Below are positions 1 to 64,000 of a stretch of DNA of 64,000 nt, in pieces (the stretch's first letter is position 1; each line of letters starts with the position of its first letter). The translations under genes were made by a program, and so were the position numbers. The stretch lies in sequence record LR756511.1; one strand, 5' to 3'. The notes beneath the pieces are model-generated. The model ran no database searches and had not been told where the DNA came from. It worked only from the letters and a program-made list of their open reading frames with translations.

Positions 1-40
1 ATTTTGCCATCAGAGCGGCGGCTATAAAGCGGTGGTAATT

Positions 41-247
41 TCATATCTGATAACTCCATTCTTGTTCAGCGGCCATTTCGAACACCTTTTCTCCATATTT
101 CTCGTAAGCTATGGAGTGCTTTGCGCAAAATCGACAAGCGTTATAACGCTGGATAACTCCCGTAGGCTTTCCTAAGAAATTGTCACGCACGCGAAACCAG
201 CAGTCATATAACTCGTCAAAGTCCAAAAAGCATATCTCACACTTCAT
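41..247 (-). CDS. hypothetical protein
   Basis: 68 aa ORF, coupled to upstream ORF on the dominant strand. Confidence 0.5.
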   Translation of the reverse strand: MKCEICFLDFDELYDCWFRVRDNFLGKPTGVIQRYNACRFCAKHSIAYEKYGEKVFEMAAEQEWSYQI

Positions 248-446
248 TTAGGACTTCCTCTCGCATTTCGTACAGCTCATCCTCACAGCGGATTCTGTTT
301 AGCCTATTACAGACCCTTTGAACCTTGGCCGAATCTCTAGAGATTACATTATCTCGATAGAGATTCGGCCAAGACTCTATGTAATCCACCAACGGATACC
401 ATTGTCCGCGAGCGGATCGCCACCATAGCTTATACAACTTTATCAT
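237..446 (-). CDS. hypothetical protein
   Basis: 69 aa ORF overlapping the PARP stop (ATGA-type coupling). Confidence 0.5.
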   Translation of the reverse strand: MIKLYKLWWRSARGQWYPLVDYIESWPNLYRDNVISRDSAKVQRVCNRLNRIRCEDELYEMREEVLNEV

Positions 447-2032
447 GTGTCAAATTCGCAAAGGTAGCGAAGCTGATTTTGCCTACCATCGTAAATAATC
501 CATTCATTATTCACGACGCCAGATCGTCCAGCCTTACCGAACACGCAATGGTGTCCCTTTGGAGGCGAAGCATAACCGCCAGAAGAAGGAGCTACATAAG
601 GGCTTCCAAGGACCACATCGCAAGCAAACATGAAGGCGGCACGACCACGCACGTTGCCATCACCAGACGACCAATAAGAGCCGCGAAGTGACGTATAACC
701 AGCAGATTTCCGCCAATCGTCAGCGAAGTAGCAGCCTGGACCGAACATCGCACCAGTAATTACAACGCCGACTAGTTGCTTGGGTAGTCGCAAACCTTCT
801 CTTAAAATACCACGGACATTAACAGAACGGGTGCCGTGGAATAGGAGAGCGGTATTTGTGCTGTGATAACGCTTTAAGAGAGTGTTGTCATCCAAGTCAT
901 TTCTTTCTGTCGGCTGGTAGGGCGGTCGTTCCGTAATGCGGGGCTTCTCATCAATAATACCGCCCTGAGTCTTTTCAACCTTTTCCTGATCGCCGTTACG
1001 GGCAACCTTCCACATATTCTTGATCTTCATGTTGCCAACGCCCGCATGACGATTGGCACTGGCCTTCGGCCACCAATTATAGAGGAATTTTCCAAGAGCC
1101 GTGCTAGGATCAATCCATTCCATCTTAAGTGGCATTCCATCAAACGGATCGCTTGCATCTGTATCCGAATCCGTCGTAACATATAGAGCAGATTCGAATG
1201 CGTCAAGGTCCGCAAGCCAAGCGAGAATGTTATCCTTATTTAAAAGCCAATCCTTCGGCGGGCAATGTAGAGCCTTCTTTTTGGGAATGCGGCTATACAT
1301 GACGCGAGTAAGCTGATTAAGCTCATTGTCAGCAACTTGATCGTCAACATTATCGCCAACCTTAATGAGCCGCTTCTGCGCTTCCACAAGAATATCGCGG
1401 GCTTCATTAATTGACTTTTGAGTTGGAAGGCAAGCGTCGGCCATTGACCCGCGAGTATAAGAAACCGTAGCCACGTTTAAATCTTTCATTAAACGCAGCG
1501 TATTGGTGTCAATGGTAATGGAAGGCTTTTTAGCGCCATTGCCATTCATGACTGCTGGCTTTGCCGTAGTCTTTGCGCCTTCGTTAAGCTTAATCGTCTT
1601 CGCGTCAGGAAGACCCGTTGAGCGAGTTGCCATAGGACGCACTAAATAGCAGTCCTTATTTGGCTTGGCTTGAAGCGTGCGAATGCCCGCTACAGTCGTC
1701 CATTGCCCACGCTTATCATTCTTTTCGTGAAGTTGCTTGGCGAATTCATACTGAGCATCGGATTCGCTGCTGCATTCAACAAATTGGAATTGAGGTGAAG
1801 AGGCACCTGTGCGACCCCACTCAAAATAAGCATACCACTTCTTAGTCTTGCGGTTTTGGACTACCGCACCGTGATAATACTTGTTACTATCCTTGCCTGA
1901 CTGATCGAAGCAGCCAAGGTCGGCAATCTTACAGTTTTCGAATTGACCATCTTCTGTTGCTGGCGGTCCAAAACACTGAAAATCTTCGGGAGTAGAACTG
2001 CCAGGAAAAGTGCTTTTGTCAAGTTTAGCCAT
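443..2032 (-). CDS. poly(ADP-ribose) polymerase-like protein (WGR + helical regulatory + ART catalytic domains)
   Basis: WGR motif (YFEWGRTG), helical region, catalytic LLFHGT / MFGPGCYFA / NEWIIYD with an intact H-Y-E triad. Confidence 0.9.
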   Translation of the reverse strand: MAKLDKSTFPGSSTPEDFQCFGPPATEDGQFENCKIADLGCFDQSGKDSNKYYHGAVVQNRKTKKWYAYFEWGRTGASSPQFQFVECSSESDAQYEFAKQLHEKNDKRGQWTTVAGIRTLQAKPNKDCYLVRPMATRSTGLPDAKTIKLNEGAKTTAKPAVMNGNGAKKPSITIDTNTLRLMKDLNVATVSYTRGSMADACLPTQKSINEARDILVEAQKRLIKVGDNVDDQVADNELNQLTRVMYSRIPKKKALHCPPKDWLLNKDNILAWLADLDAFESALYVTTDSDTDASDPFDGMPLKMEWIDPSTALGKFLYNWWPKASANRHAGVGNMKIKNMWKVARNGDQEKVEKTQGGIIDEKPRITERPPYQPTERNDLDDNTLLKRYHSTNTALLFHGTRSVNVRGILREGLRLPKQLVGVVITGAMFGPGCYFADDWRKSAGYTSLRGSYWSSGDGNVRGRAAFMFACDVVLGSPYVAPSSGGYASPPKGHHCVFGKAGRSGVVNNEWIIYDGRQNQLRYLCEFDT

Positions 2033-2091
2033 GTTTGTTTCCGTTTCTAAAGTGTTAGTGTTGTTACTGGTTTAATCGAGAAATTCCAGAA

Positions 2092-3660
2092 CTAAGTTAA
2101 ACTAATTCTGGAATTTTGACCGTGGGTTAAGATGTTAGTTACCTTGTCTTTGTTAATGTGCTGGAACAAAGCTTTATATGTGTCTAAAATCCTTTGCCAG
2201 CAGATAGACGAAATCATGATTCCATCTTGATCTACAAAACAAATGTTATCCTTATTATCCAAGCCGCCCGCCTGAAAAGGCGTCATTCTATGTCCCACCT
2301 TATCCCGCACTTCAAGAAACATTTGTCTGCCAGCATTCTTTGCTTGCCAATAGATTGCGTCGATGAAGAACCGAATGAAATATCTGGCCCGCCCATAATC
2401 TCCCATTGGAGTCATTAGCTGATACATCTCCGTCATGAATGGAGAATTGCGGTTGTTAACAGGACTAGAATACTGATATTGTTCTAGTTCATACACAAAA
2501 GGTCTGTAGCTGCCAACCATTTCCATCAGGTTAGGCACACCCAGCGTTAGGAAGTCAATAATTTTCGGCTTCACATAACGCGAAAGACAATCAAGTAGAA
2601 TCGCTAGGGTGTTAGCAGCCGCGATATTGAACTCTTCTGGCGTTAAGTCTTTGGCGTCGTCAGACCGATAAGCACGCCAGCGTGATTCCATGCCGCGACG
2701 ATTAGCAGCAAGCAAGCTGGTGATGACGAAAACCAGTCCAATATTACGCTTGTCTTGTAGGTCCGCTTCCTCATAGACCTTTTCGCCATTGCTGACTTTC
2801 TCTTCAATATCGCTCATGTAGCGATAGACTTTCCGAAAGTCTTCCATTCCTACCTTTGGTCCAGCAAGCAAGTCTTGTAATTCTGGACGGGTAAAGGATG
2901 CATAAAAATCCAAAACCGTTTGACTGCTCTGCGTCTCCCGTTTGGCGAGTAGATTCACCATGAACAGGGATTTAGTGTCTGTAGTTACATCGGCGGCTGG
3001 TGCGATAGGAAGCATTTTGATAATATCAAGACACTTCTTAGAGATTGGGCCAGTAAAATCGAGGCTAACAATGTCGAAAACATCCTTCATTTTTGGAAGG
3101 ATGTTTTCTAATCGTCCGAGCTTGGGGATAATACCGTAGCGATACGCATTATCGTGAAATTCGCGCTTCGCATCCTCATCGCCGCCTTCTACGCCAACGA
3201 TATTGCACGCCTTAAAGCCTAGATCAAGGTAGATCGGAACTTCCAGGCACTTTTTACCAGGAAGACACAACACCTTCATTCGTTGTCGCTCAGAAGGCGT
3301 AGTGTGCTTTGCGACAAACTCTTTCCACTTCTCGCGCCAAAGCTGCTTAGTGGCATTGTCGTAATTAGCGTGACAACCATATGCCTCATTCGCATCCTCA
3401 TCGTCGTCAACGCATTCTAGAACATCCTCAATATCGACTACTTCATCATCTGCTTCTACCTCAATTACAACTGGTTCATCAACTTTCTTGTCGCCCCAAA
3501 TTTTAGTCCAGGCTGTAATCGCGGAAATGGTGGCTAGACTAACCCCGTATTGAGCGGCACACTCGCGGCGACGGGCACGCTTTTCCTCTTCATCGTGCGA
3601 TTCGGCAACATAAGCGCGAATGAATTGCTTGTCGGCATCGCTAAGCTTTGTTTCGACCAT
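2092..3660 (-). CDS. N-terminal HTH plus putative SAM-dependent methyltransferase-fold protein
   Basis: HTH-like RRECAAQYGVSLATIS; Rossmann-like KVLCLPG...IVGVEG...FDIVSLDFTG. Confidence 0.5.
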   Translation of the reverse strand: MVETKLSDADKQFIRAYVAESHDEEEKRARRRECAAQYGVSLATISAITAWTKIWGDKKVDEPVVIEVEADDEVVDIEDVLECVDDDEDANEAYGCHANYDNATKQLWREKWKEFVAKHTTPSERQRMKVLCLPGKKCLEVPIYLDLGFKACNIVGVEGGDEDAKREFHDNAYRYGIIPKLGRLENILPKMKDVFDIVSLDFTGPISKKCLDIIKMLPIAPAADVTTDTKSLFMVNLLAKRETQSSQTVLDFYASFTRPELQDLLAGPKVGMEDFRKVYRYMSDIEEKVSNGEKVYEEADLQDKRNIGLVFVITSLLAANRRGMESRWRAYRSDDAKDLTPEEFNIAAANTLAILLDCLSRYVKPKIIDFLTLGVPNLMEMVGSYRPFVYELEQYQYSSPVNNRNSPFMTEMYQLMTPMGDYGRARYFIRFFIDAIYWQAKNAGRQMFLEVRDKVGHRMTPFQAGGLDNKDNICFVDQDGIMISSICWQRILDTYKALFQHINKDKVTNILTHGQNSRISLT

Positions 3661-3699
3661 GACTCAAGGAACCCCGTTGTCAACGATATGCACAAAGCT

Positions 3700-3727
3700 A
3701 TCTTACTACGAATCCCGCCAAAGTAAA
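3700..3727 (-). promoter_or_regulatory. phage early-type promoter TTTACT-N12-GTAG-TAAGAT
   Basis: one of five copies of TT(G/T)AC(A/T)-N12-G(T/A)AG-TAnnnT, all in intergenic gaps upstream of minus-strand units. Confidence 0.6.
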
Positions 3728-3732
3728 ATGAC

Positions 3733-4491
3733 TTACCACAAGACCCGTTCAAATGTCCAGTATTTCGGGAGAAACTGCGGCTTCATGGTTTCAAGGAAAT
3801 GGCATCTCCAAATTTGGACAAACTCATTGATGTCCTCCAGTTTGTCCAAAACAATTTTGCCGTGATGAACGTAATCGCCAAAGTTATACGGGTCTACCTT
3901 AGACAAATTTTCTAAATCTTCAACCGTCCACTTACGATGAAGATGGTCTTCCACTATCTTAGAAAGGGCTTCAAAACGGTAAGGCGGCAATTTATCTTTT
4001 GCGGAAAGAAGAGTGGAAGCTGCACCCTTTACAGTCCCTAGCATTTTATCAAACTTAAACCCAGCACCGCTCAAGGGAGCGTTATACTTATCAGCAAATT
4101 TCTTCTTTAACTCTACCGCATGATCTTCATAAGTTCTATGACATGGAATGCACAGAGGCATTACATCATAGCTGCGATGTTCTTTAAATTGAATTGGAAA
4201 GAATCTTCGGTAGCAATAAGGAACAATATGATGACGGTTTAAATCCTCTTCACCGCCGCAGACAACACAGCGGTTTTCCATGATTTGAAGGAAATAAGGG
4301 TCATCAAGATGCCCTACGCCTTTCGGAATAAAAGTTAGCTGAACCGTGAGCGGCGATTCAGCTAACTTTACCCCTAAATTCTTCTTAAGATACCAGTTAG
4401 CCTTCTTGCGACAGCAACGAAACATCAATTGCCCGTCAGGGCTTAGTATTTCACAATTTTCGTATTGAGGACTCTTGAGTGCAAAGTTCAT
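3733..4491 (-). CDS. HNH-like protein homologous to the C-terminal domain of eukaryotic EXD2
   Basis: NCEILSPDGQLMFRCCRKKANWY...ENRCVVCG...RHHIVPYCYRRFFP..KEHRSYDVMPLCIPCH...YVHHG...WRCHFLETMKPQFLP follows the EXD2 C-terminus throughout. Confidence 0.8.
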   Translation of the reverse strand: MNFALKSPQYENCEILSPDGQLMFRCCRKKANWYLKKNLGVKLAESPLTVQLTFIPKGVGHLDDPYFLQIMENRCVVCGGEEDLNRHHIVPYCYRRFFPIQFKEHRSYDVMPLCIPCHRTYEDHAVELKKKFADKYNAPLSGAGFKFDKMLGTVKGAASTLLSAKDKLPPYRFEALSKIVEDHLHRKWTVEDLENLSKVDPYNFGDYVHHGKIVLDKLEDINEFVQIWRCHFLETMKPQFLPKYWTFERVLW

Positions 4492-5336
4492 CTAAACCAC
4501 CACGTACTTTCATTTTCTCCATTCCGCGTATCTTTAACTGGCGGATTCTTTCCTTAGTTACGCGGAACTTACGCCCAATTTCATCTAATGTGAGCGGCGA
4601 ATTACCATCCAGGCCAAAGTAATACTTAATGATTTCCCGCTCTCGATAATCAACACGTTTAAGCCGTTCGTGAACGAAAACGGATTGATCGTGTGTCGCC
4701 ATATCCTCACCATTCACGGCAGTCAAAGCTTCCAATCCATGCTCAAACTGCTCTGGTTCGAAATTAGTTATCATCGGGAACTTACGTTCTGCCGCAAGTC
4801 CTTTGCGGATATGATCTTTAATCACATACCACGGCTTGCGTTAATCCAGTATAACCGTCTGCAAGAGATAATTCTAAAGATGTATATTTCATCTTTTTGG
4901 CAATGGTCATAACTGCGCGACCATTTGCGCAAGCAATGATATTCTTAATTTCCCCCATTAACTTATAGTGTTTGGCCAAATCTTTAATGGCTTTTTCAAT
5001 GGTCGAATCCTTAAACGTTGGAGAGGTTTTCTCAGCCAAAGTTTTGAACTTATATTTTACGAAATTATACTTGCGAAGTAAATGCTGTTCTTGGGTTTTA
5101 TTGAGTAGCGGTTGTTCGTACATGAATTTAAATTCTGGTGGCGCTGACTTTCGATCACGGTCAGTCTTAGCCTTTAATTCTAAATACTTTTCATAACCTG
5201 GAAGTTGATCCAGGTTTTTCATTATCTCCCGTTCCTTGCTTCTATCATCAAAATCATCCAACAACCACAGTTTTCTAAACTGCATTGTTTCCAGCTTTTC
5301 CTGCCAAGACATTAGTTTAAGTCTAGAATCGTTCAT
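4451..5336 (-). pseudogene. sigma-70 family RNA polymerase sigma factor, split/frameshifted (regions 1.2-2.2 in 4818..5336; regions 2.4-4 in 4451..4825)
   Basis: upstream part ends GYTGLTQAV; the other frame continues WYVIKDHIRKG and carries a classic region 4 HTH (REREIIKYYFGLDG..LTLDEIGRKFRVTKERIRQL); region 2.3 is missing. Confidence 0.75.
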
Positions 5337-5356
5337 GTGATTTCCTGATTTAGACG

Positions 5357-5384
5357 AAAAAAGCCAGAACAATCTGGCTTTTTT
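5357..5384. terminator. intrinsic terminator (bidirectional type)
   Basis: aaaaaagccaga-acaa-tctggctttttt. Confidence 0.75.
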
Positions 5385-5404
5385 CATTCCCTGGAAAGGA
5401 AATG

Positions 5405-5587
5405 TTAGTAATGCACGGGCACGGACTTAATAGCACAGATAACTTCTTCGTCTGTTACTTCGTCCTGAACGCCGACAAAGCTCGTATCCTTACGATTCAT
5501 AAGGATAGCTTTGCCCTTCTCCGCGTTCCCCTTGAGCGCGACCAACAAATTGCCACGCTCCTCATCATTCAGTGGTCGGAACTCCAT
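5405..5587 (-). CDS. hypothetical protein
   Basis: ORF starting MEFRP with GGAG upstream. Confidence 0.5.
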   Translation of the reverse strand: MEFRPLNDEERGNLLVALKGNAEKGKAILMNRKDTSFVGVQDEVTDEEVICAIKSVPVHY

Positions 5588-5948
5588 CGGAAACTCCTTT
5601 CGTCCAAATCGAACCACAATCAGGCAAGTTCTTAGTCGCACGACAAAACAAATATGCGTGCGCCAGAACTAACGGTTGAGCCAATAATATAAGTTCACGC
5701 CTATACAAACTGACTCCAACTCCCTCAAACTTGTCTATGATTCTAAACCCACTACGCTTTATATTCCACAATTCCCCTTCGATGATAGTCCCGTTAGGCT
5801 CTTTTACCATCGCAGGAAAGTTGCCGCAACCATAAAGACGGAAAAGAGGATGGGTTTTGGCTTTGCTTACAAAAAATCCGTGGTCTACCAGGAGATTGTT
5901 GTTACAAAAGCCAGATTTCAGACTTCCATAGACAAAGAGGAAATCCAT
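5565..5948 (-). CDS. gamma-glutamylcyclotransferase (GGCT/AIG2-like)
   Basis: LFVYGSLKSG...N motif, IEGELW, DKFEG. Confidence 0.85.
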   Translation of the reverse strand: MDFLFVYGSLKSGFCNNNLLVDHGFFVSKAKTHPLFRLYGCGNFPAMVKEPNGTIIEGELWNIKRSGFRIIDKFEGVGVSLYRRELILLAQPLVLAHAYLFCRATKNLPDCGSIWTKGVSDGVPTTE

Positions 5949-5977
5949 AACTCACTATACTCGAAATTTTCATTGTG

Positions 5978-6679
5978 TCAAATTGATTTCTCGAAATCAA
6001 CATGGGCCAATTCTGCCAAACACGTAAATTCAGTTTTCTTGCGAGTGCGAAACTCTTCAAGTTCCTTAGTCCAATTCTGGTGCCAATGACCGAAAAACCA
6101 CTTTTTCGGTTGGTGATACGTGTACAACCAATCTAACTGTCTCTCCGTTAGATTTTCAGTTGTCTTATCCCCAAACATATTGGGCTTAAAGAATTCATGA
6201 ATTACAGAAGCAGGACAAGTATGCGTAACAACAAAATCAGGCTTTACTTCTTGATAATATTGGTTAGCCCGCCCAAATTGTTCTCTAGTAAGTTCTTCAT
6301 CCTTCCACCAAGATACCATAGGCGTGCGAAAATGCTTGTCGATGCTCCATGCCCCACGCACATAGAAGATCGGTCCAAAACCAGGGACTTCCCAAACGCC
6401 GTAGTCTTTAAGGAAATGCTTGCTTAAAAGGCAGAACCAATAGCCTCGCATTTCACATTTTTCACATTTCTTGCCCTTACAAGCTGTGCATTCAATGGGC
6501 GTATAATTATCATGATTGCCGCCAATACACTTGTGATGCTCAGGATCAAGACGATCTAAGTAATTATAATTGAATCCAACATCGCCTACACAAAGCGAAT
6601 ATTCCGCTCCTTCGGCAAGCTCGACGTATTGCTTGAACTTACCGTGAACATCACCAATAATTCGAAACAAAGGCTTCAT
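5978..6679 (-). CDS. calcineurin-like metallophosphoesterase
   Basis: GDVHG, GDVG, GNHD, THTCP, FGHWH motifs. Confidence 0.85.
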   Translation of the reverse strand: MKPLFRIIGDVHGKFKQYVELAEGAEYSLCVGDVGFNYNYLDRLDPEHHKCIGGNHDNYTPIECTACKGKKCEKCEMRGYWFCLLSKHFLKDYGVWEVPGFGPIFYVRGAWSIDKHFRTPMVSWWKDEELTREQFGRANQYYQEVKPDFVVTHTCPASVIHEFFKPNMFGDKTTENLTERQLDWLYTYHQPKKWFFGHWHQNWTKELEEFRTRKKTEFTCLAELAHVDFEKSI

Positions 6680-6699
6680 TTCTGCTCCTATATACCAAC

Positions 6700-7161
6700 A
6701 TGAAGACTTTCAATCAGTGGCTTGAATCCGTGGAATCCGTTTCAAACCTTACCCGTGAACTTGTTAAGAACCCTCTTGACCAACATCTTAGGATGGTCAC
6801 AGCAGACGCTCTTGAAGAAAGTGGCGAACACACTGCTAGCTTCCTTCGAATTAATGATCCAATCTACAACGTTCAATATTTTGAAACTTTCGTTAGGGCT
6901 GGCGCCATTCTACCTCAAGATAGGCGGGGCAATCCTACTGTTATAAACGAGATATTCACTTGGGACAATTTAATGAAATTTCTACGCAAGCATGGTCTTG
7001 TACAAATGCACGCCGATGAAGACGGTGCATGGACCCGTCAAGACAGACAATATATAAACGGTCACAGAAATCATAGGCTTGTAATTACGTTAGGGAATGG
7101 TCGCCCACTCCCTAACGTAATTCGCAACATCATTAATCAAATCCTTACGCTGCCTCGCTAG
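6700..7161 (+). CDS. putative head-packaged protein with TIGR02996-like domain
   Basis: [10 protein letters not shown]-terminus; [19 protein letters not shown] resembles TIGR02996; TATATA box 5 nt before ATG. Confidence 0.6.
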
Positions 7162-8458
7162 CTTCCACAGCCACCAACGGCTTCTCGCCACGCACAACTG
7201 CTTCATCGACAATGTAAGTCTGCCCATTGCCGTTGGTAAGGTTGAATTGGATTTCAAGCATCATTTCTTCAACCACGCTACGAAGGGCACGCGCACCCGT
7301 ATCAGACTTCAAGGCGCGCTTAGCAATTTCGCGGATCGCACCTTCTGAGAACTCAAGGTTGGCATTGTTATAACGGAAGAGTTTGCGATACTGCTTGAGT
7401 AACGCATTCTGAGGCTCCGTCAGAACCTTAACCAACGACTCTTCATTCAATTCTTGAAGCGCCGTAAGCACAGGAACACGACCCACGAATTCGGGAATCA
7501 TACCGAAATGGATAAGGTCATCCGTCGTTGTTTGAGCGAGCAGCCAATCACACTGTTTCTTCTTATCGGTGTCACACTCATCAATCGTTGCGCCGAAACC
7601 AATACTTCGCTTGCCAACTCGCTTAGCAATAATGTCATCAAGACCAACGAATGCGCCACCAACGATAAAGAGGATGTTAGTGGTGTCAATCTGGATATAT
7701 TGCTGTTCGGGATGCTTACGGCCACCATGCGGAGGAACATTGGCTAGCGTTCCTTCAAGCATCTTGAGCAATGCCTGCTGAACGCCTTCGCCTGAAACGT
7801 CACGGGTAATAGAAACATTCTGGCTCTTCTTGCCGATCTTGTCGATTTCATCAATATAAATGATGCCGCACTGTGCCCGTTCCAAATCAAAATCCGCAGC
7901 ACGAATTAATCGCAAAAGCAAGTTCTCAACGTCTTCACCGACATATCCAGCTTCGGTCAAAGTAGTAGCATCACCAATCGCAAAAGGAACATCAAGAATC
8001 TTGGCTAGCGTTTGGCACAGCAATGTCTTTCCAGAGCCAGTTGGTCCAAGGAGAAGGACGTTTGCCTTGTCGATAACAACGTTTTCAAGTTCGTCGCCAG
8101 AACCAGCAACGGCACGACGCACACGGTCTTCATCCACTAAACGCTTATAATGGTTGCTGACAGCCACAGAAAGCACTTTTTTGGCACGATCCTGACCAAT
8201 CACATACTTGTTTAACTGCTCGACAATTTCCTTCGGTGTCGGGATTCGCTTAGGGACATGTACAGAAGGGTTTTGCTTCAAGACTCGTTCGCAATCCTTA
8301 AGACATGATGGGCAAACGTATACTGGAGATTCCTGTGCGGCTCGATTCGGGTTGTTTGTGCTACCTGGACCCTCTACAAGCTGCTTTACCTCAGCTTCTG
8401 CCTTGCCACAGAAATCACAAAATAATGGTGGACGATCTTTGGAACGCTTACGGCTCAT
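7145..8458 (-). CDS. clpX: ATP-dependent Clp protease ATP-binding subunit ClpX
   Basis: C4 zinc-binding domain, [33 protein letters not shown] loop; AAGGAG RBS before MSRKRSK. Confidence 0.97.
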
Positions 8459-8525
8459 AAAATTTCTCCTTTGGCAATTGTCGATGTTGACGCACACTCC
8501 CACTTTACTCGGAAATCCCGCAATG

Positions 8526-9338
8526 TCAAATGGTTACGTCCTCTGCTTTCTTTAAAATTGCCAGGGACTCATCCAGATTAAGCTGCTGCCGAACCTCTGA
8601 ATCCGTAGCTTCAAGTGCGAGAACAAGTTGTGGCACAGTCGCATTACCTAACTCTGGTTTATTTAGGACTAAAGCAACAGTATTTCTTATCTTGAGCAAA
8701 ACAGAAACGGTCTTTGCGTTGTCTAGCTCCATGCTAGCGGCAAGAATCATGAAGGACAAAACAACCGCCGCCGCGTAAGCCCCAAAAAGTAAGGCTAAAG
8801 CAACCGCCAGCACTCCCACAATTTGACCAATCCTAACCGACCACCAAGTTGCGTCCTCATAATCAATAATTGAGGCAAGAGATGCCCTAAGAATACGTCC
8901 CCCATCCATAGGTAACAATGGCAGTAAATTAAAGGTAAATATAATCAAATTAACAACTGCGAACAAACCAAAGACGAAAAGCATCCCTGGAAGGTCGAAT
9001 ATCAAGAATATAAGGCAAAATGGCATAAACAATGCAAATAAAGCAAAACTCACCACAGGCCCAGCCGCTCCTACACAAATCTCTTCTTTAGGATTACAGC
9101 GAATAGTCATATTGGCTATACCGCCCATAAAGTAAATTGTTACATCATATACTGCCCAGCCGAAATATTGAGCCATACAAACATGACCATATTCATGTAA
9201 GACGACAAAGAAATAGCCTAATGCGGAAAAGCAAAATCCGATAGGCCCAGCCGCTAAAAAGGCTAATCCCAACATAAGGAAGGCAGAGAAGTTTATATAA
9301 AGCGGCACATTGAAAAAAGTTCCAATTTTGAAATTCAT
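8526..9338 (-). CDS. site-2 protease (peptidase M50, SpoIVFB-like)
   Basis: [23 protein letters not shown], multiple TM segments. Confidence 0.9.
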
Positions 9339-9362
9339 ATTACACCTTACTAATATAAGTTC

Positions 9363-9950
9363 ATGAGATTAGACCACATTGCTTATCGAGTAGCAGATCG
9401 CAAAAAAACGGCCCAATTCTTCATAGAGGCTCTAGGATACCATATTCAGCAGGAATTTACCATAGATTTTGACGACGGAACAAAAGCACAATGTATTGCT
9501 TTGGAACCGCCTGAGAAAGTCAAAGGGCAGACATTTTGGACTGCAAAACAAATTGAAACTCCCGTTTATTATGTATCCGAAGGCGGAATACCTGTAATTG
9601 GCGACACATATGTAGATTACCACTTAGCTCCTGAAATATTCGTAAGTGATGGTCCTTCTGGCAGTATTGTAGGCGATTGGGTTGCTGCACGTAATGGTAT
9701 CGGCGGCATTCATCATATGGCATATCAAGTGGAAAGTGTTGCTAAGACAATGGAAGAATGGAAAGCGAAAGGATATGCAGAGTTTAGCACAGACGAACCG
9801 ATTAAATGTCCTGGTCTTACTCAGGTTTTTACAAAGCCATCTGCTTTGACAGGTGTTATATATGAGTTTATTGAACGTGGAGAACATGGTTTTTGCGCAG
9901 AGAATGTGAAAAATTTAATGCTGGCTACAGCAGAAAATAATAAGGTGTAA
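9363..9950 (+). CDS. VOC (glyoxalase/dioxygenase) family protein
   Basis: LDHIAYRV, GGIHHMAYQV, terminal YEFIER. Confidence 0.8.
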   Translation: MRLDHIAYRVADRKKTAQFFIEALGYHIQQEFTIDFDDGTKAQCIALEPPEKVKGQTFWTAKQIETPVYYVSEGGIPVIGDTYVDYHLAPEIFVSDGPSGSIVGDWVAARNGIGGIHHMAYQVESVAKTMEEWKAKGYAEFSTDEPIKCPGLTQVFTKPSALTGVIYEFIERGEHGFCAENVKNLMLATAENNKV

Positions 9951-9952
9951 AT

Positions 9953-10459
9953 ATGAAACAAGTTAATTTTCCTGACGAATTAGAAAGCCCAAATGATAAA
10001 TTCTTTACCCATGCGGTTGTGGATTGGTTCCTACAAAACGCTGGCAACAAATCAGAATTTGATTGGACTGAATTAACCTTAGGCGCAACTGCAAAAGAGA
10101 AGTGTGAGGCTTTAAACAATAAGTTTATAGAAATCACAAATCTAGTCACTTCCAAAGGTGGCAAAGGCTTTTTCTGGATTATTGTTCATCCACGTATGTT
10201 TGATTTTCTTTCCAATTGGTCTACCAAATTAGTATCACCAATGATCGACCAATTCCCATTAGGATTCGATAACATTATCTTTATGGGCATTTTGGACAAG
10301 CGTTGGAGAATTTATACTGATAATCTTCTCGATCCTAATAATATGCTAATGGGAGCGGGATTCTCTAAGAAACACAACAACTATTACTGTAATATTAAAG
10401 CTAACAATTTTTACAATCCTAATGCAAAAATTGAATCACTTGATGCGCAAGCTACTTAA
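9953..10459 (+). CDS. truncated T4 gp23-like major capsid protein paralog (C-terminal/A-domain fragment)
   Basis: EFDW...EKCEAL...NLV...GKG.FWIIVHP...FMGILDKRWRIYTD parallels gp23 FDF...EKFKGL...GKGNIILCS...FAGVLQGKYRVYID. Confidence 0.55.
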   Translation: MKQVNFPDELESPNDKFFTHAVVDWFLQNAGNKSEFDWTELTLGATAKEKCEALNNKFIEITNLVTSKGGKGFFWIIVHPRMFDFLSNWSTKLVSPMIDQFPLGFDNIIFMGILDKRWRIYTDNLLDPNNMLMGAGFSKKHNNYYCNIKANNFYNPNAKIESLDAQAT

Positions 10460-10466
10460 CTCCAAT

Positions 10467-10501
10467 AAAAAAACGGCGGGTTTGTGGCCCGCCGTTTTTT
10501 T
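10467..10501. terminator. bidirectional intrinsic terminator between convergent genes
   Basis: A7-cggcggg-tttgtgg-cccgccg-T7. Confidence 0.85.
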
Positions 10502-10513
10502 ATGTACTTTTCG

Positions 10514-10903
10514 TTACTTCATCTGATACTGCGCAGGACGAGCGTTCTTGAGCCGCTTGATATCGGACTCATGGTAGATCGCCTGCTGAACCATGCTGCT
10601 GAAGTTATTCCCACGGCTAAGGGTCTTATAACCGTTGGCAAGAACCTGTTCCGCGATTTCCTTAATTGTCATCGGATTGCTATTGGCCGCAAGAATATCA
10701 CGGACGAAAGCCTTGAGGGACTTCTTTGGTTGTTCCGTCTGTTCCTCTTCCATTTGCTTATCTGTGCCAAGAAGAATCTCTAGACGGGCGCCGATGGAAT
10801 CCAGTCTTCCCTTGACTTCCTTGAATTCCTTTTGCAAGCTTTCAACCTCTTGCTGCTTGGCGGCAACAAGATTCGTTAGTTCCGAGAAACTAGGAGTGGA
10901 CAT
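10514..10903 (-). CDS. coiled-coil plus winged-helix DNA-binding protein
   Basis: N-terminal heptads, C-terminal SLKAFVRDIL..PMTIKEIAEQV wHTH. Confidence 0.65.
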   Translation of the reverse strand: MSTPSFSELTNLVAAKQQEVESLQKEFKEVKGRLDSIGARLEILLGTDKQMEEEQTEQPKKSLKAFVRDILAANSNPMTIKEIAEQVLANGYKTLSRGNNFSSMVQQAIYHESDIKRLKNARPAQYQMK

Positions 10904-10931
10904 GATAACCTCTTTCTGGTTTGGGTTAAAA

Positions 10932-10961
10932 TAAAAGCCCCACAACGTTGTGGGGCTTTTA
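10932..10961. terminator. perfect 30-bp palindrome, probable terminator
   Basis: taaaagccccacaac|gttgtggggctttta between the two wHTH genes. Confidence 0.7.
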
Positions 10962-10973
10962 CCAGTGGACTAT

Positions 10974-11405
10974 TTACGCTGCGGTTGTCTTGAGCGAGTA
11001 CTTCTTGTTCTCGCGGTCGTGATTCAACACGTCCTCTTGCTTGAGGGCATTGACAGCCTGGGAAACCACCGCCGACAGGCTCTTAGCGCCAGAATGATAT
11101 TCCTTGCGCTTAATCATACCGTCAACTTCGTGAACGATCTGCTTCACTTCCAAGCCTTCAGGGTGCTTGGCAAGGATGCTCTGAACAACGGACTTCAGAG
11201 ACGGGAAGTTCTGCTCCCCGTCACCCTTCTTACGACCAGCGCGCTTCTTCGGCGCGGTCTTTTTCTCCGTCGATTCGGGAACGGCGACAGGCGCGACAGT
11301 CGGGGCAACGCCAAACCCGAATTCCTTAGCAAGTTCGGCACGAACGCTATCCAACTCCTGCGACAGCTTATCGAACTTCTCAACCAGCGCAACGCGATTA
11401 CTCAT
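10974..11405 (-). CDS. coiled-coil, basic linker, winged-helix DNA-binding protein (similar architecture to neighbour)
   Basis: N-terminal coiled coil, KKRAGRKK linker, SLKSVVQSIL..GLEVKQIV wHTH; GGAG RBS. Confidence 0.65.
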   Translation of the reverse strand: MSNRVALVEKFDKLSQELDSVRAELAKEFGFGVAPTVAPVAVPESTEKKTAPKKRAGRKKGDGEQNFPSLKSVVQSILAKHPEGLEVKQIVHEVDGMIKRKEYHSGAKSLSAVVSQAVNALKQEDVLNHDRENKKYSLKTTAA

Positions 11406-11502
11406 CTTAACTCTCCACAAGACCCTGAGTGTTTTGAATTTATGGCGACTCATAACGCGGGTCATTCGTTAGTGTCGAGCGGCCATTCATGACTACATAC
11501 TT

Positions 11503-11530
11503 AATTTACTTCACGTTCTTAGTTTGTAAA
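11503..11530 (-). promoter_or_regulatory. phage early-type promoter TTTACA-N12-GAAG-TAAATT
   Basis: copy of the recurrent motif. Confidence 0.55.
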
Positions 11531-11614
11531 GTGGAAAGCTAAGAATTTCTTAGAATTTCCGCAACCTTACTCCACTAAAGGCATTACGGCAACACATATA
11601 TGAAAGGAGTGCCT

Positions 11615-11797
11615 ATGTTAGTGCTGAGTCGCAAGAAAGACGAAACCATCCTCATCAAGCAGCCAGGACAGAAACCCATCAAGATTACCGTCGTTAGAAT
11701 AGACAATAAGAATAAGGTCCGACTTGGCATCGAAGCCGATAAGGATGTCTCAGTCTTAAGGTCTGAACTTGAAGTAGTGAACGGACGTTTATCTTAG
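11615..11797 (+). CDS. csrA: carbon storage regulator CsrA family RNA-binding protein
   Basis: MLVLSRKKDETILI...KVRLGIEADKDVSVLRSEL; AAAGGAG RBS. Confidence 0.85.
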   Translation: MLVLSRKKDETILIKQPGQKPIKITVVRIDNKNKVRLGIEADKDVSVLRSELEVVNGRLS

Positions 11798-12769
11798 AAG
11801 GTCGCTAATTGAGCCACCTTCATCATGAATGCGGCGAATAGCCTTGGCGAATAGTTTTGTACAAGACAAAACCTTGATCTTTTTGCTATGGTCATAATGC
11901 AGACAACGAACCTTATCAATGGTGTCTGTCACCACGATATTGTTTATTTTGGCTAAATTAGAACCAACATCGCCCACGAAAAGACCGTGCGTAGCACATG
12001 CACCCCAAAAATTTCCGCCAAATTTTTCCACGGTTTCAGCCGCCTTAGCCAGCGTGGAACCACTGGAAATCATGTCATCAACAGCAATGATGATCTTTCC
12101 CTCAATGTTGTCGCTGATCGTATTGCCGTGAACCTCGCTTCCTTCCCGAATCTTATCCATGTGAACGAGTGGAATCTTCTTAGCTAGCTTTGCTGCCAAG
12201 GACTTACGGAAACGGTCGGCGCGCCCAGCCCCACCACTATCAGGTGCAAGTACGGCTATTTCCTCTTGCTGATTTCGTAAACATATGGCCACTTCATCTA
12301 CGATTAGGTTCTTAGCTTCTAGATGGTCTGTAGGGATTCTAATGGAATTCTGGAAAACGGCAAGGCTATGCACATCCATGCTGAGAACACGATCCGCCCC
12401 TGCTGCTTCCAGCATCATCGCCACATACTTCGTGGTGATAGAAGCTCGGCTTTCCGTCTTTCTATCTTGTCTTTGATAGCCGAAGTAGGGAATTACTGCC
12501 GTCACTCGTTCCGCAGACGCATCTTTTAACGAACCGATAAAATAGAGAAGCTTGATAAACTTGTCATTCACGCTCTCATGTTCATCCGTATAGAGAGACT
12601 GAATCACGTAGACATCACAGCCACGAACGTTTTCATCCGCCCGAACGTACGGCTCGCGGTCAGGAAAATACTTCTCAACGTGCCTGTTCAAATTTATATC
12701 TAAGCTCTCAGCCACACTCTCAGCAAATTTATGCGTCCCGTTCAGGCCGAATATTCTTAGACTTTTCAT
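11789..12769 (-). CDS. prs: ribose-phosphate pyrophosphokinase
   Basis: FPDREPYV, VIPYFGYQRQDRK, DVHS, APDSGG, VDDMISSGSTL. Confidence 0.95.
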   Translation of the reverse strand: MKSLRIFGLNGTHKFAESVAESLDINLNRHVEKYFPDREPYVRADENVRGCDVYVIQSLYTDEHESVNDKFIKLLYFIGSLKDASAERVTAVIPYFGYQRQDRKTESRASITTKYVAMMLEAAGADRVLSMDVHSLAVFQNSIRIPTDHLEAKNLIVDEVAICLRNQQEEIAVLAPDSGGAGRADRFRKSLAAKLAKKIPLVHMDKIREGSEVHGNTISDNIEGKIIIAVDDMISSGSTLAKAAETVEKFGGNFWGACATHGLFVGDVGSNLAKINNIVVTDTIDKVRCLHYDHSKKIKVLSCTKLFAKAIRRIHDEGGSISDLLR

Positions 12770-12917
12770 TCTTATTCTCCCATTGCTTAAATGACCATTC
12801 CCCCCAAATTGCTCCAATCTCATCCACGACTGGAATGTTAGCCAAAAGCATGAGCAATCCAAATGGGGTACACAACATTATAACAAAGAACGGAATTGAC
12901 AGTATCTTTCCTAACAT
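12729..12917 (-). CDS. small membrane protein
   Basis: hydrophobic 62 aa ORF overlapping the folD stop. Confidence 0.4.
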   Translation of the reverse strand: MLGKILSIPFFVIMLCTPFGLLMLLANIPVVDEIGAIWGEWSFKQWENKNEKSKNIRPERDA

Positions 12918-13750
12918 TGTAACCTCGCTGCTTCAACAGTATTATACATAAGCATACTTACGGTAACTGGACCTACGCCACCAGGAACAGGCGTAATATA
13001 CTTAACCTTTTCCTTAACAAACGGATGCACGTCACCTACAATCTTTCCTTCTACATCATTAATTCCAACATCAATAATAACATGCTGTTCTGTTGTCATA
13101 TCAGCCGTAAGGAAATTAGGAATACCTACTGCAACTACAATTATGTCAGAATGTAGACACAATTCTTTTAATTGGGCCGCTGGTGTCTGATCGTGGCAGA
13201 CAGTAACCGTAGAATTAGCATATTCCGCATCGTCTTGAATTAACATAGACGATAAAGGCTTGCCTACAATGATACTTCTGTTGATTACAACGACATGCTT
13301 TCCAGGCAATGTAGTTACGTATTTAATCAGCCTGCGAACAGCATGAGGTGTGGGTGGCAGGAATCTTGCGCGATTTTGTACTAATAGACCAACATTTACT
13401 GGATTCAGCACATCCACATCTTTCAGTGGGTCTATTAGATCAAAGATGAGAGTGGCGTTATAATCTTTTGGCAGGGGTAACTGAACTAGTATTCCATTAC
13501 ACTCTTTAAGCTGATTCAGTTGACATATCGTGTCTACAGTTTCCGCTTCGGAGCGGGGACGGTGTAAGACAGATTTGATGCCCAATTCCTCGCATAACTT
13601 TTGCTTGTTTCTAACATACACTTCGCTTCGTGGATCATTGCCTACCAGTAACACGTCTAGTCGTGGGTCACACTTGATTTCCGAAAGCTTTTTCGCAATT
13701 TCATAATTTGACGCACAAGCAATAATCTTACCACTAATTATTTCCGCCAT
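12911..13750 (-). CDS. folD: bifunctional methylenetetrahydrofolate dehydrogenase/cyclohydrolase
   Basis: YVRNKQK, GILVQLPLP, KDVD, PPTPHAV, RSIIVGKP, DVGIN, TPVPGGVGP. Confidence 0.95.
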   Translation of the reverse strand: MAEIISGKIIACASNYEIAKKLSEIKCDPRLDVLLVGNDPRSEVYVRNKQKLCEELGIKSVLHRPRSEAETVDTICQLNQLKECNGILVQLPLPKDYNATLIFDLIDPLKDVDVLNPVNVGLLVQNRARFLPPTPHAVRRLIKYVTTLPGKHVVVINRSIIVGKPLSSMLIQDDAEYANSTVTVCHDQTPAAQLKELCLHSDIIVVAVGIPNFLTADMTTEQHVIIDVGINDVEGKIVGDVHPFVKEKVKYITPVPGGVGPVTVSMLMYNTVEAARLQC

Positions 13751-14235
13751 TAATCCTCCCACGCCACATGGCTAATTTCATCGAATCCTTCTTCCAACGT
13801 GGGTTCAGCATACACTTTATCATGTGCTTTTGCAACATTCGCCCAATATTCGTAGGTGTGCCCACGATTGTCACTATTGTAACGTCGCATAGCATGAGTT
13901 CCTGGTGTATCCTTATGGAAAACAACCGCCTTGCATGGTACGTCAAAACTTTTGGCGAGAGCGATCCATCGCTGTCGGCCTTTGGCACTTACATTAAGGC
14001 CACGATCTACTAATACGGTTCGCCCCATACAAAGACCTAGACTTACAATACTGTTTTCCAAAGACTTATACAGTATTTTCAATTTCTCGTCGTAGAGCGT
14101 GTAAAGGTCAGCATGTAATAAATTGACGATTGCATCATCGTTCATTATTAATGCGCCAGATTTAGCCGCTTTGCGGCAGTAGGTTGATTTGCCACTGGCA
14201 ATCATACCAACAAGAACATGAATTTCAGGTTTCAT
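13750..14235 (-). CDS. AAA_33 / polynucleotide-kinase-like P-loop kinase
   Basis: LVGMIASGKST, NDD, VLVD..N....R. Confidence 0.8.
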   Translation of the reverse strand: MKPEIHVLVGMIASGKSTYCRKAAKSGALIMNDDAIVNLLHADLYTLYDEKLKILYKSLENSIVSLGLCMGRTVLVDRGLNVSAKGRQRWIALAKSFDVPCKAVVFHKDTPGTHAMRRYNSDNRGHTYEYWANVAKAHDKVYAEPTLEEGFDEISHVAWED

Positions 14236-14266
14236 GTTGGCATTGTAATTACATTGGAAATAAAAA

Positions 14267-14551
14267 TCAATCTATTCCCAGGTCTTTTAGTGCCTTTTGG
14301 AATTCTTCGACACTGTAACAACTGTCATTGATGAACGAATATACCAAGATGGCTTCATGTTCCGCCAATTTAGTATCGGAAATCAATTGGTCGATCCCAT
14401 GATATCTGTTCTTTTTTACAAGCCAAGATGCGGACATGAGTTTATTAAATGTGCTGCTCTCGAAAACTCGATGGCAATGAAGGCAACTGGCCAATCCGTT
14501 GAATAAAGTTTCAGGAATTTCAGTGCCACAGTGAGGACAAACTAAAATCAT
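14267..14551 (-). CDS. zinc-ribbon hypothetical protein
   Basis: CPHC...CLHC. Confidence 0.55.
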   Translation of the reverse strand: MILVCPHCGTEIPETLFNGLASCLHCHRVFESSTFNKLMSASWLVKKNRYHGIDQLISDTKLAEHEAILVYSFINDSCYSVEEFQKALKDLGID

Positions 14552-14569
14552 ATAATTAGAATATACTCC

Positions 14570-15013
14570 TTATTCGTATTTAAGGTCAGTTATAGCAAGG
14601 TCGGCATCATGCTTGTAAGCAATGCCAGCAATCGGTCTTGCGGTCTTAATTACCGTCTCTGCTTGCAAATGAGTTAATCCTAAAGCTCGCAAGATCGCAT
14701 ATGCAGTAGATGGCCCACGATTAACGCCAGCCGCACAATGAGCATATACCTTGTTGGTAGGCTGCATTAATCCAGCAAGTGCAAATTCAATTGATTTCTT
14801 AAACCACGATGTAGGCTTTGGTTGACCGTCATCGTTTACCCCATTAAACAAGTAAGTGATTTGTGGATAGTTCTTTAATAATGGGGCGTCATCGAATTCC
14901 GCCCTACAGTCGATAATATGTGTAACGCCAGCATCAATTAACTTCTTAACATCCGCGTCTGTGAATATTCCAGCACCAGTTGCAACCCTATTGGTTACGA
15001 AATTGAAATCCAT
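14570..15013 (-). CDS. dual-specificity protein phosphatase
   Basis: HCAAGVNRGPS CX5R loop; start MDFNFV lies downstream of a terminator and a TACATA box. Confidence 0.9.
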   Translation of the reverse strand: MDFNFVTNRVATGAGIFTDADVKKLIDAGVTHIIDCRAEFDDAPLLKNYPQITYLFNGVNDDGQPKPTSWFKKSIEFALAGLMQPTNKVYAHCAAGVNRGPSTAYAILRALGLTHLQAETVIKTARPIAGIAYKHDADLAITDLKYE

Positions 15014-15036
15014 GCAATATGTATGCATATCAAAAC

Positions 15037-15066
15037 AAAAAGACGCGCCGTTAAGCGCGTCTTTTT
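15037..15066 (-). terminator. intrinsic terminator after the ParB-like gene
   Basis: aaaaagacgcgc-cgttaa-gcgcgtcttttt. Confidence 0.8.
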
Positions 15067-15093
15067 GCCACATCAACTTTAACCCACCAAGGG

Positions 15094-16350
15094 TTACTTC
15101 AACTTCGCTAGCACTTCCTCAATGTCATCGACGCCATCCAGAATGCACTGGTAGGCAACCTTGAGGGTCGTCAGGACTATAATCTCGGCCTTGCTGGTGT
15201 CGTTCTTCTCAATCATGTCCTGAACAGCTTCCAGCTTCTTCTTAATCTTCGGCGCTCTCAAGGCGTTGCTAAGGGCACCTCCAGACGCACGCCGCAGACC
15301 CTTACCCTTAACCATCGGTTTCGCGGAAGCCGCCTTCGTTTCCTTCCGCCTCTTCGTCTTTTCACTAGCGTCTACAGCGGCTTTTTCAAGTTCAGCGATA
15401 GTTTCAGGGGATGCCCCATTCAGGCGTGCCTCTTCGACTTCCGCTTCCGCCAACTCTTCATCGGCAACTGCCCGATCAAGAGCCTTTTCCGTCTTAGCCT
15501 GGAGCCGTTCGTGCTGTTCAACAGCATCTTTCCAGGCATCCTTAAGCCAGCGCTGACGAGTCTTTTCGTCTTTAATCTTGACCAAATCAAGAGCAACCTT
15601 GCGATTGATCTTGCCCTGGAGCAAGAAACTAAAGCAGAATTCGTCCAACTCATTCAGGCTATAAGTCTCGGCAAGCCACTGCTTGCTCTTATTTAAGAGC
15701 TTGCAGATTTCGTCATCCTTCTTGCCGTTATCATAGAGAACCTTAACGAGTCTTGCTTGCGCTCCGTCGCCCCACTTGACGGCGGTTTCACTGACGGCGC
15801 AAGCCCGTTGAAACGCTTCCTCTTCCGTCATCGGAGTGACGCGGCAAAGAACCCTTGCATAAACTTCGCGGGCGGGCATGAAGGCATTATCTTTTGCGCT
15901 CCATACCTTTTCGTTCTTCTCGATCAGACGATTGATACAGCGCCAACGACGTTCGCCGTCATTAACGCGGACCTTAATCTTATTCTCGGTACCTTCAACT
16001 GTCTTGCCGTCTTTATCTTTATCGGCGGCAATAACCCAATATCCCAGGAGCGGATACTGCTGACCGTGCTTGGCGATGTCAGTCAGCAATTCATTCATGC
16101 TTTCTTTGTCAAATCCTTGACCGAGAAAGCGTTCGATCTTATTGTCGTCACGCTCGACTTCGAAATTCCCCAAGTGGCGGGGGTTAAAGAATTGAAAACC
16201 CTCGCTGACCTTTACGTTAATGTCGTCAGCGACTTGAGTAAGGTTCCAATCGACCGCATACAAACCATCATCACCAAGCGGCTCGATACCATCGGGAAGG
16301 TCATACTCCTTATCCCCAATGATAGCCTTCTTTTTACTTTGTTCGTCCAT
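15094..16350 (-). CDS. ParB/Srx-domain protein with HTH and coiled coil
   Basis: LLTDIAKHGQQYPL, NDGERRWRC, HTH DDEICKLLNKSKQWL. Confidence 0.75.
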   Translation of the reverse strand: MDEQSKKKAIIGDKEYDLPDGIEPLGDDGLYAVDWNLTQVADDINVKVSEGFQFFNPRHLGNFEVERDDNKIERFLGQGFDKESMNELLTDIAKHGQQYPLLGYWVIAADKDKDGKTVEGTENKIKVRVNDGERRWRCINRLIEKNEKVWSAKDNAFMPAREVYARVLCRVTPMTEEEAFQRACAVSETAVKWGDGAQARLVKVLYDNGKKDDEICKLLNKSKQWLAETYSLNELDEFCFSFLLQGKINRKVALDLVKIKDEKTRQRWLKDAWKDAVEQHERLQAKTEKALDRAVADEELAEAEVEEARLNGASPETIAELEKAAVDASEKTKRRKETKAASAKPMVKGKGLRRASGGALSNALRAPKIKKKLEAVQDMIEKNDTSKAEIIVLTTLKVAYQCILDGVDDIEEVLAKLK

Positions 16351-16370
16351 TGAAACTTTCTCCTTTTGAA

Positions 16371-17006
16371 CTAGAAGTGATAATTATTGTGAGGACGGCG
16401 ACAACGAATGAGCCAAGAAACTTCATATTCCTTTTGGCCAAAGTTGTCAATCACAGAATTTTTCTTCCTTAAAACTAAGCCTTCTACTTCGTCACCATAG
16501 TCTTTAACAAACTCGTCCTTGAAATTTGTATAAAAGGTTGGAGCCATTAAAAGATTGTCAGAGATTTGATAACCCATCCCACGCCAAGGATCAAGCTTCG
16601 TTGGTCGCCCACAAATATCCTCTAGTATCTTAAGACGTTCAACTTGGTTATACTTTAGGAACAGGTATTCCTTATAATGGAGAACGTCGAAAAGCACAAT
16701 TTTGCCTTTCGTGTCTTCCGCCGTCGTCTTCATCAGGAGTTCACCATCTAACCAAATTTCCACCCCTTGTGGCAAGCCTGGAAGTGCCAGAATTTCATTT
16801 TGGATCGCAAGTGGCATTGAATAATTGAGATGCGCTCTACCGTGACGGCTGAAAATTTCAACCCGCCTTTCAGGAGAGACGTGGATCACACTACGGGAGC
16901 CATTGTATTTTGGCTGAGCGCAAAACACCCCAAGCGAATCGTAGTGTTCAAGATCATTTGGCGGCACAGCGCCCTTCGGACGTGGTGGATAGATAGGAGT
17001 AGTCAT
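16371..17006 (-). CDS. ATP-dependent ligase adenylation domain only (RNA/DNA ligase or capping-type nucleotidyltransferase)
   Basis: motif I QPKYNG, III WLDGEL, IIIa VLFDVL, IV EGLVLR; no OB domain. Confidence 0.75.
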   Translation of the reverse strand: MTTPIYPPRPKGAVPPNDLEHYDSLGVFCAQPKYNGSRSVIHVSPERRVEIFSRHGRAHLNYSMPLAIQNEILALPGLPQGVEIWLDGELLMKTTAEDTKGKIVLFDVLHYKEYLFLKYNQVERLKILEDICGRPTKLDPWRGMGYQISDNLLMAPTFYTNFKDEFVKDYGDEVEGLVLRKKNSVIDNFGQKEYEVSWLIRCRRPHNNYHF

Positions 17007-17095
17007 TTTAGGCTAAACTGAACGATTGTTGATGTTGGTTGCCTTCATCAACATACCACGAAAACGACCAATGGTAAAAACTTTGTACAGCTTAC

Positions 17096-17323
17096 CTAGT
17101 TTACCTTCACTCCATCTTGAATTTCAATTTGCGCGGTCCCTCGCGTCTTGACCGCTATATTAATGATTTGCTGCTTCTGAAAATAGCTTTTTGCGATGCC
17201 CAGCACTTTAATAATCCCGTTCGTACACTCCACTTTAACCCTTAGTCCTCTCGTATGACTGTTCTCTCTAATCTTCTGCTCTAAATCCTCTGCGAGCTTA
17301 GAAAACAACTTTGTTTTCTTCAT
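17096..17323 (-). CDS. BON-domain-like small protein
   Basis: LRVKVECTNGIIKVLGIAKSYFQKQQ. Confidence 0.55.
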   Translation of the reverse strand: MKKTKLFSKLAEDLEQKIRENSHTRGLRVKVECTNGIIKVLGIAKSYFQKQQIINIAVKTRGTAQIEIQDGVKVN

Positions 17324-17598
17324 TAGTGGCTTCCTGTGTCCCTGGAGTGAACTTCATGGTAAAGGGCGTTTTCTAGCTTTTTGATTTTTGCATACTGTTC
17401 TTTTAAAACCTCAAGCCCGATTTCACTTTTTGCTAAACGAGCAAGTAAACGAGCATAGGAGTTCATAACCACATGACTTTTTCTATATAAGTGCGGACTA
17501 TGAGATGTAAGCTCGCTGAGAAACTCGCCATGTTCGTCGTATTTGGAGCTAATCTCATCATATATCTTGCTAAACAATTCTTCAAATTCTTTCTTCAT
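17323..17598 (-). CDS. hypothetical protein
   Basis: coupled helical ORF. Confidence 0.5.
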   Translation of the reverse strand: MKKEFEELFSKIYDEISSKYDEHGEFLSELTSHSPHLYRKSHVVMNSYARLLARLAKSEIGLEVLKEQYAKIKKLENALYHEVHSRDTGSH

Positions 17599-18409
17599 GC
17601 TTCCTTTGCCTTTTACTTCTATGAAATAACCTAAGCGGATTGTCGAAACTCTTAATCGGATGCATTATAGAGGCATGTAGGAAATAATCTTCGCTTAGGG
17701 TCAATTCAGGACGAAACCGAATTGGATACCTAGTATGATTCCCAGCCCAAATGCATAATTCTTTGTTATAAACGGCAAACTGATGGATGCCGCCGCCGAA
17801 GTGCTTTACCATAGTGGGCAAAGCATGTTCTGTCAAGTCCCAAGCCTCAAAATATGGAAAAAAACCTTGCTGAAATCCATTAGTGTAATAAAGAAACCTT
17901 TCGAGAATTTCGTTTTCCAAAAGAACCTTGATAAAATCACGATGATAAAACAAACAGGCGCCAAGCATATAGACTTTTTCCCCGAACTTCTCCTTCGCTA
18001 TGGTTTCAAGATACCGCAAATTCACATTTTGATTTGTGCGATAGTCATTTCCAGCGAGCCAAACCCCATTCTTTTCTAGTTCCTTAAGATCACTTTTATA
18101 AGCTGAAGATGTGACCAGGACATCATACTCCAGATAGCAAAACCAATCGGTATCCGCGATCCATTTCTGCCCCGCTGTTAAAAGGCCAAGCACTATATTT
18201 CTGTAAGGTGAACGGTGCCAATTGTGATTAAACCCTTTCAGTTTATAAGCTGGAATGGCTAACTCTTCGTATTGATTCCATGCTACACCGTCTACTACTA
18301 CCATAATTCTGTCGGTCATATAATGACGAATGGAATCAATTGTGTCTAATGTCTCATTCGGCACGCCATGTGTATTCAAAATTGCTGTAATTTTCATCTT
18401 ATCACTCAT
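17582..18409 (-). CDS. glycosyltransferase-like protein (GT-A fold candidate)
   Basis: TAILNTH...IMVVVDG...YLEYDVL. Confidence 0.5.
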   Translation of the reverse strand: MSDKMKITAILNTHGVPNETLDTIDSIRHYMTDRIMVVVDGVAWNQYEELAIPAYKLKGFNHNWHRSPYRNIVLGLLTAGQKWIADTDWFCYLEYDVLVTSSAYKSDLKELEKNGVWLAGNDYRTNQNVNLRYLETIAKEKFGEKVYMLGACLFYHRDFIKVLLENEILERFLYYTNGFQQGFFPYFEAWDLTEHALPTMVKHFGGGIHQFAVYNKELCIWAGNHTRYPIRFRPELTLSEDYFLHASIMHPIKSFDNPLRLFHRSKRQRKHEERI

Positions 18410-18416
18410 ATAAATA
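18409..18416 (+). promoter_or_regulatory. T4-type late promoter TATAAATA
   Basis: exact T4 late -10 consensus 16 nt upstream of the plus-strand operon starting at 18433. Confidence 0.55.
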
Positions 18417-18432
18417 AGTAAAAGGGGATAAA

Positions 18433-19347
18433 ATGACAGTCGATGAAAGATTAGATGCGCTTGAACGTACAATTGAGCAACAGCAGAAAGAAATTCAAGA
18501 AATTAGGTCAAGTTTAGCTCTAAAAATAGCTCCTTCCATACCTCCGCAAGAATTGGTCGATTTGTTAAATTCAAATGACTGGCCTACAGCAGTTGATCCG
18601 TCTCTTATATGTGACGCTAATTCGGACCAGGACAAGGAAGATCGAGCAGAAGGTATTTTGGACTTAATCATTGACGTTCATTTAGAAAATCTCAAGTTCC
18701 TAGATTTTGGTTGCGGCGAAGGTCATGTGGTCAATAGATCGAGAACGCAAAAGCCGAAAATATCGGTTGGCTATGACGTGCAAGAGTTCGATAAATGGAA
18801 ATCATGGGAGAAAGATGATGCAGCAATTTATACAACCAATTGGGATGAAGTAAAAACACTAGCTCCATATAATGTGGTCTTAGTTTACGATGTGATAGAT
18901 CACATGACATGCTCCTATGAAAAGCTTGTCGAACGGCTTAAGACAATAAAAGAAATGCTTGCTACAAACGGGAAAGTCTTCGTGCGCTGTCATCCGTGGT
19001 GTTCAAGGCATGGCACACACTTGTATCAAAAGTTGAACAAGGCATATGTGCATATGGTATTTTCGGACCACGAACTAGAGAAACTAGGTTACATCCAAGA
19101 AAAAACTCGTAAGGTCATTCATCCTCTTCATGAGTATGGCCAGTTATTCGCGGCGGCAGGATTGAAGATTGTAAGTGGGCCATTTCAGGTAATAGAAAAA
19201 CCTGAACCTTTCTTCTCCAACAATCCGTTAATTGCTGCAAGAATCAAAGCTAAGTACAATAATTCGCATTGGGAAACCTTAAAAAGCGGTAAGGAATTTC
19301 CAGTCTTTCCTATGGAAAATCAATTTGTCGATTATGTATTAATGTAA
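18433..19347 (+). CDS. class I SAM-dependent methyltransferase with N-terminal coiled coil
   Basis: FLDFGCGEG, VGYDV, YDVIDH. Confidence 0.8.
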   Translation: MTVDERLDALERTIEQQQKEIQEIRSSLALKIAPSIPPQELVDLLNSNDWPTAVDPSLICDANSDQDKEDRAEGILDLIIDVHLENLKFLDFGCGEGHVVNRSRTQKPKISVGYDVQEFDKWKSWEKDDAAIYTTNWDEVKTLAPYNVVLVYDVIDHMTCSYEKLVERLKTIKEMLATNGKVFVRCHPWCSRHGTHLYQKLNKAYVHMVFSDHELEKLGYIQEKTRKVIHPLHEYGQLFAAAGLKIVSGPFQVIEKPEPFFSNNPLIAARIKAKYNNSHWETLKSGKEFPVFPMENQFVDYVLM

Positions 19348-19348
19348 T

Positions 19349-19981
19349 ATGTTAAAGGTTGGATGGAAATATTTTTGGGTGATTGGCTCACCACGTTCAG
19401 GCACCACTTTCCTGACAGACTTCATAGGCCAATACACAGATTGTATGTTTAATGAACCGTGGCAAAGCTATCCACTTGAAGAATTTAATAATTGGCACTT
19501 TCCTGATGCTTGCAAATCACTAGTCTTTAAGTATGGCTGCAATTGGAAACGAGGAAACGAAATCCTGCTTCGTTTCCCTCAATCATGTTTCATTCATATT
19601 CTACGAAATCCAGATGATACAATTTATTCGTGGATGCGACCCAAAGAAGATTCTTACCCACCAAGACCATTTGAGGATTATGGTGAACCAGAAACAAAGC
19701 TAAGATTTAAAAACATCGCAGAACAATGGATGGTACAAGTTAAAGGTTGTCTTGAATTTGAAAGACGACATCCAAGAAAGACTATAACCATAAAGTATGA
19801 GCGACTTAAAACAGACATTGATCGCTTAAGACATTTCACGAAACTTCCGTTAGGAAATATTCAATTTCATAACCGAAATCTTTCATCCCAAGAATTAAAG
19901 AATTTGAACGAGTTTTGGGCAGATTTACCAGAAATTCAGGCTTATAAGAAAAAAATTCTCCGTGACTATTATAGTGCATGA
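19349..19981 (+). CDS. sulfotransferase family protein
   Basis: PAPS loop GSPRSGTTFL, NEP, HILRNPDD..S. Confidence 0.8.
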   Translation: MLKVGWKYFWVIGSPRSGTTFLTDFIGQYTDCMFNEPWQSYPLEEFNNWHFPDACKSLVFKYGCNWKRGNEILLRFPQSCFIHILRNPDDTIYSWMRPKEDSYPPRPFEDYGEPETKLRFKNIAEQWMVQVKGCLEFERRHPRKTITIKYERLKTDIDRLRHFTKLPLGNIQFHNRNLSSQELKNLNEFWADLPEIQAYKKKILRDYYSA

Positions 19982-20913
19982 ACACATTAGTCGTTCCTAC
20001 GATCCGAGAACCCAACATTCTAGAATTCTTATTTGAGTGGTCTGATAAGGGCTTCGACAAGATTATCGTTGTTGAGGACAATCCTGAAAGAACATTCAAA
20101 ATACCAGATGATAAGGTTGACCATTATTCGTGGAAAGAGATTGAAAAGGAGTGGGGCGACGACGCCTGGATATTCTCAAGACGAGATAGTGCCATTCGTT
20201 GTTTTGGCTTTTGGAAAGCGTGGACGTTGGATTCCAAAATTATTTTCAGTTTAGATGACGATTGCTACCCGCTTCCTGGCGAGGATTTCCTCCAAGGCCA
20301 TCTTAATAATTTATGTCTCATGCCACAATGGACGGAATCTATTCCAGGCTTGAGAACCCGTGGCTTACCATACTTCAATAAAGGAGAAATAGAAACAGTC
20401 GTTAATATGGGTCTATGGACAAATGTTGCTGACCTCGATGCAATTCAACAGTTGGCAAATCCAATTCCAGACTTCTATCCTATGGTTGAAAATAGAATTA
20501 TCCCACGATATCAATACTTCCCATTCTGCGGAATGAATTTCGCCTTCCGCCGCCGAGTAACCTCCTTAACATACTTCCCGCTTATGGGCGAGGGTAGCCC
20601 TTACCGCCGCTTTGATGATATTTGGTTTGGCATTATCCTTAAAAAAATATGCGATCATCTTGATTGGAATGTTTCAGTCGGGCATCCATTTATAGAGCAT
20701 AAAAAGGCAAGTGATCCAATGGTTAATCTGGTCAAGGAAGCCCCTGGAATTAAGAGGAATGAAACGTTTTGGGAGGTTGTCAATAATATTAGATTAACTC
20801 AAACACATCCAACGGAATGTATGTTTGAAGTTTCAGAGGCATTTAAGGCTGAGGACGACGATTATATTAAGAAACTTGGCAAAGCAATTGAAGTTTGGGC
20901 AAGACGCTTCTAA
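19978..20913 (+). CDS. reversibly glycosylated polypeptide / UDP-arabinopyranose mutase family (GT75)
   Basis: VVPTIR, RRDSAIRCFGF, LDDDCYP, RGLPY, NMGLW..VADLDA, PFCGMNFAF, RFDDIWFG..LKKICDHL, KASDPMVNLVKE. Confidence 0.9.
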   Translation: MNTLVVPTIREPNILEFLFEWSDKGFDKIIVVEDNPERTFKIPDDKVDHYSWKEIEKEWGDDAWIFSRRDSAIRCFGFWKAWTLDSKIIFSLDDDCYPLPGEDFLQGHLNNLCLMPQWTESIPGLRTRGLPYFNKGEIETVVNMGLWTNVADLDAIQQLANPIPDFYPMVENRIIPRYQYFPFCGMNFAFRRRVTSLTYFPLMGEGSPYRRFDDIWFGIILKKICDHLDWNVSVGHPFIEHKKASDPMVNLVKEAPGIKRNETFWEVVNNIRLTQTHPTECMFEVSEAFKAEDDDYIKKLGKAIEVWARRF

Positions 20914-20920
20914 ATAGTGT

Positions 20921-22291
20921 ATGCCTGTACAAAAGACAAATACTGTCCTATCCAATAATATCACGCTAACTGCTGGTGGTGGCAATACAACATCATCGGT
21001 AGCTACTACAACGGTTGGCTGGCACAAAATGGTCCATTTAAAGTTCACAAATGGAGCAACGCCGCCAGCTACAGTTGCATCAGCTATCATTGAAGGAAGT
21101 CCAGATAATTCTAACTGGTACACTTATCAAAGCGGCTTTAATGGATCAACACTGGCCAATGGAGTTAGTTCGTATTCCGTTCTAGTATTTTCCGCAATTC
21201 AATATGTTCGCGTTACATGGACGGCAGGCGATACACAAAACGTTACAGCTAGAGCAGAAGTGTCTGAAGCATTAGAGATAGGTCTTGCCGAATTGGTGTC
21301 TATCTCTAATAGTTCCACCACTCCATTAGGCAGCAATGCGGTCTTTACTGGCACCAACGAGGATATAAGTCTATACAATGCTATAGAAGTTTATGCTTAT
21401 TCTGACAAGGCCAGCGCAACTAATGGATTACAATTAGAATACTCATCTGACGGGGCAAATTGGGACATCATTGACAGTTTCTCCGTGTCAGCATCCACGC
21501 CATTCTATATTCAAACAATTGTTAAAGGACAATATTTCCGTGTGATTTACACGAATGGCGCGATTGCACAAACGGTATTTAGATTACAGATTAAATATAA
21601 ATCTGCTCCTGGCCTTCCTGTGATTCCTGTCGGTACTTCAGATACAACTGCCGTGACCGTTCAAGGACATAGTAGTGGTGTACCAGTCCCTATAAGCGGC
21701 AGTGTTACGGCTAGTGGAACAGTAACCGCCAATGCTGGCACAGGCACTTTTACTGTTGCTCAAACTAATCTTGCAACAGCAGATTATGACACTGGTGCTG
21801 GAACACAAACAGAATCTATGATTGGCATAGCTTTACCAGCAAGCGGAGGCGCTGTTGCTGGTGGTACATCATCAAACCCAATTAGAATTGATCCAACTGG
21901 CACAACAACACAACCTGTTAGTGGAACAGTGACTGCACAGCAGTCAACAGCAACAAACTTAAAAGGAACAATTCAGCTATTGCCATCGACTCAATTAACA
22001 AGTGCATCTGTTAGTTTCTCGGCTAGTGGTGACAACACAATTGTAAGTGCAGTTGCGGCGCAGGTGATTAAAGTGTATCGCATAATGTTTACTGTAACTG
22101 GTGCTGTAAATATTACATTTAAAAATGGTTCAACCGCCCTTTCAGGAGCAATGCCTTTCGCTGCAAATGGTGGTATTGTTTTAGACTTTTCAGGCGAGCC
22201 GTGGTGGACGTGTTCTACCAATACAGCGTTTATAATTAACCTATCTACAGGAACTCAAGTATCAGGTCAAATTTGGTATATCCAGGCATAG
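20921..22291 (+). CDS. Thr/Ser/Gly-rich multi-domain putative virion protein
   Basis: beta-rich low-charge composition; TAAATA box 4 nt before ATG. Confidence 0.6.
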   Translation: MPVQKTNTVLSNNITLTAGGGNTTSSVATTTVGWHKMVHLKFTNGATPPATVASAIIEGSPDNSNWYTYQSGFNGSTLANGVSSYSVLVFSAIQYVRVTWTAGDTQNVTARAEVSEALEIGLAELVSISNSSTTPLGSNAVFTGTNEDISLYNAIEVYAYSDKASATNGLQLEYSSDGANWDIIDSFSVSASTPFYIQTIVKGQYFRVIYTNGAIAQTVFRLQIKYKSAPGLPVIPVGTSDTTAVTVQGHSSGVPVPISGSVTASGTVTANAGTGTFTVAQTNLATADYDTGAGTQTESMIGIALPASGGAVAGGTSSNPIRIDPTGTTTQPVSGTVTAQQSTATNLKGTIQLLPSTQLTSASVSFSASGDNTIVSAVAAQVIKVYRIMFTVTGAVNITFKNGSTALSGAMPFAANGGIVLDFSGEPWWTCSTNTAFIINLSTGTQVSGQIWYIQA

Positions 22292-22312
22292 ATACCATTA
22301 TCAAGGAGGATA

Positions 22313-23116
22313 ATGGCGCCAAGAAGGGTGTTTATATTTGGTTGTCACCGCTCTGGAACAACCATGATGAGACTAATCCTAAACTCGCACAAATCAATTC
22401 ATTGTTTTGATGAGTGGAAAAGCTATACTTGCGTTCAAGAGGACAAATACGAAAACGAAAAAAATGCTCCCGTTGTCGGCCTGAAAATGCCGAACTGGAC
22501 AGAATACATTGTCGAATCTGAACGCCATTCCAAGCATTATCGCGGCGACCCAATCATTTTCATGTTCCGTGATGTAAGAGCCTGCATCGCCTCTATGTTA
22601 ACCTTAGCGACTGGCAATGGTTGCTTTTTCAATGGCGTTCAAGAAGCAATTGATATTAAATGGAAAGACGACCCATACAGAAAGTTCTGGCCAGCACATG
22701 AGGTTGAACTTAACAAGATTGAACAGATGAGTGAACCAAAACATCGCAAAGCGGCTTTATACTGGCGTTATAAGACTAGCAGATATTTAGAAATGGTTCG
22801 CAAGGGGTATTGCGTATTTCCTATTCATTATGATCTATTTGTTCTAAATCCTAAGTCTCATTTAACCTTACTTATGGATTTCTTGGGACTGGAATGGGAC
22901 GATCACTTATTACAGCATCACTTGCGAGAGCATGATGAGGTTTATAATGGATTGGCGGTTGGCAATACGCTTGTTAATCGCTCAATTGATGCCAATTCGG
23001 TCGATAAGTGGAAAGAGGTTCTTACGTCTGAGCAAGAGAATGCTATCTTGGAGACGGCGAGAGTTTGGAATAATTATGCGTCGATTCATGGATTAGAAGC
23101 CCATATGTCAATTTGA
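22313..23116 (+). CDS. sulfotransferase family protein
   Basis: GCHRSGTTMMRLILNSH, FRDVR..IAS, LMDFLGLEW, SVDKWK. Confidence 0.85.
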   Translation: MAPRRVFIFGCHRSGTTMMRLILNSHKSIHCFDEWKSYTCVQEDKYENEKNAPVVGLKMPNWTEYIVESERHSKHYRGDPIIFMFRDVRACIASMLTLATGNGCFFNGVQEAIDIKWKDDPYRKFWPAHEVELNKIEQMSEPKHRKAALYWRYKTSRYLEMVRKGYCVFPIHYDLFVLNPKSHLTLLMDFLGLEWDDHLLQHHLREHDEVYNGLAVGNTLVNRSIDANSVDKWKEVLTSEQENAILETARVWNNYASIHGLEAHMSI

Positions 23117-23325
23117 CGCTGTGCCTCCGCTTCAGAGTTGTAATATCCTGTGTATTCGCCCGTTTGTGGGTTCCAAGCAGAGATTCGCCAGCAACCATCG
23201 TTATGTAAGTAACGAAAGGTATCTGACGAATCTCCCTTGATTACGTAAAACTTCCCAAAATGTTCCACATATGGGTTGCTTTGACAATATATTTTCGGCC
23301 TTCTATCAAGCCAATAATTCCTCAT
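23086..23325 (-). CDS. hypothetical protein
   Basis: 79 aa coupled ORF. Confidence 0.5.
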   Translation of the reverse strand: MRNYWLDRRPKIYCQSNPYVEHFGKFYVIKGDSSDTFRYLHNDGCWRISAWNPQTGEYTGYYNSEAEAQRQIDIWASNP

Positions 23326-24263
23326 ACGCCTGCTTTATTAATAAGGGTTCTTACCTCTTGTAAGACTTCCTTATATTTATCTGGCAGGACCACACAATTT
23401 TCCATTGAGGAATAATGACATTCCATACATTCGGTTAAAATCTTCTTGATTTTAGCCTTCTGCGGCTTTTCTGGCAAGTCGCTCTTAACACGCATAGCTT
23501 CCAATTGTCTCTCTTTGTCTGACACCCATGCTTTAACTTCCTGTTCTTTCATGTCGCCACGACGAATTGCCTTCAGTTGCTCATTATTCTTCCTTAAATC
23601 GAGCGTTCCAGTCGTTAGAATTTGTTCACATTCATTAAGAAGGCGAACTAAATTATAACCGAACTTAACATCGAAGCCAAATTCGTCACGAAGTTTCTTA
23701 CGCTTACTTCCTTCTGCTGGATTTTTCGTGTCCATTTTGTGAACTTGGCTGTAGGCGTAGTTCTTGAACGTGTCAAAGCAACCCTTGTGAAGAAAAACCT
23801 CCCTGTTGCTTCGAACAATATTTGCAACCTGTGTTGCGTGCAAGACGCATTCTTGCGAAGTAAACAGGCTGTCAATAAAGTTTGGGTTGTTCGTATACAA
23901 CAAATGAAAGAACTTGATGATATTAAAGACAGAGAAATCATATTCTCTACCTTTTCCCTTTAACGCACTTGCATCAACGATTCCATGCTGAATCCATTGT
24001 GCAAATGGATGAAAAGTATCATCAAATGCAAACGATGCTGCCGTCTGATCCTTATTTGGGGGAATAGTGTATAATCCCTGCAAATGAGGAAAAGCGCGTT
24101 CCTTTGGCGGGATAGCGAAGCCGTAGATGTCCATGTCGCTAGAATCGCTACTGACACCATAAGAGAAACTGCCCATGATCGTAAGATAATGGGTGTTCGT
24201 GAGGAGCCATTCTTCCTCCTCAATCCTAATCAGCTTTTTTTCATATAGTTCTTGGAGAATCAT
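23322..24263 (-). CDS. DNA polymerase beta-superfamily nucleotidyltransferase (YcgL/Nuc-transf type)
   Basis: GSFSYGVSSDSSDMDIYG, KFFHLLYTNNPNFIDSL, KFGYNLVRLL. Confidence 0.85.
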   Translation of the reverse strand: MILQELYEKKLIRIEEEEWLLTNTHYLTIMGSFSYGVSSDSSDMDIYGFAIPPKERAFPHLQGLYTIPPNKDQTAASFAFDDTFHPFAQWIQHGIVDASALKGKGREYDFSVFNIIKFFHLLYTNNPNFIDSLFTSQECVLHATQVANIVRSNREVFLHKGCFDTFKNYAYSQVHKMDTKNPAEGSKRKKLRDEFGFDVKFGYNLVRLLNECEQILTTGTLDLRKNNEQLKAIRRGDMKEQEVKAWVSDKERQLEAMRVKSDLPEKPQKAKIKKILTECMECHYSSMENCVVLPDKYKEVLQEVRTLINKAGV

Positions 24264-24265
24264 AC

Positions 24266-24832
24266 TCACTCCCACTTATGGTAATTGGTGTAATACGCAT
24301 ACCCACCATGAAGTCTGTTGTTAGTCAAAAATACTTCCAGCGACGGATACCGTTCTTTCATTATCTGTGGCGTTAAATCTGGTTGTAGATGAATTTCACT
24401 TTCTACAGTCCATTTCTTACCTTGCCATTCAAACGATGCTCCCTGCGGATGTAAGTATGGTACAGCTGCAAGACACTTGATCTTCTTTGAGCTTATATCA
24501 GAAATCAAGCTCACAGCGTCCGCAACTGCCAAATGTTCTAGGACATCGCCAAGGATGATGTAGTCGTATTGATTGTAGTTAAACTTCAATATATCGCAAC
24601 AGTGAACTTTCTTATAGACTTCATGAAGTTTGTATTCGTCAATGTAAGGCTGATGGATTTCTAAGCCTTCAACGTTTAAATCTTTTAAGGCTCTGCCATA
24701 GCCGCCGTCGCCAGCACCAACATCCAAGATGAAACAATCGGCTCTCGCAAATGGAAGGCTGCACATCTTCGAAACTATAAATCTAATGTGTTCGTAAATC
24801 GCGTCTTTAAACATTGGTGTGCTTGTTGGCAT
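24266..24832 (-). CDS. class I SAM-dependent methyltransferase
   Basis: ILDVGAGDG, GDVLEHL. Confidence 0.75.
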   Translation of the reverse strand: MPTSTPMFKDAIYEHIRFIVSKMCSLPFARADCFILDVGAGDGGYGRALKDLNVEGLEIHQPYIDEYKLHEVYKKVHCCDILKFNYNQYDYIILGDVLEHLAVADAVSLISDISSKKIKCLAAVPYLHPQGASFEWQGKKWTVESEIHLQPDLTPQIMKERYPSLEVFLTNNRLHGGYAYYTNYHKWE

Positions 24833-24834
24833 TT

Positions 24835-25614
24835 CTATCTCCCTAATATTTGATTTGCTACTTTCATTATCAATGATTCATTGTCTTTGTAATTTGGACA
24901 ATGACAATCTATAAACCCATCTAGGTTAATCTTACCCCGAAGATTAAGAGAAAATATAGCACTGTTTGAAAAGTCAGTTTTTTCTATCCTGTCTTTAAGA
25001 TGGAAATTGGACGAATAGCCTCTTTTTAACTTGTGAACTTTAACACCATGATTAAAGCTATCTACTTGTTGAGAAAAATAAAGCTCGTCAGCAATGGTAC
25101 ATTGGTCAAAAAACCTGCAAAAATTTTTTATATAGTCAACAAACGAACAATCTGTGCCCAAAACTTTCCTGAATGTAATTCCTTTGCCTGCTACATAACA
25201 AATGGGGTATCTTCCTGAAGCAAACTCTCCGACACACTCAGGTCTTGAACTATCATAAGCATCACTGGAATAAATCACAAAATCATCATCAGGAATATGC
25301 CTCACTGTTTTATGAACATAATTTCTGTCGAATAAAAACATATCAATATCAGACATAAGGCACACGTCAGTCAGGAAATATCGCGTGGCATACATCCTAA
25401 TAATTTGTGCCTGAAAACACGTAGGATAACCAGGAACACTCTTGACCTTCTTTATGATGCCAAACTTATCTGTGTGAAAATCAGATTCTTCATCTGTTAT
25501 ATGAAACAGAAATGGCTCAAGGCCCAATCGCTTGACACAAATTTCAGAGTTGATTTTCCAAAAATCAAGATAGCCACTATCATCGGAAGCAAATATGATG
25601 TTTTTTATTTGCAT
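24835..25614 (-). CDS. glycosyltransferase-like protein
   Basis: DxD motif CLMSDIDM; YPICY; DE motif. Confidence 0.5.
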   Translation of the reverse strand: MQIKNIIFASDDSGYLDFWKINSEICVKRLGLEPFLFHITDEESDFHTDKFGIIKKVKSVPGYPTCFQAQIIRMYATRYFLTDVCLMSDIDMFLFDRNYVHKTVRHIPDDDFVIYSSDAYDSSRPECVGEFASGRYPICYVAGKGITFRKVLGTDCSFVDYIKNFCRFFDQCTIADELYFSQQVDSFNHGVKVHKLKRGYSSNFHLKDRIEKTDFSNSAIFSLNLRGKINLDGFIDCHCPNYKDNESLIMKVANQILGR

Positions 25615-25780
25615 GACTTAACCGCAACGGCCACTGTATAACCACAAAGAAATGCGAAATTCACAATTAGATTTCTTTGGCTTAACTGAAACAGATCATC
25701 AAAGTGACAAAACAAATCAATAGCGGCATTCTCGTCTGTTTGGCGAAGGTGTGCCACCAATTCCGCAGCCCGCTCTATAG

Positions 25781-25984
25781 TCATACGAGTTCTAGATTAT
25801 CTTTTTCGACAGTAAATTCTCGACACTGAACGATTTTATAGGCGATTATCTCAAATTCAACATCAACCCAAGTGCCTTGAATGCTTTTTATCTTGCCTAC
25901 TTTGCCATCTAACTGCTTATCTGGACCTATATAACGAACTCTTTTTCCTGGTCTGAATGCTCTGATGAGCCAGAAGTTTCTCAT
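25781..25984 (-). CDS. small SH3/KOW-like hypothetical protein
   Basis: GKRVRY..GKVGKIKSIQG..VDVEF. Confidence 0.5.
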   Translation of the reverse strand: MRNFWLIRAFRPGKRVRYIGPDKQLDGKVGKIKSIQGTWVDVEFEIIAYKIVQCREFTVEKDNLELV

Positions 25985-26520
25985 ACTATAATATCAGTAA
26001 TATTTAATACAGACTTGAAAGGAATTCCTTTTTCCTTGAACAGCATGTGTGCGCCCTGGTTTCTGTCAAGAACCGAAATAACTTGGACAACTTCTGCCGC
26101 TTTCTGAACTTCTTCTATTGCTCGCAAAAGTGAACCGCCTGTCGTTGTCACATCTTCTACTAAAACAACTTTATCTTTTTCTTGCAAGTGACCTTCGACT
26201 AATTCCTGCTTTCCGTAACCTTTTATTTCCTTGCGAACAAAAAAGCCTTTCATAGACCAGCCAGAATCGTGCATCAAGGTAAGAACACCAGAAATAATAG
26301 GGATTGCACCATATGCAGGGCCACCAACCGCATTAATTTCTCTCCACGAATCAACTTCCTCAATAACTGCGGATGCGATCAAGGAAAGACCAACCGAATC
26401 CAATACAACTTTACTTAAATCAATATAATAATCACTCGTTTGACCGCTTGCTAGCGTGAACTTCCCCTTGGTTAACGCCTTTTGACGGATTAGTTGAATC
26501 AGTTCGTCCCTCATGTTCAC
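25981..26520 (-). CDS. pyrE: orotate phosphoribosyltransferase
   Basis: FTLASGQTSDYYID, RKEIKGYG, LVEDVTTTGGSL. Confidence 0.95.
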   Translation of the reverse strand: MNMRDELIQLIRQKALTKGKFTLASGQTSDYYIDLSKVVLDSVGLSLIASAVIEEVDSWREINAVGGPAYGAIPIISGVLTLMHDSGWSMKGFFVRKEIKGYGKQELVEGHLQEKDKVVLVEDVTTTGGSLLRAIEEVQKAAEVVQVISVLDRNQGAHMLFKEKGIPFKSVLNITDIIV

Positions 26521-26582
26521 TTTCCAATTTGGCTAATTTAAAATCTATTTTAACCAATTTGCCATAGATTTCAACCAATTTA

Positions 26583-27110
26583 TTAATAATCCCTTCCATT
26601 ATCCTCCTTGATGCCACCTGGAAGTCCCATAAATCCTACTCCGAACATACTAGCAAAATCTGTTGTCCAGAAAGTGCCTGATGCTCCAAATCCCACATCC
26701 CTGAAACTTGGATTCTCGATATTAGCTCTATGTCCTGGCGAATTTAACCATAATTGGAACACGCCTTGTGGCGTTTGTGATCCCATAGCAATATTTTCGC
26801 CATAAGCTCGCCATATGTAACCTTCTGCCGAAATTCTATCCCCTGGACCTTTACCGTTCTCGAAATGATTCATTGTATTGTTTTCATGCATCCAGTTGCT
26901 ATGCTTTTGTGCCGCTGTATTTAACAAGGGATTTAAATTAAGCATACTAAGCCCCAAACCTTGCCTGTGTTGATTGTGTAATTGCAATAATACGGACGTA
27001 AAATTGCTAGGTGGAGGTGAAGGAGGGGTTGGAGTAGGTTGCGGAGTTGGTTTTACAATAATGCTAATTATAGAATTCAATATTTGCGAAATGAAATTGC
27101 TAAAACTCAT
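26583..27110 (-). CDS. CAP (SCP/allergen V5) domain protein
   Basis: HNQHR..GL, AAQKHS, GENIA, WLNSPGHRANI. Confidence 0.9.
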   Translation of the reverse strand: MSFSNFISQILNSIISIIVKPTPQPTPTPPSPPPSNFTSVLLQLHNQHRQGLGLSMLNLNPLLNTAAQKHSNWMHENNTMNHFENGKGPGDRISAEGYIWRAYGENIAMGSQTPQGVFQLWLNSPGHRANIENPSFRDVGFGASGTFWTTDFASMFGVGFMGLPGGIKEDNGRDY

Positions 27111-27135
27111 ACCCTATGTAGGATGGGTACATAAA

Positions 27136-27168
27136 AAACCCGCAGGAGTTTTAGGCTCCTGCGGGTTT
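27136..27168. terminator. intrinsic terminator
   Basis: aaacccgcaggag-ttttagg-ctcctgcgggttt with flanking A-run. Confidence 0.8.
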
Positions 27169-27181
27169 AAATTTACATTAT

Positions 27182-27841
27182 CTAGGCATCGTCGCCCATA
27201 TCGTGAATTAGCTCCGTCTCCCAATATGCAACTCCGAGAATTGCTTCCCAAGACTTGCATCGGTAATCGCCCTTATAGAAGGTGAAGTGTGGCTTCTTTG
27301 GCTTCTTTAAGAGCTTCATACCGCATTCCTCTGGAGTACGGTCTGCCTTCTTCTTGTTGCAACGAGTGCAAGCAAGAACGCAATTTTCCCAAGTGGTCTT
27401 TCCACCACGGGAACGCGGCAGAATATGGTCAATACTTAGCTCGTCCGTCCCTGGCTTGCATCTGCAATATTGACAAGTATTTGCGTCACGACGGTAAATC
27501 GTCCTACGGCTGAAATGCACCCTTTGCTGAGGTAACTTATCATAACTGCTCAACAGAATGATTTCAGGAATACGGAAGCTTTGATGAGCGCTATGAATCA
27601 CAGGCTCACCATCCCGTAGGATTAAGTGCGACCATGATTCATCTGGCTTATCAGGATTGTTCCACTCAAAGAGCTTGAAATCCTGAGTAGGATCAAGAAT
27701 CCTTGCCTTTGCTGGACTACGCTTTACGCCTACCGTATCATCCGTCCAAACCATCGCCATCGCGTCTCTAAGCGTAACAATTGCAATCGGATTCCAACCC
27801 CTATTTAACACCAGCACCTTACGTTGCGTCAGCAAACTCAT
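27182..27841 (-). CDS. HNH endonuclease
   Basis: VLVLNRGW, RRTIYRRD..CQYC, SIDHILPRSRGG..WENCVLAC..CN..K. Confidence 0.9.
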   Translation of the reverse strand: MSLLTQRKVLVLNRGWNPIAIVTLRDAMAMVWTDDTVGVKRSPAKARILDPTQDFKLFEWNNPDKPDESWSHLILRDGEPVIHSAHQSFRIPEIILLSSYDKLPQQRVHFSRRTIYRRDANTCQYCRCKPGTDELSIDHILPRSRGGKTTWENCVLACTRCNKKKADRTPEECGMKLLKKPKKPHFTFYKGDYRCKSWEAILGVAYWETELIHDMGDDA

Positions 27842-27866
27842 AAAATCCTCCCTTCCTTTATCTATG

Positions 27867-28319
27867 TCATGTTGCCCCCCTTTTTTCAATACCTTCGGGG
27901 GTAGTGACCCATTCTTGATTTAGCATCGTAGCCAAATCCCAAAGCATTCCAGTTATTTCGCTTTCTTCAAGCTCATAATCCTCCGCTTCGCTTTTAGACG
28001 TCCTATTTTCAACGAGCAAATTCATAAGCGTCAATGAAATAGGAATACGATGTCCCTGGAGACAGTTCTGCCCGCCGCGAACCTCCTGATCCGACATTAT
28101 ATGTTTTGTATTGATTTTAAGCAAACAAAGTTCATTCACTAAATCTATCCACGCCGCCTTAATATTATCATAGTTAATATCGAAATCTTCTGAAATTTCG
28201 CGCAAGGTTCGCCCATCCGCAAGCTCTCCAAGCAATTGCGCAATAGTAAACCTATGTCCACGAATGCACGGTTTTCCACCGAGCCTTCCTGCTTCAGTCC
28301 AAATTCCTATTGTGTTCAT
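27867..28319 (-). CDS. tandem DUF433 domain protein (VapB45-like antitoxin fold)
   Basis: GGKPCIRGHRFTI..LL and second copy GGQNCLQGHRIPI. Confidence 0.8.
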   Translation of the reverse strand: MNTIGIWTEAGRLGGKPCIRGHRFTIAQLLGELADGRTLREISEDFDINYDNIKAAWIDLVNELCLLKINTKHIMSDQEVRGGQNCLQGHRIPISLTLMNLLVENRTSKSEAEDYELEESEITGMLWDLATMLNQEWVTTPEGIEKRGAT

Positions 28320-28556
28320 GACACACCCTTCTTTGAAAGGTTCAGCCCGCAATCTTTGCAGTATTTTTCAGGCGGTGTCTCTCTGAAACCGTCTGTATGA
28401 TCTACGTTGACATGCGGACATAATTTACGCAAAGCCGCAATTTGTTCGACCACGATATTTCGCTGGCCGCCAACTTGTCTTTTAAAAAACACAATTCGAC
28501 TTTTACGGATTCAGGAGTCATAACGCCTCCATTGTACAGCTGCAAGTCCCACCAAC

Positions 28557-28584
28557 AACTTACTACAAATAGTCAGAAAGTAAA
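28557..28584 (-). promoter_or_regulatory. phage early-type promoter TTTACT-N12-GTAG-TAAGTT
   Basis: copy of the recurrent motif. Confidence 0.6.
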
Positions 28585-28648
28585 GAAAAATTAAGTTGCG
28601 GGGCATAACTAATGGTGAAAATTCTTTTCTAATGCAAAGGGTGCAAAT

Positions 28649-29056
28649 ATGGCTAATGCTCTTTACACAAAAGGCAGGCAGGCTTTCCTAGATGGAGGTG
28701 TTTCCTGGTCCTCTGATACGATCAAGGTATCGCTAGTTAGCTCTGGTTATACTCCTAATCTTTCGACACACCAATATGTGTCTGATGTTACAGGTGCGGG
28801 TGGCACACTGGTTGCTACTCAGACCCTTGGTTCAAAAACATCAACTGGCGGTACAGCAAATGCTGCCAATGTTACATTTCCATCGGTAACTGGTGCTGTA
28901 TGTAATTATTTATTACTTTACAAGGACACAGGCAGTCCAAGCACAAGTCCGTTGATCGCTTTAATTGATTCGGCTGTTAATTTGCCTGTCACACCTGTTG
29001 GCTCCAACATTAATATTTCGTGGGATACTGGTACTTATAAAATCTTTGAACTATAA
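28649..29056 (+). CDS. putative virion (tail-associated) protein
   Basis: MANALY.KG...SDTIKVSLV..YTPNL..H..VSD pattern typical of phage minor tail proteins. Confidence 0.65.
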   Translation: MANALYTKGRQAFLDGGVSWSSDTIKVSLVSSGYTPNLSTHQYVSDVTGAGGTLVATQTLGSKTSTGGTANAANVTFPSVTGAVCNYLLLYKDTGSPSTSPLIALIDSAVNLPVTPVGSNINISWDTGTYKIFEL

Positions 29057-29065
29057 GGAAATAAT

Positions 29066-31531
29066 ATGGCAGCTACTGTCTACACAATTACAGGCTCAGG
29101 CACATCGTCTAACCAAACTCGTCTTTACACCCTTAATACTACCAATGGGCAAACAACCCTTATTGGAGATACAGGAAAACCTGGAGCGGTAGCACTAGCA
29201 ATCCATCCAGTTACAGGCGTGTTGTACATGTATGTTAGCGCCAACAATAATTCTACTGATGCTGGGCTATACAGCCTCAACAAAAGTAATGCCACTCCCA
29301 CTTTAATTGGTAGTTCTGGCACTGGTAAAAGCTATGCCGATATGAGCTTTAATCTTGCTGATAATACATTATATGCGATTGACTCAACTAGCGGAAATCT
29401 CGATACCATTAACATCTCAACAGGTGCCACCGCAACCTTTCATGCAAGTGCTGGTTCTGGTTTTGTATTTGGTTTGGCTTTCGACCGAAACAATACATTG
29501 TGGTTCAAAGATGGCAACATTGCCCTGTATAACATCGTCCTTAGTCCATATGCAAAGAATTTCGTCGTAAATATTTCGAATCCATTCAACGGCAATACGA
29601 TGAACAACTGTTTAGCGTTTGATGAAAACAATATCATGTACAGTCTCAATCGCTTTAGTTCTTCACGAACGGACTTCTACACTATAAATGCTTCGACAGG
29701 TGTTGCAACATTACTTGGTGAAAATACAACAAGCGGTCACTTTTCCGCAATTGCAGTAGACTACCAAAGCGGAGTTGCTAGCGGTGACATTACATTCGCT
29801 GGTATCCATAGCTTAGAAAATTGGGGCACCCCAAGCATGTCAACAACAGGTGCTACACCAACGGTCAACAGCTTCAACTTATACACCGCTAATCTTGATA
29901 ACTATAAGATTAAATGGATGAGCATTGATAGCACTTATGTATATGTATTGCCACAGGACTATTATGCCACTCACACAACCACACAAAGAGCAAGTGTTAT
30001 TTATAGACACTTACAGAGTGATTTGTCACTATATGACACAACAACATATAACGTAGCTACAGATTACACGCCAGTAGATTCGATTGACTATAATGCTACC
30101 GATACACATGCTTATTCTCACGTAACTTCTTATGGTAATACTTCACACACTGGCGCAGCCACATTCCAAGTAGTCAAATGGGACACAAGCACGACTCCAA
30201 TGACTTTGTTAAGCACTGGAGGCTTCCCTGTTGATTTAAGTTCTACAATCAACACGGCAATGCCAAACAGTCCAGCGTCATCGGTAGTCACGCAACATTG
30301 CACCTACCTTGATAAAACCAACGGATACCTTTACATTGGTTACTATTACAGCGGTAGCGCTACTAGCAATACCGCTATAGTAGTACAGGTCAATCTAAGC
30401 ACTGGCGCCATTGGCACAATGACCGTTCCTAACACTACGAACGTGGTGCCGCAAATAAGGTCTATCACATGCGATGAAACTAATAATATAGTTTACTTTA
30501 TTGACGCTGGTAATTACTTTGTGTTTAAGTTTAACGGATCAACCTTAGCACAAATTGGCTCTAAGTTGGATTTGTCTACGCTTATCACACAAGGCGTGAT
30601 GACTGTAATTTATTCCAGTAACTTCAACACTTTATATGTCATAGACTACGGAACATACCACCTTATAGATGCGGGAACACCAACTGGCTCCATGACATAT
30701 GGCAGTCACCATACGCCTACAGTGCCCGTTGGCATTCCAAGACAAGATAATTTCTTGGCTTACCAAGTGCCATTCGGCGGTTATTACTTCTATTATAATC
30801 TTTCTGATGATAATTCGTTTGATTACATTCAGAAGGTAGATACCGTAGGACCATCATTCGTCGGACAGATGCAACTAGTTACAAATCCTTCGTATGCGTC
30901 CTCGCAACCACCATCAAGCGGTCTATATCGCTCTAACTCAATAGTAATAAATCCGACCACATACATCGGCTACACAACCATTTGGACCAGTAGCACAAGC
31001 GTTCAGGGTAGTTTGGTATCGTTCAACCTAAACGAGCCAGCAGGCGGCGGTGGAGGTGGCGATCCACACTTCGTAGGATTCGATGGAAAGGAATTCGACT
31101 ATCACGGCGAATCAGGCAAGAAATATTTACTCTATAAAGACGATGAAACAACCATTACAGCTTTATTTGAAGAAACAAAAGACCCTGATCTAGCTGGTAT
31201 GACTTTCATGAAGGAAATCACTATAAATCGTGACACTTACACACCAGATACCATTTGTCCTATGGATGACAGGGAGATTCAGGCTCAAACAGGTTTGGAC
31301 CGTGGCCTTCCATCTGTAATTGGCAATAAAATCGGCGGCTATGTTCTTGGACTAGAAAAGATTAAGTTCCCGAAGGGAACTCTCTTTCTAACAGCAATGG
31401 ATTCGACCACAGACCTTCACCTAAATCTCTCAATTCAAATGAATAGCAGAGACACCAAGGCCACAGGTATATTGGGACAGACATTGTTGCCAGTGGATGA
31501 ACGGGTTGCAAATGACACGTTCTCGTTATAA
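29066..31531 (+). CDS. putative receptor-binding/adhesin protein: beta-propellers plus C-terminal VWD-like domain
   Basis: repeated LY.LN..TG..TLIG blades; Gly linker followed by GDPHFVGFDG. Confidence 0.65.
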   Translation: MAATVYTITGSGTSSNQTRLYTLNTTNGQTTLIGDTGKPGAVALAIHPVTGVLYMYVSANNNSTDAGLYSLNKSNATPTLIGSSGTGKSYADMSFNLADNTLYAIDSTSGNLDTINISTGATATFHASAGSGFVFGLAFDRNNTLWFKDGNIALYNIVLSPYAKNFVVNISNPFNGNTMNNCLAFDENNIMYSLNRFSSSRTDFYTINASTGVATLLGENTTSGHFSAIAVDYQSGVASGDITFAGIHSLENWGTPSMSTTGATPTVNSFNLYTANLDNYKIKWMSIDSTYVYVLPQDYYATHTTTQRASVIYRHLQSDLSLYDTTTYNVATDYTPVDSIDYNATDTHAYSHVTSYGNTSHTGAATFQVVKWDTSTTPMTLLSTGGFPVDLSSTINTAMPNSPASSVVTQHCTYLDKTNGYLYIGYYYSGSATSNTAIVVQVNLSTGAIGTMTVPNTTNVVPQIRSITCDETNNIVYFIDAGNYFVFKFNGSTLAQIGSKLDLSTLITQGVMTVIYSSNFNTLYVIDYGTYHLIDAGTPTGSMTYGSHHTPTVPVGIPRQDNFLAYQVPFGGYYFYYNLSDDNSFDYIQKVDTVGPSFVGQMQLVTNPSYASSQPPSSGLYRSNSIVINPTTYIGYTTIWTSSTSVQGSLVSFNLNEPAGGGGGGDPHFVGFDGKEFDYHGESGKKYLLYKDDETTITALFEETKDPDLAGMTFMKEITINRDTYTPDTICPMDDREIQAQTGLDRGLPSVIGNKIGGYVLGLEKIKFPKGTLFLTAMDSTTDLHLNLSIQMNSRDTKATGILGQTLLPVDERVANDTFSL

Positions 31532-31533
31532 TT

Positions 31534-31570
31534 AAATAACAAAGGGGAGTTTAACTCCCCTTTGTTATTT
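31534..31570. terminator. bidirectional terminator (18-bp arms)
   Basis: aaataacaaaggggagtt-t-aactcccctttgttattt between convergent units. Confidence 0.85.
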
Positions 31571-31752
31571 CCCAGCACTAATGGCTATATGACCGTTCAA
31601 GCCACCCTTAACCCTTTTGAGGCTACGCTTTCACAGCTTTCACCGCATTTACGGGTCCAGTCGTCCCAACCGCTTCCGCGTCGGCAAACGGCACCATACC
31701 ATCCGAATAACGGTTAGTGCCGAGAAGGAATTCTGTAACCATATTCGGTTGA

Positions 31753-31923
31753 TTACAGAAAACTCAAAACTGCCAATAGAAGTGCCCCATAAACCAAAGC
31801 ACTAAGCCCAAGCACACAGCCGAATCCGTCCACCAAATCTCCAAGCCATATTCCCAAGAATAACACTAGAAACATACCTGGAAATAAGAATATAATTCCT
31901 AACGTGCGTAATAACTTACCCAT
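31753..31923 (-). CDS. small two-helix membrane protein (56 aa, not in the ORF track)
   Basis: MGKLLRTLGIIFLFPG...; ATGA overlap with the upstream stop. Confidence 0.5.
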   Translation of the reverse strand: MGKLLRTLGIIFLFPGMFLVLFLGIWLGDLVDGFGCVLGLSALVYGALLLAVLSFL

Positions 31924-32501
31924 CAAGGCTTACCTTTTGCCACTAATGTAAAATTAAACTTATATTTGTTGACTTTGACCATCTTGACTTCATGCTCATT
32001 GACGTTATTCATTATTCCATCTATCTTGTACTCACCAACAGCGCGCTTTAACGTTGGATTAAAGCGATGAATAACCTGTTCGATTAGTTGGTTCATATCT
32101 TCTCGATATAAAGCATTAACAGTCATGCAATAACTAATGTGTATCTTATTATCAAATACGCCTAACCCGTCATTATAAATATTGACAAGCGGTAAATGAA
32201 TTTTATCTTTTACAAAGTCGCTAACCATTGCAATAAGTGAAGTTCGTCGTTCCATTGCGGTATTGGCAAGCTCGTCATTCCCCCAAACTACAGGAACGGT
32301 CCAATCATCTCCTTCCTCATCTATAAGCACCAAGTTGCGGAACTCGTTCATTGTTGCTTCATCGCACTTCTTAATGAATTTGGAATACTTATACTTTTCA
32401 TCCTGTTCATTAGCCAAAGGCAATTCTTCTGGCTTCTTGGCACCCATGCCCAAAAATGCCATCATGCTTCCCAGCACGCTCATAAATGTCCGTCGATTCA
32501 T
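31923..32501 (-). CDS. twin-arginine leader plus compact T4 gp15-like (tail completion) domain
   Basis: MNRRTFM leader after GGAGG; VPVVWG, IHLPLVNI, YCMTVNALYREDMNQLIEQVIHRFNP parallel gp15. Confidence 0.7.
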   Translation of the reverse strand: MNRRTFMSVLGSMMAFLGMGAKKPEELPLANEQDEKYKYSKFIKKCDEATMNEFRNLVLIDEEGDDWTVPVVWGNDELANTAMERRTSLIAMVSDFVKDKIHLPLVNIYNDGLGVFDNKIHISYCMTVNALYREDMNQLIEQVIHRFNPTLKRAVGEYKIDGIMNNVNEHEVKMVKVNKYKFNFTLVAKGKP

Positions 32502-32502
32502 T

Positions 32503-32757
32503 TCAAACCTCCCAAGGGTAATCTTTCCCATAGAAACTATCGAAGTCATCGTCATCGTCACATATATTAAGATAGTCAGCGAAATGCAAACCGTGATTAA
32601 TTCTCGGTTCCCATTCCCTAGCCTTCTTAATACACATCAAATAGAACTTATGCAAATAGGCAGGCCACGATTTATTATCATAGCCCATATGTTTACACCA
32701 TTCGTCAAATATCTCTTTATCCGTCTTGCGTTTCTTCTTCCGTTGGCTCATCTTCAA
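32503..32757 (-). CDS. hypothetical protein
   Basis: ORF in a coupled array. Confidence 0.5.
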   Translation of the reverse strand: MKMSQRKKKRKTDKEIFDEWCKHMGYDNKSWPAYLHKFYLMCIKKAREWEPRINHGLHFADYLNICDDDDDFDSFYGKDYPWEV

Positions 32758-32986
32758 AGTCTTTCTTTATTGATGAAACCTCAAAGTCCATTGCTTCTCT
32801 AACATAGATTTTTTTCCCTCTGTATTCGACCATTGATTCTGCATATATATCCGTGAAGTCCACAAGAGAGGGCGGCTCAGGGAATAATACCACTTCTTGT
32901 AATTCTCCGTCAACCTCAACAGCTATTCCATAGTCGCAGCCAAGCAAAAATTCCTTTACTTCGGGCGTCATAATGAGTCCTTTCAC
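32717..32986 (-). CDS. hypothetical protein
   Basis: ORF in a coupled array. Confidence 0.5.
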   Translation of the reverse strand: MKGLIMTPEVKEFLLGCDYGIAVEVDGELQEVVLFPEPPSLVDFTDIYAESMVEYRGKKIYVREAMDFEVSSIKKDFEDEPTEEETQDG

Positions 32987-33207
32987 TCAGGCGGAACCTC
33001 ATAGGCAATTATTGGCGGGGGCGGCACCCATCCACTTAAATACCAGCCAATAATATTCCCTTCGTCTCCGAAAACAGTAAGGGGAGTGACCAACACTCCC
33101 CTCTTCTGACATTCTTCAACGTTTTCAACTACAACCTTCCAATTCTCTTCCATGTTGAATCTGCCATCAAATCGAAGAGAAATTTTAGGCACAATATCCA
33201 TACGCAT
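32983..33207 (-). CDS. hypothetical protein
   Basis: ORF in a coupled array. Confidence 0.45.
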   Translation of the reverse strand: MRMDIVPKISLRFDGRFNMEENWKVVVENVEECQKRGVLVTPLTVFGDEGNIIGWYLSGWVPPPPIIAYEVPPE

Positions 33208-33208
33208 T

Positions 33209-33586
33209 TTAGTAAAGCTTCAACTCTTTTGTGATCTTATCAATGTGTTCCGCATCATGTGGGCCAATAGCAAGACACGTTTTTGTGGGAACCCCATTAA
33301 ATTCTGTCTTACCACTATCCACAACCATATGAACCGTTAAACCCGCATCCCTGGCACGTTTGTAGACATCTACTAATGCCTCTTCACTGTCAACCTGTAA
33401 TGTGACTTTCGTGAAAGTCCCATGAATCCATTCCCGTTCTTCTGGACTAAGGAAAACAGTCCCATTGAAGAACTTCTGCACACGCTCCGATAGCCACATC
33501 ATCGAAGCATGACTACCCTGTGCTATCTCTTTACCCCTCCGCATCTTCAGGTCACGGCGTATCACTATCACTTGCTTTACGCTCAT
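33209..33586 (-). CDS. pth2: peptidyl-tRNA hydrolase type 2 (PTH2)
   Basis: KQVIVIRRDLKM..GK..AQ.SHA, KVTL, DSGKTEF.G.PT.TCLAIGP. Confidence 0.95.
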   Translation of the reverse strand: MSVKQVIVIRRDLKMRRGKEIAQGSHASMMWLSERVQKFFNGTVFLSPEEREWIHGTFTKVTLQVDSEEALVDVYKRARDAGLTVHMVVDSGKTEFNGVPTKTCLAIGPHDAEHIDKITKELKLY

Positions 33587-33887
33587 ATCTCATATCTGGA
33601 TAATCCAGATAATTTCCTTTCTCTGTCTCGTAAAATTGCCCATCCATTAACTTAATTCTCAAGTCATGGTGGCGAACATCATAGTCTTTATAGATACCTC
33701 GTCCCTTTTCATCAATCTTTACCGTTCCGTCTTCATTTCGCTCATAAATACGGAACACAATCTTCGTTTTGCTACATTCCACGATCTTTTGGCCGAAGCG
33801 ATTAACTCGGCCTGTATCAACGGCAGTATCGGGGTCAGGATAGATCAAAAGACAACCTTCGGTTCCTGCTGCTGGTTCACTTATCAT
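33552..33887 (-). CDS. hypothetical protein
   Basis: coupled ORF. Confidence 0.5.
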   Translation of the reverse strand: MISEPAAGTEGCLLIYPDPDTAVDTGRVNRFGQKIVECSKTKIVFRIYERNEDGTVKIDEKGRGIYKDYDVRHHDLRIKLMDGQFYETEKGNYLDYPDMRYERKASDSDTP

Positions 33888-34188
33888 AAATTCCTAGCAC
33901 CTGTTTAGCTGAATGTAATTGTCGAGCTTCGGTAAGACGCATCTGACACGCTTCACAATCAGGACAAAAGCAAGAGTGAGGACATTTCTTATCAGGCGGG
34001 GGAGCTAGTTTAGCCCATTCTTTCAAGTGATCCAACGTCTGTTCAGGATGCTCGTAAGAATAGCCTTGAAAGCCTTTCTTGCTGTGGTCAACAGGATTGA
34101 TTAAGCAATTATGCAAAAACTTAACAGTGTATTGAGCCTGCCGTAAAGCTGACTCTAACAGCACGACTTTAGCTTCATCGCTTGTCAT
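33877..34188 (-). CDS. hypothetical protein
   Basis: start MTSDEAK with GGAG RBS; the track extension across the tRNA is rejected. Confidence 0.5.
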   Translation of the reverse strand: MTSDEAKVVLLESALRQAQYTVKFLHNCLINPVDHSKKGFQGYSYEHPEQTLDHLKEWAKLAPPPDKKCPHSCFCPDCEACQMRLTEARQLHSAKQVLGIYDK

Positions 34189-34337
34189 TTTTTTGCAATC
34201 TCCACATTCCAATGACTTTTTCCATTCAAGCCGATCCATTTGTCGCTCCATTTCTTCTTCGGTTATTTGACCGTCTGTGCAGAGCGTAACATAATGGTCT
34301 AGAAGATTTCCTTTTGCGTATTCGTATTCTGTTTTAG

Positions 34338-34430
34338 TGGGCCGTGAGGGTTTCGAACCCCCGACTAAGGGATTATGAATCGCGGGTTGATAAACCCGTG
34401 TCCCCTGCTCTACCACTGAGCTAACGGCCC
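34338..34430 (-). tRNA. tRNA-Ile2 (CAU) with a 21-nt insertion in the anticodon loop
   Basis: GGGCCGT/ACGGCCC acceptor, GCTC/GAGC D stem, GGGGA/TCCCT anticodon stem, TTCGAAA T loop; removing 34379..34399 restores the loop CTCATAA. Confidence 0.85.
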
Positions 34431-34447
34431 TGTTCGTACATCTTGAT

Positions 34448-34690
34448 CTAGAGTTGCTTATAGACCCATTCGCCAGCTTTGCCCCAAATTGGACTATCCA
34501 ACTCGTCATTGGATGTGTGCAACTGAGGATAAATACGGCGACAGAGCAGTAGTTGGATTCTCTTCTCAGGGGATATTGGCTCTGTCCACTTCGGAACAGA
34601 TGTTGCTGCCTTTGCCTTCTTGGGAAGAAGGAAAGGAATAACAAGCACTCCAATAATTCTCTTAAGCCAACCGCGTCTTGTAAACATCAT
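34448..34690 (-). CDS. twin-arginine leader micro-protein with a capsid-like RRIYPQL motif
   Basis: TRRGWLK + hydrophobic stretch + AKA; KRIQLLLCRRIYPQL. Confidence 0.55.
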   Translation of the reverse strand: MMFTRRGWLKRIIGVLVIPFLLPKKAKAATSVPKWTEPISPEKRIQLLLCRRIYPQLHTSNDELDSPIWGKAGEWVYKQL

Positions 34691-35463
34691 GCGGCCCTCT
34701 TGAGTTCCTTAAAGATTTCCACCAGCGACCGTTGATCGGATTGCGCCGCTATAATTGGCTTAGTAACACTGTGCGTAATTGCGTATTTCCTGAATTGCTG
34801 TTCATTATTCAGGATCATCAAATAACGCATAATCAAACTATCTGTTGGCGGGAAGTCGCCTTGTAATACTACACACAATCTTTCAGTCATCCTGCCACGA
34901 TCATAGACTTTAGTTATACCGTGACCTGGGAATATTTGGTAAACTAAACCAGTCTTCCCTCTCACTGTCACATGACCGCGACGAATGAAATCCTTGAACT
35001 TATCATCGCCCAAAACCCTTCGTAACGTTTCTCTTGCTCGCATTTCCCGTGGGTCAGTCGTAAAGCCCAGCGGATTACATGACGAAAGAACGTTGGGCGC
35101 AACACGTTTGTCCAAAATCTCGCGGAGTTTTTCGGCAGCGGTTTTGGGCACTGAAACATCATAACCGCCAGTGGTTGTGATGTAATTAACCGCAGCATAA
35201 CCGTCGTAGACTCTAACCTGGACTGGTCCTTGAATATAATTGGTGTACGTATCTGAACAACTTGTTGCGGCAATTAAATTAACTCTATATTCGACATTTC
35301 TAAGTGTGGTTACATTATCGTTATATTGAATCCACGACGTATCAACCGCATTATTATATGTGACGGCAGACGTGGTGCCAGTAGTAAGCCACGTAAAATT
35401 ATTCGTGGCATACGTTCCTGCCGTCATTGTGCCAGTATTGCCGTAAAATGTTGCTAGCGCCAT
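34687..35463 (-). CDS. hypothetical protein; Thr/Tyr-rich N-terminus, C-terminal Cys-containing domain (possible E2-like)
   Basis: RLCVVLQGDFPPTDSLIMRYLMIL; coupled to a GG-ending protein. Confidence 0.55.
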   Translation of the reverse strand: MALATFYGNTGTMTAGTYATNNFTWLTTGTTSAVTYNNAVDTSWIQYNDNVTTLRNVEYRVNLIAATSCSDTYTNYIQGPVQVRVYDGYAAVNYITTTGGYDVSVPKTAAEKLREILDKRVAPNVLSSCNPLGFTTDPREMRARETLRRVLGDDKFKDFIRRGHVTVRGKTGLVYQIFPGHGITKVYDRGRMTERLCVVLQGDFPPTDSLIMRYLMILNNEQQFRKYAITHSVTKPIIAAQSDQRSLVEIFKELKRAA

Positions 35464-35750
35464 TTGTTTCTTACCTCATCAGCCATGACTTCCAGACCAT
35501 CCCAAGCATTTCCGTCACTAACGCGGGTCCAACCACAACCGCCGCCAAAAATCACATCGCTTATAGCGTCCGCAAACCCAACAAAGCGTCCGTACCAGTT
35601 GCATCTAGACTCAAATGCTGCCGCGACTTCCTCGTATGTTGTCATACTTGGAGTAGGAACCGTCCAATTGACTACTTCGCGGCCCAACTTAATTAACTGT
35701 TCGTCCGTAAGCGGACATTCATTGTTCATCTTACTTAAATCGTTATTCAC
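35454..35750 (-). CDS. hypothetical protein
   Basis: overlaps both neighbours. Confidence 0.5.
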   Translation of the reverse strand: MNNDLSKMNNECPLTDEQLIKLGREVVNWTVPTPSMTTYEEVAAAFESRCNWYGRFVGFADAISDVIFGGGCGWTRVSDGNAWDGLEVMADEVRNKWR

Positions 35751-36112
35751 TAACCACCTGCAACTTGTCCAATAGGTAAAAAGATAACTTCTTCGGCGTC
35801 TGGATCGAATTCATCCATGACTTCTGCCGTCGCCTTGCCGTCTGTGCCAACAAGATAGGGCACTAAGCCTTTGGCGATGCATTCATCGAACATAGCCTTT
35901 GCTTCGTCAATCTGGTCCATATCACGGCTATCCCAAACGATACGCTTATCGCCATCCTTGGGAGTAAGGAAACGGAAGGTCCGTTCCCACTTGTTTGCCG
36001 TCTCTTTATCCTTGAGAATCTTTAATTTCTCAGGAACAGCAATGCCAGCTTTAAGCGAGCTATTTTTGAGAACAGGAACTTCGATAAACCGTTCTTCGGC
36101 GGTAGCGTTCAT
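35750..36112 (-). CDS. C-terminal diglycine protein, probable beta-grasp (ubiquitin/ThiS/MoaD-like)
   Basis: beta-beta-alpha-beta-beta-beta pattern ending EVIFLPIGQVAGG-stop. Confidence 0.6.
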   Translation of the reverse strand: MNATAEERFIEVPVLKNSSLKAGIAVPEKLKILKDKETANKWERTFRFLTPKDGDKRIVWDSRDMDQIDEAKAMFDECIAKGLVPYLVGTDGKATAEVMDEFDPDAEEVIFLPIGQVAGG

Positions 36113-36121
36113 GGCTTCTCC

Positions 36122-36487
36122 TTATTGTTCGTCGCTGTTACGTCCAGCAATCTCGATCCATCGTTCACGGAAGTAATTGTCACGAATTAAGTCTTTATCA
36201 GACTTAATTATAACACCATCTCTGGTGCCATACTTGGATTTTTCTAGTTGTTTTGTAATTGGTTCTTTACTGCACGCAGATTTGGGGGGACAAACATCTT
36301 CGACAGGATCGCCGTGATTATATCGTCCATCATCTTGAATACGACCGTCCTTGATATATCTTTGGTGTCTATGTTTGCACATAGGACACTCAACCCATAC
36401 AACGCGGTTGTAATCCATCCTTAAACGAAAACGAATATAGGTGTGGCAATTGCCACAATACCATTCTTGGAAAACCTTGTCGTCCAT
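36122..36487 (-). CDS. zinc-ribbon hypothetical protein
   Basis: CGNC...CPMC.H.H. Confidence 0.55.
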   Translation of the reverse strand: MDDKVFQEWYCGNCHTYIRFRLRMDYNRVVWVECPMCKHRHQRYIKDGRIQDDGRYNHGDPVEDVCPPKSACSKEPITKQLEKSKYGTRDGVIIKSDKDLIRDNYFRERWIEIAGRNSDEQ

Positions 36488-36498
36488 TATAAGTCCCT

Positions 36499-36536
36499 TA
36501 AAAATAAATCCGTCCCCATTGCTAGGGACGGATTTA
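36499..36536 (-). terminator. intrinsic terminator downstream of the HNH gene
   Basis: 12-bp stem taaatccgtccc/gggacggattta followed by a T-run on the minus strand. Confidence 0.75.
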
Positions 36537-36543
36537 CCCTTCC

Positions 36544-37212
36544 CTAGCGTCCACGTTCGTTTTCACATTCTGAATCTAAATGGGGGCAAACCCCATTGTT
36601 AAAGTATCTCCCGCAATTGCAGTTCCAGCATAGCACCCGAAAACCATCTGGAAAATTGTTTTTAATCAGATAATTGCATATAGTTCCGTACTTTTTCTTG
36701 TAGTGTTTCCGATGTTCCGCACCATTTCCATCCTTGTGATCTATGGTCAGAAATCGAATATCGGACTCTTTACACCCTGAACATGCACAACATGGATTTA
36801 TTCCTCCATAATGAACAAGGACCGCTATTTTCTTTTTTAAATTATACGCTTTATGTCTTTCGCTTTCCAGTTTTCTACAATCGTTACAAAGTGTAGTAAC
36901 TGCATCATTTATAGCACACTTACTACACTTTCCTTCTTCCTTTAATCTTTGGCGGCGATTTTTACACAAGCTCCTTAAATTTAAAAGACACTTTTCACAA
37001 TATCTTTGCCCACTTTTAGGCTTTTCCCCGCAATTTGGGCATAAGCCTCCTTTGATGCGCTTATTTCTAGTTGTTTTATAAGGTATTGTTACTTCATTTG
37101 GACGACTGCACTGACGGCATTTAGGCCGATATTTATTTGTATCTTTGCGATAATCACAATAGCGTATTTTACATTTTTGGCATAATGGTTTATCTGCCTC
37201 TCCTGTTTGCAC
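36544..37212 (-). CDS. free-standing HNH-type (homing) endonuclease with Cys-rich N-terminus
   Basis: CACSGC..DIRFLTIDH..GNG...FRVLCWNCN. Confidence 0.75.
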   Translation of the reverse strand: MQTGEADKPLCQKCKIRYCDYRKDTNKYRPKCRQCSRPNEVTIPYKTTRNKRIKGGLCPNCGEKPKSGQRYCEKCLLNLRSLCKNRRQRLKEEGKCSKCAINDAVTTLCNDCRKLESERHKAYNLKKKIAVLVHYGGINPCCACSGCKESDIRFLTIDHKDGNGAEHRKHYKKKYGTICNYLIKNNFPDGFRVLCWNCNCGRYFNNGVCPHLDSECENERGR

Positions 37213-37411
37213 GCTCTGCCCTCCTTAAATCTTCCTCGCGCTCCTGGTCAACGACGACTAATTCAGGAGCGGTCTTATGACTATAAGAGTTAAAGCCAAC
37301 ATATTTTTTCTCTCTGGAACAACCAACACACGTCGTTGTATCTGGAAGAACTTCCAGACGCTCCGCAGGAATCGGATTCCCGCATTCTTCGCATAATTTT
37401 TCTTCGCTCAT
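37190..37411 (-). CDS. TraR/DksA C4-type zinc finger protein
   Basis: CEECGNPIPAERLEVLPDTTTCVGC. Confidence 0.85.
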   Translation of the reverse strand: MSEEKLCEECGNPIPAERLEVLPDTTTCVGCSREKKYVGFNSYSHKTAPELVVVDQEREEDLRRAERANRRGR

Positions 37412-38028
37412 TTTCGTTTAGTAAAGTTGTTGATCTTGTCCCAATCAGCATTAATGGTGATTGGCGCAAGAGATACCTTAACACCCAAAACATCTTGGTC
37501 AAGTGCAGTTTCTACGGTAAGTCTTGTTTTGTTGGACGGATCAAGCCACGTCCAAGTTCCAGGTTCGTTGCGAAGTCGGTCCCACATCTTCCACCACGCC
37601 AACACAGGCACCGCAGCCTTCAATTTTGCAGTATCGTCATGGATATGGACTTCCGTATCTTTTTGATGAATACGGAAATTGCCGAAATCAGCTTTTCCGC
37701 CTTTTGCCTTCGGTTCCTTTTTCTCGACTGTTGTTTCGCGTTCGCCGCCCATGATCTTTCTCCTCAGTTTGTTCAGAGTTTCAACATGATCTCTGTCCGC
37801 TATTTCTTCAAGTTCCTCATAAGCGAAATCCAAAAATTGAATTGCGCTATAGACGTTGTGGTTAAGATCATCAAAATCAGGGTCTTTGCTGCAATCGTAA
37901 TAACGGTTAATACACCTTAAACGATTAGCAGCTTTATTTAACAGAAAGATTGCTTCACGAATCTCCGTTGACCGTGCATGAATTGCAAAGTTTCTGGCAT
38001 CAATCTTTCTCTGTTTATTGCTTATCAT
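37408..38028 (-). CDS. hypothetical protein (possibly two fused ORFs)
   Basis: 206 aa coupled ORF. Confidence 0.5.
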   Translation of the reverse strand: MISNKQRKIDARNFAIHARSTEIREAIFLLNKAANRLRCINRYYDCSKDPDFDDLNHNVYSAIQFLDFAYEELEEIADRDHVETLNKLRRKIMGGERETTVEKKEPKAKGGKADFGNFRIHQKDTEVHIHDDTAKLKAAVPVLAWWKMWDRLRNEPGTWTWLDPSNKTRLTVETALDQDVLGVKVSLAPITINADWDKINNFTKRK

Positions 38029-38230
38029 AAGAACTTAAAGTCTTCTTGATTTCTTCGAAAGCGGTATCAGGACGATTCTTTAATAGCCATCGCATATTAA
38101 AGATATCATTCCCCATTCGTTTTAGCATTTTCAACCATTCGGCCAATTGGCGATGTTCCTGTCTACACTTTTCAACATTGCAAGTTGAAGCAACATCATT
38201 ACAATGTTGAATCGCTTCGTTAAGGTCCAT
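38015..38230 (-). CDS. hypothetical protein
   Basis: EAIQHC...C..EH.QLAEWL pattern common in phage small proteins. Confidence 0.55.
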   Translation of the reverse strand: MDLNEAIQHCNDVASTCNVEKCRQEHRQLAEWLKMLKRMGNDIFNMRWLLKNRPDTAFEEIKKTLSSYDKQ

Positions 38231-38452
38231 GTTGTCACTCCGTAGCCGACGTTCTGTTTTATGCTATCATTTCTCTAGTGGCCCCTACCATGCCTTCAAT
38301 CGCGTTGCTCACCCGCTAGGCAAATTTGGGTTAGACGCATTGTGGTTCAAACGATACTCGCTTTCGCTTTCTCTTCCACAAGGAGCAAATGTCCGTCGAA
38401 CTTCCTCACATCCTTAAAGGGTAGTGCGATAGCTCAAGTGACTACATCAACC

Positions 38453-39184
38453 TTAAATGATTAGATTATGCCAGTAAATGATCTTGTTCTGCCCTTCCTC
38501 GATTAAATCCTTACCATCCACCACCGCCAAGACCGCTTCCGTTGATGTCTTCCACTTATTGCGAACATGACCCAGCATAATCATTGCTTTAGCAAGCATT
38601 ATATCCTTAAATGCCTCGTCTATTGCGCCATTGATACTTCCTAGTTTCTTGGCGGTTGCATAACTTTCAAATTGTATCTTAGTGGATTCATACGCCGCGT
38701 CAAGCTGTTGCACATCTAACTCAATCTTGACAACAGGTGCGCCAAGCATTAACAGCACATAATCCTTAGCCTTATCTTTATCAGGAGCCTTAAATTCGAC
38801 TTCCACTTCTGGAATTTCTAATTCTGGTTCGGGCATCATAGTATCGCCCATACAACCATGCTCAAAATCAAAGATCGTAATGGCACCAGACATCGAGCAA
38901 CCAGGACGAACAGGAATTACAACAATATCGTAGTCTTTAAGGTACTCAAGTTTCCGCCATGCGTCTTTCATACGTTCGCAGAACGCTTCGGCCTTATAAG
39001 GCGGAAGTTGTCCTACATCAAGACGGTGGCATAAAAATCCACGCTTCTTGGGGGCAGTATCCACAGCCGCACTTCCAGCATGACCGCCGTAACTCTCTTC
39101 TTGTACAGCTGTAGCTTTACTTACAGCGGTGAGTCCTAAAAAACTGCAAATGCCAGCAATCCATCCTCTACGAGTTTCCATCAT
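38453..39184 (-). CDS. twin-arginine leader + portal(gp20)-like motif + compact neck(gp13)-like domain chimera
   Basis: TRRGWI leader; LDVGQLPPYKAEAFCERMK; KDYVLLMLGAPVVKIELD and DGKDLIEEG. Confidence 0.7.
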   Translation of the reverse strand: MMETRRGWIAGICSFLGLTAVSKATAVQEESYGGHAGSAAVDTAPKKRGFLCHRLDVGQLPPYKAEAFCERMKDAWRKLEYLKDYDIVVIPVRPGCSMSGAITIFDFEHGCMGDTMMPEPELEIPEVEVEFKAPDKDKAKDYVLLMLGAPVVKIELDVQQLDAAYESTKIQFESYATAKKLGSINGAIDEAFKDIMLAKAMIMLGHVRNKWKTSTEAVLAVVDGKDLIEEGQNKIIYWHNLII

Positions 39185-39494
39185 TTTCTCCTTCAAGCAA
39201 AATCAACTCAAACCGAGTGTTACCTTCTGCCGTTATATACGGATCAGCAACAACGTGAAAAGTAAATTCTTTTCTACACGCTAAGACTGACTTGGTAAAA
39301 TCTAAAGGATCGGCAATTTTCTTAGGCTTTGCAAATTCAAAACCTCCCCATACTGCCGCTTCGTTATATTTCTCTTGACTGGTAAACAGCGGCAAAAGGA
39401 ACTTGTCACCAACTTTGAGAAAGACGGGTCTATTCGTGAATTGGTTGAAGGGTAAGAGTAACCCAACTAAATCAATTTTTCCAGTGTTATTCAT
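39168..39494 (-). CDS. hypothetical protein (SseB N-terminal-like)
   Basis: PVFL.....LPLFTSQEK. Confidence 0.45.
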   Translation of the reverse strand: MNNTGKIDLVGLLLPFNQFTNRPVFLKVGDKFLLPLFTSQEKYNEAAVWGGFEFAKPKKIADPLDFTKSVLACRKEFTFHVVADPYITAEGNTRFELILLEGENDGNS

Positions 39495-39852
39495 TCGGCT
39501 GTGCCCACACTTCAGGATTTGCGCGTCTTGCTACCCGCAGAGCAACAAGCTGTTGGAGACGATGAATCCCTTCTTGAAATTCTCGGATATCGTCTCCACT
39601 CTTCTTATCTAAATTACAAAAAAATGCCCAAGCGTGTCCCAAATAGCCTAAGAGCAACGTTTCGTTTTCCGTAAGTCTAGCGTTGTCTTTCGCTTTGGTA
39701 AAAAACTCTGGCATTTTCTCCCCGTATAACTGCCATGTATTAGGCAGACTATTCAGGAAGTTTGGGTTGAGGCAGCAGCCCATGCAAGTAGGCGTCTCTG
39801 TCATATTACTACAACTTTCTCGATTGTAAAGCAAAAACCGCTCAAGAGACAA
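39487..39852 (-). CDS. hypothetical protein
   Basis: coupled ORF; true start probably internal. Confidence 0.45.
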   Translation of the reverse strand: MSLERFLLYNRESCSNMTETPTCMGCCLNPNFLNSLPNTWQLYGEKMPEFFTKAKDNARLTENETLLLGYLGHAWAFFCNLDKKSGDDIREFQEGIHRLQQLVALRVARRANPEVWAQPNE

Positions 39853-40078
39853 GCGTTACTCTGTTCTCTACTCCACAGCGGGCACACTCTATTGTGAACT
39901 CCCGTTTTGAACTAGCATTCTTATAGGCGAAGTCAGTCTTCCCATCACATAACCAGCAGTGAAAATATAGATTAGTATATCCAGCTAGCTGCTTTGGCTC
40001 AATTGGCGGATCAACCTTCTTAACTCCAAAAAGAAGACTGGCTATTACGTCAGAAACCGCCATAAATAGTGATCGCAT
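39842..40078 (-). CDS. zinc-ribbon hypothetical protein
   Basis: CWLC...CARC. Confidence 0.5.
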   Translation of the reverse strand: MRSLFMAVSDVIASLLFGVKKVDPPIEPKQLAGYTNLYFHCWLCDGKTDFAYKNASSKREFTIECARCGVENRVTLVS

Positions 40079-40083
40079 TGAAC

Positions 40084-40335
40084 CTATTTACGTTTATTAA
40101 AGCTCCTTCTTTTCTTGAAATGGAATTTCTTTCTAGGTTTTTGACCTGGAAATTTGAAATTTCCTCCACAAAGATCGCAACCGAAGGCTAGTTCAACTTC
40201 GTTTTGCCAACTTTCCTTTACAAATTGCGCATGGATAAAACCACCACAAGCGCATTTAGCTGGGTAGCCTTTGTAGCATTCTACACAGCGATGATCGCCC
40301 GCTGTATGTTCAGTTTTGTTTAGTAAAAAAGCCAT
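40084..40335 (-). CDS. zinc-binding hypothetical protein
   Basis: CVEC, CACGG.IH, CDLC. Confidence 0.55.
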   Translation of the reverse strand: MAFLLNKTEHTAGDHRCVECYKGYPAKCACGGFIHAQFVKESWQNEVELAFGCDLCGGNFKFPGQKPRKKFHFKKRRSFNKRK

Positions 40336-40409
40336 AACATCTCACTTCATTATCGAAACGAGAAACATAACAACTACGGTAATCGTTCCCATTGCAACCG
40401 CAAAAATAA

Positions 40410-40673
40410 TCATACTTTATAGTAGTACTTAGGGGTTATAACGTCTTGGTCGGCTACGGTTTCCCAGCCTGTCAAACCTTTAATTATAACGCCCAATGTT
40501 GGATGAATTCCTCGATACCACCGACGTACTCGCTTAAATGAGCCTTTTTGAAAAATTACTTTTTCGTCCAAAAGCTCTAGTTCGGTATTGCCCGCCACAA
40601 TCCGCCTTGTAAATAAAAGTAAGTCACTTATATCTACAACGGCACGCTCAGGATTTTCTTGAAGTAACATCAT
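40410..40673 (-). CDS. hypothetical protein
   Basis: coupled ORF. Confidence 0.5.
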   Translation of the reverse strand: MMLLQENPERAVVDISDLLLFTRRIVAGNTELELLDEKVIFQKGSFKRVRRWYRGIHPTLGVIIKGLTGWETVADQDVITPKYYYKV

Positions 40674-40676
40674 AAA

Positions 40677-41405
40677 TCACGGAGTTTTAAATATTTCCTT
40701 CACTGTTACACACGTTTCCAGATAAGTGTCTATGCTTTCACCAGCATCACCCCAATATCCATCAAGCTTGTGCGCCTTTAAATTTCCAGCTTTTAAGTAA
40801 ATATTATTTAAGTCCGTAACCTCTAACTCATTCCTTCTCGATGGCTTTAAATCCTTCAACTTCTTCCAAACTTCCTTATCATACATGTACAACCCTATTG
40901 CAATCCAATTAGATTTAGGATTCTTTGGTTTTTCTATGATTTCCGTTACTTTATCACCATCCATATTCACAACGCCATACCATTCTGGTCGTTGGTTCTG
41001 AGTCACAAATATTCTAGCCCCTTCTGGATTATTGTTAAAATCCTCTACTACTTCATGAAAGGGTTTCTGTAGAATGTTATCGCCCAACATTACACAAATA
41101 TTATCTCCATCCGTCCAATCTTCCGCAAGAGCTAAAGCATGAGCAATTCCGCCCGCCTCTTTTTGATAAGTGTAAGCTATATGCTTTAACCCAAACTCCT
41201 CTCCATTTCCTAATATTCTTAAGAAATCACCAACATTTTGACCACCACAAACTATAAGAATATCTGTAATGCCACTATTAACCATACTTTGAATTGGATA
41301 ATAGATCATCGGCTTATTATATACGGGAAGCAAGTGCTTGTTAACCACATTGGTCAAAGGTCTGAGCCTTGTTCCCATTCCACCAGCTAAAATTACCCCT
41401 CGCAA
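40677..41405 (-). CDS. sugar-1-phosphate nucleotidylyltransferase (RmlA/RfbA-like)
   Basis: GVILAGGMGTRLRPLT..NKHLLPVY.KPMIYYP, LGDN, EKP, RNELEVTD. Confidence 0.92.
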   Translation of the reverse strand: MRGVILAGGMGTRLRPLTNVVNKHLLPVYNKPMIYYPIQSMVNSGITDILIVCGGQNVGDFLRILGNGEEFGLKHIAYTYQKEAGGIAHALALAEDWTDGDNICVMLGDNILQKPFHEVVEDFNNNPEGARIFVTQNQRPEWYGVVNMDGDKVTEIIEKPKNPKSNWIAIGLYMYDKEVWKKLKDLKPSRRNELEVTDLNNIYLKAGNLKAHKLDGYWGDAGESIDTYLETCVTVKEIFKTP

Positions 41406-41415
41406 AGTTCCTCCA

Positions 41416-41613
41416 TTAAATCATATAATCCCAACACCCACAACAATAACATTCTATGTCATCTGCTTCGCCTTCTCCCTGACAAATAAAGCAGTCTGGA
41501 TCGTATAACCGTCCGCAGGTAAAACAAACCCAGCCGCCCATTTCAACATCCCATATTCTCATTTTACGTTTATAACTAACTTGTAAGTCTTGTCGCTCGA
41601 TTTGCGGTCCCAT
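41416..41613 (-). CDS. Cys-rich hypothetical protein
   Basis: small coupled ORF. Confidence 0.45.
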   Translation of the reverse strand: MGPQIERQDLQVSYKRKMRIWDVEMGGWVCFTCGRLYDPDCFICQGEGEADDIECYCCGCWDYMI

Positions 41614-41930
41614 ATTCGTGTATAATATAGTGTTAATGTATGTTTCCCTTGCTTTAAAGCTTTAAATTGCATAACCTGCGTCACGGGCGCACCAATTCTC
41701 ATCGGGCTTCTAGGAACATCCTCATATTGTGACTGACCTATGTGAGTAAAGTCCGTGCCACCATCAAATAACCACTGATAACCCGTACTAGGATTAGAAG
41801 TGAGCCTCACAGTAAACGTATCGCCTACCGAATGTTCAATCTCAATACCATTATCGGTATCTTTGTATGTCGGTTGTGCCATAGTTAAAGCCATAAGTAA
41901 AACTAATTGCATTTCACACCAAGGCTGCAT
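41559..41930 (-). CDS. protease inhibitor I42 (chagasin family), secreted
   Basis: signal peptide; LTSNPSTGYQW, GAP, FKA...G, YTRIWD. Confidence 0.85.
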   Translation of the reverse strand: MQPWCEMQLVLLMALTMAQPTYKDTDNGIEIEHSVGDTFTVRLTSNPSTGYQWLFDGGTDFTHIGQSQYEDVPRSPMRIGAPVTQVMQFKALKQGKHTLTLYYTRIWDRKSSDKTYKLVINVK

Positions 41931-42139
41931 TCTGGACAGACTGGATGTTCTATTACTATTTGTGGACCAACGCCACCTGGATCATCCGCCCACTCCAGCT
42001 TTTTCTTACCATTCTTGTCCAACGTCCAACGCTTTTGAACCTTCGCCCTGAATGGGTGATGGTGCATTCTTGTTACCACCATTTTTTTGCAAGGTGTCTT
42101 TGGTGGCACAGACTTTCTGCATAAACTGCATCTAAACAT
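41903..42139 (-). CDS. hypothetical protein
   Basis: CSLC...CPEC. Confidence 0.5.
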   Translation of the reverse strand: MFRCSLCRKSVPPKTPCKKMVVTRMHHHPFRAKVQKRWTLDKNGKKKLEWADDPGGVGPQIVIEHPVCPECSLGVKCN

Positions 42140-42149
42140 GAGTTAATCC

Positions 42150-43064
42150 TTAAGATAAAAGAGTGTTTCGCAAGCTATTTCTTGCCCACTTTTCCCCTGT
42201 GAGCCTTTCATATGCTTCAACATACTTGTTCCGAGTTTTTTCAATGATATCAGGCGGCAAAGGAGGAGGGGAACTCTCTTTGTCCCAACCGCTATTTTCA
42301 GCCCAATCCCGAATAAACTGCTTGTCAAAAGAAGGAATTGACGCATCCAACTTATAAGCATCTAAAGGCCAAAACCGCGAGCTATCAGGCGTAATAACCT
42401 CATCAATCAAAACAACAGTATTGTTCAAATAAGGCAAAATGCCCCATTCAAACTTAGTATCCGCAATAATAATGCCATTAGCCCAAGCAACCTGAGCCGC
42501 TTCTGTATATAATTCAACACTTAAAGCTTCAATTTCAGCAGCTAATTCAACACCAATTTCTTTTGCCATAACATCAAAGGACACGTTTTCGTCATGTCCC
42601 GTTGCCGCTTTTATGGCTGGTGTAAATATAGGTTTTGGAAATTGTTGATTTTGCCTTAAATTTGGTGGCAAAGGAATACCGCAAACACTACCTGTTTTCT
42701 GATATTCCTTCCACGCGGACCCAGCCAAATAACCTCGCACCACACATTCAAACGGAATCACTTCGGCTCGCTCTACCAACATCGTTCTGCTACGAAACTC
42801 TGGCTCCCTAAAGTCTTCGGGCATCTGATTTAGGTCCGTAGCGATCAAATGATACGGCATTTCCAGCTTTTTTGCCCAAAAACACGAAATTGCCTGAAGG
42901 ATTTTTCCTTTATCTTGAATGGTGTTGGGGAAAACATGATCGAACGCACTAACCCGATCCGTTGTAACAATTATTAACATTGTCTCGCCAAGCTCGTAAA
43001 CATCCCGAACCTTCCCGCGACGACAAACGTAATTATCAACTTTTGTTTCTCGTAAACCTTCCAT
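42150..43064 (-). CDS. purC: phosphoribosylaminoimidazole-succinocarboxamide (SAICAR) synthase
   Basis: GKVRDVY, TDRVSAFD, ECVVRGYLAGSAW, ADTKFEWG, DEVITPDSSRFW, FDKQFIRDW. Confidence 0.97.
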   Translation of the reverse strand: MEGLRETKVDNYVCRRGKVRDVYELGETMLIIVTTDRVSAFDHVFPNTIQDKGKILQAISCFWAKKLEMPYHLIATDLNQMPEDFREPEFRSRTMLVERAEVIPFECVVRGYLAGSAWKEYQKTGSVCGIPLPPNLRQNQQFPKPIFTPAIKAATGHDENVSFDVMAKEIGVELAAEIEALSVELYTEAAQVAWANGIIIADTKFEWGILPYLNNTVVLIDEVITPDSSRFWPLDAYKLDASIPSFDKQFIRDWAENSGWDKESSPPPLPPDIIEKTRNKYVEAYERLTGEKWARNSLRNTLLS

Positions 43065-43112
43065 GCGGCTATCTTAACAAAAAAAATGGGGACAGTCAAT
43101 GTATATAAATTG

Positions 43113-43535
43113 ATGGAAACATTCGTAGATTTCATTGAAAACAAAGAAGACTTGCCTTCTGAAGCAAAAGAAGCAATGAGAGAAATTCAAATCGTCATGA
43201 CCGAAACACTTGGCTGTACCAAAAAGACCAATGGCTTCGGTATTAATGACATCAAATTTGAATTGATAAATCAGCAGAAAAGTAGCAAAGGTCTACAACT
43301 AAACTTAGAGGCACGCGGTTCAGCTATTGTAAAAGGCAAAGAGCATTTGAGTCGCCTGCTACAAAGACTTGTAAGCGACTCTAGAGAAGACTTGTGGAAA
43401 AAGAACATCTTTTTCGAGATGATGTATCACAAGGTTGATATGTCAGAAAATAAACTGGAGATGGACGAGACGCCATTAGGATTAAAAAACACCGTTCATT
43501 TCAGTGTTATTTGTGCGGCACTCATATTCACTTAG
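43113..43535 (+). CDS. putative head-packaged protein (METFVDFIE N-terminus)
   Basis: TATATA box 5 nt before this internal ATG; CTS-like start. Confidence 0.5.
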   Translation: METFVDFIENKEDLPSEAKEAMREIQIVMTETLGCTKKTNGFGINDIKFELINQQKSSKGLQLNLEARGSAIVKGKEHLSRLLQRLVSDSREDLWKKNIFFEMMYHKVDMSENKLEMDETPLGLKNTVHFSVICAALIFT

Positions 43536-43538
43536 AGT

Positions 43539-44336
43539 ATGAAAGCAATTCTACTAACAGGCAGTATCGGAGACGTAATTGCCGTAGAGTCCCTCATGAC
43601 AGAAGAGGAACGCAAAAACATTCATTCTATCTTCTATGCAAGCAGGGTCGCACAACCATGCATGGAATTATTTCGAAGGATCAAAACCTTCCCTAACTTA
43701 AAAACACAAACCTGTCTCTGGCATGATTTCAGCCGAATATTTGGCTTTAGTAGCAAAGAACACTTTTTAGATATATTATGCGCGTACCAACCTGAACCCT
43801 TACAATCAGCGGTTAGGGAATTAATGGGACTAGTCGAAGATTATTCTATAGCCACTATATTCCATCAAACTACGCGAAAATATAAATTCTCCAGCTTTAT
43901 AGATGCTACACTTACAAATATTACAAAATTCAAATTACCAAATGATTACTTTGTCATATGCCCTTATAGCAGTAATGACAAAAGAGACATAAGAAGAGAT
44001 TATAATGACGATGATTGGGATAATACCATAGATATTTTAACCAAATTAGGAGTTCCAGGTGTAGTTATCAATCGTGGGGAGGACAAAGTGCCTGCACATT
44101 CATCCTTGATGAACTTGAGCAATCAGACGGCAATTTGGGAAGCAATAGAAATTGTTAAAAACGCAAAAGGATATATTGGAATTGATACTGGCTTTTCAGT
44201 CGTTTCAGCTAAATGCCACGCTTCTAAGAATATTATAATTAAGTCACATAACGATCATTGCTATCGCTGGGCGCACTGTTATTTTGCTCCAAAACAATCA
44301 TTCGAATTTCTAAAATGTCAAATAACTAGGGATTAG
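43539..44336 (+). CDS. glycosyltransferase family 9-like
   Basis: GSIGDVIA, YFVICPYSS, AKGYIGIDTG. Confidence 0.7.
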   Translation: MKAILLTGSIGDVIAVESLMTEEERKNIHSIFYASRVAQPCMELFRRIKTFPNLKTQTCLWHDFSRIFGFSSKEHFLDILCAYQPEPLQSAVRELMGLVEDYSIATIFHQTTRKYKFSSFIDATLTNITKFKLPNDYFVICPYSSNDKRDIRRDYNDDDWDNTIDILTKLGVPGVVINRGEDKVPAHSSLMNLSNQTAIWEAIEIVKNAKGYIGIDTGFSVVSAKCHASKNIIIKSHNDHCYRWAHCYFAPKQSFEFLKCQITRD

Positions 44337-44480
44337 CTTTCCTCTTTTTATAAATCTTTTGTACATATTGCCATAGAGTCTTCGGTGGTGGACTATATTT
44401 CTTTGGTTGACCTTCTCGGTTTTTCTTTCGATCTAGCCAAAAATTCTTCACGAAATTATCTAGGCTTAATATATAATTTC

Positions 44481-44693
44481 ATGAAATTTAATGAATGGTT
44501 AACACAGAATAATAAAGATTTTGACGAGCTATCGCCTGACATTGGCATGGAAACCATTGAAGATGTTGACTTAATTGAAAGCCAAGTCGAACAATGGATA
44601 ACCAAACTTGTTGGTCTACTTGACAATGCTAGCGAAGAAACTCGCCAAAGACTCGTAGGCAAAATAGTTAGCGAGATTCAGAAGCGGATTTAA
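44481..44693 (+). CDS. putative head-packaged small acidic protein (MKFNEWL N-terminus)
   Basis: TATATA box 5 nt before ATG; CTS-like start. Confidence 0.55.
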   Translation: MKFNEWLTQNNKDFDELSPDIGMETIEDVDLIESQVEQWITKLVGLLDNASEETRQRLVGKIVSEIQKRI

Positions 44694-45105
44694 GCTCGGC
44701 TCTGATCTTCATTAGTATTTTCCCAAGATGATTCTCGCCTTTGCCTTTACAAATTCCCCAAAAGCAATCGCCCCAGGAGTTCGTTTCCTCAATGTATGCA
44801 TCTCCCGTTGCCAAAAGCTTCTCTTTTAACTCTCGGTGTTTGGTAAACTTCTGACGTACTAAGTCTTCCATAACCCCAATTTTGATCTGCTCCCAATCAG
44901 GGCGTAGCGTAACACTCTTGCCAAGCTTCTTCGCATCCCCAGGTTTAGACGATTCCCTAATCCTTCGGCGTTCCGCAGGAACCGTCGTCTTCGCAGCCTG
45001 ATAAGCATGTTCCGTCGAGCTATATTCCAGACCATCGTATTCAACGACCGCTGGATAAAAGTTCGACAAAAACCGATACGTCTTATTGAATCCTAAAATG
45101 TCCAT
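44668..45105 (-). CDS. NADAR (YbiA/DUF1768) family ADP-ribosyl hydrolase
   Basis: FLSNFY, STEHAYQAAK, KFTKH..L..KLLATG, DCFWG, GENHLGKILM. Confidence 0.92.
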   Translation of the reverse strand: MDILGFNKTYRFLSNFYPAVVEYDGLEYSSTEHAYQAAKTTVPAERRRIRESSKPGDAKKLGKSVTLRPDWEQIKIGVMEDLVRQKFTKHRELKEKLLATGDAYIEETNSWGDCFWGICKGKGENHLGKILMKIRAELKSASESR

Positions 45106-45113
45106 AACCCCTC

Positions 45114-45401
45114 CTAGTCATCATAATAATCGCGGCTTAGTCGCGCGATTAATTTGTTCTTCTGCTCGGCATCCTTCACCATTTCCGTGAGTTTCTTTCT
45201 CTGCGACTGAATCTTCTCTTCCTTCTCTTTTATCAATTCTTGATAATTAAAGCTATCATAAACCTGACGGAATCCACAAAAAGAAATCAAAAGAAACGCC
45301 ATCGCAACAGCAAAACTATTGCTGTTTGCCATATAAATCCCATAAAATAATGGCACCCACCCCGTAGTAATAAAATACAGGGTGAGAAGAAAGCGTTGCA
45401 T
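45114..45401 (-). CDS. membrane protein with coiled-coil tail
   Basis: two TM segments then heptads. Confidence 0.5.
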   Translation of the reverse strand: MQRFLLTLYFITTGWVPLFYGIYMANSNSFAVAMAFLLISFCGFRQVYDSFNYQELIKEKEEKIQSQRKKLTEMVKDAEQKNKLIARLSRDYYDD

Positions 45402-46174
45402 TATAATGTCAATATCTCACAGCCAGAACCAGTAACCAAAATCGTATGCTCAAATTGAGCCGATAGTTTACCATCCGTAGTTCTTACTGTCCATTGATCG
45501 TTCTCGTCTACCAATACATCCGCCCCGCCCAAACAAATCATAGGTTCAATAGTGAACGTCATTCCAGCAAACATTCGAACGCCATCTGTCTTCTGAGCTA
45601 CGTGACAAATCTGCGGCGGTTCATGAAATTCAATACCAACGCCATGCCCACAGAACTGCTCCACCACCGTACAGCCCTGTAGTATAGCATACGAGTAGAT
45701 ACTATGTCCAATTTCCCCCGTTAAAGCTCCAGGCTTAACTTGCTTTATGCCTAAGTCTAAACACTTCTTTGTAACTTCTAGAAGATGCTCTGCATCTTTT
45801 GAAATTTGCCCAACAGGAAACGTGGAAGCAGTATCCCCATAATACCCGTCGAGAATCGTCGTCACATCTATTCCTACGATGTCGCCTTCTTTTAATTCAG
45901 TGTCATCGGGAATACCGTGGCAGACTACCTCGTTGAGAGAGATGCAACTGCTTTTTGGATATGGTGGCTGTTTTGGACACGCTCCTTTATAGCCTAATGT
46001 TGCGGCGTGCGCACCATGATCCCGAATGAAGTCAGCCATCAATTTATCAAGTTCCGATGTTTTCTTCCCTGGCACCACATACGGTTCGATAAATTTCAAA
46101 GTTGCAGCAGCGAGTTTGCAACTCTTACGGATGCCTTCAATTTGTCGATTACTTTTTATAAGGATATGCTTCAT
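45401..46174 (-). CDS. map: methionine aminopeptidase type I
   Basis: SLNEVVCHGIP, DVTT..DGYYGDT, FCGHGVG..FHE.P, EPM, SAQFEHT. Confidence 0.97.
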   Translation of the reverse strand: MKHILIKSNRQIEGIRKSCKLAAATLKFIEPYVVPGKKTSELDKLMADFIRDHGAHAATLGYKGACPKQPPYPKSSCISLNEVVCHGIPDDTELKEGDIVGIDVTTILDGYYGDTASTFPVGQISKDAEHLLEVTKKCLDLGIKQVKPGALTGEIGHSIYSYAILQGCTVVEQFCGHGVGIEFHEPPQICHVAQKTDGVRMFAGMTFTIEPMICLGGADVLVDENDQWTVRTTDGKLSAQFEHTILVTGSGCEILTL

Positions 46175-46290
46175 TGTGGCTATTCTGCCGTGAAGCCAGA
46201 AATTTCGCAATGGATTTTTGTCGTGAAATTTCCATTTGCAAAACAATTTCGTCCGATTACTATATATCGTGAAAGGAGGCATTCGACCAT

Positions 46291-46764
46291 ATGCCAGCCA
46301 TCCACGATGAAGCAAATCAAGTTGTCACCGTCATTCAGGACTACATTCACAAGGAAAAATTGACAGAATTGCTTATTAGGCTAGATGAAGATATAGGAAA
46401 GAAAAGCGAAAATGAAATTACTAAAGCCTTCCTGTCTCATCTAAGAAAAGTGGTTGATAAACCACTTCCGCCCCCGCCCATGTGGTTATGGATTTCATTT
46501 TACAGTCTTGTGGTGTTTCACATTCTCCTTGTCATCGCTGTTATTTTCTCGTTCTTTGTATTGCCGTTCCTTGCGCCGTGGTATGTTGCGGTGCCATGTA
46601 TGACCTTTATTTGGTTTTTCTCCACAACAAGGGTCGATTGTCAGCTAACGAATCTCGAAAACTACATACGCAGACAACTAGGCTTAAAACGAATTGGCGG
46701 ATTTGTTGGGCATTATTTCCTCAAACCTGCTAGATTAGTTTTAAGGAGATATGGATTACGATGA
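46291..46764 (+). CDS. DUF2784-like membrane protein
   Basis: VFHILL...CQLTNLENYIRR..G...GFVGHY; AAAGGAGG RBS. Confidence 0.7.
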   Translation: MPAIHDEANQVVTVIQDYIHKEKLTELLIRLDEDIGKKSENEITKAFLSHLRKVVDKPLPPPPMWLWISFYSLVVFHILLVIAVIFSFFVLPFLAPWYVAVPCMTFIWFFSTTRVDCQLTNLENYIRRQLGLKRIGGFVGHYFLKPARLVLRRYGLR

Positions 46765-47066
46765 GCTATGCAGACAAAAAATTCAAATTTGTAGATAATC
46801 ATAAATACAAATTTAAAGTTGGTGACAGATTACGATTAATCCAAGACTATCAAGTTGGTTTGGACGTGACGCCAATTGGATCGGCTGGAATTGTTACAGC
46901 TTTCCACGAATGGGAACTAAATCTGAACGACTTCAAAGAAATGCTACTGGCCGAAATTGGTGAGGAAGGCATCAAAGACGCTTTAGCCACATTCAAGGCA
47001 AAGCGTGAAGAACGGTTTGCGGCGGGTGATAAACGAACTCTTTATGATGTGCTAAAGAGCGTCTAG
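46761..47066 (+). CDS. hypothetical protein
   Basis: coupled ORF, KFKVGDRLR SH3-like start. Confidence 0.5.
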   Translation: MSYADKKFKFVDNHKYKFKVGDRLRLIQDYQVGLDVTPIGSAGIVTAFHEWELNLNDFKEMLLAEIGEEGIKDALATFKAKREERFAAGDKRTLYDVLKSV

Positions 47067-47128
47067 AGGGAGTCGAACCCTCGTCATCAGATTGGAAATC
47101 TGAGGTAATGCCGTTATACGATAGACGC
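47058..47128 (-). tRNA. tRNA-Gly (UCC)
   Basis: GCGTCTA/TAGACGC, TCAGA-TTTCCAA-TCTGA, GAGGG-TTCGACT-CCCTC. Confidence 0.92.
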
Positions 47129-47137
47129 TACGAAATC

Positions 47138-47482
47138 TCAAAAATACTGATCGTTGTCGTATGATGCAACCTTCTCACGTACGGTTCTTTTCTTGCCATT
47201 GCAATCGCTTGGAATGGCCATCTTGCCGCCCGTAAGACGGAGATAGAAGTCGGCGGCTTCTTCGGGTGTTTCGAAGTATTCCACCAATTCCTCTTCATCT
47301 ATAATGGTCTTCTTCTCTCGATCCGTGAGAGTAAGAAAGTCAACCGTCTCGCTAGAATAGATGTAATCTACACAGTAGAATCCATCACTTGCATAGCATG
47401 ACAGGTCGCCACCCATGCCAATCTGCTGACGCTCACTCAGAAGTGTGATTATAGCGGAGCGAAGGGTTTCGGTCGGAGACAT
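47138..47482 (-). CDS. hypothetical protein
   Basis: AAGGAG RBS, 114 aa. Confidence 0.55.
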   Translation of the reverse strand: MSPTETLRSAIITLLSERQQIGMGGDLSCYASDGFYCVDYIYSSETVDFLTLTDREKKTIIDEEELVEYFETPEEAADFYLRLTGGKMAIPSDCNGKKRTVREKVASYDNDQYF

Positions 47483-47521
47483 CTTTGGCTCTCCTTAGCA
47501 GGTGAGGGACGGGACGAACAG

Positions 47522-47592
47522 AGCCGCCACCGAGAATCGAACTTGGGTCTGTACTTTACCAAAGTACCGTTCTACCATTGAACTATGGCGGC
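47522..47592 (-). tRNA. tRNA-Thr (GGU)
   Basis: GCCGCCA/TGGCGGC, GTACT-TTGGTAA-AGTAC. Confidence 0.93.
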
Positions 47593-47740
47593 TTTCACGT
47601 ATCTATTCCCTTAGATACTAAAATTTTTATCCTGTGTAAAGGTCAGTTGTTTTGTTTTCCTCGCAGTCGGTCCCAAATAATTAAAAGCAGGGCCATTCCA
47701 AAGATTCCGTAAACAATAAATCCACCACCAGTCATTTCAG

Positions 47741-47811
47741 AGCCTCCACCAAGAATCGAACTTGAGTCTACACATTACGAGTGTGTCGTCCTACCACTGA
47801 ACGATAGAGGC
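47741..47811 (-). tRNA. tRNA-Thr (CGU)
   Basis: GCCTCTA/TGGAGGC, ACACA-CTCGTAA-TGTGT. Confidence 0.93.
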
Positions 47812-48285
47812 TTACAAATCCTTCCTCATCTCGATTGAATGTCTTTTATACGAGCATTTTTCGTAAAAATTCACATTTTCTTCGCTGCAATTCAAAATAA
47901 TTTTATAACAGTTTTGAGCCTTGGCTTCGATTTCCAAGAACGTCATCAACTTCTTGCCAATGCCATTTCCCTGATAATCCTTGTGTACGGCAACATCTTC
48001 TACATGCATAACGGTGGCGCCGTTGTGCAAGAATTTCTTCTCAATAAAATACGATGCTGTGCCAACAATAAAATTGTCGGCAACGCACACAATCGTCTCA
48101 ATGTTGTTTCGCAGTCGATCTCGCATGATCTCGCCAAACTGCCGTTGGCTTAGTGAGACAGGGGATAATGCTGCGATGGTTTCAACAAATCCTTCGTTGA
48201 AATCAGACGCCAAGAGATGTCTAATTTCCAGACTGGCAAGCGACTTTAACGGCTTTTTTGGGAAAAGCCAGCAGAGTATACCCAT
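47812..48285 (-). CDS. GNAT acetyltransferase, glucosamine-6-phosphate N-acetyltransferase (GNA1)-like
   Basis: EKKFLH....HVEDVAVH..YQGNGIGKKL, CYKIILNCSE.NV.FYEKC. Confidence 0.85.
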   Translation of the reverse strand: MGILCWLFPKKPLKSLASLEIRHLLASDFNEGFVETIAALSPVSLSQRQFGEIMRDRLRNNIETIVCVADNFIVGTASYFIEKKFLHNGATVMHVEDVAVHKDYQGNGIGKKLMTFLEIEAKAQNCYKIILNCSEENVNFYEKCSYKRHSIEMRKDL

Positions 48286-48289
48286 ATCT

Positions 48290-48317
48290 ACCTTACTACA
48301 ACCTCAGCCGTTGTCAA
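48290..48317 (-). promoter_or_regulatory. phage early-type promoter TTGACA-N12-GTAG-TAAGGT
   Basis: copy of the recurrent motif, 4 nt from the GNAT ATG (likely leaderless). Confidence 0.6.
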
Positions 48318-48343
48318 ATGTTTGCACAATTTTTATGAAAAAT

Positions 48344-48700
48344 TTACAGTAGTAGCTGTGGGTAAATCCTGTTGATCTTAGGAATAGTAATCTTGTCAAA
48401 TACTGGTGGCGGTAGCTTCCTTCGACGCTCAAGTTCAGCCTCTAGAAGCGGTTGCAGCCTATTGTAAAGGTCATATAGCTGTTCACTTGAAAAACTAAAA
48501 AAGTCTTCTGATGTGACCCTTAGATAATGATGGGCGTCCTGTAGCCAAATCACTTTTTCAGTTTGCTTGAACCTTACGACCTTCCAAGGGATATGCCCCT
48601 CTTCATTATGATCCTCTAGGACTATTTCATTATCGGGGATATGCTCTTGCATACCCCAACCCTGCATAAATCCGTGAATCGTATGCCATTCGTATTGCAT
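48344..48700 (-). CDS. hypothetical protein
   Basis: start trimmed to lie downstream of tRNA-Thr(UGU). Confidence 0.5.
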   Translation of the reverse strand: MQYEWHTIHGFMQGWGMQEHIPDNEIVLEDHNEEGHIPWKVVRFKQTEKVIWLQDAHHYLRVTSEDFFSFSSEQLYDLYNRLQPLLEAELERRRKLPPPVFDKITIPKINRIYPQLLL

Positions 48701-48720
48701 TTTATTGAATTTTGAGAAAG

Positions 48721-48802
48721 AGCCGCAGGAGGGAATCGAACCCACAATGTCTTTCGACGCAGGTTTACAAAACCTGTCCCTTACCATTCGGGGCACTGCG
48801 GC
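48721..48802 (-). tRNA. tRNA-Thr (UGU) with a long (class II-like) variable arm
   Basis: GCCGCAG/CTGCGGC, CAGGT-TTTGTAA-ACCTG, variable region CGTC-GAAA-GACATT, GTGGG-TTCGATT-CCCTC. Confidence 0.85.
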
Positions 48803-48820
48803 GCGGACTAACTTATATAG

Positions 48821-49180
48821 TTACTCTATAACAAAACCGCCTTCGCTTGTAAAGCTAATTTTGTCATTTAATTCGACTCCTTCCTTCAAGGAATCAATGT
48901 CTAACGGTTCACCGACCGTTGGCGGGGCAATTTTAAATGCGGGTCTTTCAAATGGTATGCCGCCTTCCGCTATTATCCGAAGACGTTCATATTCTCTATA
49001 GCGATCATTGCCCCTCGTACGCGCCTCTTGCGCATTGATAAACTCCGAAACTTGATTTTCAATATTCATGATGAGTCTTGCGGCGGATTGTTCATCCCGT
49101 CTCATGTAGGTGTTTAATCCATCAATAAGAATGGAATCCCACCGCAAACTCAAAATAAGTTTACATATCAACTCAATCAT
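48821..49180 (-). CDS. hypothetical protein
   Basis: coupled ORF. Confidence 0.5.
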   Translation of the reverse strand: MIELICKLILSLRWDSILIDGLNTYMRRDEQSAARLIMNIENQVSEFINAQEARTRGNDRYREYERLRIIAEGGIPFERPAFKIAPPTVGEPLDIDSLKEGVELNDKISFTSEGGFVIE

Positions 49181-49385
49181 ACATCTTCTCGTAATACGCT
49201 TCCTGCGATATCTCTTCCACTATGTCAACATGGGGAAGAGACACATCAAGCAAATCACCATCTTCTACGGCATGGCGCAGCACATTGATTTTGAGTATCT
49301 TAATCGGCGTTTTGTAGTAGACATCATACTCGCAACCTTTGTGCGGTGCCACCCGTAGATACCAATATTGCATTAAACCGTCCAC
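49173..49385 (-). CDS. hypothetical protein
   Basis: coupled ORF. Confidence 0.45.
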   Translation of the reverse strand: MDGLMQYWYLRVAPHKGCEYDVYYKTPIKILKINVLRHAVEDGDLLDVSLPHVDIVEEISQEAYYEKMYD

Positions 49386-49792
49386 CTTTCGTAGCGAAGG
49401 ATTTTAATTGGCTCGCCAGTCTGACCAGCCAAAGCCTTAATCAAGTCGCCAATCGTGCGAGAAGAATCACGCACCCATTCCTGTTCCTCAAGTGGCCCAG
49501 GCAATCCAGCTACTAACTGAAAGGATATTTCCTTACACAATGCCTGAAAGCCTTCCGTCTTTGCAACAAAGTCTGTGCCGCAACCCACTTCAAACATCAC
49601 TCCAATGCGACCTGAATGCACATGAGCGTAAATGTATTTAAAGTTAACGTCCTTATCAGGCGGAACCCAACTACTCTTAATAAAGGTTTCCGCCGCCTCT
49701 ACATTGTCATCATATGCAGCCAATGCGCTCTTAATCAAACTCACAGGAGCATTAGTCCTGCTTCTTAACTCCTTAACCTTATTCATATCCAT
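49373..49792 (-). CDS. tsf: minimal translation elongation factor Ts
   Basis: VKELRSRT.A.....K.AL, YAHVHSGRIGV..EV.C.TDFVAKTE.F, LEEQ.WVRD...TIGDL....GEPIKILRYER. Confidence 0.85.
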   Translation of the reverse strand: MDMNKVKELRSRTNAPVSLIKSALAAYDDNVEAAETFIKSSWVPPDKDVNFKYIYAHVHSGRIGVMFEVGCGTDFVAKTEGFQALCKEISFQLVAGLPGPLEEQEWVRDSSRTIGDLIKALAGQTGEPIKILRYERWTV

Positions 49793-49803
49793 TGTTCACC
49801 TCA

Positions 49804-50106
49804 TTAAAAGAAATCATCATTAGAAACTTTCCTGCCCTCTTCCTTTTTCTGCTTTTTCGTTTTACGGAAAGTCTTCGCTGGTTTAGATGGCTGCGCAGCT
49901 TTAGCCTCTTCCTGAACAACTTTCCTATAAATTATATCATGCATTTTTCGATCATAAACTATCGTATTTCGCTTTTGTCGTTCTGCCGCCGAATCCGCTT
50001 CAGCTTGGACTTCTGCTAGCTTATCGCCTTCAAAGAAGTCTTTATAGCAAGTAGGGTCATTTGGATCACGTAATCCAGCCACATAACGGGGACCATCATG
50101 CTCCAT
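49804..50106 (-). CDS. hypothetical protein
   Basis: GGAG RBS, basic C-terminus. Confidence 0.5.
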   Translation of the reverse strand: MEHDGPRYVAGLRDPNDPTCYKDFFEGDKLAEVQAEADSAAERQKRNTIVYDRKMHDIIYRKVVQEEAKAAQPSKPAKTFRKTKKQKKEEGRKVSNDDFF

Positions 50107-50134
50107 TTTTAGCTCCCTTTACCCTAAATAGGGT

Positions 50135-50476
50135 ATGATAACTCGTTTGTTTAATTATTGCAAATCGCTTTTTCAGCATCCTGCAAATATGGTTGGGCAT
50201 CCTCGCTCGACCCAATGGCCTAAAGTCCGTGATGAACACTTAAAATTAGAGCCAACTTGTCAAGCGTGTGGAACTAAAAATAATTTGGCCGTACATCATA
50301 TAGTTCCTTACCATATAGACGGAAGTAAGGAACTAGACCATAAAAACCTTATAACATTATGTGAGGAACATCACTGTCATTTAGTCTTTGGACATTATGC
50401 CTCTTGGTATTCCTATAATCCACAGGTTCGTGAAGACGTGGCTAAATGGCTTGAAAGAGTGAAGAATCGCCCTTAA
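50135..50476 (+). CDS. HNH endonuclease
   Basis: CQACG....AVHHIVP........KNLITLCE; TAAATA box 4 nt before ATG. Confidence 0.8.
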   Translation: MITRLFNYCKSLFQHPANMVGHPRSTQWPKVRDEHLKLEPTCQACGTKNNLAVHHIVPYHIDGSKELDHKNLITLCEEHHCHLVFGHYASWYSYNPQVREDVAKWLERVKNRP

Positions 50477-50925
50477 AGAAAATTCTTATTGTCCCATTGA
50501 TTGTCCTCTTCACCCAGCCACGATTCGTTCGTGCGATGCTTACCAAGGCCAAGTGCGTCAAACTCGTCATGTTCGCCACGCACCACTACGCCTAGTTCCT
50601 TTAAAGCTTTGTTTATATTACCGCCATATTTATCACGGAAACGCTGTCTGGTGCCAGCCTTCCAAAGAATCGCACTTTGCTCACCAGCCCCTCCAAAATA
50701 ATCGGTTTCAACCCACGCAATAGGCGTGTGTCTGGACCTTAACTTGCCAGCAATATGCATCATAGGACGAGTGCTAACCCGTCTTACTTCCTCATATAAC
50801 TTATTACCCAGCGGCAAAAAAGCAAAACCCTGAGCTAATGGGATTATCTTCGCTGTTTTGAAAACTTTCGTTTTTTCTTTAAGATGTTCAGTCCTACAGA
50901 TAAAACCTGAGATAACGTGTGTCAT
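50473..50925 (-). CDS. hypothetical protein
   Basis: 150 aa; VETDYFGG.GEQ.A motif. Confidence 0.6.
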   Translation of the reverse strand: MTHVISGFICRTEHLKEKTKVFKTAKIIPLAQGFAFLPLGNKLYEEVRRVSTRPMMHIAGKLRSRHTPIAWVETDYFGGAGEQSAILWKAGTRQRFRDKYGGNINKALKELGVVVRGEHDEFDALGLGKHRTNESWLGEEDNQWDNKNFL

Positions 50926-51154
50926 GATTTCTCCAACTTCTCCTTAATTCGTTTGATTAGTTCATCATCTTCTAAGTAAAACGGGTCGCGCCCCGTAATG
51001 TTCCAAAGAATCTGGCCTAGTCGTTGATCGGGACACTTCTGCCAGTAAGCCCTAAGAGCATCTAGCACTTCTTCAACTCTTTTTGGGTCGCGCATGATTT
51101 TCCTCTTGCATTTCTGAAAAAACCGCTATACCATGTCCTCAAAGGAGGTGTCAA

Positions 51155-51337
51155 ATGGAATTGCAGAACATCCTCATTCAGTTGCGTTCTAAGTTGGAAA
51201 ACGATTACAGGTTCCGTCATTCGGAACTTGTAGGCCAGCAACACATTTCTCAAAGCACCGCGCCAATTCAACAATTCTTAGCTTGGCTTGAAAGCACACC
51301 TGAAGTAAAGGAAATCCTTCAAGAGATAAGTGCGTGA
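51155..51337 (+). CDS. small hypothetical protein
   Basis: GGAGG RBS and TTGCAT-N17-TACCAT sigma70-like promoter upstream. Confidence 0.5.
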   Translation: MELQNILIQLRSKLENDYRFRHSELVGQQHISQSTAPIQQFLAWLESTPEVKEILQEISA

Positions 51338-51422
51338 CTTCTCTTGTTGCATATAATCTATCGCTGCCGCTATGCAGCAAGCGGCAGAAGCTCCGTATTC
51401 GCCTTGATCGTAGTGGGGAACC

Positions 51423-51749
51423 TTACTGGTATCCAACACTACTCTTGTCGGCAAGTTCCTTGCCTTCTTCATCTACTGCACTCCAAAAATCCCAAGGCAA
51501 ACTTCCGTCTACGTCTTCAGGTCCGTAGACCCAATCCATGTCATTGTAATAATTCACTTCCAGACCCCACAAGCATACGAAAGGCTCATAGTCGTCACGC
51601 CAGGGTCTAGGATAACGACCGAATACATATCGGTATCCGTCTAAACGGCCATCATATTTAACATGACGTTGACGTGGCCGATACCGAACACCATCAATTA
51701 TAACTTCGCCGTTCCTAATAGTTCTAATAGCGAAACGTCTGTATTTCAT
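51423..51749 (-). CDS. hypothetical protein
   Basis: coupled ORF. Confidence 0.5.
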   Translation of the reverse strand: MKYRRFAIRTIRNGEVIIDGVRYRPRQRHVKYDGRLDGYRYVFGRYPRPWRDDYEPFVCLWGLEVNYYNDMDWVYGPEDVDGSLPWDFWSAVDEEGKELADKSSVGYQ

Positions 51750-51973
51750 GTTACCTTCATTTTACCACAGTCTCGACATTTCCAATAGTCACTAGCAAAG
51801 CTAGGACCGCCATATCCGCCACCATCATTCCATTCACTCACATTTTTATGTGGGCAGGCATGTTGCAAAGCTAAAAGCTCGCCCTCAATTATCTTTCGTT
51901 TTGCATCATGATCTTTTAGCTTCTTTTCCAGCTTCTCTCGTTTAGCAACAATTCGTTCTACTTCTCTAGCCAT
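51746..51973 (-). CDS. coiled-coil plus zinc-ribbon hypothetical protein
   Basis: CPHK...CRDCG. Confidence 0.55.
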   Translation of the reverse strand: MAREVERIVAKREKLEKKLKDHDAKRKIIEGELLALQHACPHKNVSEWNDGGGYGGPSFASDYWKCRDCGKMKVT

Positions 51974-52139
51974 GATAAATCACACCCCGATACACTCAGT
52001 ACAAATATCCAGAAAATAATCGAAATAATGGAGAGAAAATACTTGCATATTTCTATTGCAAACATTTTCCACCCATTTTCATGTCCGCACATGCATCCAT
52101 AAAAGATTAACTTTTCCAAAGGGCAAGTGCATTTTTCCA

Positions 52140-52472
52140 TCATTCTACCCAATAAGCACGAATGAAACCAATGACTTCTGGTGAACCTGATTTATGCACG
52201 TAGAAACCCCAAAAGGAAAAAGAATACCTTGCCTTGAAAGTATATTTTTCTTCTGGTTTCAATTCGACTACGAAGACAGTGCTTTCACCGTATCCATTAT
52301 TATATATCGCCCGTACTCTTACGGGAAAATCGTTCGTATTTTTGATGGTGCCGTCACCCCCATCCAGGCCACGGGCAGCAAAAGTGACACCAGCCGCTTC
52401 ACCTTCATAATTCCTTGGTCCATTGCAGCCAACAAGCAACACAAGAATCAATAATAGCTTTTTCATTCGCAA
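52140..52472 (-). CDS. putative lipoprotein
   Basis: MKKLLLILVLLVGC lipobox-like leader. Confidence 0.6.
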   Translation of the reverse strand: MRMKKLLLILVLLVGCNGPRNYEGEAAGVTFAARGLDGGDGTIKNTNDFPVRVRAIYNNGYGESTVFVVELKPEEKYTFKARYSFSFWGFYVHKSGSPEVIGFIRAYWVE

Positions 52473-52729
52473 CTTCCTCTTACTGCCTCGCCCCTGAAAG
52501 TATATCGGTGTTCATGGCCAATCATCGAACCATAGTGTTCATAACTAACAAACACAACACGCACCGAACAGCGAGAACGATCCCACCCTTTAACTTTATC
52601 AGCATGGCCACAATCATCAATTCCAAGCATCATAACTGTGCGATTATAAGCTTCATCACAGGCACGATCAAAGTTGGATTCGTTTCGATCAATGACGATT
52701 TTTTCACTCTTAAGGATTTTCTCTGGCAT
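52463..52729 (-). CDS. hypothetical protein
   Basis: coupled ORF. Confidence 0.5.
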   Translation of the reverse strand: MPEKILKSEKIVIDRNESNFDRACDEAYNRTVMMLGIDDCGHADKVKGWDRSRCSVRVVFVSYEHYGSMIGHEHRYTFRGEAVRGSCE

Positions 52730-52983
52730 TACAGCCGTCCTTCCTTTTTCAAGATTTCTTCAACCTTTTCAAAAATCGCATTATAATCCAACCACGTTTC
52801 TTTTCTATTCGGGTCTTTCTTAATCTTTGGAGCTTCCATTACGTAATAAGCTTTCTTGTCGCTGTAAGGAATGGACGCTGATCCATCACTATGTAACTTC
52901 AGTTTATAGCTTCCATTAACAACTTCATTCCCATCAACCAACAGAAGATTTCTAAAATCATTTTCAACTGCGAATATTTTCAT
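52729..52983 (-). CDS. hypothetical protein
   Basis: coupled ORF. Confidence 0.5.
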   Translation of the reverse strand: MKIFAVENDFRNLLLVDGNEVVNGSYKLKLHSDGSASIPYSDKKAYYVMEAPKIKKDPNRKETWLDYNAIFEKVEEILKKEGRL

Positions 52984-53371
52984 TTAGTTTTTCCATCACT
53001 CTTTGAGCAAAATAAAGAAACCTTAAATTAGTCAATTCCCCTTTACGACGAACTTTCCTGCCTTTTTTGAACGGCGTATATCCATCGCCTCCAAACTGAC
53101 AGGATGTTAAGTCTATCTCTTTGCCGTCAGGCAGTCTATTCCAGTAATGGGGAACTCCCTTTACTCGCCCTGTTACGATGTCCCCTCCTAGTACAGCTTG
53201 AACTACGGTTGCGGCGGCTCCACAATGGAGATAAAGGGGGGATCGTTTTCCTCGTTTTCGGTATCGGTCGGGCCAGCAGGCGGTTTCTGCACAGGCGGCT
53301 CTGAGCATTGCCCGTCGAAGGGCCAAAACATTTTCTTCCACTCCCAATTCATCATCCATTCCCAAGCCCAC
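52964..53371 (-). CDS. YunG-like protein
   Basis: HCGAAATVVQ..LGG.I.....GVPHYWNRLPDG.EIDLT..QF. Confidence 0.65.
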   Translation of the reverse strand: MGLGMDDELGVEENVLALRRAMLRAACAETACWPDRYRKRGKRSPLYLHCGAAATVVQAVLGGDIVTGRVKGVPHYWNRLPDGKEIDLTSCQFGGDGYTPFKKGRKVRRKGELTNLRFLYFAQRVMEKLNENIRS

Positions 53372-53568
53372 CCTTGAGTATAAGAAAAGCCTTCCTTTTC
53401 ACACTCTGGACAATACCAACCGTTATTTCTAGCAACTAAGGTGTGACTCTTTCGACCACAAGTAAACGGGTGCCCATAGCCATGCTGTTGATACTCATTC
53501 AGGCTTTTTACTTCGTCGTTTGTCCAAGAAGGTATCTGATTTGCCATTTTTCTTCCTGTATTTAACAC
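53203..53568 (-). CDS. hypothetical protein
   Basis: W...EV.SLNEYQ..G..HPFTC...GWYCP.C pattern. Confidence 0.5.
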   Translation of the reverse strand: MLNTGRKMANQIPSWTNDEVKSLNEYQQHGYGHPFTCGRKSHTLVARNNGWYCPECEKEGFSYTQGWAWEWMMNWEWKKMFWPFDGQCSEPPVQKPPAGPTDTENEENDPPFISIVEPPQP

Positions 53569-53776
53569 AGTCTTGTGCTAGCTTCCGCATTCCAGGCGAA
53601 CAATTGGGGGTCTTTCCCGCCGCCATATTCGCCAAAAGCTTATCTAAGCTCTTGACCGCTTCTCGCATAGCGTGTTCGCATTCATGTTCCTTGCATAAAG
53701 GCACATTAATACCATTGATCTTCACCGATAAAACTGTCTGTTCCCCACAGACTTTGCATTCCATTGGATAAGCCAT
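53495..53776 (-). CDS. hypothetical protein
   Basis: CKVCG, CKEHEC. Confidence 0.5.
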   Translation of the reverse strand: MAYPMECKVCGEQTVLSVKINGINVPLCKEHECEHAMREAVKSLDKLLANMAAGKTPNCSPGMRKLAQDCVKYRKKNGKSDTFLDKRRSKKPE

Positions 53777-53887
53777 CTTTCACCTCATACGCAGGCATAT
53801 AAAATATTCCGCAATCTGGACAGTAATAGGTTACAGGATTAGTGTCGCCATAATAATATCCATTCGGATGCGTGCATTGTTCATTAT

Positions 53888-54313
53888 TCATACTAAATTT
53901 CCTGATTCCTCGCCAACCTTCAAATATAACCAATTCTGAATAAGCCATACCCCAATATATGACAGCTTACCGTAAGCAATAAATCTACCAGGGGCGGCTC
54001 TATCATAGGCGTCCCACCAAGCCTTGTGTTCGCCATCTTCATAGACGTATTTGCCACCATATTCTTCGACAACTTCCTTGAATCTGGCAATTTTTGCTTC
54101 TTCAGTTTTTGGAACAGGAGTTAACCTGTCCTTCATCACCTGACACTTCTTGCAGGCAGGAGGGTTCACGATATCTGGCATGTTTCCACAAATAAGACGA
54201 AACGCTTTTTTAGGAATCTTCTTCCCGCAAAGCGTTGTTTTTTTATCTGTTGTGTAGTGCTTGTCAGAATGTTTACAATTTTCACGCATCTGCCAAGACC
54301 TAAGAAGAAACAT
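53888..54313 (-). CDS. hypothetical protein
   Basis: H......TLCG...C.KC. Confidence 0.5.
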   Translation of the reverse strand: MFLLRSWQMRENCKHSDKHYTTDKKTTLCGKKIPKKAFRLICGNMPDIVNPPACKKCQVMKDRLTPVPKTEEAKIARFKEVVEEYGGKYVYEDGEHKAWWDAYDRAAPGRFIAYGKLSYIGVWLIQNWLYLKVGEESGNLV

Positions 54314-54518
54314 ACTTTTTCCATTTCGTGTTAGGTGTTACCATACCCCAATAACGACCTTCTATCAATCTCGCGTTTCCCGTATGGTCACTAACTTCTT
54401 TGACTTCATATTGAAGAACTTCGCCCCAAACAAGAAAGAATTCACCCGTATCCGTGGTTGAAACGCGAGCTTGTTTCTCTTCGACATTGCACAAATAAGC
54501 CCGTTCGAAATCATTCAA
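54300..54518 (-). CDS. hypothetical protein
   Basis: coupled ORF. Confidence 0.45.
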   Translation of the reverse strand: MNDFERAYLCNVEEKQARVSTTDTGEFFLVWGEVLQYEVKEVSDHTGNARLIEGRYWGMVTPNTKWKKYVSS

Positions 54519-54993
54519 TTCCCTCTTCTATCAGGTCTTCGCGTAATCCCGTTAATACTTCACCAAGCCAATTCGTGCCCTTCCAGTTATTTCGATCCTC
54601 GATCCCTGGCTCACCTTCACGCATTCCAATGCCCCAAATGCAATCATAAGGACTTGCTTCAACCAGCGTTCTTCCTTTGGTTGCCAGCAACTTTTCTAAT
54701 AGATCAGAATTTTGCGTGAACTTAGCATAATTGCCTTCATAGACAACCTCTCTGGCAATTGCATTCCAGCGGTCAGCGTTAAAGCCTTTGACCTGTCGGC
54801 CTAGCTTCTTTTGGTCCCTTGGATGCTCAGCCGCCATGATTTGAGCCAGCGTGTCTTCGTCGCCAAACAGTTTGGCTTTGCTTGCCATCATATACTGTTC
54901 AGCACAGTTATACTTGATTCCATCGACTTCAAACTCAGATTCCTCCCATTGAGACAGGAACCCATGCCAGAAGAACAAAAATTGTTCACTCAT
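54511..54993 (-). CDS. NADAR (YbiA/DUF1768) family ADP-ribosyl hydrolase
   Basis: LSQW..S.F, CAEQYMMASKA.LFGD, KKLGRQV..F, KFTQN..L...LLAT, EASPYDCIWGIG, GTNWLGEVL. Confidence 0.95.
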   Translation of the reverse strand: MSEQFLFFWHGFLSQWEESEFEVDGIKYNCAEQYMMASKAKLFGDEDTLAQIMAAEHPRDQKKLGRQVKGFNADRWNAIAREVVYEGNYAKFTQNSDLLEKLLATKGRTLVEASPYDCIWGIGMREGEPGIEDRNNWKGTNWLGEVLTGLREDLIEEGIE

Positions 54994-55174
54994 CTTGTGT
55001 CCTCAAGAATTCCCTTGCTGCTTCCAAAGCCGCTTCATTATGAGCTTTACAGATAGCTCTGTTCTTTTCGTTTTGTTCCTTGTCGTTTGTCACATAGAAA
55101 TACATTAACTCAACGGGACACGTTTGCACCTTAACATTCCCTACAAATATCTCTCGTAAAGTTCCTTCTTCCAT
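54986..55174 (-). CDS. hypothetical protein
   Basis: coupled ORF. Confidence 0.45.
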   Translation of the reverse strand: MEEGTLREIFVGNVKVQTCPVELMYFYVTNDKEQNEKNRAICKAHNEAALEAAREFLRTQDE

Positions 55175-55599
55175 TGCTGATAGACTTCCTTAACCTTTGG
55201 ATTACCGAGAACCTTTGTGCCAATTTCGACAACTAAAGGATTTGGCTGATGCCAAGACATATCAAGCATCTTAATCGCTTTTTCTGGCCCTACTTTGCTA
55301 GCCGCGATTAAATACGCCATTGCGGAGCTTCGGGATATTCCCGCTCGACACGCAACAATAAGCTCGTCCTTATCCTTAGCCCATTCAATAACTTGTTTGA
55401 TTTGATCTTCAGTTGCAATTTCATAGCCAGGACGTGCCATCTCAACATCGTCAAACTTAACGCAAATACAATCCTTTGCGATAGAGGTTATAAGATGTTC
55501 TACTTCGTGTCCAAAAGTCTCACCGATTGCAACTATTGGAATATTTGGATTGTAGATAAGCGTCGAATGTGCTTCTCTACGGGACATAATTCTAATCAT
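55141..55599 (-). CDS. protein-tyrosine phosphatase-like (CX5R) protein
   Basis: VACRAGISRSSA, F.D, PNPLVV. Confidence 0.85.
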   Translation of the reverse strand: MIRIMSRREAHSTLIYNPNIPIVAIGETFGHEVEHLITSIAKDCICVKFDDVEMARPGYEIATEDQIKQVIEWAKDKDELIVACRAGISRSSAMAYLIAASKVGPEKAIKMLDMSWHQPNPLVVEIGTKVLGNPKVKEVYQQWKKELYERYL

Positions 55600-55600
55600 A

Positions 55601-55804
55601 CTACCTTCTATAATAATCTATAACATAATCAGCCATATCATCGACTGACAACAAGCAATCTTCGATATCTTCGCCTAAGCGATACAAATATTCGTCTATT
55701 ACTAAACGTTCCTTTTCCTTCTCCGTGAAAAAGGCGATCACATCAGCGTCATAACCAATATAGGTTAAAGCTCGATCTATTTTAGATAACCAAAAATTCC
55801 TCAT
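55601..55804 (-). CDS. hypothetical protein
   Basis: start MRNFW just downstream of tRNA-Ile(UAU). Confidence 0.45.
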   Translation of the reverse strand: MRNFWLSKIDRALTYIGYDADVIAFFTEKEKERLVIDEYLYRLGEDIEDCLLSVDDMADYVIDYYRR

Positions 55805-55807
55805 TAA

Positions 55808-55880
55808 TAGGCGGTTAGGGAATCGAACCCCATTATTGCTGGCATATAAGACCAGTCCCGCGCCATGCGAGTCACCGCCC
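55808..55880 (-). tRNA. tRNA-Ile (UAU)
   Basis: GGGCGGT/ACCGCCT, CTCG/CGGG D stem, CTGGT-CTTATAT-GCCAG, TGGGG-TTCGATT-CCCTA. Confidence 0.8.
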
Positions 55881-56078
55881 AACTAACTGCTTACACCTTT
55901 CACACAATTCCATCTCTTTCCAACGCACATCGACTGCTCTACCATATTTAGCAGCTTCATTTACGAAATCACATGCCCGTTTCTTGGCTTCCTCTTCCGT
56001 CAAATTCTCGTCAGCCATCTTCCAAGAATTATCAACGCTGAAGCAGACGCTATATTCCCAATACCATTTCATCTTCAA
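55872..56078 (-). CDS. hypothetical protein
   Basis: 68 aa ORF. Confidence 0.45.
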   Translation of the reverse strand: MKMKWYWEYSVCFSVDNSWKMADENLTEEEAKKRACDFVNEAAKYGRAVDVRWKEMELCERCKQLVGR

Positions 56079-56081
56079 CCC

Positions 56082-56243
56082 TTAATTTAATTGCACGGAA
56101 TTATAACCACATCTCTTGCATGGCTCTCCAGTCGCGGTCGTCCTATTATTCCACTGATGACCTAGCCACTGACACAAGAGCTTGTGTTTTAGCCACTGAA
56201 ACCAAGTTGGACGTGGCTCATAGAATTCTTGCCATCCATTCAT
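56082..56243 (-). CDS. small Cys/His protein (53 aa, DUF1660-like; not in the ORF track)
   Basis: KLLCQWLGHQW...CKRCG; ATGA overlap with the upstream stop. Confidence 0.5.
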   Translation of the reverse strand: MNGWQEFYEPRPTWFQWLKHKLLCQWLGHQWNNRTTATGEPCKRCGYNSVQLN

Positions 56244-57133
56244 TTCTCGCTCCAACACTTTGCTAATTTATAACCGCGTGTGGAAGCATTTTCTTTGAAT
56301 GCCTTATCAAATGCTTCTTTGTATTCCTGCGACGATCCAAAACAAGGCCAAGACCAGCTTTTGCCGTGAATCTCATCTTTTACCTTGCAAGGAACGTACT
56401 TCATTACATCTTCTACAATACAATCTGCAAGAACGTCCCGACCGCATGTGTCTAGGCCACCATAAACTAATTCGCCAGCAAGCCTTTTGTTGTCCTGAAT
56501 TAAATTCCTTGCCTTTTCATCGTCAACAATTACACCAAAGTAGTCACTGGCAATTCTTTTGACTTCCTTGATGTCTTTTAATTCAACTTCCAGTTTCATA
56601 GCTTTGCAGCCCCCCTCTGGTGGAACAGCATCAATAGCAACCAATTTGTAAGTATCTTTGTCTACAACGAAAACACCATCTTCTCGGACTCTACCTTGGC
56701 CTAATCCACGCGATCTAAAAACCACTTCATTTTTGTCTAATAGAAACTGGAGGATTTTACCTTTTGGCGTATCTAATACTTCAATTTCAGCCTTTAAATA
56801 ATCATTTTCAATCTTAAGGTCTTTGACGACATGACTTACAGAATCAAAATGAATCAATAATTCCTTGGGCATTCCCAACTCGCCCATCATGGTTCTACTC
56901 TGCACAAGTTCCCTATGATCTTGAACAATCTTCTCTAATACGTCTCTAGTATAGATTCTGTTATTGCCGTTGGGAACATCAGCGCGTAATATGTCGAATG
57001 TAAGGTCTTTTCTTTCTGCCGCCGCGTTAGAAGCGGTAATAGAACCTTGGCCAACCTCCCATTCTGATTGTCCAGCGACAAGTGCTGTTAGGCCATAGGC
57101 GCACTCAGCAATAAAACAACGCCGATTAATCAT
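56240..57133 (-). CDS. twin-arginine leader + inactive T4 gp21-like prohead protease + C-terminal extension
   Basis: NRRCFI leader; N.N.RIY, GELGMP, VSH, LDTPKG, FRSRGLG, AIDAV. Confidence 0.75.
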   Translation of the reverse strand: MINRRCFIAECAYGLTALVAGQSEWEVGQGSITASNAAAERKDLTFDILRADVPNGNNRIYTRDVLEKIVQDHRELVQSRTMMGELGMPKELLIHFDSVSHVVKDLKIENDYLKAEIEVLDTPKGKILQFLLDKNEVVFRSRGLGQGRVREDGVFVVDKDTYKLVAIDAVPPEGGCKAMKLEVELKDIKEVKRIASDYFGVIVDDEKARNLIQDNKRLAGELVYGGLDTCGRDVLADCIVEDVMKYVPCKVKDEIHGKSWSWPCFGSSQEYKEAFDKAFKENASTRGYKLAKCWSEK

Positions 57134-57561
57134 TTCTTCCTCTCCACCATAGCCTTAACAAAAATCTCAGCCATTCGCCAGCCCGAATCAGTTGGCTCAA
57201 AGCGGGCAATTGGCGACCTGAACTTTGGATGATCTGAAAAATGAGGGTCGATTAACTTCTGTTTTTTAAGGGACTCCCAATCGGTCCCCTTATAAACCAT
57301 AATCTTTCTACCTTCATAGTTCTTGCAGTCAGGATACCGAATCTCGACAATTAAATAATCGCCAATCCCTAAAGTGTCAATTACTTCGAACTTTGCTGGG
57401 TCTGGATTACCAGATGGAACAGGCGGCGCAGTAGATGGAACAGCATCACAACTAGCCCTACAATATCGCGCATCAGAACTACTTCCGAAAAGTTTAATGC
57501 CCATTATTCCATCCAGTGTTTGCCACGGAACAAGAACACGATCCAGTCCAAAGCAACGCAC
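57130..57561 (-). CDS. conserved phage hypothetical protein
   Basis: NPDP..F...YPDCKNYEGRKI...DPHF...PIARFEPT..GW. Confidence 0.6.
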   Translation of the reverse strand: MRCFGLDRVLVPWQTLDGIMGIKLFGSSSDARYCRASCDAVPSTAPPVPSGNPDPAKFEVIDTLGIGDYLIVEIRYPDCKNYEGRKIMVYKGTDWESLKKQKLIDPHFSDHPKFRSPIARFEPTDSGWRMAEIFVKAMVERKK

Positions 57562-57665
57562 AAAGCCATGAATGCCAAAATAAGCACTTCAGGAGCAATC
57601 ATAGCTATTACAAATAATACTAAAAGCGTCCACCCTATTGTTACCATTTATATATTCCTAAAAAG

Positions 57666-57738
57666 CGTCCCTGGAGGGATTCGAACCCCCGACCGAAAGA
57701 TTAGAAGTCTTTTGCTCTATCCACTGAGCTACAGGGAC
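57666..57738 (-). tRNA. tRNA-Arg (UCU)
   Basis: GTCCCTG/CAGGGAC, AAAGA-CTTCTAA-TCTTT. Confidence 0.93.
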
Positions 57739-58220
57739 TTATTCCAAGTTTTGTTAGCCTTGGCGACCAAATCTTCTGGCGATGTAAACTGAATAACTTC
57801 CTGCACTCGATTTCCTTGAAGCCAAAAACGTTCGAACGACGACATTTTTCCATCTTCAAATAAAACCACAACAAGCCATGCTGGTTTACCGTTATATAAA
57901 GCCGACAACTCATATCCGACCACAACGCCAGCGGCACCATCTGCAAACTTAGTTCCAATTGGATATTCTTTCCGCATGTCTTCAGGGACATTAACACCGA
58001 CAGCTTCCCATGTGTCAAAAGTTGGCATTAACTTCACTGGTTCTTCTGGCTTCTTGCCCGCCTGAAAGAATTCCGCAATAATACCTATTACTAAAAAAAC
58101 CACAAAAATGAATAAAATAATAAGGAAAAAAGAACCGCAACCATCTGTCATGCCTAAAAACGTATGCGTAATTTCAAATTGACCAATCATAACATAAATC
58201 CCCAAGGCACACTCATACAA
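57729..58220 (-). CDS. membrane-anchored hypothetical protein
   Basis: one long TM helix; true start probably internal. Confidence 0.5.
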   Translation of the reverse strand: MYECALGIYVMIGQFEITHTFLGMTDGCGSFFLIILFIFVVFLVIGIIAEFFQAGKKPEEPVKLMPTFDTWEAVGVNVPEDMRKEYPIGTKFADGAAGVVVGYELSALYNGKPAWLVVVLFEDGKMSSFERFWLQGNRVQEVIQFTSPEDLVAKANKTWNKSL

Positions 58221-58356
58221 CCATATAAATCTTCGTAGAAATCATGACCTTCGAAGCCACAATCAGGACAGTAATACTCGACAGAGTAATTTTCTGGATT
58301 GTCCTTTATTTCAAAACGCTTTCCACAGCACTCAGGACATTCCGTTTTTTCTTCGC

Positions 58357-58602
58357 TCATTCTAGTGACTCCAAAGCTTTTGTTAATTTTTCCCTGATTT
58401 TATCGTGAAGTTCTTCGGCGTAGAAGTCCCGACTACCAGTGCTGACATATGCTCTGTTTTGTGCGCCCATTGCCAAAAGAAGATACTTTATTTCGGCGTG
58501 ATCGACTTCGACAAATGCTGCTAGTTTCTTAGGTTTTTGTTTCATAATAAGATTATCAGGTGGCCCATAGGTCCAAATTTTAAATAGATTATACCAACTC
58601 AT
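58357..58602 (-). CDS. hypothetical protein
   Basis: 81 aa ORF. Confidence 0.45.
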   Translation of the reverse strand: MSWYNLFKIWTYGPPDNLIMKQKPKKLAAFVEVDHAEIKYLLLAMGAQNRAYVSTGSRDFYAEELHDKIREKLTKALESLE

Positions 58603-58789
58603 GCGTAATCACACGGTTGAACACAACAAAATGTTCCTGCTGGAACGCCTTGAGGCATTTTCTTCTTGCATCGCGCACAGCGATATCGCTTTTGCCGTTC
58701 GGCAGTGCGCGGCTTCTTTGCTTCACGTTTTTGTGATTTGGATTTCATGTTTTCACGAATTATCGCTGATTACTCAGTCTTTGTCAATA

Positions 58790-59569
58790 TTAATCGTAGA
58801 CGCTAGACCCGCCTCCTGTATTGCCGCCTCTACGCGGTCCAGTCCAGTGAGTGTAGATGTCTCTTGCTTCTGGATCGACACAATGCCTGTAATCCGATGG
58901 AATGTCCGACTTATGCGTAGTATTCATCGCATCTATAATTGCCCTTAACCCTTTGTTGGTAATTCCAGGCAATTTTTCCATCATGCTGCCGCCTGTATGA
59001 TGCACGGCATTGTTTAACCTGTCGATCAGAAAGCCTATATGTTTACCATAATGTATTAGACCTTGTTCGCCAATGCCCTTGCTTGCCCCAATAGCGTTTT
59101 CTATTGTTTGTGCAAGCTGCATATAAAATTCCGATGCATCATTCCATAAGTCATTACGACGCTTCATATCTGAACGATATGTCGTCGTCATAGCTCTAGC
59201 AATCAATTTAGGCTTTTCGTGCGGGGTTGCCTTCTTAATTACTTCGATAGGAATTTCAGGCTTTCCACCTACTAAATCTACTCTCGGAACGCCGCCCTGT
59301 TTAGCATATCTGCCAACATAAGCTCCTGTTCCATAGTATTTCTCTAATTGCTCGATGAAAACCTGTGTGAAAACAGTAACATATAGTTCGCCTATTTCCT
59401 GAATAATAAATACCGCTTTTTGCAGATTCTCTTCAGGAATTTGATCGTTCTGTAACCCTGTATTAATGTAATAGAAGCTACAGATAATATCAGGTGTTAT
59501 TTCTCTAAACCTCTGCCCGCCCCACTCATTAAACAACTGTTGTCCGATAAATGCTTCGAAACTTTTCAT
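58790..59569 (-). CDS. putative head-packaged protein (MKSFEAFI N-terminus)
   Basis: CTS-like start; TAGATA box 4 nt before ATG. Confidence 0.55.
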   Translation of the reverse strand: MKSFEAFIGQQLFNEWGGQRFREITPDIICSFYYINTGLQNDQIPEENLQKAVFIIQEIGELYVTVFTQVFIEQLEKYYGTGAYVGRYAKQGGVPRVDLVGGKPEIPIEVIKKATPHEKPKLIARAMTTTYRSDMKRRNDLWNDASEFYMQLAQTIENAIGASKGIGEQGLIHYGKHIGFLIDRLNNAVHHTGGSMMEKLPGITNKGLRAIIDAMNTTHKSDIPSDYRHCVDPEARDIYTHWTGPRRGGNTGGGSSVYD

Positions 59570-60054
59570 GCATTATCTAAGCATTTATCGGACAACTCTT
59601 TGATACAATTTTTCAGAATTACGGCCAAAGCTTCATCCCCATCCTGCGTATAACCTAATAGCAGCTTTGACTCTTCGATATAATCTTGCGTATACTCAAA
59701 AAAGCCGTTTATTGGTCGATCTAGTCGCTTTCGAATATTGTCAATTCGATCAGCCATCTTGATCTTCTTAGCTTCCTTGGAGGCGTGAATATAGTGAGAA
59801 AAGTCCCTGACACTATTGTTATAAATATCTGGAGGGTTTGTAAGCTCTTTTACGATATCTGTAACCTTATCGCCTATAAATGTCCTTAACACTTCTTCCC
59901 GCAGGCGAGTGTCTTCTAGAATATCGTGAAGGTAGGCAGCGGCTAATTCTTCATCGGTAGGATTATTTAGAAGTTTTGCAACTCGCTCGGCGTGGTCGGC
60001 GCGTGAATTAACTAACAAGGTTCTGGCAATAGACTTAGCTCTTTCAACTAACAT
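59566..60054 (-). CDS. HD-domain hydrolase, MESH1/small alarmone hydrolase-like
   Basis: AAAYLHDILEDT, V.ELT, IKMADRIDNIR. Confidence 0.85.
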   Translation of the reverse strand: MLVERAKSIARTLLVNSRADHAERVAKLLNNPTDEELAAAYLHDILEDTRLREEVLRTFIGDKVTDIVKELTNPPDIYNNSVRDFSHYIHASKEAKKIKMADRIDNIRKRLDRPINGFFEYTQDYIEESKLLLGYTQDGDEALAVILKNCIKELSDKCLDNA

Positions 60055-60398
60055 TAGTTTAAGTCCTGTGGACGGGGTTTCGGGTCAAAAGGTGTCTTTA
60101 ACTTGTACTGGCTCATCAAGTACCCCATGTTGTAAACCGTTGCAAGTAAAGTTTTTAAGTTAGAAACGTCAAAGAAATCAAGTTTTCTTAATGTCGTCAA
60201 ATTGAAAGCAATGCATAGTCCTGTCAGCGGAAGATTTATAATATCATCAGGAACCTTATACCATTTAGCAATTAAGTCCGTTGCCCACATTGCTAAATCG
60301 CTATCGGTTGGCGGATTTTTCGGATCAAAACCATACTCGATATACGCCTTCTCAATAACTTTCATCAACTCGGCAGGAATCTGAGGCATCTGTTCCAT
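60054..60398 (-). CDS. hypothetical protein
   Basis: coupled ORF. Confidence 0.5.
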   Translation of the reverse strand: MEQMPQIPAELMKVIEKAYIEYGFDPKNPPTDSDLAMWATDLIAKWYKVPDDIINLPLTGLCIAFNLTTLRKLDFFDVSNLKTLLATVYNMGYLMSQYKLKTPFDPKPRPQDLN

Positions 60399-60434
60399 TG
60401 TTATGTCCTAAAAGGAACCAAATAATTTTAACAG

Positions 60435-60505
60435 TAGTCCGTATAGGAATCGAACCTATTCTTCAAGCTTAGAAGGCAAACGTGCTTCCATCACACCCAC
60501 GGACC
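60435..60505 (-). tRNA. atypical/degenerate tRNA-Arg (UCU), two mismatches in the anticodon stem
   Basis: GGTCCGT/ACGGACT, GTGT/GCAC, TTTGC-CTTCTAA-GCTTG, ATAGG-TTCGATT-CCTAT. Confidence 0.65.
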
Positions 60506-60603
60506 AACGGCGGGTTTTTTAAAGATGCTTTGCCCGCAGAGCATCAATCCCCTGTCAGCCTGGGTAGGCCATGATTCTACAAGTAGATAGTAGTCCCACT
60601 TAC

Positions 60604-60631
60604 ACTATACTACAAAATTTGCGTTTGTAAA
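60604..60631 (-). promoter_or_regulatory. phage early-type promoter TTTACA-N12-GTAG-TATAGT
   Basis: copy of the recurrent motif, upstream of the atypical tRNA-Arg. Confidence 0.6.
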
Positions 60632-60657
60632 GCGAATTTCTACCGCATACCTATACT

Positions 60658-61449
60658 GTGATTACAATAAAGGACTTCAACCACGGCAGAATAGGAACCC
60701 AGCTATTCAAACTAGCCTTTCTTATAGGAGTTGCAACTAAGAATAACTTAGAATTAGTACTCCCTGAAGATCGTTCATTATTTACTAATTACTTCGTGAA
60801 TAGGTTTCCCTACAAAGAACACGCCTACTCATATTTCTTTAATGAACACGACATTTGCCGATATCACTTTGAAGCATTCCATGCTCCTGACGACACTCTA
60901 TTCCTTGGAAACTACCAAAGCGAATTCTATTTTTCACACTGCAAGGAAGCGGTGCAACACATGATTCAGTTTAAACCAGACATCATGCAAGAAACCAAAC
61001 CTATCATAGACAAACTGAGGAACGACTTTGGCAAACCCCTGGTTGCTGTCCATGTCCGTCGTAGAGACTATCTTTCTGACCCGCGACGGAATCTACAACT
61101 AACAGAAAAACAATATTATCGCAAGGCCATGCGACTATTCCCCGACGCCGCTTTTGTTATTTTCTCAGATGATATGCCTTGGTGTGTTGACTATTTCCAC
61201 AAAAAGTTCCCAAAGGAAATAACCATCTTCTTTAATAAGCGAAATACGGTATCACTTTGCGCAATGTCGCTTTGCGATCATCATATAATCGCTAATAGTG
61301 CATTTAGTTGGTGGGGATCATGGTTATGCAACAATCCATCAAAGAAGATTGTTGCACCTGACCAATGGTATGCAGATTGTGAAGATGCGCCGCAGATGTG
61401 CGAGGAATGGATTAAAATACCATTATCATCGACCGTCACAATGATGTAG
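60658..61449 (+). CDS. alpha-1,2-fucosyltransferase family (GT11)
   Basis: GRIGTQLF, GNYQSE.YF, VHVRRRDY, IFSDD..WC, IIANSAFSWWG. Confidence 0.9.
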   Translation: MITIKDFNHGRIGTQLFKLAFLIGVATKNNLELVLPEDRSLFTNYFVNRFPYKEHAYSYFFNEHDICRYHFEAFHAPDDTLFLGNYQSEFYFSHCKEAVQHMIQFKPDIMQETKPIIDKLRNDFGKPLVAVHVRRRDYLSDPRRNLQLTEKQYYRKAMRLFPDAAFVIFSDDMPWCVDYFHKKFPKEITIFFNKRNTVSLCAMSLCDHHIIANSAFSWWGSWLCNNPSKKIVAPDQWYADCEDAPQMCEEWIKIPLSSTVTMM

Positions 61450-61524
61450 TGGAGCCAGAGGGAATCGAACCCTCCAGTCTACTCTTCCTTTTCGGCTTTA
61501 GAGTAAACTTCTCCGTGTGGCCCC
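61450..61524 (-). ncRNA. tRNA-Ala-identity RNA resembling the tRNA-like domain of tmRNA (no anticodon arm)
   Basis: GGGGCCA/TGGCTCC with G3.U70 and A73, unpaired GG-containing D region, helix TTTACTCT/AGAGTAGA, GAGGG-TTCGATT-CCCTC. Confidence 0.65.
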
Positions 61525-61688
61525 TTCTCAATTAAAGGTTCACGACGTTTGTTAGCATGAAGTCTTCCTTGTTCACAATAAGGACAACTTCCGTGCGGGC
61601 GGCATGTCCTATCGACCTTCTTGCTGGTTTTGCCCATATAAGGCTTTCGCCAGTCTTTTCTGTTCGGATAGTGCTTGTCAAATGCCAT
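61479..61688 (-). CDS. small basic conserved phage protein
   Basis: SKKVDRTCRPHGSCPYC..GRLH; the 3' end runs into the tRNA-like RNA. Confidence 0.55.
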   Translation of the reverse strand: MAFDKHYPNRKDWRKPYMGKTSKKVDRTCRPHGSCPYCEQGRLHANKRREPLIEKGPHGEVYSKAEKEE

Positions 61689-61699
61689 AAATCCTCCAG

Positions 61700-61771
61700 T
61701 ACCCCTACCAGGAATCGAACCTGGACCTTCAATTTAGGAAACTGACGCGATATCCATTTCACCATAGGGGC
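61700..61771 (-). tRNA. tRNA-Arg (CCU)
   Basis: GCCCCTA/TAGGGGT, TCAGT-TTCCTAA-ATTGA. Confidence 0.92.
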
Positions 61772-61772
61772 A

Positions 61773-62072
61773 TTAAATCAAATGCCGAATAACATACTCC
61801 CGCACTTCATCAACGAACTTATCAGACGCATCCCTATATGCACCGTACAGCTCGTCAATTTGGCTTTCTTCCATTCCTTGCCAAAATTCAGGGCAATCCT
61901 CAAAGACGCCCTTCCCAACTCCACCTAATAGATAGTCCAGCAATACACGTTTTTGATTTTTGGTTAACTGAACTTCCATCCTCACCTTCGGAGGGGAGGA
62001 CACAGGAGGACGTGGTTTGGTTCGCTCGTTTTTCCACTCTTCCAAAGCCTTTTGGAAATCTTCATCTGGCAT
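61773..62072 (-). CDS. hypothetical protein
   Basis: start MPDEDF. Confidence 0.45.
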   Translation of the reverse strand: MPDEDFQKALEEWKNERTKPRPPVSSPPKVRMEVQLTKNQKRVLLDYLLGGVGKGVFEDCPEFWQGMEESQIDELYGAYRDASDKFVDEVREYVIRHLI

Positions 62073-62219
62073 AACGTTACTTCCCCACAATAAAATCAGG
62101 TTGAACGTCTTCCAAAATCTCTTTTGCGTCCTGATTCCTTGCATTAAGCAACCAAATAAAGTCTTCCAATGCTTCAAAACTTCTTCGCAATTCGTCTTCC
62201 AAATCGTCTGCCATAACGG

Positions 62220-62951
62220 TCACGACTTATCCTCCAAATAATCCCTAAACTTCTTCAACTTTCTCCAATTCAAAGGATTAAAAAGCATTGAGGCTACAGC
62301 CACATAATCAGCCCCAGCACTCATGTAATCCTTCACATCATTTAATTCTGTAATGCCCCCGCCACCAATTATCTTTACTTCCTTGTATGCCTTCCTTACA
62401 TCCTCTACTGCCCAAAGAGAATATTGTTTCAATACTTTACCGCTTATGCCACCACCAGGAGTAGCTATTGTATTACAAAGATGAAAATGATTAATGCCCA
62501 CATTTTTTAAAGGACGAACAAATTCCATCCAGCGAATCGGGGCTAATTTAGCTATCACATTTTGACCAAAACGCCTACGGGCAATAACAGCCGCTTGTAC
62601 AGCTTCATCAATTATGACCTTGCTCACATTTGGACAAGATAAATTCAATTCTAACGCTAATGGTCTTAACTTGGCGGCTAGTTCTACTAATTGCAACCAC
62701 TCTTGTTTATTAAATCCATGTATGCTTAAAAGCTTATCTGTACTAGTTTTAACTGATTTAATACCAGGATCAGGCAGACCTAATTGGTTTGTCCAAGATT
62801 GAAGACGACGAGAATATCTAACCGTCTTTACAATACGCCAAAATCGCTGTATAAATCCAGTCGGATGTAATGTATAGGTTCCAATTGTTGATGTTACGCC
62901 ACGACAACTAAAATAATTACCGAATGGCGCACTAATAATGATACGGTTCAC
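62220..62951 (-). CDS. pyrD: dihydroorotate dehydrogenase-like (compact class 1)
   Basis: ELNLSCPN, AKLAP, NTI, GGISG, IIGGGGI...D..DY..AGAD. Confidence 0.8.
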   Translation of the reverse strand: MNRIIISAPFGNYFSCRGVTSTIGTYTLHPTGFIQRFWRIVKTVRYSRRLQSWTNQLGLPDPGIKSVKTSTDKLLSIHGFNKQEWLQLVELAAKLRPLALELNLSCPNVSKVIIDEAVQAAVIARRRFGQNVIAKLAPIRWMEFVRPLKNVGINHFHLCNTIATPGGGISGKVLKQYSLWAVEDVRKAYKEVKIIGGGGITELNDVKDYMSAGADYVAVASMLFNPLNWRKLKKFRDYLEDKS

Positions 62952-63119
62952 TCTGAATCAGTAAACAAATTCGCAAGAATTTGGTCAATAATAAACGTGT
63001 CTGTGATGATGTAGGCAAGCCCAGCTATCACCGCTACTTCAAATCCAAAGAAATACTTAATTCCCAAAAGAATAAGTATGTTAAAAAGCAGAATACAAAA
63101 TCTTGCTAAAAGCATTGTT

Positions 63120-63536
63120 TTATCCTAATAACCATTGCACGCCGACTATCTTCTCAAGAAATACCTGACAACTCAAGATCAAAGTGCAAGCGTGAACCAA
63201 TTGATCGAACCCCAATGTCACGAAGAACAAATACAATAACTGCCTTTTGTAAAAAAAGGAAGTGATCTTACTGGTAATTGCATCCGTTATTATGTGCGCA
63301 ACAATATTGAACGCCACAAACATCACAAATATCGAAAGTGGCACGGATTCTGGCATTACTACATACATGCCAGTCGTAAACACTGTGGCGTAAGCTAATC
63401 CGTGGGCAAGAAGTGCTAGTTGATTATGGCTTTTGTTGTTCGCCATCCAGCGGATTTGGCACACGAAATCTGCTATAAAATGAAGCACTAGCAAGTAATA
63501 TATCATGGTTGCCACATAATCGTAATCTGATCGCAA
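63120..63536 (-). CDS. DUF3307 family membrane protein
   Basis: HFIADFVCQ..WMA..K, HG..Y, H.ITD, GFDQLVH. Confidence 0.85.
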   Translation of the reverse strand: MRSDYDYVATMIYYLLVLHFIADFVCQIRWMANNKSHNQLALLAHGLAYATVFTTGMYVVMPESVPLSIFVMFVAFNIVAHIITDAITSKITSFFYKRQLLYLFFVTLGFDQLVHACTLILSCQVFLEKIVGVQWLLG

Positions 63537-63669
63537 GCTTCATCGAAGGTAAGCGGTTTATCGAAATCTTTCTTGATAAAGTTTTTACCTTCTGGCGGCT
63601 CTCTGCTGAATATCCATGCATCACCGTCTTGCCAGTAATAAACACTTGTAATTAACTCTTCATCCATAG

Positions 63670-63742
63670 TGGGCGCTAAGGGATTCGAACCCCTGACTTC
63701 TTGCGTGTAAGGCAAGCACTCTAGCCGCTGAGTTAAGCGCCC
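63670..63742 (-). tRNA. tRNA-Val (UAC)
   Basis: GGGCGCT/AGCGCCC, CTTGC-CTTACAC-GCAAG. Confidence 0.95.
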
Positions 63743-63954
63743 TATAAACTTTCCAACAAATGTCTCGGTGTTAAAGCCTTTGTGTCATATACGAATTTTC
63801 CATCCACTTCTTTCAAATGCCGTTTAGCGTGGCAATTAAAACAAACTATTTCTAAGTTATCCCAACTATTATTGTGTGGGTTTCCATCCTTGTGATGGAT
63901 CGTCAATAAAAATTCTAAATTATTTTCACATCCGACACAAATCTTTTTACTCAC
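63742..63954 (-). CDS. small HNH endonuclease
   Basis: CVGC...LTIHHKDGNPHNN.WDNLEIVCFNCH. Confidence 0.8.
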   Translation of the reverse strand: MSKKICVGCENNLEFLLTIHHKDGNPHNNSWDNLEIVCFNCHAKRHLKEVDGKFVYDTKALTPRHLLESL

Positions 63955-64000
63955 ATCCCAAAAGCGAGTGCAATCTGCATTTCTATAAGTTCCAGTGCCA

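What the first reader, a model, noticed from the sequence alone, without database searches (positions are those of the whole stretch)
31923..57133. Dispersed family of twin-arginine-leader mini-paralogs of T4-type virion morphogenesis proteins
Seen: four minus-strand ORFs begin with an RR-x-(F/W)-hydrophobic leader. They are 32501 MNRRTFM, 34690 MMFTRRGWLK..AKA, 39184 MMETRRGWI..ATA and 57133 MINRRCFI. No other ORF I read in the window starts this way. Recognised from T4 protein knowledge: each continues into a shortened or inactivated piece of a head/neck protein (gp15; a gp23-type RRIYPQL motif; a gp20 motif plus gp13; gp21 with both catalytic residues lost). All four sit among early/accessory genes, not in a structural operon. 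Inference: a repeated design that routes assembly-protein mimics to the membrane or periplasm through Tat. Possible roles are superinfection exclusion, dominant-negative poisoning of competing T4-like phages, or decoys for host sensors that detect portal/capsid proteins. I know of no described system like this.
Basis: partly seen in the sequence, partly recalled or inferred. Interest (0 to 1): 0.9.

Follow-up and report, generated by a model that had tools for sequence, protein, structure and literature searches.

The report
Export-tagged copies of phage connector proteins
A huge phage, probably of Planctomycetes, and its relatives carry extra cut-down or inactivated copies of their head-to-tail connector and capsid-protease proteins, each fused to a secretion (twin-arginine type) leader. 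This points to an undescribed class of phage proteins that work at or beyond the cell membrane; their function is still unknown.

Summary
The window is part of LR756511.1, an unannotated 595-kb uncultured phage. All four minus-strand ORFs start as described.

- **A** has a T4 gp15 tail-terminator fold.
- **B** carries the major-capsid motif RRIYPQL plus a gp13 motif.
- **C** is a portal clip domain fused to the gp13 four-helix bundle.
- **D** is a gp21-type protease domain that has lost its catalytic His and Ser.

Full-length gp13, gp15, gp20, gp21 and gp23 genes sit 220-310 kb away in the structural module.

Across the genome about 7 of 915 crude ORF calls have such leaders, and 5 of the 7 are head or neck paralogs. 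None of 14 Sec/lipoprotein-type leader proteins is (p=0.001). The leaders are conserved in divergent relatives of A, C and D, where the RR pair is invariant, but not in the closest relative of B. A related phage also has a leader fused to a portal crown fragment.

The leaders show the classical Tat hallmarks, yet only one ortholog passes the curated Tat HMM cut-offs.

Export is well supported but inferred. The biological role is open: exclusion of other phages, dominant-negative or decoy action, or assembly control. I found nothing like this in the literature searched.

The parts
31923..32501 (-). ORF A (192 aa): an RR leader followed by a tail-terminator (T4 gp15-like) core
   Evidence: BLASTP to the phage's own 350-aa gp15 E 5e-20; family profile to T4 gp15 4HUH/3J2M E 2.4e-9; AF2 plus Foldseek to 4huh_E E 5e-9, TM 0.59; about 10 leader-bearing homologs
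32439..32501 (-). Leader of A, MNRRTFMSVLGSMMAFLGMGA
   Evidence: R3 and R4 are invariant among 9 divergent family members, where only 16 columns are invariant. GGGAGG lies 7 nt (6-nt spacer) upstream of the ATG.
31753..31926 (-). 57-aa ORF with two predicted membrane helices, whose start overlaps the stop of A
   Evidence: A positional counterpart exists in the syntenic contig L018 but not in L020 or L021.
34448..34690 (-). ORF B (80 aa). RR leader at 34607-34690; capsid N-arm motif CRRIYPQL at 34520-34543; gp13 swing-domain motif PIWGKAGEWVYKQ at 34454-34492
   Evidence: The ortholog in L018 is 48 aa; it keeps CRRIYPQ but has no RR leader. tRNA-Pro follows at 34337-34430.
38453..39184 (-). 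ORF C (243 aa). RR leader at 39107-39184; portal clip-like domain at about 38855-39052; gp13 domain-I four-helix bundle at about 38456-38788
   Evidence: portal mapped onto T4 gp20; family profile to T4 gp13 residues 9-52 and 241-297; AF2 model; domain limits from PMC4493910 and PMC12929587
56240..57133 (-). ORF D (297 aa). RR leader at 57071-57133; catalytically dead gp21/S77 domain at 56615-56992; Cys-rich C-terminal extension of unknown fold at 56243-56614
   Evidence: Pfam PF03420 33.8 bits and phrog_207 6e-27; catalytic His to Met and Ser to Arg; leader-bearing dead homologs P0077, P0078 and L187

Best explanation
These are accessory genes, not the genes that build the virion. Each encodes an N-terminal twin-arginine-type signal peptide: an [N/D/S/T]-R-R-x-F-[M/L] n-region, a weakly hydrophobic Gly/Ala-rich h-region, and a c-region that usually ends in an AxA-like site with a Lys upstream. 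Behind the leader sits the conserved core of one protein of the portal-to-tail connector or prohead core:
- the portal clip plus the gp13 four-helix bundle (C);
- the gp15 tail-terminator core (A);
- a gp21 protease fold without its catalytic His and Ser (D);
- short capsid N-arm and gp13 motifs (B).

**Shown:** the domain make-up, the paralogy to full-length genes elsewhere in the genome, the loss of catalytic residues, the conservation of the leader over long divergence, and the non-structural gene context.

**Inferred:** the proteins fold in the cytoplasm, are taken by the host Tat pathway to or across the cytoplasmic membrane, and are mostly cut by signal peptidase. This would yield soluble extracytoplasmic proteins that act by binding rather than by catalysis or by being built into particles.

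**Purpose, a weaker inference:** most likely conflict with other phages at the envelope, that is superinfection exclusion or competition. The confidence figure refers to the 'exported, non-virion, binding-only paralogs' core. I put the exclusion role alone at about 0.25-0.3.
For: **Leader features.** All 23 of 23 selected RR-bearing leaders from the window, the genome and homologs carry RR. F follows at +2 in 17 of 23, and M or L follows that. The best 10-residue hydropathy window averages 2.11, against 2.97 for the same genome's 14 Sec/lipoprotein leaders (p=1.8e-6; same-genome subset p=0.0025). The c-regions read LAKA, LVQA, TLEA, AVEA, AKA and ATA.

**Curated Tat models.** The leader of P0077, a D-type ortholog, passes both TIGR01409 (19.7, cut-off 16.7) and PF10518 (22.9, cut-off 22.7).

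**Conservation.**
- The RR pair is invariant in the A family. Ten of the 11 leader-bearing members in the tree (one short sequence left out) form one supported clade, with branch lengths of about 1 substitution per site.
- C orthologs keep RR in 4 of the 7 full-length orthologs with an intact N-terminus, and KR or RK in 2 more.
- All four D-type members keep both RR and the His-to-Met change.

**Specific association.** 5 of 7 Tat-type leader proteins are head or neck paralogs, against 0 of 14 Sec-type (p=0.001). A related 590-kb phage adds a leader fused to a portal crown fragment (E 7e-23).

**Canonical genes are present elsewhere.** Gp23 2.5e-86, Portal_T4 2.6e-73, S77 2.5e-27, gp15 1.2e-18.

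**Non-structural context.** The D-type gene lies between RNR and CTP synthase in two other contigs.
Against: - The curated Tat HMMs report none of the four window leaders, and most homolog leaders are sub-threshold or unreported.
- No dedicated predictor (SignalP or TatP) was available.
- D's h-region contains a Glu, and A lacks a clean AxA site.
- B's leader is absent from its closest ortholog.
- Leaderless forms exist: an inactive gp21 (L180) and small gp13/gp15 proteins in other phages. Leaderless capsid and portal fragments also occur in this genome. So export is not a general requirement for such fragments.
- Neck, portal and protease parts of an incoming virion do not normally enter the periplasm, so a direct exclusion mechanism is hard to picture.
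- The host is unknown. One gene, PurC, points to Planctomycetota.
Confidence: 0.5

Rival explanations
1. Capture at the membrane, or capture-and-export. The mimics bind their targets in the cytoplasm. The targets could be subunits of a competing phage, the phage's own late proteins made too early, or host immune sensors that recognise conserved portal, capsid or protease features. The Tat leader then docks the complex at TatBC, or tows it out by the known 'hitchhiker' route. The net effect is a dominant-negative or decoy action.
For: - The retained pieces are the most conserved, interface-forming segments of each protein (60-66% identity to generic gp13 and portal motifs).
- The D protein is catalytically dead but keeps the family's substrate-side motifs.
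- Tat rather than Sec is used specifically for this class, although the genome uses Sec leaders freely.
- Host sensing of prohead protease activity by CBASS has been reported (bioRxiv 10.64898/2026.03.04.709575). Sensing of portals by Avs proteins is established knowledge.
- Leaderless fragments could act in the same way without export.
Against: - No target has been identified.
- The conserved AxA-like cleavage sites suggest ordinary full translocation and release.
- Co-export of a 60-100 kDa partner or of rings is near or beyond the known limits of Tat.
- The mimics would also bind the phage's own proteins.
Confidence: 0.22
2. Membrane-nucleated assembly factors for the phage's own head. T4 starts portal assembly on the inner membrane with gp40 and YidC. 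By analogy, leader-bearing portal, protease and capsid-motif paralogs would tether or time the initiation complex at the membrane.
For: - T4 portal assembly is membrane-associated although gp20 has no membrane segment (PMC4493910).
- The portal clip, the portal crown, the gp21 fold and the capsid N-arm motif all belong to the initiation vertex.
Against: - A positive-inside N-terminal leader puts the passenger outside the cytoplasm, not on its inner face.
- gp13 and gp15 act after DNA packaging, away from the membrane.
- The genes lie among metabolic and translation genes, not in the structural module.
Confidence: 0.1
3. The leader is a prohead-targeting propeptide, like the T4 capsid-targeting sequence, which the prohead protease removes. 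The proteins would then be internal head components.
For: - T4 internal proteins use N-terminal targeting peptides (established knowledge).
- Inactive protease paralogs occur in giant phages, for example SPN3US gp117 (PMC5694885).
- A-x-E strings often follow the leaders.
Against: - The leaders are hydrophobic signal-peptide-like sequences, unlike the amphipathic T4 targeting peptides.
- This phage's capsid propeptide carries T4-type L-x-E sites, which the leaders lack.
- One leader passes the curated Tat models.
Confidence: 0.07
4. The ORFs are decaying partial duplicates, or chance ORFs, with no function.
For: - Many partial copies of structural genes are scattered in this genome.
- B is short, and its leader is not conserved.
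Against: - A, C and D have full-length orthologs at 31-46% identity in several other huge-phage contigs, with conserved leaders and conserved motifs.
- The N-terminal enrichment is 8 observed against fewer than 1 expected.
Confidence: 0.03

Closest known systems
Bacterial twin-arginine (Tat) signal peptides, including 'hitchhiker' export of folded complexes
   Same: The [S/T/N]-R-R-x-F-[L/M] motif, an h-region less hydrophobic than Sec leaders, a basic residue in the c-region, and an AxA-like cleavage site. One ortholog passes TIGR01409 and PF10518.
   Different: The passengers are fragments of phage virion proteins rather than cofactor enzymes. Most of the leaders fall below the curated HMM cut-offs. 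Tat dependence is untested.
T4 superinfection-exclusion proteins Imm and Sp (own knowledge)
   Same: Phage-encoded, non-structural proteins that act at the inner membrane or in the periplasm, encoded outside the structural modules.
   Different: Imm and Sp are not homologs of virion proteins and do not use Tat leaders. No exclusion activity has been shown here.
Inactive prohead-protease paralogs of giant phages, for example SPN3US gp117 (PMC5694885)
   Same: A second, diverged copy of the gp21-type protease fold that lacks the catalytic His, alongside the active enzyme.
   Different: gp117 has no reported export leader. D-type proteins carry an RR leader and lie among nucleotide-metabolism or accessory genes.
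Structural-protein mimics of phage satellites: SaPI Ccm/CpmB, P4 Sid, PLE TcaP (own knowledge)
   Same: Homologs or mimics of capsid-assembly proteins used to interfere with another element's assembly.
   Different: Those act in the cytoplasm, are encoded by satellites, and redirect capsid size. Here the phage itself encodes export-tagged pieces of connector proteins.
T4 gp40/YidC membrane-associated portal initiation (PMC4493910)
   Same: It links portal-vertex proteins to the inner membrane.
   Different: gp40 is not a portal paralog. The expected topology of an RR leader places the passenger on the far side of the membrane.

Membership tests
Tat (twin-arginine) signal peptide | Twin-arginine consensus S/T-R-R-x-F-L-K near the N-terminus | tested here: met
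   A NRRTFM, B TRRGWL, C TRRGWI, D NRRCFI. Across 23 family leaders RR is found in 23 of 23, F at +2 in 17 of 23, and M/L/F next in 20 of 23.
Tat (twin-arginine) signal peptide | Score above the curated cut-off of TIGR01409 / PF10518 | tested here: not met
   No hit was reported for the four window leaders. Among relatives only P0077 passes (19.7 against 16.7; 22.9 against 22.7). P0078 scores 20.1, rec410484 18.1 (PF10518) and 15.5 (TIGR01409), P0174 15.3 and P0171 13.5, all sub-threshold.
Tat (twin-arginine) signal peptide | h-region less hydrophobic than Sec leaders; c-region with a basic residue and an AxA site | tested here: met
   Best 10-residue hydropathy window 2.11 against 2.97 for the genome's own Sec/lipoprotein leaders (p=1.8e-6). 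c-regions ...SKATA...KKAKA...DKLAKA...SKLVQA. A and D are less clean.
Tat (twin-arginine) signal peptide | Export depends on TatABC and on the RR pair; the host has a Tat system | not testable with these tools
   The host is unknown; PurC points to Planctomycetota. No TatA-like ORF was found in the phage by a motif scan.
Peptidase S77 (T4 gp21 prohead protease) | Pfam PF03420 above its gathering score | tested here: met
   D scores 33.8 bits against a cut-off of 27, and phrog_207 gives 6e-27.
Peptidase S77 (T4 gp21 prohead protease) | Catalytic His and Ser (triad H-S-D, PMC5694885) | tested here: not met
   LDHP becomes LGMP and SSRG becomes RSRG in D. The same His-to-Met change is present in P0077, P0078 and L187. 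The phage's own gp21 and nine canonical homologs keep both residues. D is a homolog but not an enzyme.
T4 gp15 tail terminator | Sequence and fold of the terminator core | tested here: met
   Pfam on A alone is sub-threshold (16.6 against 25). The A-family profile hits T4 gp15 with E 2.4e-9. The AF2 model hits 4huh_E with E 5e-9 and TM 0.59, followed by terminators of T5, lambda, Mu and pyocin R2.
T4 gp15 tail terminator | C-terminal region that binds gp14 (T4 residues 203-245, PMC12929587); position in the tail/neck gene module | tested here: inconclusive
   The profile alignment covers only gp15 residues 6-147. A is about 165 aa after the leader, against 272-350 aa for canonical forms. The gene is not in the structural module.
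T4 gp13 neck adaptor | Domain I four-helix bundle | tested here: met
   The C-family profile aligns to T4 gp13 residues 9-52 and 241-297 (E 2.8e-6). The AF2 model has four helices. C is 62.5% identical to the phage's own gp13 over 40 aa.
T4 gp13 neck adaptor | Swing domain, fibritin-binding domain and portal-binding C-terminal arm | tested here: not met
   The stretch corresponding to T4 residues 52-239 is missing, and C ends just after the last helix. Domain limits are from PMC12929587.
T4 gp20 portal | Complete wing-stem-clip-crown architecture | tested here: not met
   Only a clip-like segment is present. C residues 48-82 match portal 505-536, which aligns with the start of the T4 clip (residues 279-358) (PMC4493910). 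The full portal (Portal_T4 2.6e-73) is elsewhere in the genome.
Superinfection-exclusion proteins | Blocks entry or development of a second phage | not testable with these tools
Only the location signal and the gene context are compatible with this role.

The most novel reading that the evidence does not exclude
A clade of huge phages runs a 'capture-and-export' system. Interface mimics of the portal clip or crown, the gp13 adaptor, the gp15 terminator, the gp21 protease and the capsid N-arm would bind their targets in the cytoplasm. The targets would be subunits of rival T4-like phages, or host immune sensors tuned to these conserved features. The Tat pathway can carry folded complexes, and it would be used to pull the targets to or through the membrane.
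Probability: 0.12. Interest if true: 0.95.

Novelty: categorically new. Interest (0 to 1): 0.8.

Why it matters
If these proteins are really exported, a lineage of huge phages sends copies of its own internal assembly parts to a compartment where virions are never built. No current model of phage biology predicts that. It would point either to a new form of phage-phage or phage-host conflict that uses structural mimicry, or to an unknown envelope step in the life cycle of huge phages, possibly of Planctomycetes, whose phage biology is almost unexplored.

The families are compact and conserved, with clear mutational controls: RR to KK, and the already dead protease. The question can therefore be tested directly in laboratory strains.

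Tried and rejected
- **GenBank phages.** tblastn of A, B and C against 50,697 GenBank phage records found only LR756511.1 itself, so no cultured relative is available.
- **Homolog search for A.** The word-indexed search found nothing. The exhaustive HMMER search was needed.
- **Curated Tat HMMs.** On the leaders these were mostly negative or sub-threshold.
- **Foldseek of the C model.** It gave only weak E-values, although T4 neck chains ranked high by probability. I relied on sequence profiles instead.
- **Phage-encoded TatA.** A motif scan found none.
- **T4 late promoter TATAAATA.** The motif is rare in this genome (40 copies on both strands) and lies within 100 nt upstream of only 6 ORF calls, so expression timing could not be read from promoters.
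- **Shared leader cassette.** There is no DNA-level similarity among the leader regions, so this idea was rejected.
- **Conserved membrane partner.** The 2-TM ORF after A is conserved only in the closest relative. No conserved neighbours were found for C or D.
- **PHROG scans of rec129141 and rec157861, the two RR-leader proteins without structural paralogy.** These gave nothing.
- **Prohead-targeting propeptide.** Considered and judged unlikely; see the rival explanations.
- **Silent-cassette (gene-conversion) idea.** Rejected, because the copies are too diverged (30-60% amino-acid identity) and are conserved ORFs with leaders.
- **Literature searches.** None of the top-ranked huge- or jumbo-phage papers mentions twin-arginine, and the twin-arginine searches turned up no structural paralogs.

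Full report
**Source and observation.**

The window is bases 186001-250000 of LR756511.1, an unannotated 595,163-bp 'uncultured phage' record. It contains no N. No paper in the searchable library mentions the accession.

- A, 31923-32501: MNRRTFM...
- B, 34448-34690: MMFTRRGWLK...AKA
- C, 38453-39184: MMETRRGWI...ATA
- D, 56240-57133: MINRRCFI...

Each ATG is preceded by a Shine-Dalgarno-like purine run. For A, orthologs that start at MNRR confirm the start site. A relaxed six-frame scan of the window finds no other credible ORF of this type. The only other real signal peptide in the window is a lipoprotein, MKKLLLILVLLVGC, at 52140-52472.

**What the passengers are.**

- *D* passes the Pfam Peptidase_S77 gathering score (33.8 bits) and matches PHROG 207 at 6e-27. 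It is 38% identical to a canonical 222-aa gp21 encoded at record position 525953-526621. In an alignment with that gene and with canonical homologs, D reads LGMP where the family has LDHP, and RSRG where it has SSRG. These are the positions that read differently from the family consensus in the crystallised T4 gp21 chain 5JBL, where I take them to be engineered. PMC5694885 describes the triad as H-S-D. D is therefore a dead protease fold, followed by a 124-residue Cys-rich extension with no detectable relatives.
- *A* is 29% identical to the phage's own 350-aa gp15 (E 5e-20), which itself scores Pfam T4-gp15_tss at 1.2e-18. A profile of the A family hits T4 gp15 in the PDB at 2.4e-9. An AlphaFold model (pLDDT 72.6) superposes on 4HUH with E 5e-9 and TM 0.59. 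Tail terminators of T5, lambda, Mu and R-pyocin follow in the list.
- *C* is a chimera. Residues 48-82 are 60% identical to residues 505-536 of the phage's 857-aa portal. That portal stretch aligns with T4 gp20 at [20 protein letters not shown], the start of the clip domain (T4 residues 279-358; PMC4493910). The clip is the part of the portal exposed outside the capsid, where terminase and later gp13 attach. The C-terminal half of C aligns to T4 gp13 residues 9-52 and 241-297. That is exactly gp13 domain I, the four-helix bundle. [quoted passage not shown] The AlphaFold model shows an alpha/beta unit followed by four helices.
- *B* is an 80-aa ORF. After its leader come CRRIYPQL and PIWGKAGEWVYKQ. 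The first is the motif at the start of the Gp23 domain of the capsid protein (PLIRRIYPQL). The second matches residues 165-180 of the phage's own gp13.

Full-length Gp23, Portal_T4 (with an intein-like insert), S77, gp15 and gp13-like genes all lie at record positions 466-534 kb. The window copies are therefore extras.

**Is the leader a real, specific feature?**

I made crude ORF calls for the whole genome (915 ORFs). Only eight have RR-x-[FWLIMV]-hydrophobic within the first 12 residues followed by an uncharged hydrophobic stretch. The rate of the same pattern at internal positions predicts 0.2-0.9. One of the eight (MRRVFVALLLVLA...) looks like a Sec leader. Of the other seven, five carry pieces of head or neck proteins: A to D, plus an 80-aa ORF at record 410484-410726 that is leader plus portal clip (phrog_213).

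The same genome has at least 14 ordinary Sec or lipoprotein leaders of the MKK..., Leu-rich type. None of those proteins has any paralog in the genome. The contrast of 5 of 7 against 0 of 14 gives Fisher p=0.001.

I compared 23 RR-bearing leaders from this genome and from homologs:
- The consensus is [N/D/S/T]-R-R-x-F-[M/L].
- The h-region is clearly less hydrophobic than in the genome's Sec leaders (2.11 against 2.97; p=1.8e-6).
- The h-region is richer in Gly, Ala, Ser and Thr.
- The c-region usually ends in an AxA-like site with a Lys a few residues upstream.

These are the textbook discriminators of Tat leaders from Sec leaders (own knowledge).

Against this, the curated models are mostly silent. 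Only the leader of P0077 passes TIGR01409 and PF10518. A few others are sub-threshold, and the four window leaders are not reported at all. I therefore treat 'Tat-type' as well supported by its features but not established.

**Conservation elsewhere.**

- *C family.* C has nine full-length orthologs at 31-45% identity on other large contigs of up to 590 kb. Two have truncated N-termini. Of the other seven, four keep RR, two have KR or RK, and one has no leader. All keep the clip-like and gp13-like blocks.
- *D family.* D has three relatives with the same design: P0077, P0078 and a high-GC contig, L187. All three have RR leaders (MISRRNVLKG..., MNRREFLME...) and the same His-to-Met loss. In two of these contigs the gene sits between the small subunit of ribonucleotide reductase and CTP synthase.
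- *A family.* The word-indexed search found nothing for A. The exhaustive search found 76 cluster representatives: 12 leader-bearing forms, about 37 small leaderless forms and about 25 long canonical gp15s. In a maximum-likelihood tree, ten of the 11 leader-bearing proteins included fall in one supported clade (96/84). That clade has long internal divergence and lies next to the canonical long gp15 clade. In an alignment of nine members with 40% mean identity, the two arginines are among only 16 invariant columns.
- *Co-occurrence.* Two IMG/VR contigs from the sample that yielded the 590-kb JGI contig (3300036766), which I take to be pieces of it, carry an A-type and a C-type gene. That phage also has a further 111-aa ORF, MDRRTWFASLFGGVAAILGYKTAQ, followed by a portal crown fragment. 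The fragment is 53% identical to this phage's portal residues 678-749 (E 7e-23).
- *Control.* About 1 Mb of ordinary T4-like phage sequence around gp13, gp15 and gp21 genes contains no credible RR-leader gene.

**Limits of the pattern.**

- B's closest ortholog lies in a contig syntenic with window 31.7-36.5 kb. It is only 48 aa, keeps CRRIYPQ, and has no RR leader. B is the weakest of the four.
- A leaderless dead gp21 (L180) exists. Leaderless small gp13 and gp15 proteins occur together on a 176-kb contig, where they may be that phage's ordinary neck proteins.
- This genome also has at least six leaderless ORFs built from pieces of the capsid protein or portal, some of them fused to Cys-rich modules. 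One lies in the window at 9953-10459(+). The C-terminus of ORF 48344-48796 repeats the motif as INRIYPQLLL.

The RR-leader proteins are therefore a distinct, conserved subset within a broader tendency of this lineage to duplicate parts of its structural genes.

**Context and host.**

The neighbouring genes are PTH2, a sugar-nucleotidyl transferase, SAICAR synthetase, two NADAR genes, methionine aminopeptidase, a GNAT, an EF-Ts-like gene, a phosphatase-like gene and ten tRNAs. None is structural.

Whether these are early genes cannot be decided. The T4 late-promoter motif is rare in this genome and sits upstream of only six ORF calls.

The phage's SAICAR synthetase is closest (50-58% identity) to genes of Planctomycetota in almost all of the best 80 genome hits. 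This is a single-gene hint that the host is a planctomycete.

**Mechanism.**

*Shown:* the proteins keep the conserved cores of connector and prohead proteins. They lack the catalytic residues (D), or the domains that fix the canonical proteins into the virion (the C-family profile aligns only to gp13 domain I; A lacks about 100 residues of gp15). They carry conserved leaders, and they are encoded away from the structural module.

*Inferred:*
- Tat-type targeting.
- Cleavage at the AxA-like site.
- A soluble extracytoplasmic location.
- Action by binding.

The specific use of a Tat-type leader for this class, in a genome that uses Sec leaders for other proteins, suggests that folding or complex formation in the cytoplasm before transport matters.

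*The purpose is open.* I rank the roles in this order:
1. An envelope-level role in conflict with other phages. The difficulty is that neck and portal parts of an incoming virion do not enter the periplasm.
2. Capture at the membrane, or capture-and-export, of cytoplasmic targets. These could be rival phage subunits, or host sensors of portal, capsid or protease. CBASS sensing of prohead protease activity was recently reported (bioRxiv 10.64898/2026.03.04.709575).
3. A gp40-like role in membrane-associated head initiation (PMC4493910).
4. A prohead-targeting propeptide.

Non-functional remnants are excluded for A, C and D by their conservation.

**Comparison with the known, and verdict.**

The individual parts are familiar. 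Tat leaders, T4-type folds and inactive protease paralogs in giant phages (SPN3US gp117, PMC5694885) are all described. Imm and Sp are envelope exclusion proteins, and satellites encode assembly mimics.

I found no description of export-tagged paralogs of portal, adaptor, terminator and protease proteins in any phage. Its functional proposals remain untested hypotheses.

Noticed in passing
L011:31014-33587 (record 531014-533587, outside the window): The 857-aa portal gene carries an intein-like insert (CVAGDTL...VMHNC). Pfam Intein_splicing scores 33.8 bits, just below its cut-off of 35.8.
   Followed up: partly
window 9953-10459 (+) and window 48347-48376 (-): Leaderless pieces of the major capsid protein occur as separate ORFs. 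A 168-aa ORF is 30% identical to MCP residues 317-442. The C-terminus of ORF 48344-48796 repeats the N-arm motif as INRIYPQLLL. Five more such fragments of MCP or portal lie elsewhere in the genome, some fused to Cys-rich modules.
   Followed up: partly
L013:16460-16795 (590-kb JGI contig Ga0373622_0000005): A related huge phage has a 111-aa ORF with an RR leader (MDRRTWFASLFGGVAAILGYKTAQ) fused to a portal crown fragment. The fragment is 53% identical to this phage's portal residues 678-749, E 7e-23.
   Followed up: yes
window 31753-31926 (-): A 57-aa ORF with two predicted membrane helices starts on the stop codon of ORF A. A counterpart exists in the closest syntenic contig (L018) but not in more distant A-type loci.
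   Followed up: partly
window 42150-43064 (-): The phage SAICAR synthetase (PurC) has its best genome matches almost exclusively in Planctomycetota (Pirellulales, Bremerella, Brocadiia and others; 50-58% identity). This suggests a planctomycete host.
   Followed up: partly
window 34337-34430, 47057-48802, 55807-63742: There are ten tRNA genes on the minus strand. They include a 94-nt tRNA-Pro(cgg) directly after ORF B and a tRNA-Thr that overlaps the annotated start of ORF 48344-48796, so that ORF's true start must be further downstream.
   Followed up: no
window 33877-34653 (-): This mechanical 258-aa ORF overlaps B but is mostly not a gene. Only its C-terminal 100 or so residues have an ortholog (L018 4594-4899), and its middle is the reading of the tRNA-Pro region.
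   Followed up: yes
window 33209-33586, 45401-46177, 49373-49792, 44668-45105, 54511-54993: A cluster of translation-related and ADP-ribose-related accessory genes: PTH2 peptidyl-tRNA hydrolase, methionine aminopeptidase, a truncated EF-Ts-like protein, one Pfam-confirmed NADAR-domain protein (44668-45105) and a second NADAR-like ORF (54511-54993) judged by eye only.
   Followed up: no
window 38231-38452: A 222-nt stretch downstream of ORF C has no ORF in any minus-strand frame. It was not examined for an RNA or a terminator.
   Followed up: no
record 129141-129599 and 157861-158208 (outside the window): Two further RR-leader ORFs (MERRGFMF..., 152 aa; MDRRSFLG..., 115 aa, Cys-rich) have no detectable similarity to structural proteins or to any PHROG family.
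   Followed up: partly

Follow-up and report, generated by a model that had tools for sequence, protein, structure and literature searches.

A tRNA gene of a 595-kb uncultured huge phage of bacteria (LR756511.1) carries a 21-nt hairpin inside its anticodon loop, and related phages carry diverged versions of the same insert in an otherwise perfectly kept tRNA, so the insert is most likely an intron cut out by unknown enzymes. The window analyzed here is a stretch of 64,000 nt of this record, and coordinates refer to it unless stated otherwise. The minus strand of window 34338-34430 reads GGGCCGTTAGCTCAGTGGTAGAGCAGGGGAC[ACGGGTTTATCAACCCGCGAT]TCATAATCCCTTAGTCGGGGGTTCGAAACCCTCACGGCCCA, with the insert lying between C32 and U33, and its removal restores the loop CUCAUAA of a CAU, tRNA-Ile2-like tRNA. 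The observation made in the sequence-only reading, namely that an otherwise regular tRNA-Ile2(CAU) is interrupted by a 21-nt hairpin between C32 and U33, was confirmed. The gene is composed of the following parts.

34338-34430, minus strand: interrupted tRNA(CAU), tRNA-Ile2-like gene (93 nt; 72 nt after excision, 75 nt with CCA)
34400-34430, minus strand: 5' exon with the acceptor 5' strand, D arm, anticodon-stem 5' strand and C32
34379-34399, minus strand: 21-nt intervening sequence ACGGGTTTATCAACCCGCGAT, consisting of 1 nt, a 16-nt stem-hexaloop and a 4-nt tail
34383-34398, minus strand: intron stem-loop CGGGT-TTATCA-ACCCG
34388-34393, minus strand: conserved hexaloop TTATCA (consensus YTAWCA)
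34338-34378, minus strand: 3' exon with U33, anticodon CAU (34375-34377), A37, A38, anticodon-stem 3' strand, variable loop, T arm, acceptor 3' strand and discriminator A

The Rfam tRNA model scored 54.4 bits against a 29-bit threshold. ARAGORN with introns allowed, a search that had been proposed in advance as a check, called tRNA(CAU) with a 21-nt intron after position 31-32 of the sequence, which is C32|U33 (output i(32,21)). The default ARAGORN call, Pro(CGG) of 94 nt, is an artifact of forcing an anticodon into the insert: the homologous inserts would give unrelated anticodons, whereas CAU is restored in all of them. Bacterial-mode tRNA finders miss or mislabel these genes. RNAfold gave the cloverleaf plus the hairpin described in the sequence-only reading (C32-G, an A.C mismatch, CGGGUU/AACCCG and loop UAUC), with an MFE of -41.6 kcal/mol and z = -3.9, and 0 of 200 shuffles folded as well. 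The placement of the insert is unique because sliding it by one base changes C32. The spliced form would read GAGCAGGGGACTCATAATCCCTTAGTCGGGGG, with the junction GGGGAC|UCAUAAUCCCUUAG, and its TTAGT variable loop differs from those of all relatives fetched here, while the unspliced form reads GGGGACACGGGTTTATC.

Could the insert be an assembly error, a repeat copy or a chance arrangement? A Logan assembly of ERR3663028 contains the identical tRNA and insert with a SNP just upstream, so an independent assembly carries the same structure. The 21-mer is unique in the 595-kb genome, with no copy within 5 mismatches, and the stem plus YTAWCA motif is not enriched (9 occurrences against 7.8 +/- 2.7). 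The restored arm GAGCAGGGGACTCATAATCCC occurs uninterrupted in at least 119 IMG/VR contigs. BLAST of the locus, the tRNA and the neighboring protein against GenBank phages found only the record itself, and mycobacteriophage hits to the 3' half are ordinary tRNA-like or att sequence. An IMG/VR pattern search with a gap of 0-30 was swamped by uninterrupted tRNAs, and one with a gap of 4-34 gave a single chance hit that is not a tRNA. Relatives were fetched through a conserved upstream neighbor, and a second conserved syntenic neighbor served as a synteny anchor.

34687-35463, minus strand: conserved 258-aa protein of unknown function upstream of the tRNA, the anchor used to fetch relatives (475 homologues, many on contigs of 0.35-0.62 Mb)
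33209-33586, minus strand: peptidyl-tRNA hydrolase PTH2 downstream of the tRNA (Pfam PF01981, E = 5.8e-31), used as a synteny anchor

PTH2 is the same neighbor in L134, L136, L137, L332, L335, L370 and L374 (L numbers denote the contigs and loci compared here). The syntenic tRNA is interrupted by homologous 20-23-nt inserts in five distinct clade members (the window, also fetched as L133; L218, on a contig of 373 kb and identical to L238; L136; L134, identical to L138; and L152) and uninterrupted in eight. One uninterrupted allele, L372, is 100% identical to L136 with its 21 nt removed, which speaks against a chance arrangement. This empty site fixes the boundaries of the homologous insert of L136 at 35/36, whereas the 32/33 boundaries in the window itself rest on the unique restoration of C32 and CUCAUAA. 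Three other viral-contig tRNAs (L233, L231 and L355, identical to L368) are split at 34/35 (two) or 35/36 (one). In all eight interrupted tRNAs, the halves add up to CTCATAA. The same intron (ACGGG...CGAT) lies at 32/33 in the window but at 35/36 in L218 and yields the same mature loop, which fits an enzyme that reads the intron.

Another question was whether the insert and its host gene are conserved, since absence of the insert from relatives or lack of its conservation, together with detection of only unspliced, uncharged RNA, had been named beforehand as evidence against an intron. Seven interrupted tRNAs keep all 147 of 147 cloverleaf pair cells after excision, 10 pairs show compensatory change, and 0 of 500 shuffles reached this. 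Type-A exons are 93-96% identical and introns 67-81%, while the 60-nt flanks are about 50% identical, which is background, and flanking proteins are only about 55% identical. All seven loop bases are 100% conserved, while intron bases outside the hairpin core drift. The intron stem also covaries: in five sequences, 80% of cells pair against 50.6% in shuffles, the covariation score is 0.64 against 0.15 in shuffles, and the pair closing the hexaloop shows four Watson-Crick types (UA/GC/AU/CG). In the alignment, T8, A9, C11 and A12 are invariant, and the hexaloop starts exactly 6 nt after the 5' junction in all five clade introns. However, only five clade sequences in two subtypes support this ruler-like regularity, so shared ancestry could explain it, and one intron (L152) folds only weakly. 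Pairing of the hexaloop with the UCAUAA of the tRNA itself was rejected, as it is incompatible with the 35/36 introns, which split that sequence.

The loop CUCAUAA agrees with a tRNA-Ile2 (lysidine tRNA), although Ile2 versus elongator Met identity is not settled. The best full-length E. coli matches are genes that PGAP calls tRNA-Ile, tied with tRNA-Lys at 80.8%, and none of the six records listed of 5,537 is tRNA-Met; the acceptor pairs C4-G69 and C5-G68, which are E. coli TilS determinants, are present in the window and in most, but not all, homologues, and no isotype-specific model was applied, so these observations do not decide between the two identities. AUA makes up 20% of Ile codons in this phage, so an AUA decoder is useful. 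Whether TilS is at hand is likewise left undecided, as tblastn of the E. coli protein detected none in the phage, but TilS is nearly universal in bacteria and the enzyme of the host, which is unknown, would be used.

To search for the enzymes, we applied Pfam and PHROGs to the ORFs around the tRNA and to 60 ORFs of the window, which revealed a ligase, a kinase, a phosphatase, RlaP and an HNH protein, but no RNA endonuclease. The four candidate RNA-repair components are as follows.

13750-14235, minus strand: P-loop kinase (AAA_33; PF13671, E = 1.1e-11), candidate 5'-OH polynucleotide kinase of an RNA heal-and-seal cassette, role inferred
14570-15076, minus strand: dual-specificity-phosphatase-fold protein (PF00782, E = 5.1e-08, 33.2 bits, just under the curated cut-off of 33.5), candidate end-healing phosphatase, role inferred
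16371-17006, minus strand: small ATP-dependent ligase nucleotidyltransferase domain (DNA_ligase_A_M, E = 2.4e-09; RNA_ligase, E = 3.3e-05, 24.5 bits, under its curated cut-off of 27; PHROG 114), candidate sealing enzyme, role inferred
23322-24275, minus strand: RlaP, the RNA-repair-pathway Pol-beta nucleotidyltransferase (PF10127, E = 5.4e-15; PHROG 388, E = 2.3e-39), whose role in jumbo-phage RNA repair is discussed in PMC7824862

The ligase domain has no PDB sequence relative and its substrate is unknown. tblastn of E. coli RtcB and RtcA against all 595 kb gave no hit at E <= 1; since a host RtcB is possible and an ATP-dependent ligase domain, a kinase and a phosphatase are present, this does not decide which type of ligase would join the halves. 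In a comparison of neighboring genes between intron carriers and non-carriers, the single carrier-only cluster was a 212-aa protein without a significant Pfam, PHROG or PDB match, and no endonuclease candidate specific to carriers emerged. The ORFs next to the interrupted tRNA in an unrelated contig gave only an IS607-type TnpB and a resolvase. A promoter/terminator scan gave nothing informative.

Taken together, these data make it possible to suggest, with moderate confidence, that the gene is a functional, phage-encoded tRNA with anticodon CAU, of the tRNA-Ile2 type, interrupted by a member of a small family of 20-23-nt hairpin introns spliced by proteins. In this view, the pre-tRNA folds as a normal cloverleaf with an extra stem-loop in the anticodon loop, which in this phage stacks on the anticodon stem. 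An endonuclease would recognize the stem and hexaloop (YUAWCA) of the intron rather than a bulge-helix-bulge (BHB) motif or the position in the tRNA, and would cut 1 nt before the 16-nt stem-loop and 4 nt (6 nt in the second subtype) after it. The halves would be healed and sealed by an RNA repair-type kinase, phosphatase and ligase set such as the one in this window, or by a host ligase, giving the loop CUCAUAA, and C34 would then be modified by the host's TilS. The insert, its hairpin and homologues, the exact presence/absence alleles, strong purifying selection on the exons and the lack of BHB or ribozyme features were demonstrated by the analysis, whereas excision itself, for which there is no RNA evidence, the enzymes involved and the end chemistry are inferred. 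Other tRNAs of the same genome also carry inserts.

The interpretation given in the sequence-only reading was partly supported. Its CAU/Ile2-like assignment, the hairpin at 32/33 and the absence of a clean BHB held, and its suggestion of a short phage intron needing an endonuclease plus ligase is the one favored by the comparative data, while its alternative of an inactivated gene is disfavored. Its idea of a shield against anticodon nucleases or TilS, which was not tested, explains why the insert might exist, not how it is handled. Its background statement, that bacterial tRNA introns are self-splicing group I/II introns of hundreds of nucleotides while short protein-spliced ones are archaeal or eukaryal, omits that introns in megaphage tRNAs were already reported as enigmatic (Devoto et al. 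2019, PMC6784885).

A rival possibility, which we consider unlikely, is that the RNA is never spliced and is used as a tRNA-like RNA, for example as a decoy or inhibitor for a host anticodon nuclease, TilS or a synthetase, or as a regulator, with the hairpin as part of the working molecule. Non-decoding tRNA-like RNAs do exist in this phage, as the same genome has tRNA-like genes with no anticodon at all. It encodes a tRNA-like gene whose anticodon arm is an 8-bp stem with a GAAA tetraloop (L006, 40615-40689), IMG/VR holds many phage tRNA-like genes with a long hairpin in place of the anticodon loop, and no splicing enzyme was identified. However, the loop is split at three different places in different phages and the halves always sum exactly to CUCAUAA; a decoy that mimics a loop should not tolerate both UCAUAA kept whole and CUCA/UAA separated by a hairpin.

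Still less probable is an archaeal-type intron removed by a phage- or host-encoded EndA-family endonuclease acting on a relaxed bulge-helix-bulge or bulge-helix-loop motif, with RtcB-type ligation. The size and the non-canonical position match archaeal introns, archaeal 19-34-nt introns at the same place turned up in our genome scan, and relocation within the loop recalls the intron transposition described in Thermoproteales (PMC4090602). Against this, a strict script search for the BHB (a 4-bp helix flanked by two 3-nt bulges) recovered the motif with the correct product in two positive controls, L356 (36-nt intron, 73-nt product) and L245 (21-nt intron, 77-nt product), but none giving a 72-74-nt product in the eight phage tRNAs: nothing in the window, L218, L233 or L355, and only wrong-length products in L136, L134, L152 and L231. 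Inspection by hand found no BHB either, and relaxing the search to one mismatch gave only inconsistent registers. The Pfam scans of 60 window ORFs found no EndA/Sen-family protein, although no EndA query or whole-genome profile scan was made. The phage has bacterial hallmarks (a sigma-70 region 4 protein, ClpX and T4-type morphogenesis genes), and a scan of 185,579 species genomes found no bacterial tRNA with such an insert.

Decay of a redundant tRNA by a palindromic insertion, with a tRNA(UAU) candidate at window 55807-55881 now reading AUA, is strongly disfavored: although eight of thirteen syntenic alleles lack the insert, the perfect cloverleaf pairing with compensatory changes, the exon identity and the covariation of the hairpin itself speak against it, and the sequence divergence of the interrupted alleles contradicts very recent, independent insertions. 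RNA-catalyzed excision, by the insert itself or in trans by a group I ribozyme such as the one possibly present in the tRNA-Leu(UAA) of this phage (a 700-nt insert with an HNH ORF), is the least likely, even though bacterial and phage tRNA introns known so far are group I introns in the anticodon loop (PMC4090602, PMC3984707), because 20-23 nt cannot hold a catalytic core, the only Rfam match over the insert is the tRNA model, the base before the 5' junction is C32 (window, L134, L152) or A35 (L218, L136) rather than the U of group I 5' splice sites, the last intron bases are T, T, G, T, G, and the 700-nt insert itself got no Rfam group I hit.

A bolder, tentative possibility that these data leave standing is that bacteriophages possess a tRNA-splicing pathway of their own, unrelated to the archaeal/eukaryal BHB-EndA system and to ribozymes, in which a nuclease reads the 16-nt stem-hexaloop inside the intron and cuts at fixed distances on both sides, and phage RNA-repair enzymes reseal the loop. 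Because recognition would lie in the intron, the mini-intron could sit at, and move between, different positions of the loop (32/33 and 35/36 in this family). Textbook knowledge holds that bacterial and phage tRNA introns are self-splicing ribozymes and that short protein-spliced ones belong to archaea and eukaryotes, and megaphage tRNA introns have been an unexplained footnote since 2019. The present family is the most tractable case seen in this analysis, being only about 21 nt long, with a defined conserved stem-hexaloop, exact empty-site alleles, two positions in one loop and an RNA repair cassette nearby. It makes directly testable the question of who cuts and rejoins these tRNAs and why a lysidine-dependent tRNA is the target, and an answer could reveal a new RNA endonuclease-ligase pathway and a new layer of phage control over decoding.

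The closest precedent is provided by the "enigmatic" introns in tRNAs of Lak megaphages and of a 595,573-bp JGI phage (Devoto et al. 2019, PMC6784885; repeated in PMC8346664 and PMC13037316). There, too, otherwise canonical tRNA genes of huge phages of bacteria are interrupted, the inserts are conserved among related phages, alleles with and without the insert exist, and no known splicing mechanism applies. However, Lak introns are 79-141 nt long, are predicted at 37/38, carry tRNA-like internal sequence and sit in Tyr, Phe, Thr and Gly tRNAs, whereas the present family comprises 20-23-nt single stems with a conserved hexaloop at 32/33 or 35/36 of a CAU tRNA; the published sequences share neither length, position, host tRNA nor motif with it. 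The published tables do not list this family, the literature searched contained no description of it or of any mechanism, and the published work gives no structural or covariation analysis and no BHB test.

Archaeal (and eukaryal) protein-spliced introns are similarly short (11-129 nt, archaeal median 12-25 nt), lie in or near the anticodon loop, including the non-canonical 32/33 position, are patchily distributed with the same intron found at different positions, and are presumably cut and rejoined by proteins (PMC4090602), but here the defining BHB motif is absent, the carrier is a virus of bacteria, and no EndA or RtcB was identified. Group I introns in bacterial and phage tRNAs (tRNA-Leu UAA, tRNA-fMet, tRNA-Arg CCU and Azoarcus tRNA-Ile CAU; PMC13168695 for the latter) share the location in the anticodon loop of a bacterial-type tRNA and the patchy presence among relatives, while the present insert is about ten times shorter, without a catalytic core (P3-P9, roughly 200 nt or more), a U at -1, a conserved terminal G or an Rfam match. 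Finally, phage T4 anticodon-loop repair (PrrC cut, then Pnkp healing and Rnl1 sealing) and jumbo-phage RNA repair sets with RlaP also employ a phage-encoded kinase/phosphatase and ligase that rejoin a tRNA broken in its anticodon loop, and this window has a comparable set, although its link to this tRNA is only inferred; such repair restores a single host-inflicted nick, whereas here two programmed cuts and removal of 21 nt would be needed.

The window corresponds to bases 186001-250000 of LR756511.1, an unannotated 595,163-bp "uncultured phage" genome. On its minus strand, 34430 to 34338 reads GGGCCGTTAGCTCAGTGGTAGAGCAGGGGAC-ACGGGTTTATCAACCCGCGAT-TCATAATCCCTTAGTCGGGGGTTCGAAACCCTCACGGCCCA. The Rfam tRNA model scores this segment at 54.4 bits against a gathering score of 29. 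An intron-permitting ARAGORN search, a check that had been proposed from the sequence alone, calls tRNA(CAU) with a 21-nt intron between C32 and U33, while the default ARAGORN call, a 94-nt tRNA-Pro(CGG), comes from forcing an anticodon into the insert. RNAfold returns the cloverleaf plus a hairpin stacked on the anticodon stem (C32-G, an A.C mismatch, CGGGUU/AACCCG and loop UAUC) with an MFE of -41.6 kcal/mol and z = -3.9, and 0 of 200 shuffles fold as well. Thus, the observation made in the sequence-only reading is confirmed: its coordinates, sequence and fold, and its statement that exact removal restores CUCAUAA, are all correct. The placement of the insert is unique, because shifting it by one base changes C32, and the restored arm GAGCAGGGGACTCATAATCCC occurs uninterrupted in at least 119 IMG/VR contigs. 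The 21-mer occurs nowhere else in the genome. A Logan assembly of ERR3663028 carries the identical tRNA and insert with a SNP 10 nt upstream, so the insert is not an assembly artefact.

The carrier has the hallmarks of a phage of bacteria, namely a sigma-70 region 4 protein, ClpX and a T4-type prohead protease, with faint or weak precomputed Pfam hits to T4 gp13 in the fetched loci. The window also encodes, at 443-2032 (minus strand), a phage protein combining a WGR domain with a poly(ADP-ribose) polymerase catalytic domain (Pfam E = 4.5e-09 and 2.8e-19). The GC content of the genome is 42%, and ARAGORN finds 65 tRNA genes in three clusters. AUA makes up 12.9 per 1000 codons, or 20% of Ile codons. 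The other two CAU tRNAs look like an elongator and an initiator-like species with an A1.A72 mismatch, and the interrupted gene is therefore the only Ile2-like one. Its best full-length E. coli matches are genes that PGAP names tRNA-Ile, tied with tRNA-Lys at 80.8%; Ile2 identity is likely but not proven. A possible second AUA decoder is the tRNA(UAU) candidate at window 55807-55881 (minus strand), which is called by ARAGORN but does not reach the Rfam tRNA gathering score. The tRNA-Thr(UGU) of 83 nt at window 48720-48802 (minus strand) has a long variable arm (GTC-GAAA-GAC stem-loop), which is unusual for a class I tRNA, and a tRNA at locus L004 29588-29661 (minus strand) has the anticodon CUA, an amber suppressor type; TAG is the rarest stop among long ORFs (49 of 288).

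Conservation of the insert in related phages had been singled out beforehand as a point on which the reading could fail. The 258-aa protein encoded upstream of the tRNA has 475 homologues, many on contigs of 0.35-0.62 Mb, and the gene order from this protein through the tRNA to PTH2 is conserved. The syntenic CAU tRNA is interrupted in five distinct phages.

Inserts in the syntenic CAU tRNA of five distinct phages (locus; insert; length; position)
window / L133; ACGGGTTTATCAACCCGCGAT; 21 nt; after C32
L218 = L238 (373-kb IMG/VR contig); ACGGGGCTATCACCCACGAT; 20 nt; after A35
L136; ATGGGACTATCATCCCACAAG; 21 nt; after A35
L134 = L138; GCACGCTTAACAGCGATGTGCTT; 23 nt; after C32
L152; GTTCGCTTATCAGCAAAATGAAG; 23 nt; after C32

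The tRNA is uninterrupted in eight further loci (L137, L139, L219, L332, L335, L370, L372 and L374). L372 is base-for-base identical to L136 with its 21 nt removed and is thus an exact empty-site allele. Pattern scans of IMG/VR added interrupted CAU tRNAs from unrelated contigs: L233 (28 nt after C34), L231 (35 nt after C34), L355 = L368 (37 nt after A35) and L356 (IMGVR_UViG_3300000361_000090, 20 kb), which has a 36-nt intron at 37/38 with a perfect bulge-helix-bulge (BHB) and probably comes from an archaeal virus. In every case, the two loop pieces add up to CTCATAA. A different kind of anomaly was seen at L232 7422-7488 (IMG/VR, 332-kb contig), where a tandem duplication of the D-stem 3' strand plus anticodon arm offers two alternative anticodon loops, CUA and UUA. 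A scan of one genome from each of 185,579 bacterial and archaeal species with a pattern for such interrupted tRNAs returned archaeal introns plus bacterial false positives or small duplications, but no bacterial tRNA with a hairpin insert.

These data raise the question of whether the interrupted gene is still alive. To address it, we spliced the seven non-BHB interrupted tRNAs in silico and counted cloverleaf pairs. Of 147 cells, 147 form standard pairs, 10 of 21 pairs show changes on both sides, G27.U43 is invariant, and 0 of 500 shuffles and no slid register come near this. Among the three type-A genes, exons are 93-96% identical and introns 67-81%, while the 60 nt on either side are about 50% identical, which is the background of the aligner; the neighbouring protein is only about 55% identical. 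The exons have therefore been under strong purifying selection as a tRNA for the whole time the intron has been diverging, which rules out a pseudogene for practical purposes.

Anchored at the 5' junction, all five clade introns align without gaps for 17 nt, with the following layout.

Position 1: a purine
Positions 2-6: pair with positions 13-17
Positions 7-12: the hexaloop YTAWCA, with T8, A9, C11 and A12 invariant
Tail: 4 nt (CGAT, CGAT, CAAG) in type A and 6 nt in type B

Covariation of the insert, likewise suggested in advance as a criterion, was examined in the stem, which is 80% paired against 50.6% in shuffles, with a covariation score of 0.64 against 0.15; the loop-closing pair is U-A, G-C, A-U, C-G, C-G. 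With five sequences, this is supportive rather than conclusive. The hexaloops UAUCA and UAACA (window 34388-34393, minus strand, and homologues) are exactly complementary to U33-A37 of the tRNA-Ile(GAU) and tRNA-Asn(GUU) anticodon loops and present a codon-like AUC or AAC, although this may be coincidence. In two IMG/VR contigs (L344 13587-13683 and L363 413-508), tRNA-Ile(UAU) genes have a long variable arm whose 7-nt loop reads CTGATAA or CAGATAA; this looks like a second, GAU-type anticodon loop and is complementary to the intron hexaloop UUAUCA.

In the window and in L134, the hairpin stacks on the anticodon stem through C32, leaving the anticodon in an 8-9-nt bulge on the 3' side, while in L218 and L136 it stands in the middle of the loop. 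The most telling comparison is that of the window with L218: the same intron (ACGGG...CGAT, 81% identical) lies before UCA in one and after UCA in the other, and the mature product is the same. Whatever removes it would have to read the intron rather than a fixed position in the tRNA. How the intron moved by 3 nt is unexplained, and re-insertion or gene conversion seems more likely than two compensating indels.

Can the insert be assigned to a known class of intron? A script requiring a 4-bp helix, two 3-nt bulges on opposite strands and outer helices of at least 2 bp (motif definition after PMC4090602) recovers the correct intron in L356, which served as a positive control, and in a Bathyarchaeia tRNA. 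In the eight phage tRNAs, it finds nothing that yields a tRNA-length product, and allowing one mismatch gives only mutually inconsistent registers. A ribozyme cannot be held in 21 nt, and no Rfam family matches the insert; the base before the junction is C or A, not U, and the last intron base is not a conserved G. The same genome does contain a tRNA-Leu(UAA) interrupted in the anticodon by a 700-nt insert with an HNH-type ORF (L009 9169-9955, minus strand = LR756511.1 409169-409955), the classical site of the cyanobacterial group I intron, but no Rfam group I match reached the gathering score. A dispersed repeat was also rejected: no other copy lies in the genome within 5 mismatches, and the stem plus YTAWCA motif is not enriched, with 9 occurrences against 7.8 +/- 2.7. 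The hairpin GTGGTTTATCAACCAC, followed by TTTT, at window about 46455 (minus strand) shares the 12-nt core GGTTTATCAACC with the intron hairpin, but given the palindrome constraint this is probably chance.

The best-supported reading is a protein-dependent cut-and-rejoin. For the sealing half, plausible actors are encoded in the same window, all on the minus strand.

13750-14235: AAA_33 P-loop kinase
14570-15076: dual-specificity-phosphatase-fold protein
16371-17006: small ATP-dependent ligase nucleotidyltransferase
23322-24275: RlaP

This is the kind of set that jumbo phages are thought to use to repair anticodon-loop breaks (PMC7824862). The cutting half is unknown: nothing near the tRNA has a recognisable nuclease domain, no neighbouring gene tracks with intron presence, and E. 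coli RtcB, RtcA and TilS have no detectable homologue in the phage. Near the interrupted CAU tRNA of the unrelated 93-kb viral contig L355, an IS607-type pair, a TnpB (OrfB_IS605 / Cas12f-like TNB) and a serine resolvase, lies about 2 kb away (L355 9246-11071, minus strand). The insert, its homologues and the selection on the exons are shown by the sequence comparisons, whereas the whole of this mechanism is inference; no RNA data were examined. We hold with high confidence that this is a real, conserved intervening sequence in a functional phage tRNA gene, and with moderate confidence that it is removed by protein-catalysed cleavage and ligation; that the pathway is a phage-specific one reading the intron hairpin is only a tentative suggestion. 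The interpretation in the sequence-only reading was partly supported: of the possibilities it listed a short intron needing an endonuclease plus ligase is favoured and an inactivated gene is not. As to why a CAU/Ile2 tRNA is the repeated target, ideas include gating of lysidine formation or of MetRS and IleRS recognition, evasion of an anticodon nuclease, or protection of the gene's DNA against a homing nuclease, none of which was examined here. The case is surprising from the standpoint of tRNA and phage biology and makes a question open since 2019 experimentally approachable.

Among the alternatives, an unspliced tRNA-like decoy deserves some weight because of other odd tRNAs in the same genome. 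At L006, another stretch of LR756511.1, a tRNA-like gene at 40615-40689 (minus strand; Rfam 47.7 bits) has an anticodon arm formed by an 8-bp stem closed by a GAAA tetraloop and so has no anticodon at all. A second interrupted tRNA (L006 38201-38302, minus strand = LR756511.1 288201-288302) has a 30-nt hairpin insert in the anticodon loop (GCGGA TT[AACCTAGT...ACTAGGC]TCTAA TTCGT); its anticodon is ambiguous, with UCU most plausible, and it is found by Rfam (29.6 bits) but not by ARAGORN. Two tRNA-like genes of 126-128 nt (L006 41311-41437 and L006 39133-39258, both minus strand) share an internal module, ACTTGGA-hairpin-...AGCATACAAACA; for the former, the Rfam alignment places a 55-nt insert in the D-loop, while the latter got no Rfam match. 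In IMG/VR contigs L338, L339, L345, L348, L351, L353, L362, L364 and L366, GC-rich phage tRNA-like genes start GGGCC..TAGCTCA and have normal D and T arms, with a long hairpin in place of, or inside, the anticodon loop; L339, L348, L351 and L353 form one conserved family. However, a decoy does not explain why loop halves split at three different places always sum to CUCAUAA. The EndA/BHB splicing, pseudogene and ribozyme readings each fail a direct test, as described.

None of the papers found or read describes this short hairpin family in the CAU tRNA, its conserved hexaloop, its two positions in one loop, the exact empty site, the explicit failure of the BHB test or any mechanism. The broader phenomenon is nevertheless on record, although unexplained, and in this respect the background given in the sequence-only reading was incomplete. 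Devoto et al. 2019 (PMC6784885) reported that Lak megaphage tRNAs contain "enigmatic", highly conserved introns, and later papers repeat this. The Lak introns are 79-141 nt long, are predicted at 37/38 and lie in Tyr, Phe, Thr and Gly tRNAs. In the supplement, the same authors report that a 595,573-bp JGI phage has at least four tRNAs with possible introns, including 23-nt and 52-nt ones, and list in that phage a D-loop insert similar to the one at L006 41311-41437.

What the first reader, a model, noticed from the sequence alone, without database searches (positions are those of the whole stretch)
38453..39184. Chimera of a portal (gp20) motif and a compact neck (gp13) domain
Seen: after the RR leader comes LDVGQLPPYKAEAFCERMK, which parallels the T4-type portal IDVGNLP..KAEQYL motif. 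Then KDYVLLMLGAPVVKIELDVQQL...DGKDLIEEG matches the N- and C-terminal helices of gp13 with the middle deleted. Portal and neck are direct binding partners in virions. Inference: a single-chain mimic of the portal-neck interface.
Basis: partly seen in the sequence, partly recalled or inferred. Interest (0 to 1): 0.72.

Follow-up and report, generated by a model that had tools for sequence, protein, structure and literature searches.

The report
Exported portal-clip plus neck-bundle fusion protein
A 595-kb uncultured phage carries a real, conserved gene that joins a copy of its portal's docking tip to the helical core of its neck protein behind an export-type leader; the build is new, and what it does is still unknown.

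Summary
Window 38453..39181 (minus strand) encodes a 242-aa protein with three parts.

- **Leader (aa 1-25):** METRRGWIAGICSFLGLTAVSKATA looks like a cleavable twin-arginine (Tat) signal.
- **Clip domain (aa ~45-108):** homologous to the clip of this phage's own T4-type portal. It shares 13 identical residues in a row (DVGQLPPYKAEAF). hhalign gives 98.5% probability, E=2.4e-15.
- **Bundle domain (aa ~129-242):** the four-helix "domain I" of the T4 gp13 neck adaptor. The family profile hits solved T4 gp13 at residues 9-51 and 238-297. [quoted passage not shown]

The phage's real portal and neck genes lie 250-300 kb away, so this is a third, non-structural gene. At least 50 sequence clusters from uncultured large phages have the clip-bundle build. 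Three have the reverse domain order. The Tat-like leader follows the clip domain (36 of 70 clip proteins against 1 of 96 bundle-only proteins).

The clip keeps the residues that in T4 bind the large terminase and gp13. Function is inferred only: an exported or membrane-targeted module that reproduces the portal-neck junction and binds connector partners. The same phage has more cut-down connector copies (gp15-like with the same leader, gp14-like, and a clip fragment).

Verdict: new variant of known parts, mechanism open.

The parts
38453..39181 (-). Whole gene: 242 codons plus stop (P0001). It overlaps the stop of the upstream ORF (39168..39494) by 14 nt.
   Evidence: 14 full-length homologues at 30-44% identity (BLASTP column; 31-48% in the MAFFT alignment). 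111 clusters at E<=1e-3 in the search of all 1.84 billion representatives.
39188..39193 (-). Shine-Dalgarno AAGGAG, 6 nt upstream of the ATG at 39181. The TTG at 39196 that the ORF listing takes as the start lies just 5' of this site and is unlikely to be the start.
   Evidence: Read directly from the sequence. Homologues start M-x-x-RR.
39107..39181 (-). Tat-like signal peptide, aa 1-25: MET-RR-GWI, a 15-residue h-region (AGICSFLGLTAV) and a c-region SKATA with A-x-A.
   Evidence: Sequence. RRxF[LMF] leaders on 31 of 51 clip-bundle homologues, and 36 of 70 clip-containing against 1 of 96 bundle-only proteins. The apparently leaderless P0004 has MDKNRRGFMAW when read from its true start. No signal-peptide predictor was available.
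39050..39106 (-). Low-confidence spacer, aa 26-44. 'SYGGHAG' aligns with the YGKQGEW(I/V)LYKQ motif of some homologues. That motif also occurs in the middle of true neck proteins.
   Evidence: pLDDT below 50 for aa 18-36.
38858..39049 (-). Portal-clip-like domain, aa 45-108: strand, then the tip G-Q-L-P-P-Y-K, then the helix KAEAFCERMKDAWRK (the T4 alpha6 equivalent), then a hairpin around IPVRP. The long distal loop of the portal clip is deleted.
   Evidence: AF2 pLDDT is 90 or higher. Fold search found no portal match.
38798..38857 (-). Flexible acidic linker, aa 109-128.
   Evidence: pLDDT below 50 for aa 113-122. Length varies across the alignment.
38648..38797 (-). First half of the gp13 domain-I bundle, aa ~129-178 (T4 gp13 residues ~5-51). 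It contains KDYVLLMLGAPVVKIELD, the most conserved stretch of the family.
38456..38629 (-). Second half of the gp13 domain-I bundle, aa ~185-242 (T4 gp13 ~238-298). The protein ends right after the last helix, so there is no portal-binding C-terminal arm.
   Evidence: Foldseek probability against T4 gp13 chains is 0.97-0.99.

Best explanation
**What it is (shown).** This is a functional, non-virion paralogue made from two duplicated pieces of the phage's own head-tail connector.
- The first piece is the portal clip domain. In T4 it is the docking site for the large terminase during packaging and for gp13 afterwards.
- The second piece is the four-helix-bundle core (domain I) of the gp13 neck adaptor.
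- A cleavable Tat-type leader precedes both.

It lacks every part that would build it into a virion. From the portal it lacks the stem, wing and crown. From gp13 it lacks the swing domain, the fibritin-binding domain and the C-terminal arm that inserts between portal clips.

**How it most likely works (inferred).**
1. The two domains pack against each other as clip and gp13 domain I do at the portal-neck junction.
2. The protein folds in the cytoplasm and is then delivered to, or across, the inner membrane by the Tat route.
3. There it acts as a free-standing copy of the portal-vertex docking surface and binds, by competition, something that normally recognises that surface.

The candidate partners I rank highest are connector-binding components of the same or a closely related phage: the terminase, the neck or stopper proteins, or the DNA-end and ejection complex of a superinfecting phage. 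The outcome would be control of head completion, or exclusion or sensing of superinfection.

The identity and architecture are secure. The export route is probable. The partner and the biological role are guesses.
For: **Architecture and homology:**

**The real portal and neck are elsewhere in the genome.**
- Portal: PHROG 213, E=1e-72.
- Neck module: gp13-, gp14- and gp15-like genes plus tail tube genes.

**Purifying selection and age.**
- At least 50 clip-bundle clusters.
- The 70 non-portal clips are split from 44 portal clips by one branch, support 1.0.
- True necks form their own clade, support 0.96.

**The partner-binding surface is kept.**
- The chimera clip consensus IVFYINVGQLPPFKAEAFIERLKDKF is almost the portal consensus RVFYIDVGQLPPFKAEAFIERLKDQF.
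- G57, L59, P61, K63, E65, R70, K72, P90 and R92 are invariant in the 14-member alignment.
- In T4 the aligned residues N291, M292, R295 and K296 are needed for packaging, and a 24-aa peptide of residues 288-311 binds gp17 and blocks packaging (PMC4493910).
- K296 and R339 contact gp13 (PMC12929587).

**The two domains work together:** fusions exist in both orders (P0015, P0016, P0082).

**It cannot dock as a neck:** chimeras have a median of 3 residues after the last helix, against 13 or more in true necks.

**Leader:**. About six RR leaders occur in the whole genome, and three of them sit on connector paralogues.

**Non-structural, unconserved neighbourhood:**
Against: - No experiment or complex prediction supports docking of the two domains or any partner.
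- The pTM of the full AF2 model is only 0.51, so the relative position of the domains is not predicted with confidence.
- Fold searches did not retrieve portal clips for the N-domain. They found only generic beta-alpha-beta folds at E>0.07.
- The gp14-binding adaptor-loop motif is intact in 42 of 48 necks but only 8 of 54 chimeras, and not in this protein.
- The partners implied by the conserved surface (terminase, neck proteins) are cytoplasmic, while the leader predicts an extracytoplasmic mature protein. This tension is unresolved.
- Some family members have no leader, or carry zinc ribbons instead.
- The host is unknown, and no Tat predictor was run.
Confidence: 0.4

Rival explanations
1. 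It regulates packaging or neck assembly in the cytoplasm. Before export, or instead of it, the clip domain binds the phage's own large terminase as the T4 clip peptide does. It might also capture the C-terminal arm of the true neck protein. This would keep these proteins off DNA or proheads until the right time. The leader would then serve only to tether the protein at the membrane, where T4-type proheads assemble, or to clear it later.
For: - A T4 clip peptide (residues 288-311) binds gp17 and inhibits packaging, and T4 heads start on the inner membrane through the portal (PMC4493910, PMC9026906).
- The clip tip and helix are almost identical to the portal consensus.
- The gene sits among early-type small genes, not structural genes.
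- Leaderless family members exist.
Against: - The leader has all the marks of a cleaved export signal with an N-in orientation, so the mature domains should end up on the far side of the membrane.
- No timing or binding data exist.
- A self-directed terminase inhibitor would be costly.
Confidence: 0.22
2. It is an anti-defence decoy. A portal or neck look-alike would soak up or blind host sensors that recognise portal or terminase, such as Avs-type STAND NTPases.
For: - Portal and terminase are known Avs triggers (established knowledge, not tested here).
- The protein keeps a conserved portal surface.
- The family is confined to phages.
Against: - Avs sensors are cytoplasmic, while the leader predicts export.
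- Only about 60 residues of the portal are present.
- There is no neighbouring anti-defence context.
- I found no literature on portal-clip decoys.
Confidence: 0.08
3. It is a minor structural or assembly component. It could be a membrane-anchored nucleator or chaperone for portal-ring assembly, analogous to T4 gp40. Its clip strands would pair with those of portal subunits. Alternatively it could be an extra neck or collar subunit of the virion.
For: - The portal clip sheet is built from strands of neighbouring subunits, so a free clip could pair with portal monomers (PMC4493910).
- Huge phages scatter their structural genes.
- The phage has further paralogues of the gp14- and gp15-like proteins that could form a second connector set.
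Against: - The predicted leader topology puts the domains outside the cytoplasm.
- It lacks the C-arm and swing domain that hold gp13 on the portal.
- It is not in the structural module.
Confidence: 0.12
4. It is a decaying remnant of duplicated structural genes and has no function.
For: It is a truncated mosaic of structural genes, and this protein's adaptor loop is degenerate.
Against: - The ORF is intact, with a strong ribosome-binding site.
- More than 50 diverged clusters keep both domains and the leader.
- Invariant residues are concentrated on one surface.
- AF2 folds both domains with confidence.
Confidence: 0.02

Closest known systems
T4 gp13 neck adaptor (head-tail adaptor Ad2; Pfam PF26809 Phage_T4_gp13; PHROG 211)
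   Same: It has the four-helix bundle 'domain I' (T4 residues 3-51 and 239-300), including the LGAP(I/V)(I/V)x(I/V)EL segment. It is detectable by profile (E=1.4e-6 against PDB 9mkb) and by fold (Foldseek probability 0.97-0.99).
   Different: - It has no swing domain, no fibritin-binding domain and no C-terminal portal-binding arm.
- The adaptor loop is degenerate.
- It is fused to a portal piece and carries an export leader.
- It is encoded far from the gp14- and gp15-like neck genes.
- In the domain-I tree the true necks form their own clade, apart from the chimeras and the stand-alone bundle proteins.
T4-type portal protein gp20 (Pfam PF07230; PHROG 213), clip domain residues 279-358
   Same: It has the strand, tip, alpha6 helix and hairpin of the clip, and shares 13 identical residues in a row with this phage's own portal. 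Residues aligned with T4 K296 and R339 (gp13 contacts) are invariant in the 14-member alignment, as is the one aligned with M292. The position aligned with N291 is usually Q, N or S.
   Different: - Only about 60 of about 850 residues are present.
- The distal clip loop is deleted.
- Stem, wing and crown are absent.
- The AF2 model closes the sheet within one chain, whereas in the portal it is shared between subunits.
- Fold search does not recover portals.
Synthetic 24-residue T4 gp20 clip peptide (residues 288-311) that binds gp17 and inhibits DNA packaging (cited in PMC4493910)
   Same: It covers the same stretch of the clip that is best conserved in this family. It shows that an isolated clip segment can bind the terminase.
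   Different: It is a laboratory peptide, not a natural gene. No natural free-standing clip protein had been described in the literature I could search.
Bacterial Tat substrates with short leaders (for example E. coli SufI; recalled from general knowledge)
   Same: It has a twin arginine near the N-terminus, a Gly- and Ala-rich h-region of about 15 residues, a basic residue in the c-region and an A-x-A cleavage site.
   Different: It is phage-encoded, and the passenger is derived from virion proteins. Export has not been demonstrated.

Membership tests
T4 gp13-type neck adaptor (Ad2 / PF26809 / PHROG 211) | Four-helix-bundle domain I formed by the N-terminal and C-terminal helices | tested here: met
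   - Profile against PDB gp13: E=1.4e-6, two stretches at 9-51 and 238-297.
- Own neck: E=7e-12 and 7e-5.
- Foldseek probability 0.97-0.99.
- PHROG 211: E=0.0027.
T4 gp13-type neck adaptor (Ad2 / PF26809 / PHROG 211) | Swing domain (T4 52-192) and fibritin-binding domain (190-239) inserted between the helices | tested here: not met
   The alignment skips own-neck residues 94-241. Only a loop of about 6 residues lies between the modelled helices ending at aa 178 and starting at aa 185.
T4 gp13-type neck adaptor (Ad2 / PF26809 / PHROG 211) | C-terminal arm that inserts between portal clip domains | tested here: not met
   The protein ends at the last helix. Chimeras have a median of 3 residues after the bundle match, against 13 or more in 48 true necks.
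T4 gp13-type neck adaptor (Ad2 / PF26809 / PHROG 211) | Adaptor loop that binds gp14 (T4 266-279; P..G....hxh[DE]G..L in this clade) | tested here: not met
   The motif is present in 42 of 48 necks but only 8 of 54 chimeras. Here the loop reads KTSTEAVLAVVDG.
T4 gp13-type neck adaptor (Ad2 / PF26809 / PHROG 211) | Encoded in the neck and tail module next to gp14- and gp15-like genes | tested here: not met
   The true neck module lies about 248 kb away, at record position 466-473 kb.
T4-type portal protein (gp20 / PF07230 / PHROG 213) | Clip domain (strand, alpha6 helix, hairpin) | tested here: met
   - hhalign against the own portal: 98.5%, E=2.4e-15.
- BLASTP: E=4e-10.
- 4 of 14 family members give sub-threshold PF07230 hits at the same profile positions.

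This holds at sequence level only. Fold search was inconclusive.
T4-type portal protein (gp20 / PF07230 / PHROG 213) | Stem, wing and crown domains; a protein of about 500-850 aa that forms the dodecameric channel | tested here: not met
   Only portal residues 512-580 are matched. No other part of the portal aligns.
Twin-arginine (Tat) exported proteins | N-terminal RR-x-hydrophobic-hydrophobic motif, a moderately hydrophobic h-region and an A-x-A cleavage site | tested here: met
   - The leader reads MET-RR-GWI-AGICSFLGLTAV-SKATA.
- The same pattern occurs in 31 of 51 clip-bundle homologues.
- P0004 also has it when read from its true start.

This was a pattern inspection, not a trained predictor.
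Twin-arginine (Tat) exported proteins | Export that depends on TatABC | not testable with these tools
   This needs a reporter fusion in wild-type and tatC-deleted laboratory strains. The host of the phage is unknown.

The most novel reading that the evidence does not exclude
This phage, and perhaps its clade, may export a cut-down second set of connector layers. The set would be the clip plus gp13-core fusion, a gp15-like paralogue with the same leader, a leaderless gp14-like paralogue that could hitch-hike, and a leader-bearing clip fragment. These would assemble outside the cytoplasm into a miniature portal-neck ring or channel. The device would bind the DNA end or ejection complex of superinfecting phages, to exclude them or to signal lysis delay. 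That would be a previously unknown kind of phage envelope machine built from virion parts.
Probability: 0.1. Interest if true: 0.85.

Novelty: new variant of a known kind. Interest (0 to 1): 0.62.

Why it matters
Portal and neck proteins are regarded as strictly structural, single-copy parts of tailed phages. Here their contact surfaces have been copied, trimmed, fused and given an export-type leader. The product has been kept for a long time in many uncultured large phages.

If it binds terminase, neck proteins or incoming phage components, it would be the first natural free-standing portal-vertex mimic. It would give a handle on how packaging ends, how necks attach, or how huge phages keep out competitors.

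It also warns annotators. A hit to the gp13 family (PF26809) or a weak hit to Portal_T4 does not mean a virion protein. For structural biology it offers a small, soluble, single-chain version of the clip-adaptor junction.

Tried and rejected
**Searches that found nothing useful**
- Pfam and NCBIfam scans of the protein: no Pfam hit at all, and one chance-level NCBIfam hit. The local Pfam copy seems to lack PF26809.
- phmmer of the single protein against PDB: nothing.
- PHROG scans of the gp14-like and gp15-like paralogues and of the other RR-leader ORFs: nothing.
- A homologue search for the leader plus gp15-like paralogue: only itself.
- A scan of 185,579 species genomes: only phage-like portal and neck pieces in MAGs, no full chimera and no host clue.
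- Literature searches for LR756511, for clip decoys, and for Tat signals on phage connector proteins: nothing relevant.
- No intrinsic terminator or convincing promoter next to the gene.

**Tests that came back inconclusive**
- Fold search of the whole model and of the N-domain alone against PDB, and of the whole model against BFVD. gp13 is recovered. Portals are not, and only generic beta-alpha-beta folds appear. So the portal origin rests on sequence, not on fold.
- The clip HMM does not reach T4 gp20 directly. hhalign does pick the right T4 residues (284-310), but only at P=0.002. The link to T4 runs through the phage's own portal, which matches T4 gp20 at E=1e-33.
- The search for related loci with the clip alignment failed for lack of a conserved stretch. 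I replaced it with a degenerate DNA pattern scan.

**Ideas I dropped**
- The N-half as a circularly permuted neck middle domain rather than portal. I dropped this once the own-portal match was found. A short neck-derived motif, YGKQGEW, does survive upstream of the clip in some homologues.
- A functional link to neighbouring genes. An NTP-transferase and a SAICAR synthase recur nearby, but only in close relatives that share synteny. More distant relatives keep only this gene.
Full report
**1. The gene**

The window matches LR756511.1 at 99.6% identity over this gene. LR756511.1 is an unannotated 595,163-bp 'uncultured phage' record. Window position plus 186,000 gives the record position. The window contains no N.

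The finding lies on the minus strand. The ORF listing reports 38453..39196 from a TTG. That TTG lies just 5' of the ribosome-binding site AAGGAG (39188-39193). The ATG at 39181, six bases downstream of that site, gives the 242-aa protein that the protein collection also holds as P0001. All numbering below is for P0001. The start overlaps the stop of the upstream ORF by 14 nt. No terminator-like site flanks the gene.

**2. The C-terminal half is the core of a gp13 neck adaptor**

- PHROG 211 'head-tail adaptor Ad2' gave a weak hit (E=0.0027).
- tblastn against 50,697 phage records gave many marginal hits to 'neck protein' at aa 136-179.
- The large protein search returned about 50 proteins of about 300 aa. 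They share only KDYVLLMLGAPVVK(I/V)ELD at one end and AMIMLGHIRGKY...DG..L at the other.
- One of these proteins, P0018, finds jumbo-phage 'head-tail adaptor Ad2' and 'neck protein' genes. It also finds a 300-aa gene in LR756511.1 itself at record 472308-473210.
- That gene sits in a T4-type neck and tail module. The module holds PHROG 211 (E=6e-13), a gp14-like head closure Hc2, a gp15-like tail sheath stabiliser and two tail tube genes.
- BLASTP of P0001 against this true neck gives two separate matches: aa 136-175 to neck 54-93 (63% identity, E=7e-12), and aa 199-242 to neck 242-286 (31%, E=7e-5). Neck residues 94-241 are skipped.
- A profile of 14 family members hits solved T4 gp13 (9mkb, 9lu4) at E=1.4e-6. 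Again there are two stretches, gp13 9-51 and 238-297. A domain-only HMM gives E=2.5e-11 against T4 gp13.
- Foldseek of the AF2 model finds T4 gp13 chains with probability 0.97-0.99. It also finds gp13-type neck proteins in BFVD.

[quoted passage not shown] - a swing domain (52-192);
- a fibritin-binding domain (190-239);
- a gp14-binding adaptor loop (266-279);
- a portal-binding C-terminal arm (301-308).

The window protein therefore has domain I and nothing else. It ends with the last helix. Chimeras have a median of 3 residues after the bundle, against 13 or more in 48 true necks. The adaptor-loop motif is present in 42 of 48 necks but only 8 of 54 chimeras, and not in this protein.

**3. 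The N-terminal half is the portal clip**

I read the rest of LR756511.1 in pieces, leaving out the window's own coordinates. I then searched its 4332 six-frame ORFs.

- T4 gp20 finds one portal, at record 531017-533593 (E=1e-33). PHROG 213 confirms it (E=1e-72).
- Around its residue 512 the portal reads CFYVDVGQLPPYKAEAFMDRIKEQFRK...IWIPIRPQSNT. P0001 reads CHRLDVGQLPPYKAEAFCERMKDAWRK...VVIPVRPGCS.
- BLASTP gives 60% identity over 35 aa, E=4e-10.
- hhalign of the family's clip alignment against the portal gives 98.5% probability, E=2.4e-15, 50 columns at 46% identity.
- The whole-family profile finds only four ORFs in the genome: itself, the neck (3.7e-26), the portal (1.6e-11) and a small ORF described in section 7.
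- Against T4 gp20 alone, hhalign picks residues 284-310 but weakly (P=0.002). The clip HMM does not reach T4. Four of 14 members give sub-threshold Portal_T4 hits at the matching profile positions.

In T4, residues 279-358 form the clip. This domain projects from the capsid and binds the terminase gp17 and later gp13. N291, M292, R295 and K296 are needed for packaging. A peptide of residues 288-311 binds gp17 and blocks packaging (PMC4493910). R295, K296 and R339 contact acidic helix ends of gp13, and the gp13 arm inserts between neighbouring alpha6 helices (PMC12929587).

A scan of IMG/VR for G-x-L-P-P-x-K-A-E-A showed that the motif marks this clade's portals: 65 of 70 ORFs carrying it are portals of about 840 aa. 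The consensus of 70 non-portal clips is almost the consensus of 44 portals over the strand and helix. The long distal loop is cut out.

The AF2 models fold the domain with confidence as strand-helix-strand-strand. Fold search returned only generic beta-alpha-beta folds and no portal. This may be because the portal's clip sheet is shared between subunits whereas the model closes it within one chain. Whatever the reason, the portal origin rests on sequence evidence.

**4. The leader**

Residues 1-25, MET-RR-GWI-AGICSFLGLTAV-SKATA, have the layout of a short Tat signal: a twin arginine followed by hydrophobic residues, a Gly- and Ala-rich h-region of about 15 residues, a basic residue and A-x-A.

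Homologues read MDKNRRGFMAWLAGFFGLGAV..., MDRRTFFTAAASLVGAAA..., MDRRKLLRFLGLGSLFG...ASA and so on. By a simple rule, 36 of 70 clip-containing relatives have such a leader, against 1 of 96 that have only the bundle. This undercounts the leaders. P0004 looked leaderless, but read from its true start it begins MDKNRRGFMAW. No trained predictor was available, and export itself is untested.

**5. The family**

The search of all 1.84 billion representatives found 111 clusters at E<=1e-3. Among 165 collected relatives the builds are:

| Build | Count |
|---|---|
| True necks | 48 |
| Stand-alone bundle proteins (108-160 aa) | 48 |
| Clip-bundle | 51 |
| Bundle-clip, reverse order, no leader | 3 |
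| Clip only | 12 |
| Leader-clip-clip | 2 |

A few are fused to zinc ribbons or long N-terminal regions.

In a tree, all 70 non-portal clips are split from the portal clips by a single branch (support 1.0). True necks form their own clade (0.96). The fusion is therefore old and maintained, not a recent accident.

No cultured phage in the phage collection has a full-length member. None of 185,579 species genomes has one either.

**6. Surroundings**

The gene sits in a long run of small minus-strand genes with few recognisable domains. Those recognised are a DksA/TraR zinc finger and a zinc ribbon, with a sugar-nucleotide transferase 1.5 kb upstream. One close relative (L099) shares synteny across window 32986-45117. 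More distant relatives keep only this gene. The context therefore says 'not a structural module' and little else.

**7. More cut-down connector copies in the same phage**

A search for RR leaders across the genome found about six. Three of them sit on connector paralogues: this gene and the first two ORFs below.

- A small ORF at record 410487-410744 (...SRRNFLKSTLAFLAMGGGLVGIAKA... then VWYVDISNLPSCHAEDFISKLKEKL). It matches the portal clip region, and it has a relative in another phage.
- Window 31923-32501 (MNRRTFMSVLGSMMAFLGMG...). It is a shortened paralogue of the gp15-like protein (E=2e-21).

A leaderless, N-terminally shortened paralogue of the gp14-like protein lies at record 268049-268522 (E=2e-24). 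The gp15-like paralogue has no relatives in the protein collection, so this wider set may be peculiar to this genome.

**8. Mechanism**

Shown:
- the mosaic architecture;
- the loss of every virion-anchoring element;
- the retention of the clip's partner-binding tip and helix;
- the presence of the two domains in both orders;
- the link between leader and clip.

Inferred:
- the domains dock as in the virion junction;
- the protein is exported by Tat;
- it acts as a free copy of the portal-vertex docking surface.

The main difficulty is that the partners suggested by the conserved surface are cytoplasmic while the leader points outward.

I rank an exported binding module for connector-recognising components first (0.4 including the secure structural part). 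Next come a cytoplasmic packaging or neck regulator (0.22), an assembly or minor structural factor (0.12) and an anti-defence decoy (0.08). The pseudogene reading is excluded by conservation.

**9. Verdict**

The interpretation as a chimera is right and can be stated more precisely: portal clip plus gp13 domain I. The interface-mimic idea is plausible but unproven. The defence angle is unsupported. The Tat-type leader, the size and age of the family, and the companion paralogues are new information.

Noticed in passing
window 31923..32501 (minus strand): A 192-aa protein with the same kind of leader (MNRRTFMSVLGSMMAFLGMG...) followed by a shortened paralogue of the phage's gp15-like tail sheath stabiliser (phmmer E=2e-21 against L001:9347-10399). 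It has no relatives in the 5.8-billion-protein collection and no PHROG hit.
   Followed up: partly
LR756511.1 268049-268522 (L007:18049-18522, minus strand), outside the window: A 157-aa paralogue of the gp14-like head-closure protein (E=2e-24). It lacks about 40 N-terminal residues and has no leader. Together with the finding and the gp15-like paralogue, it gives the phage a second, cut-down copy of three successive connector layers.
   Followed up: partly
LR756511.1 410487-410744 (L010:13487-13744, minus strand), outside the window: An 80-aa ORF with a near-perfect Tat motif (SRRNFLKS) followed by a portal stem-end and clip fragment (RRVWYVDISNLPSCHAEDFISKLKEKL). A relative exists near the chimera gene of another phage (L101:497-931, E=1.5e-9).
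   Followed up: partly
LR756511.1 129144-129626 and 157864-158250 (L005, L006), outside the window: Two more ORFs with RR leaders (MERRGFMFSVLAFLGAG..., MDRRSFLGVATVGLIPL...). Their mature parts match no PHROG family. The second has a leaderless paralogue at record 331125-331448.
   Followed up: partly
LR756511.1 531017-533593 (L012:44017-46593, minus strand), outside the window: The phage's portal ORF is 859 codons long. It appears to carry an intein-like insert in its N-terminal third (...DEACVAGDTLIS ... SCVMHNCQKD...). Some clade portals found in IMG/VR are about 1250 aa, which suggests further inserts.
   Followed up: no
window 36122..37411 and 39842..40335 (minus strand): A run of small cysteine-rich proteins around the finding. 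They include a DksA/TraR C4 zinc finger (37190..37411, Pfam E=5e-10) and several CxxC-rich ORFs with no family. Some relatives of the finding are themselves fused to zinc ribbons (P0100, P0101, P0121, P0122).
   Followed up: no
window 40677..41405 and 42150..43064 (minus strand): A sugar-nucleotide transferase (the homologous genes in L099 and L100 carry Pfam NTP_transferase) and a 304-aa ORF whose homologues there carry SAICAR_synt lie just upstream. Both recur near the chimera gene in the two relatives L099 and L100. This is probably shared synteny, not a functional link.
   Followed up: partly
homologues P0007, P0008, P0013, P0066, P0101, P0063 (not in the window); remnant at window ~39050..39106: A short motif, YGKQGEW(I/V)LYKQ, lies in the middle (swing-region) part of true neck proteins. 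It also sits upstream of the clip in several chimeras, so the ancestral fusion held three pieces, not two. In the window protein it has decayed to SYGGHAG.
   Followed up: partly
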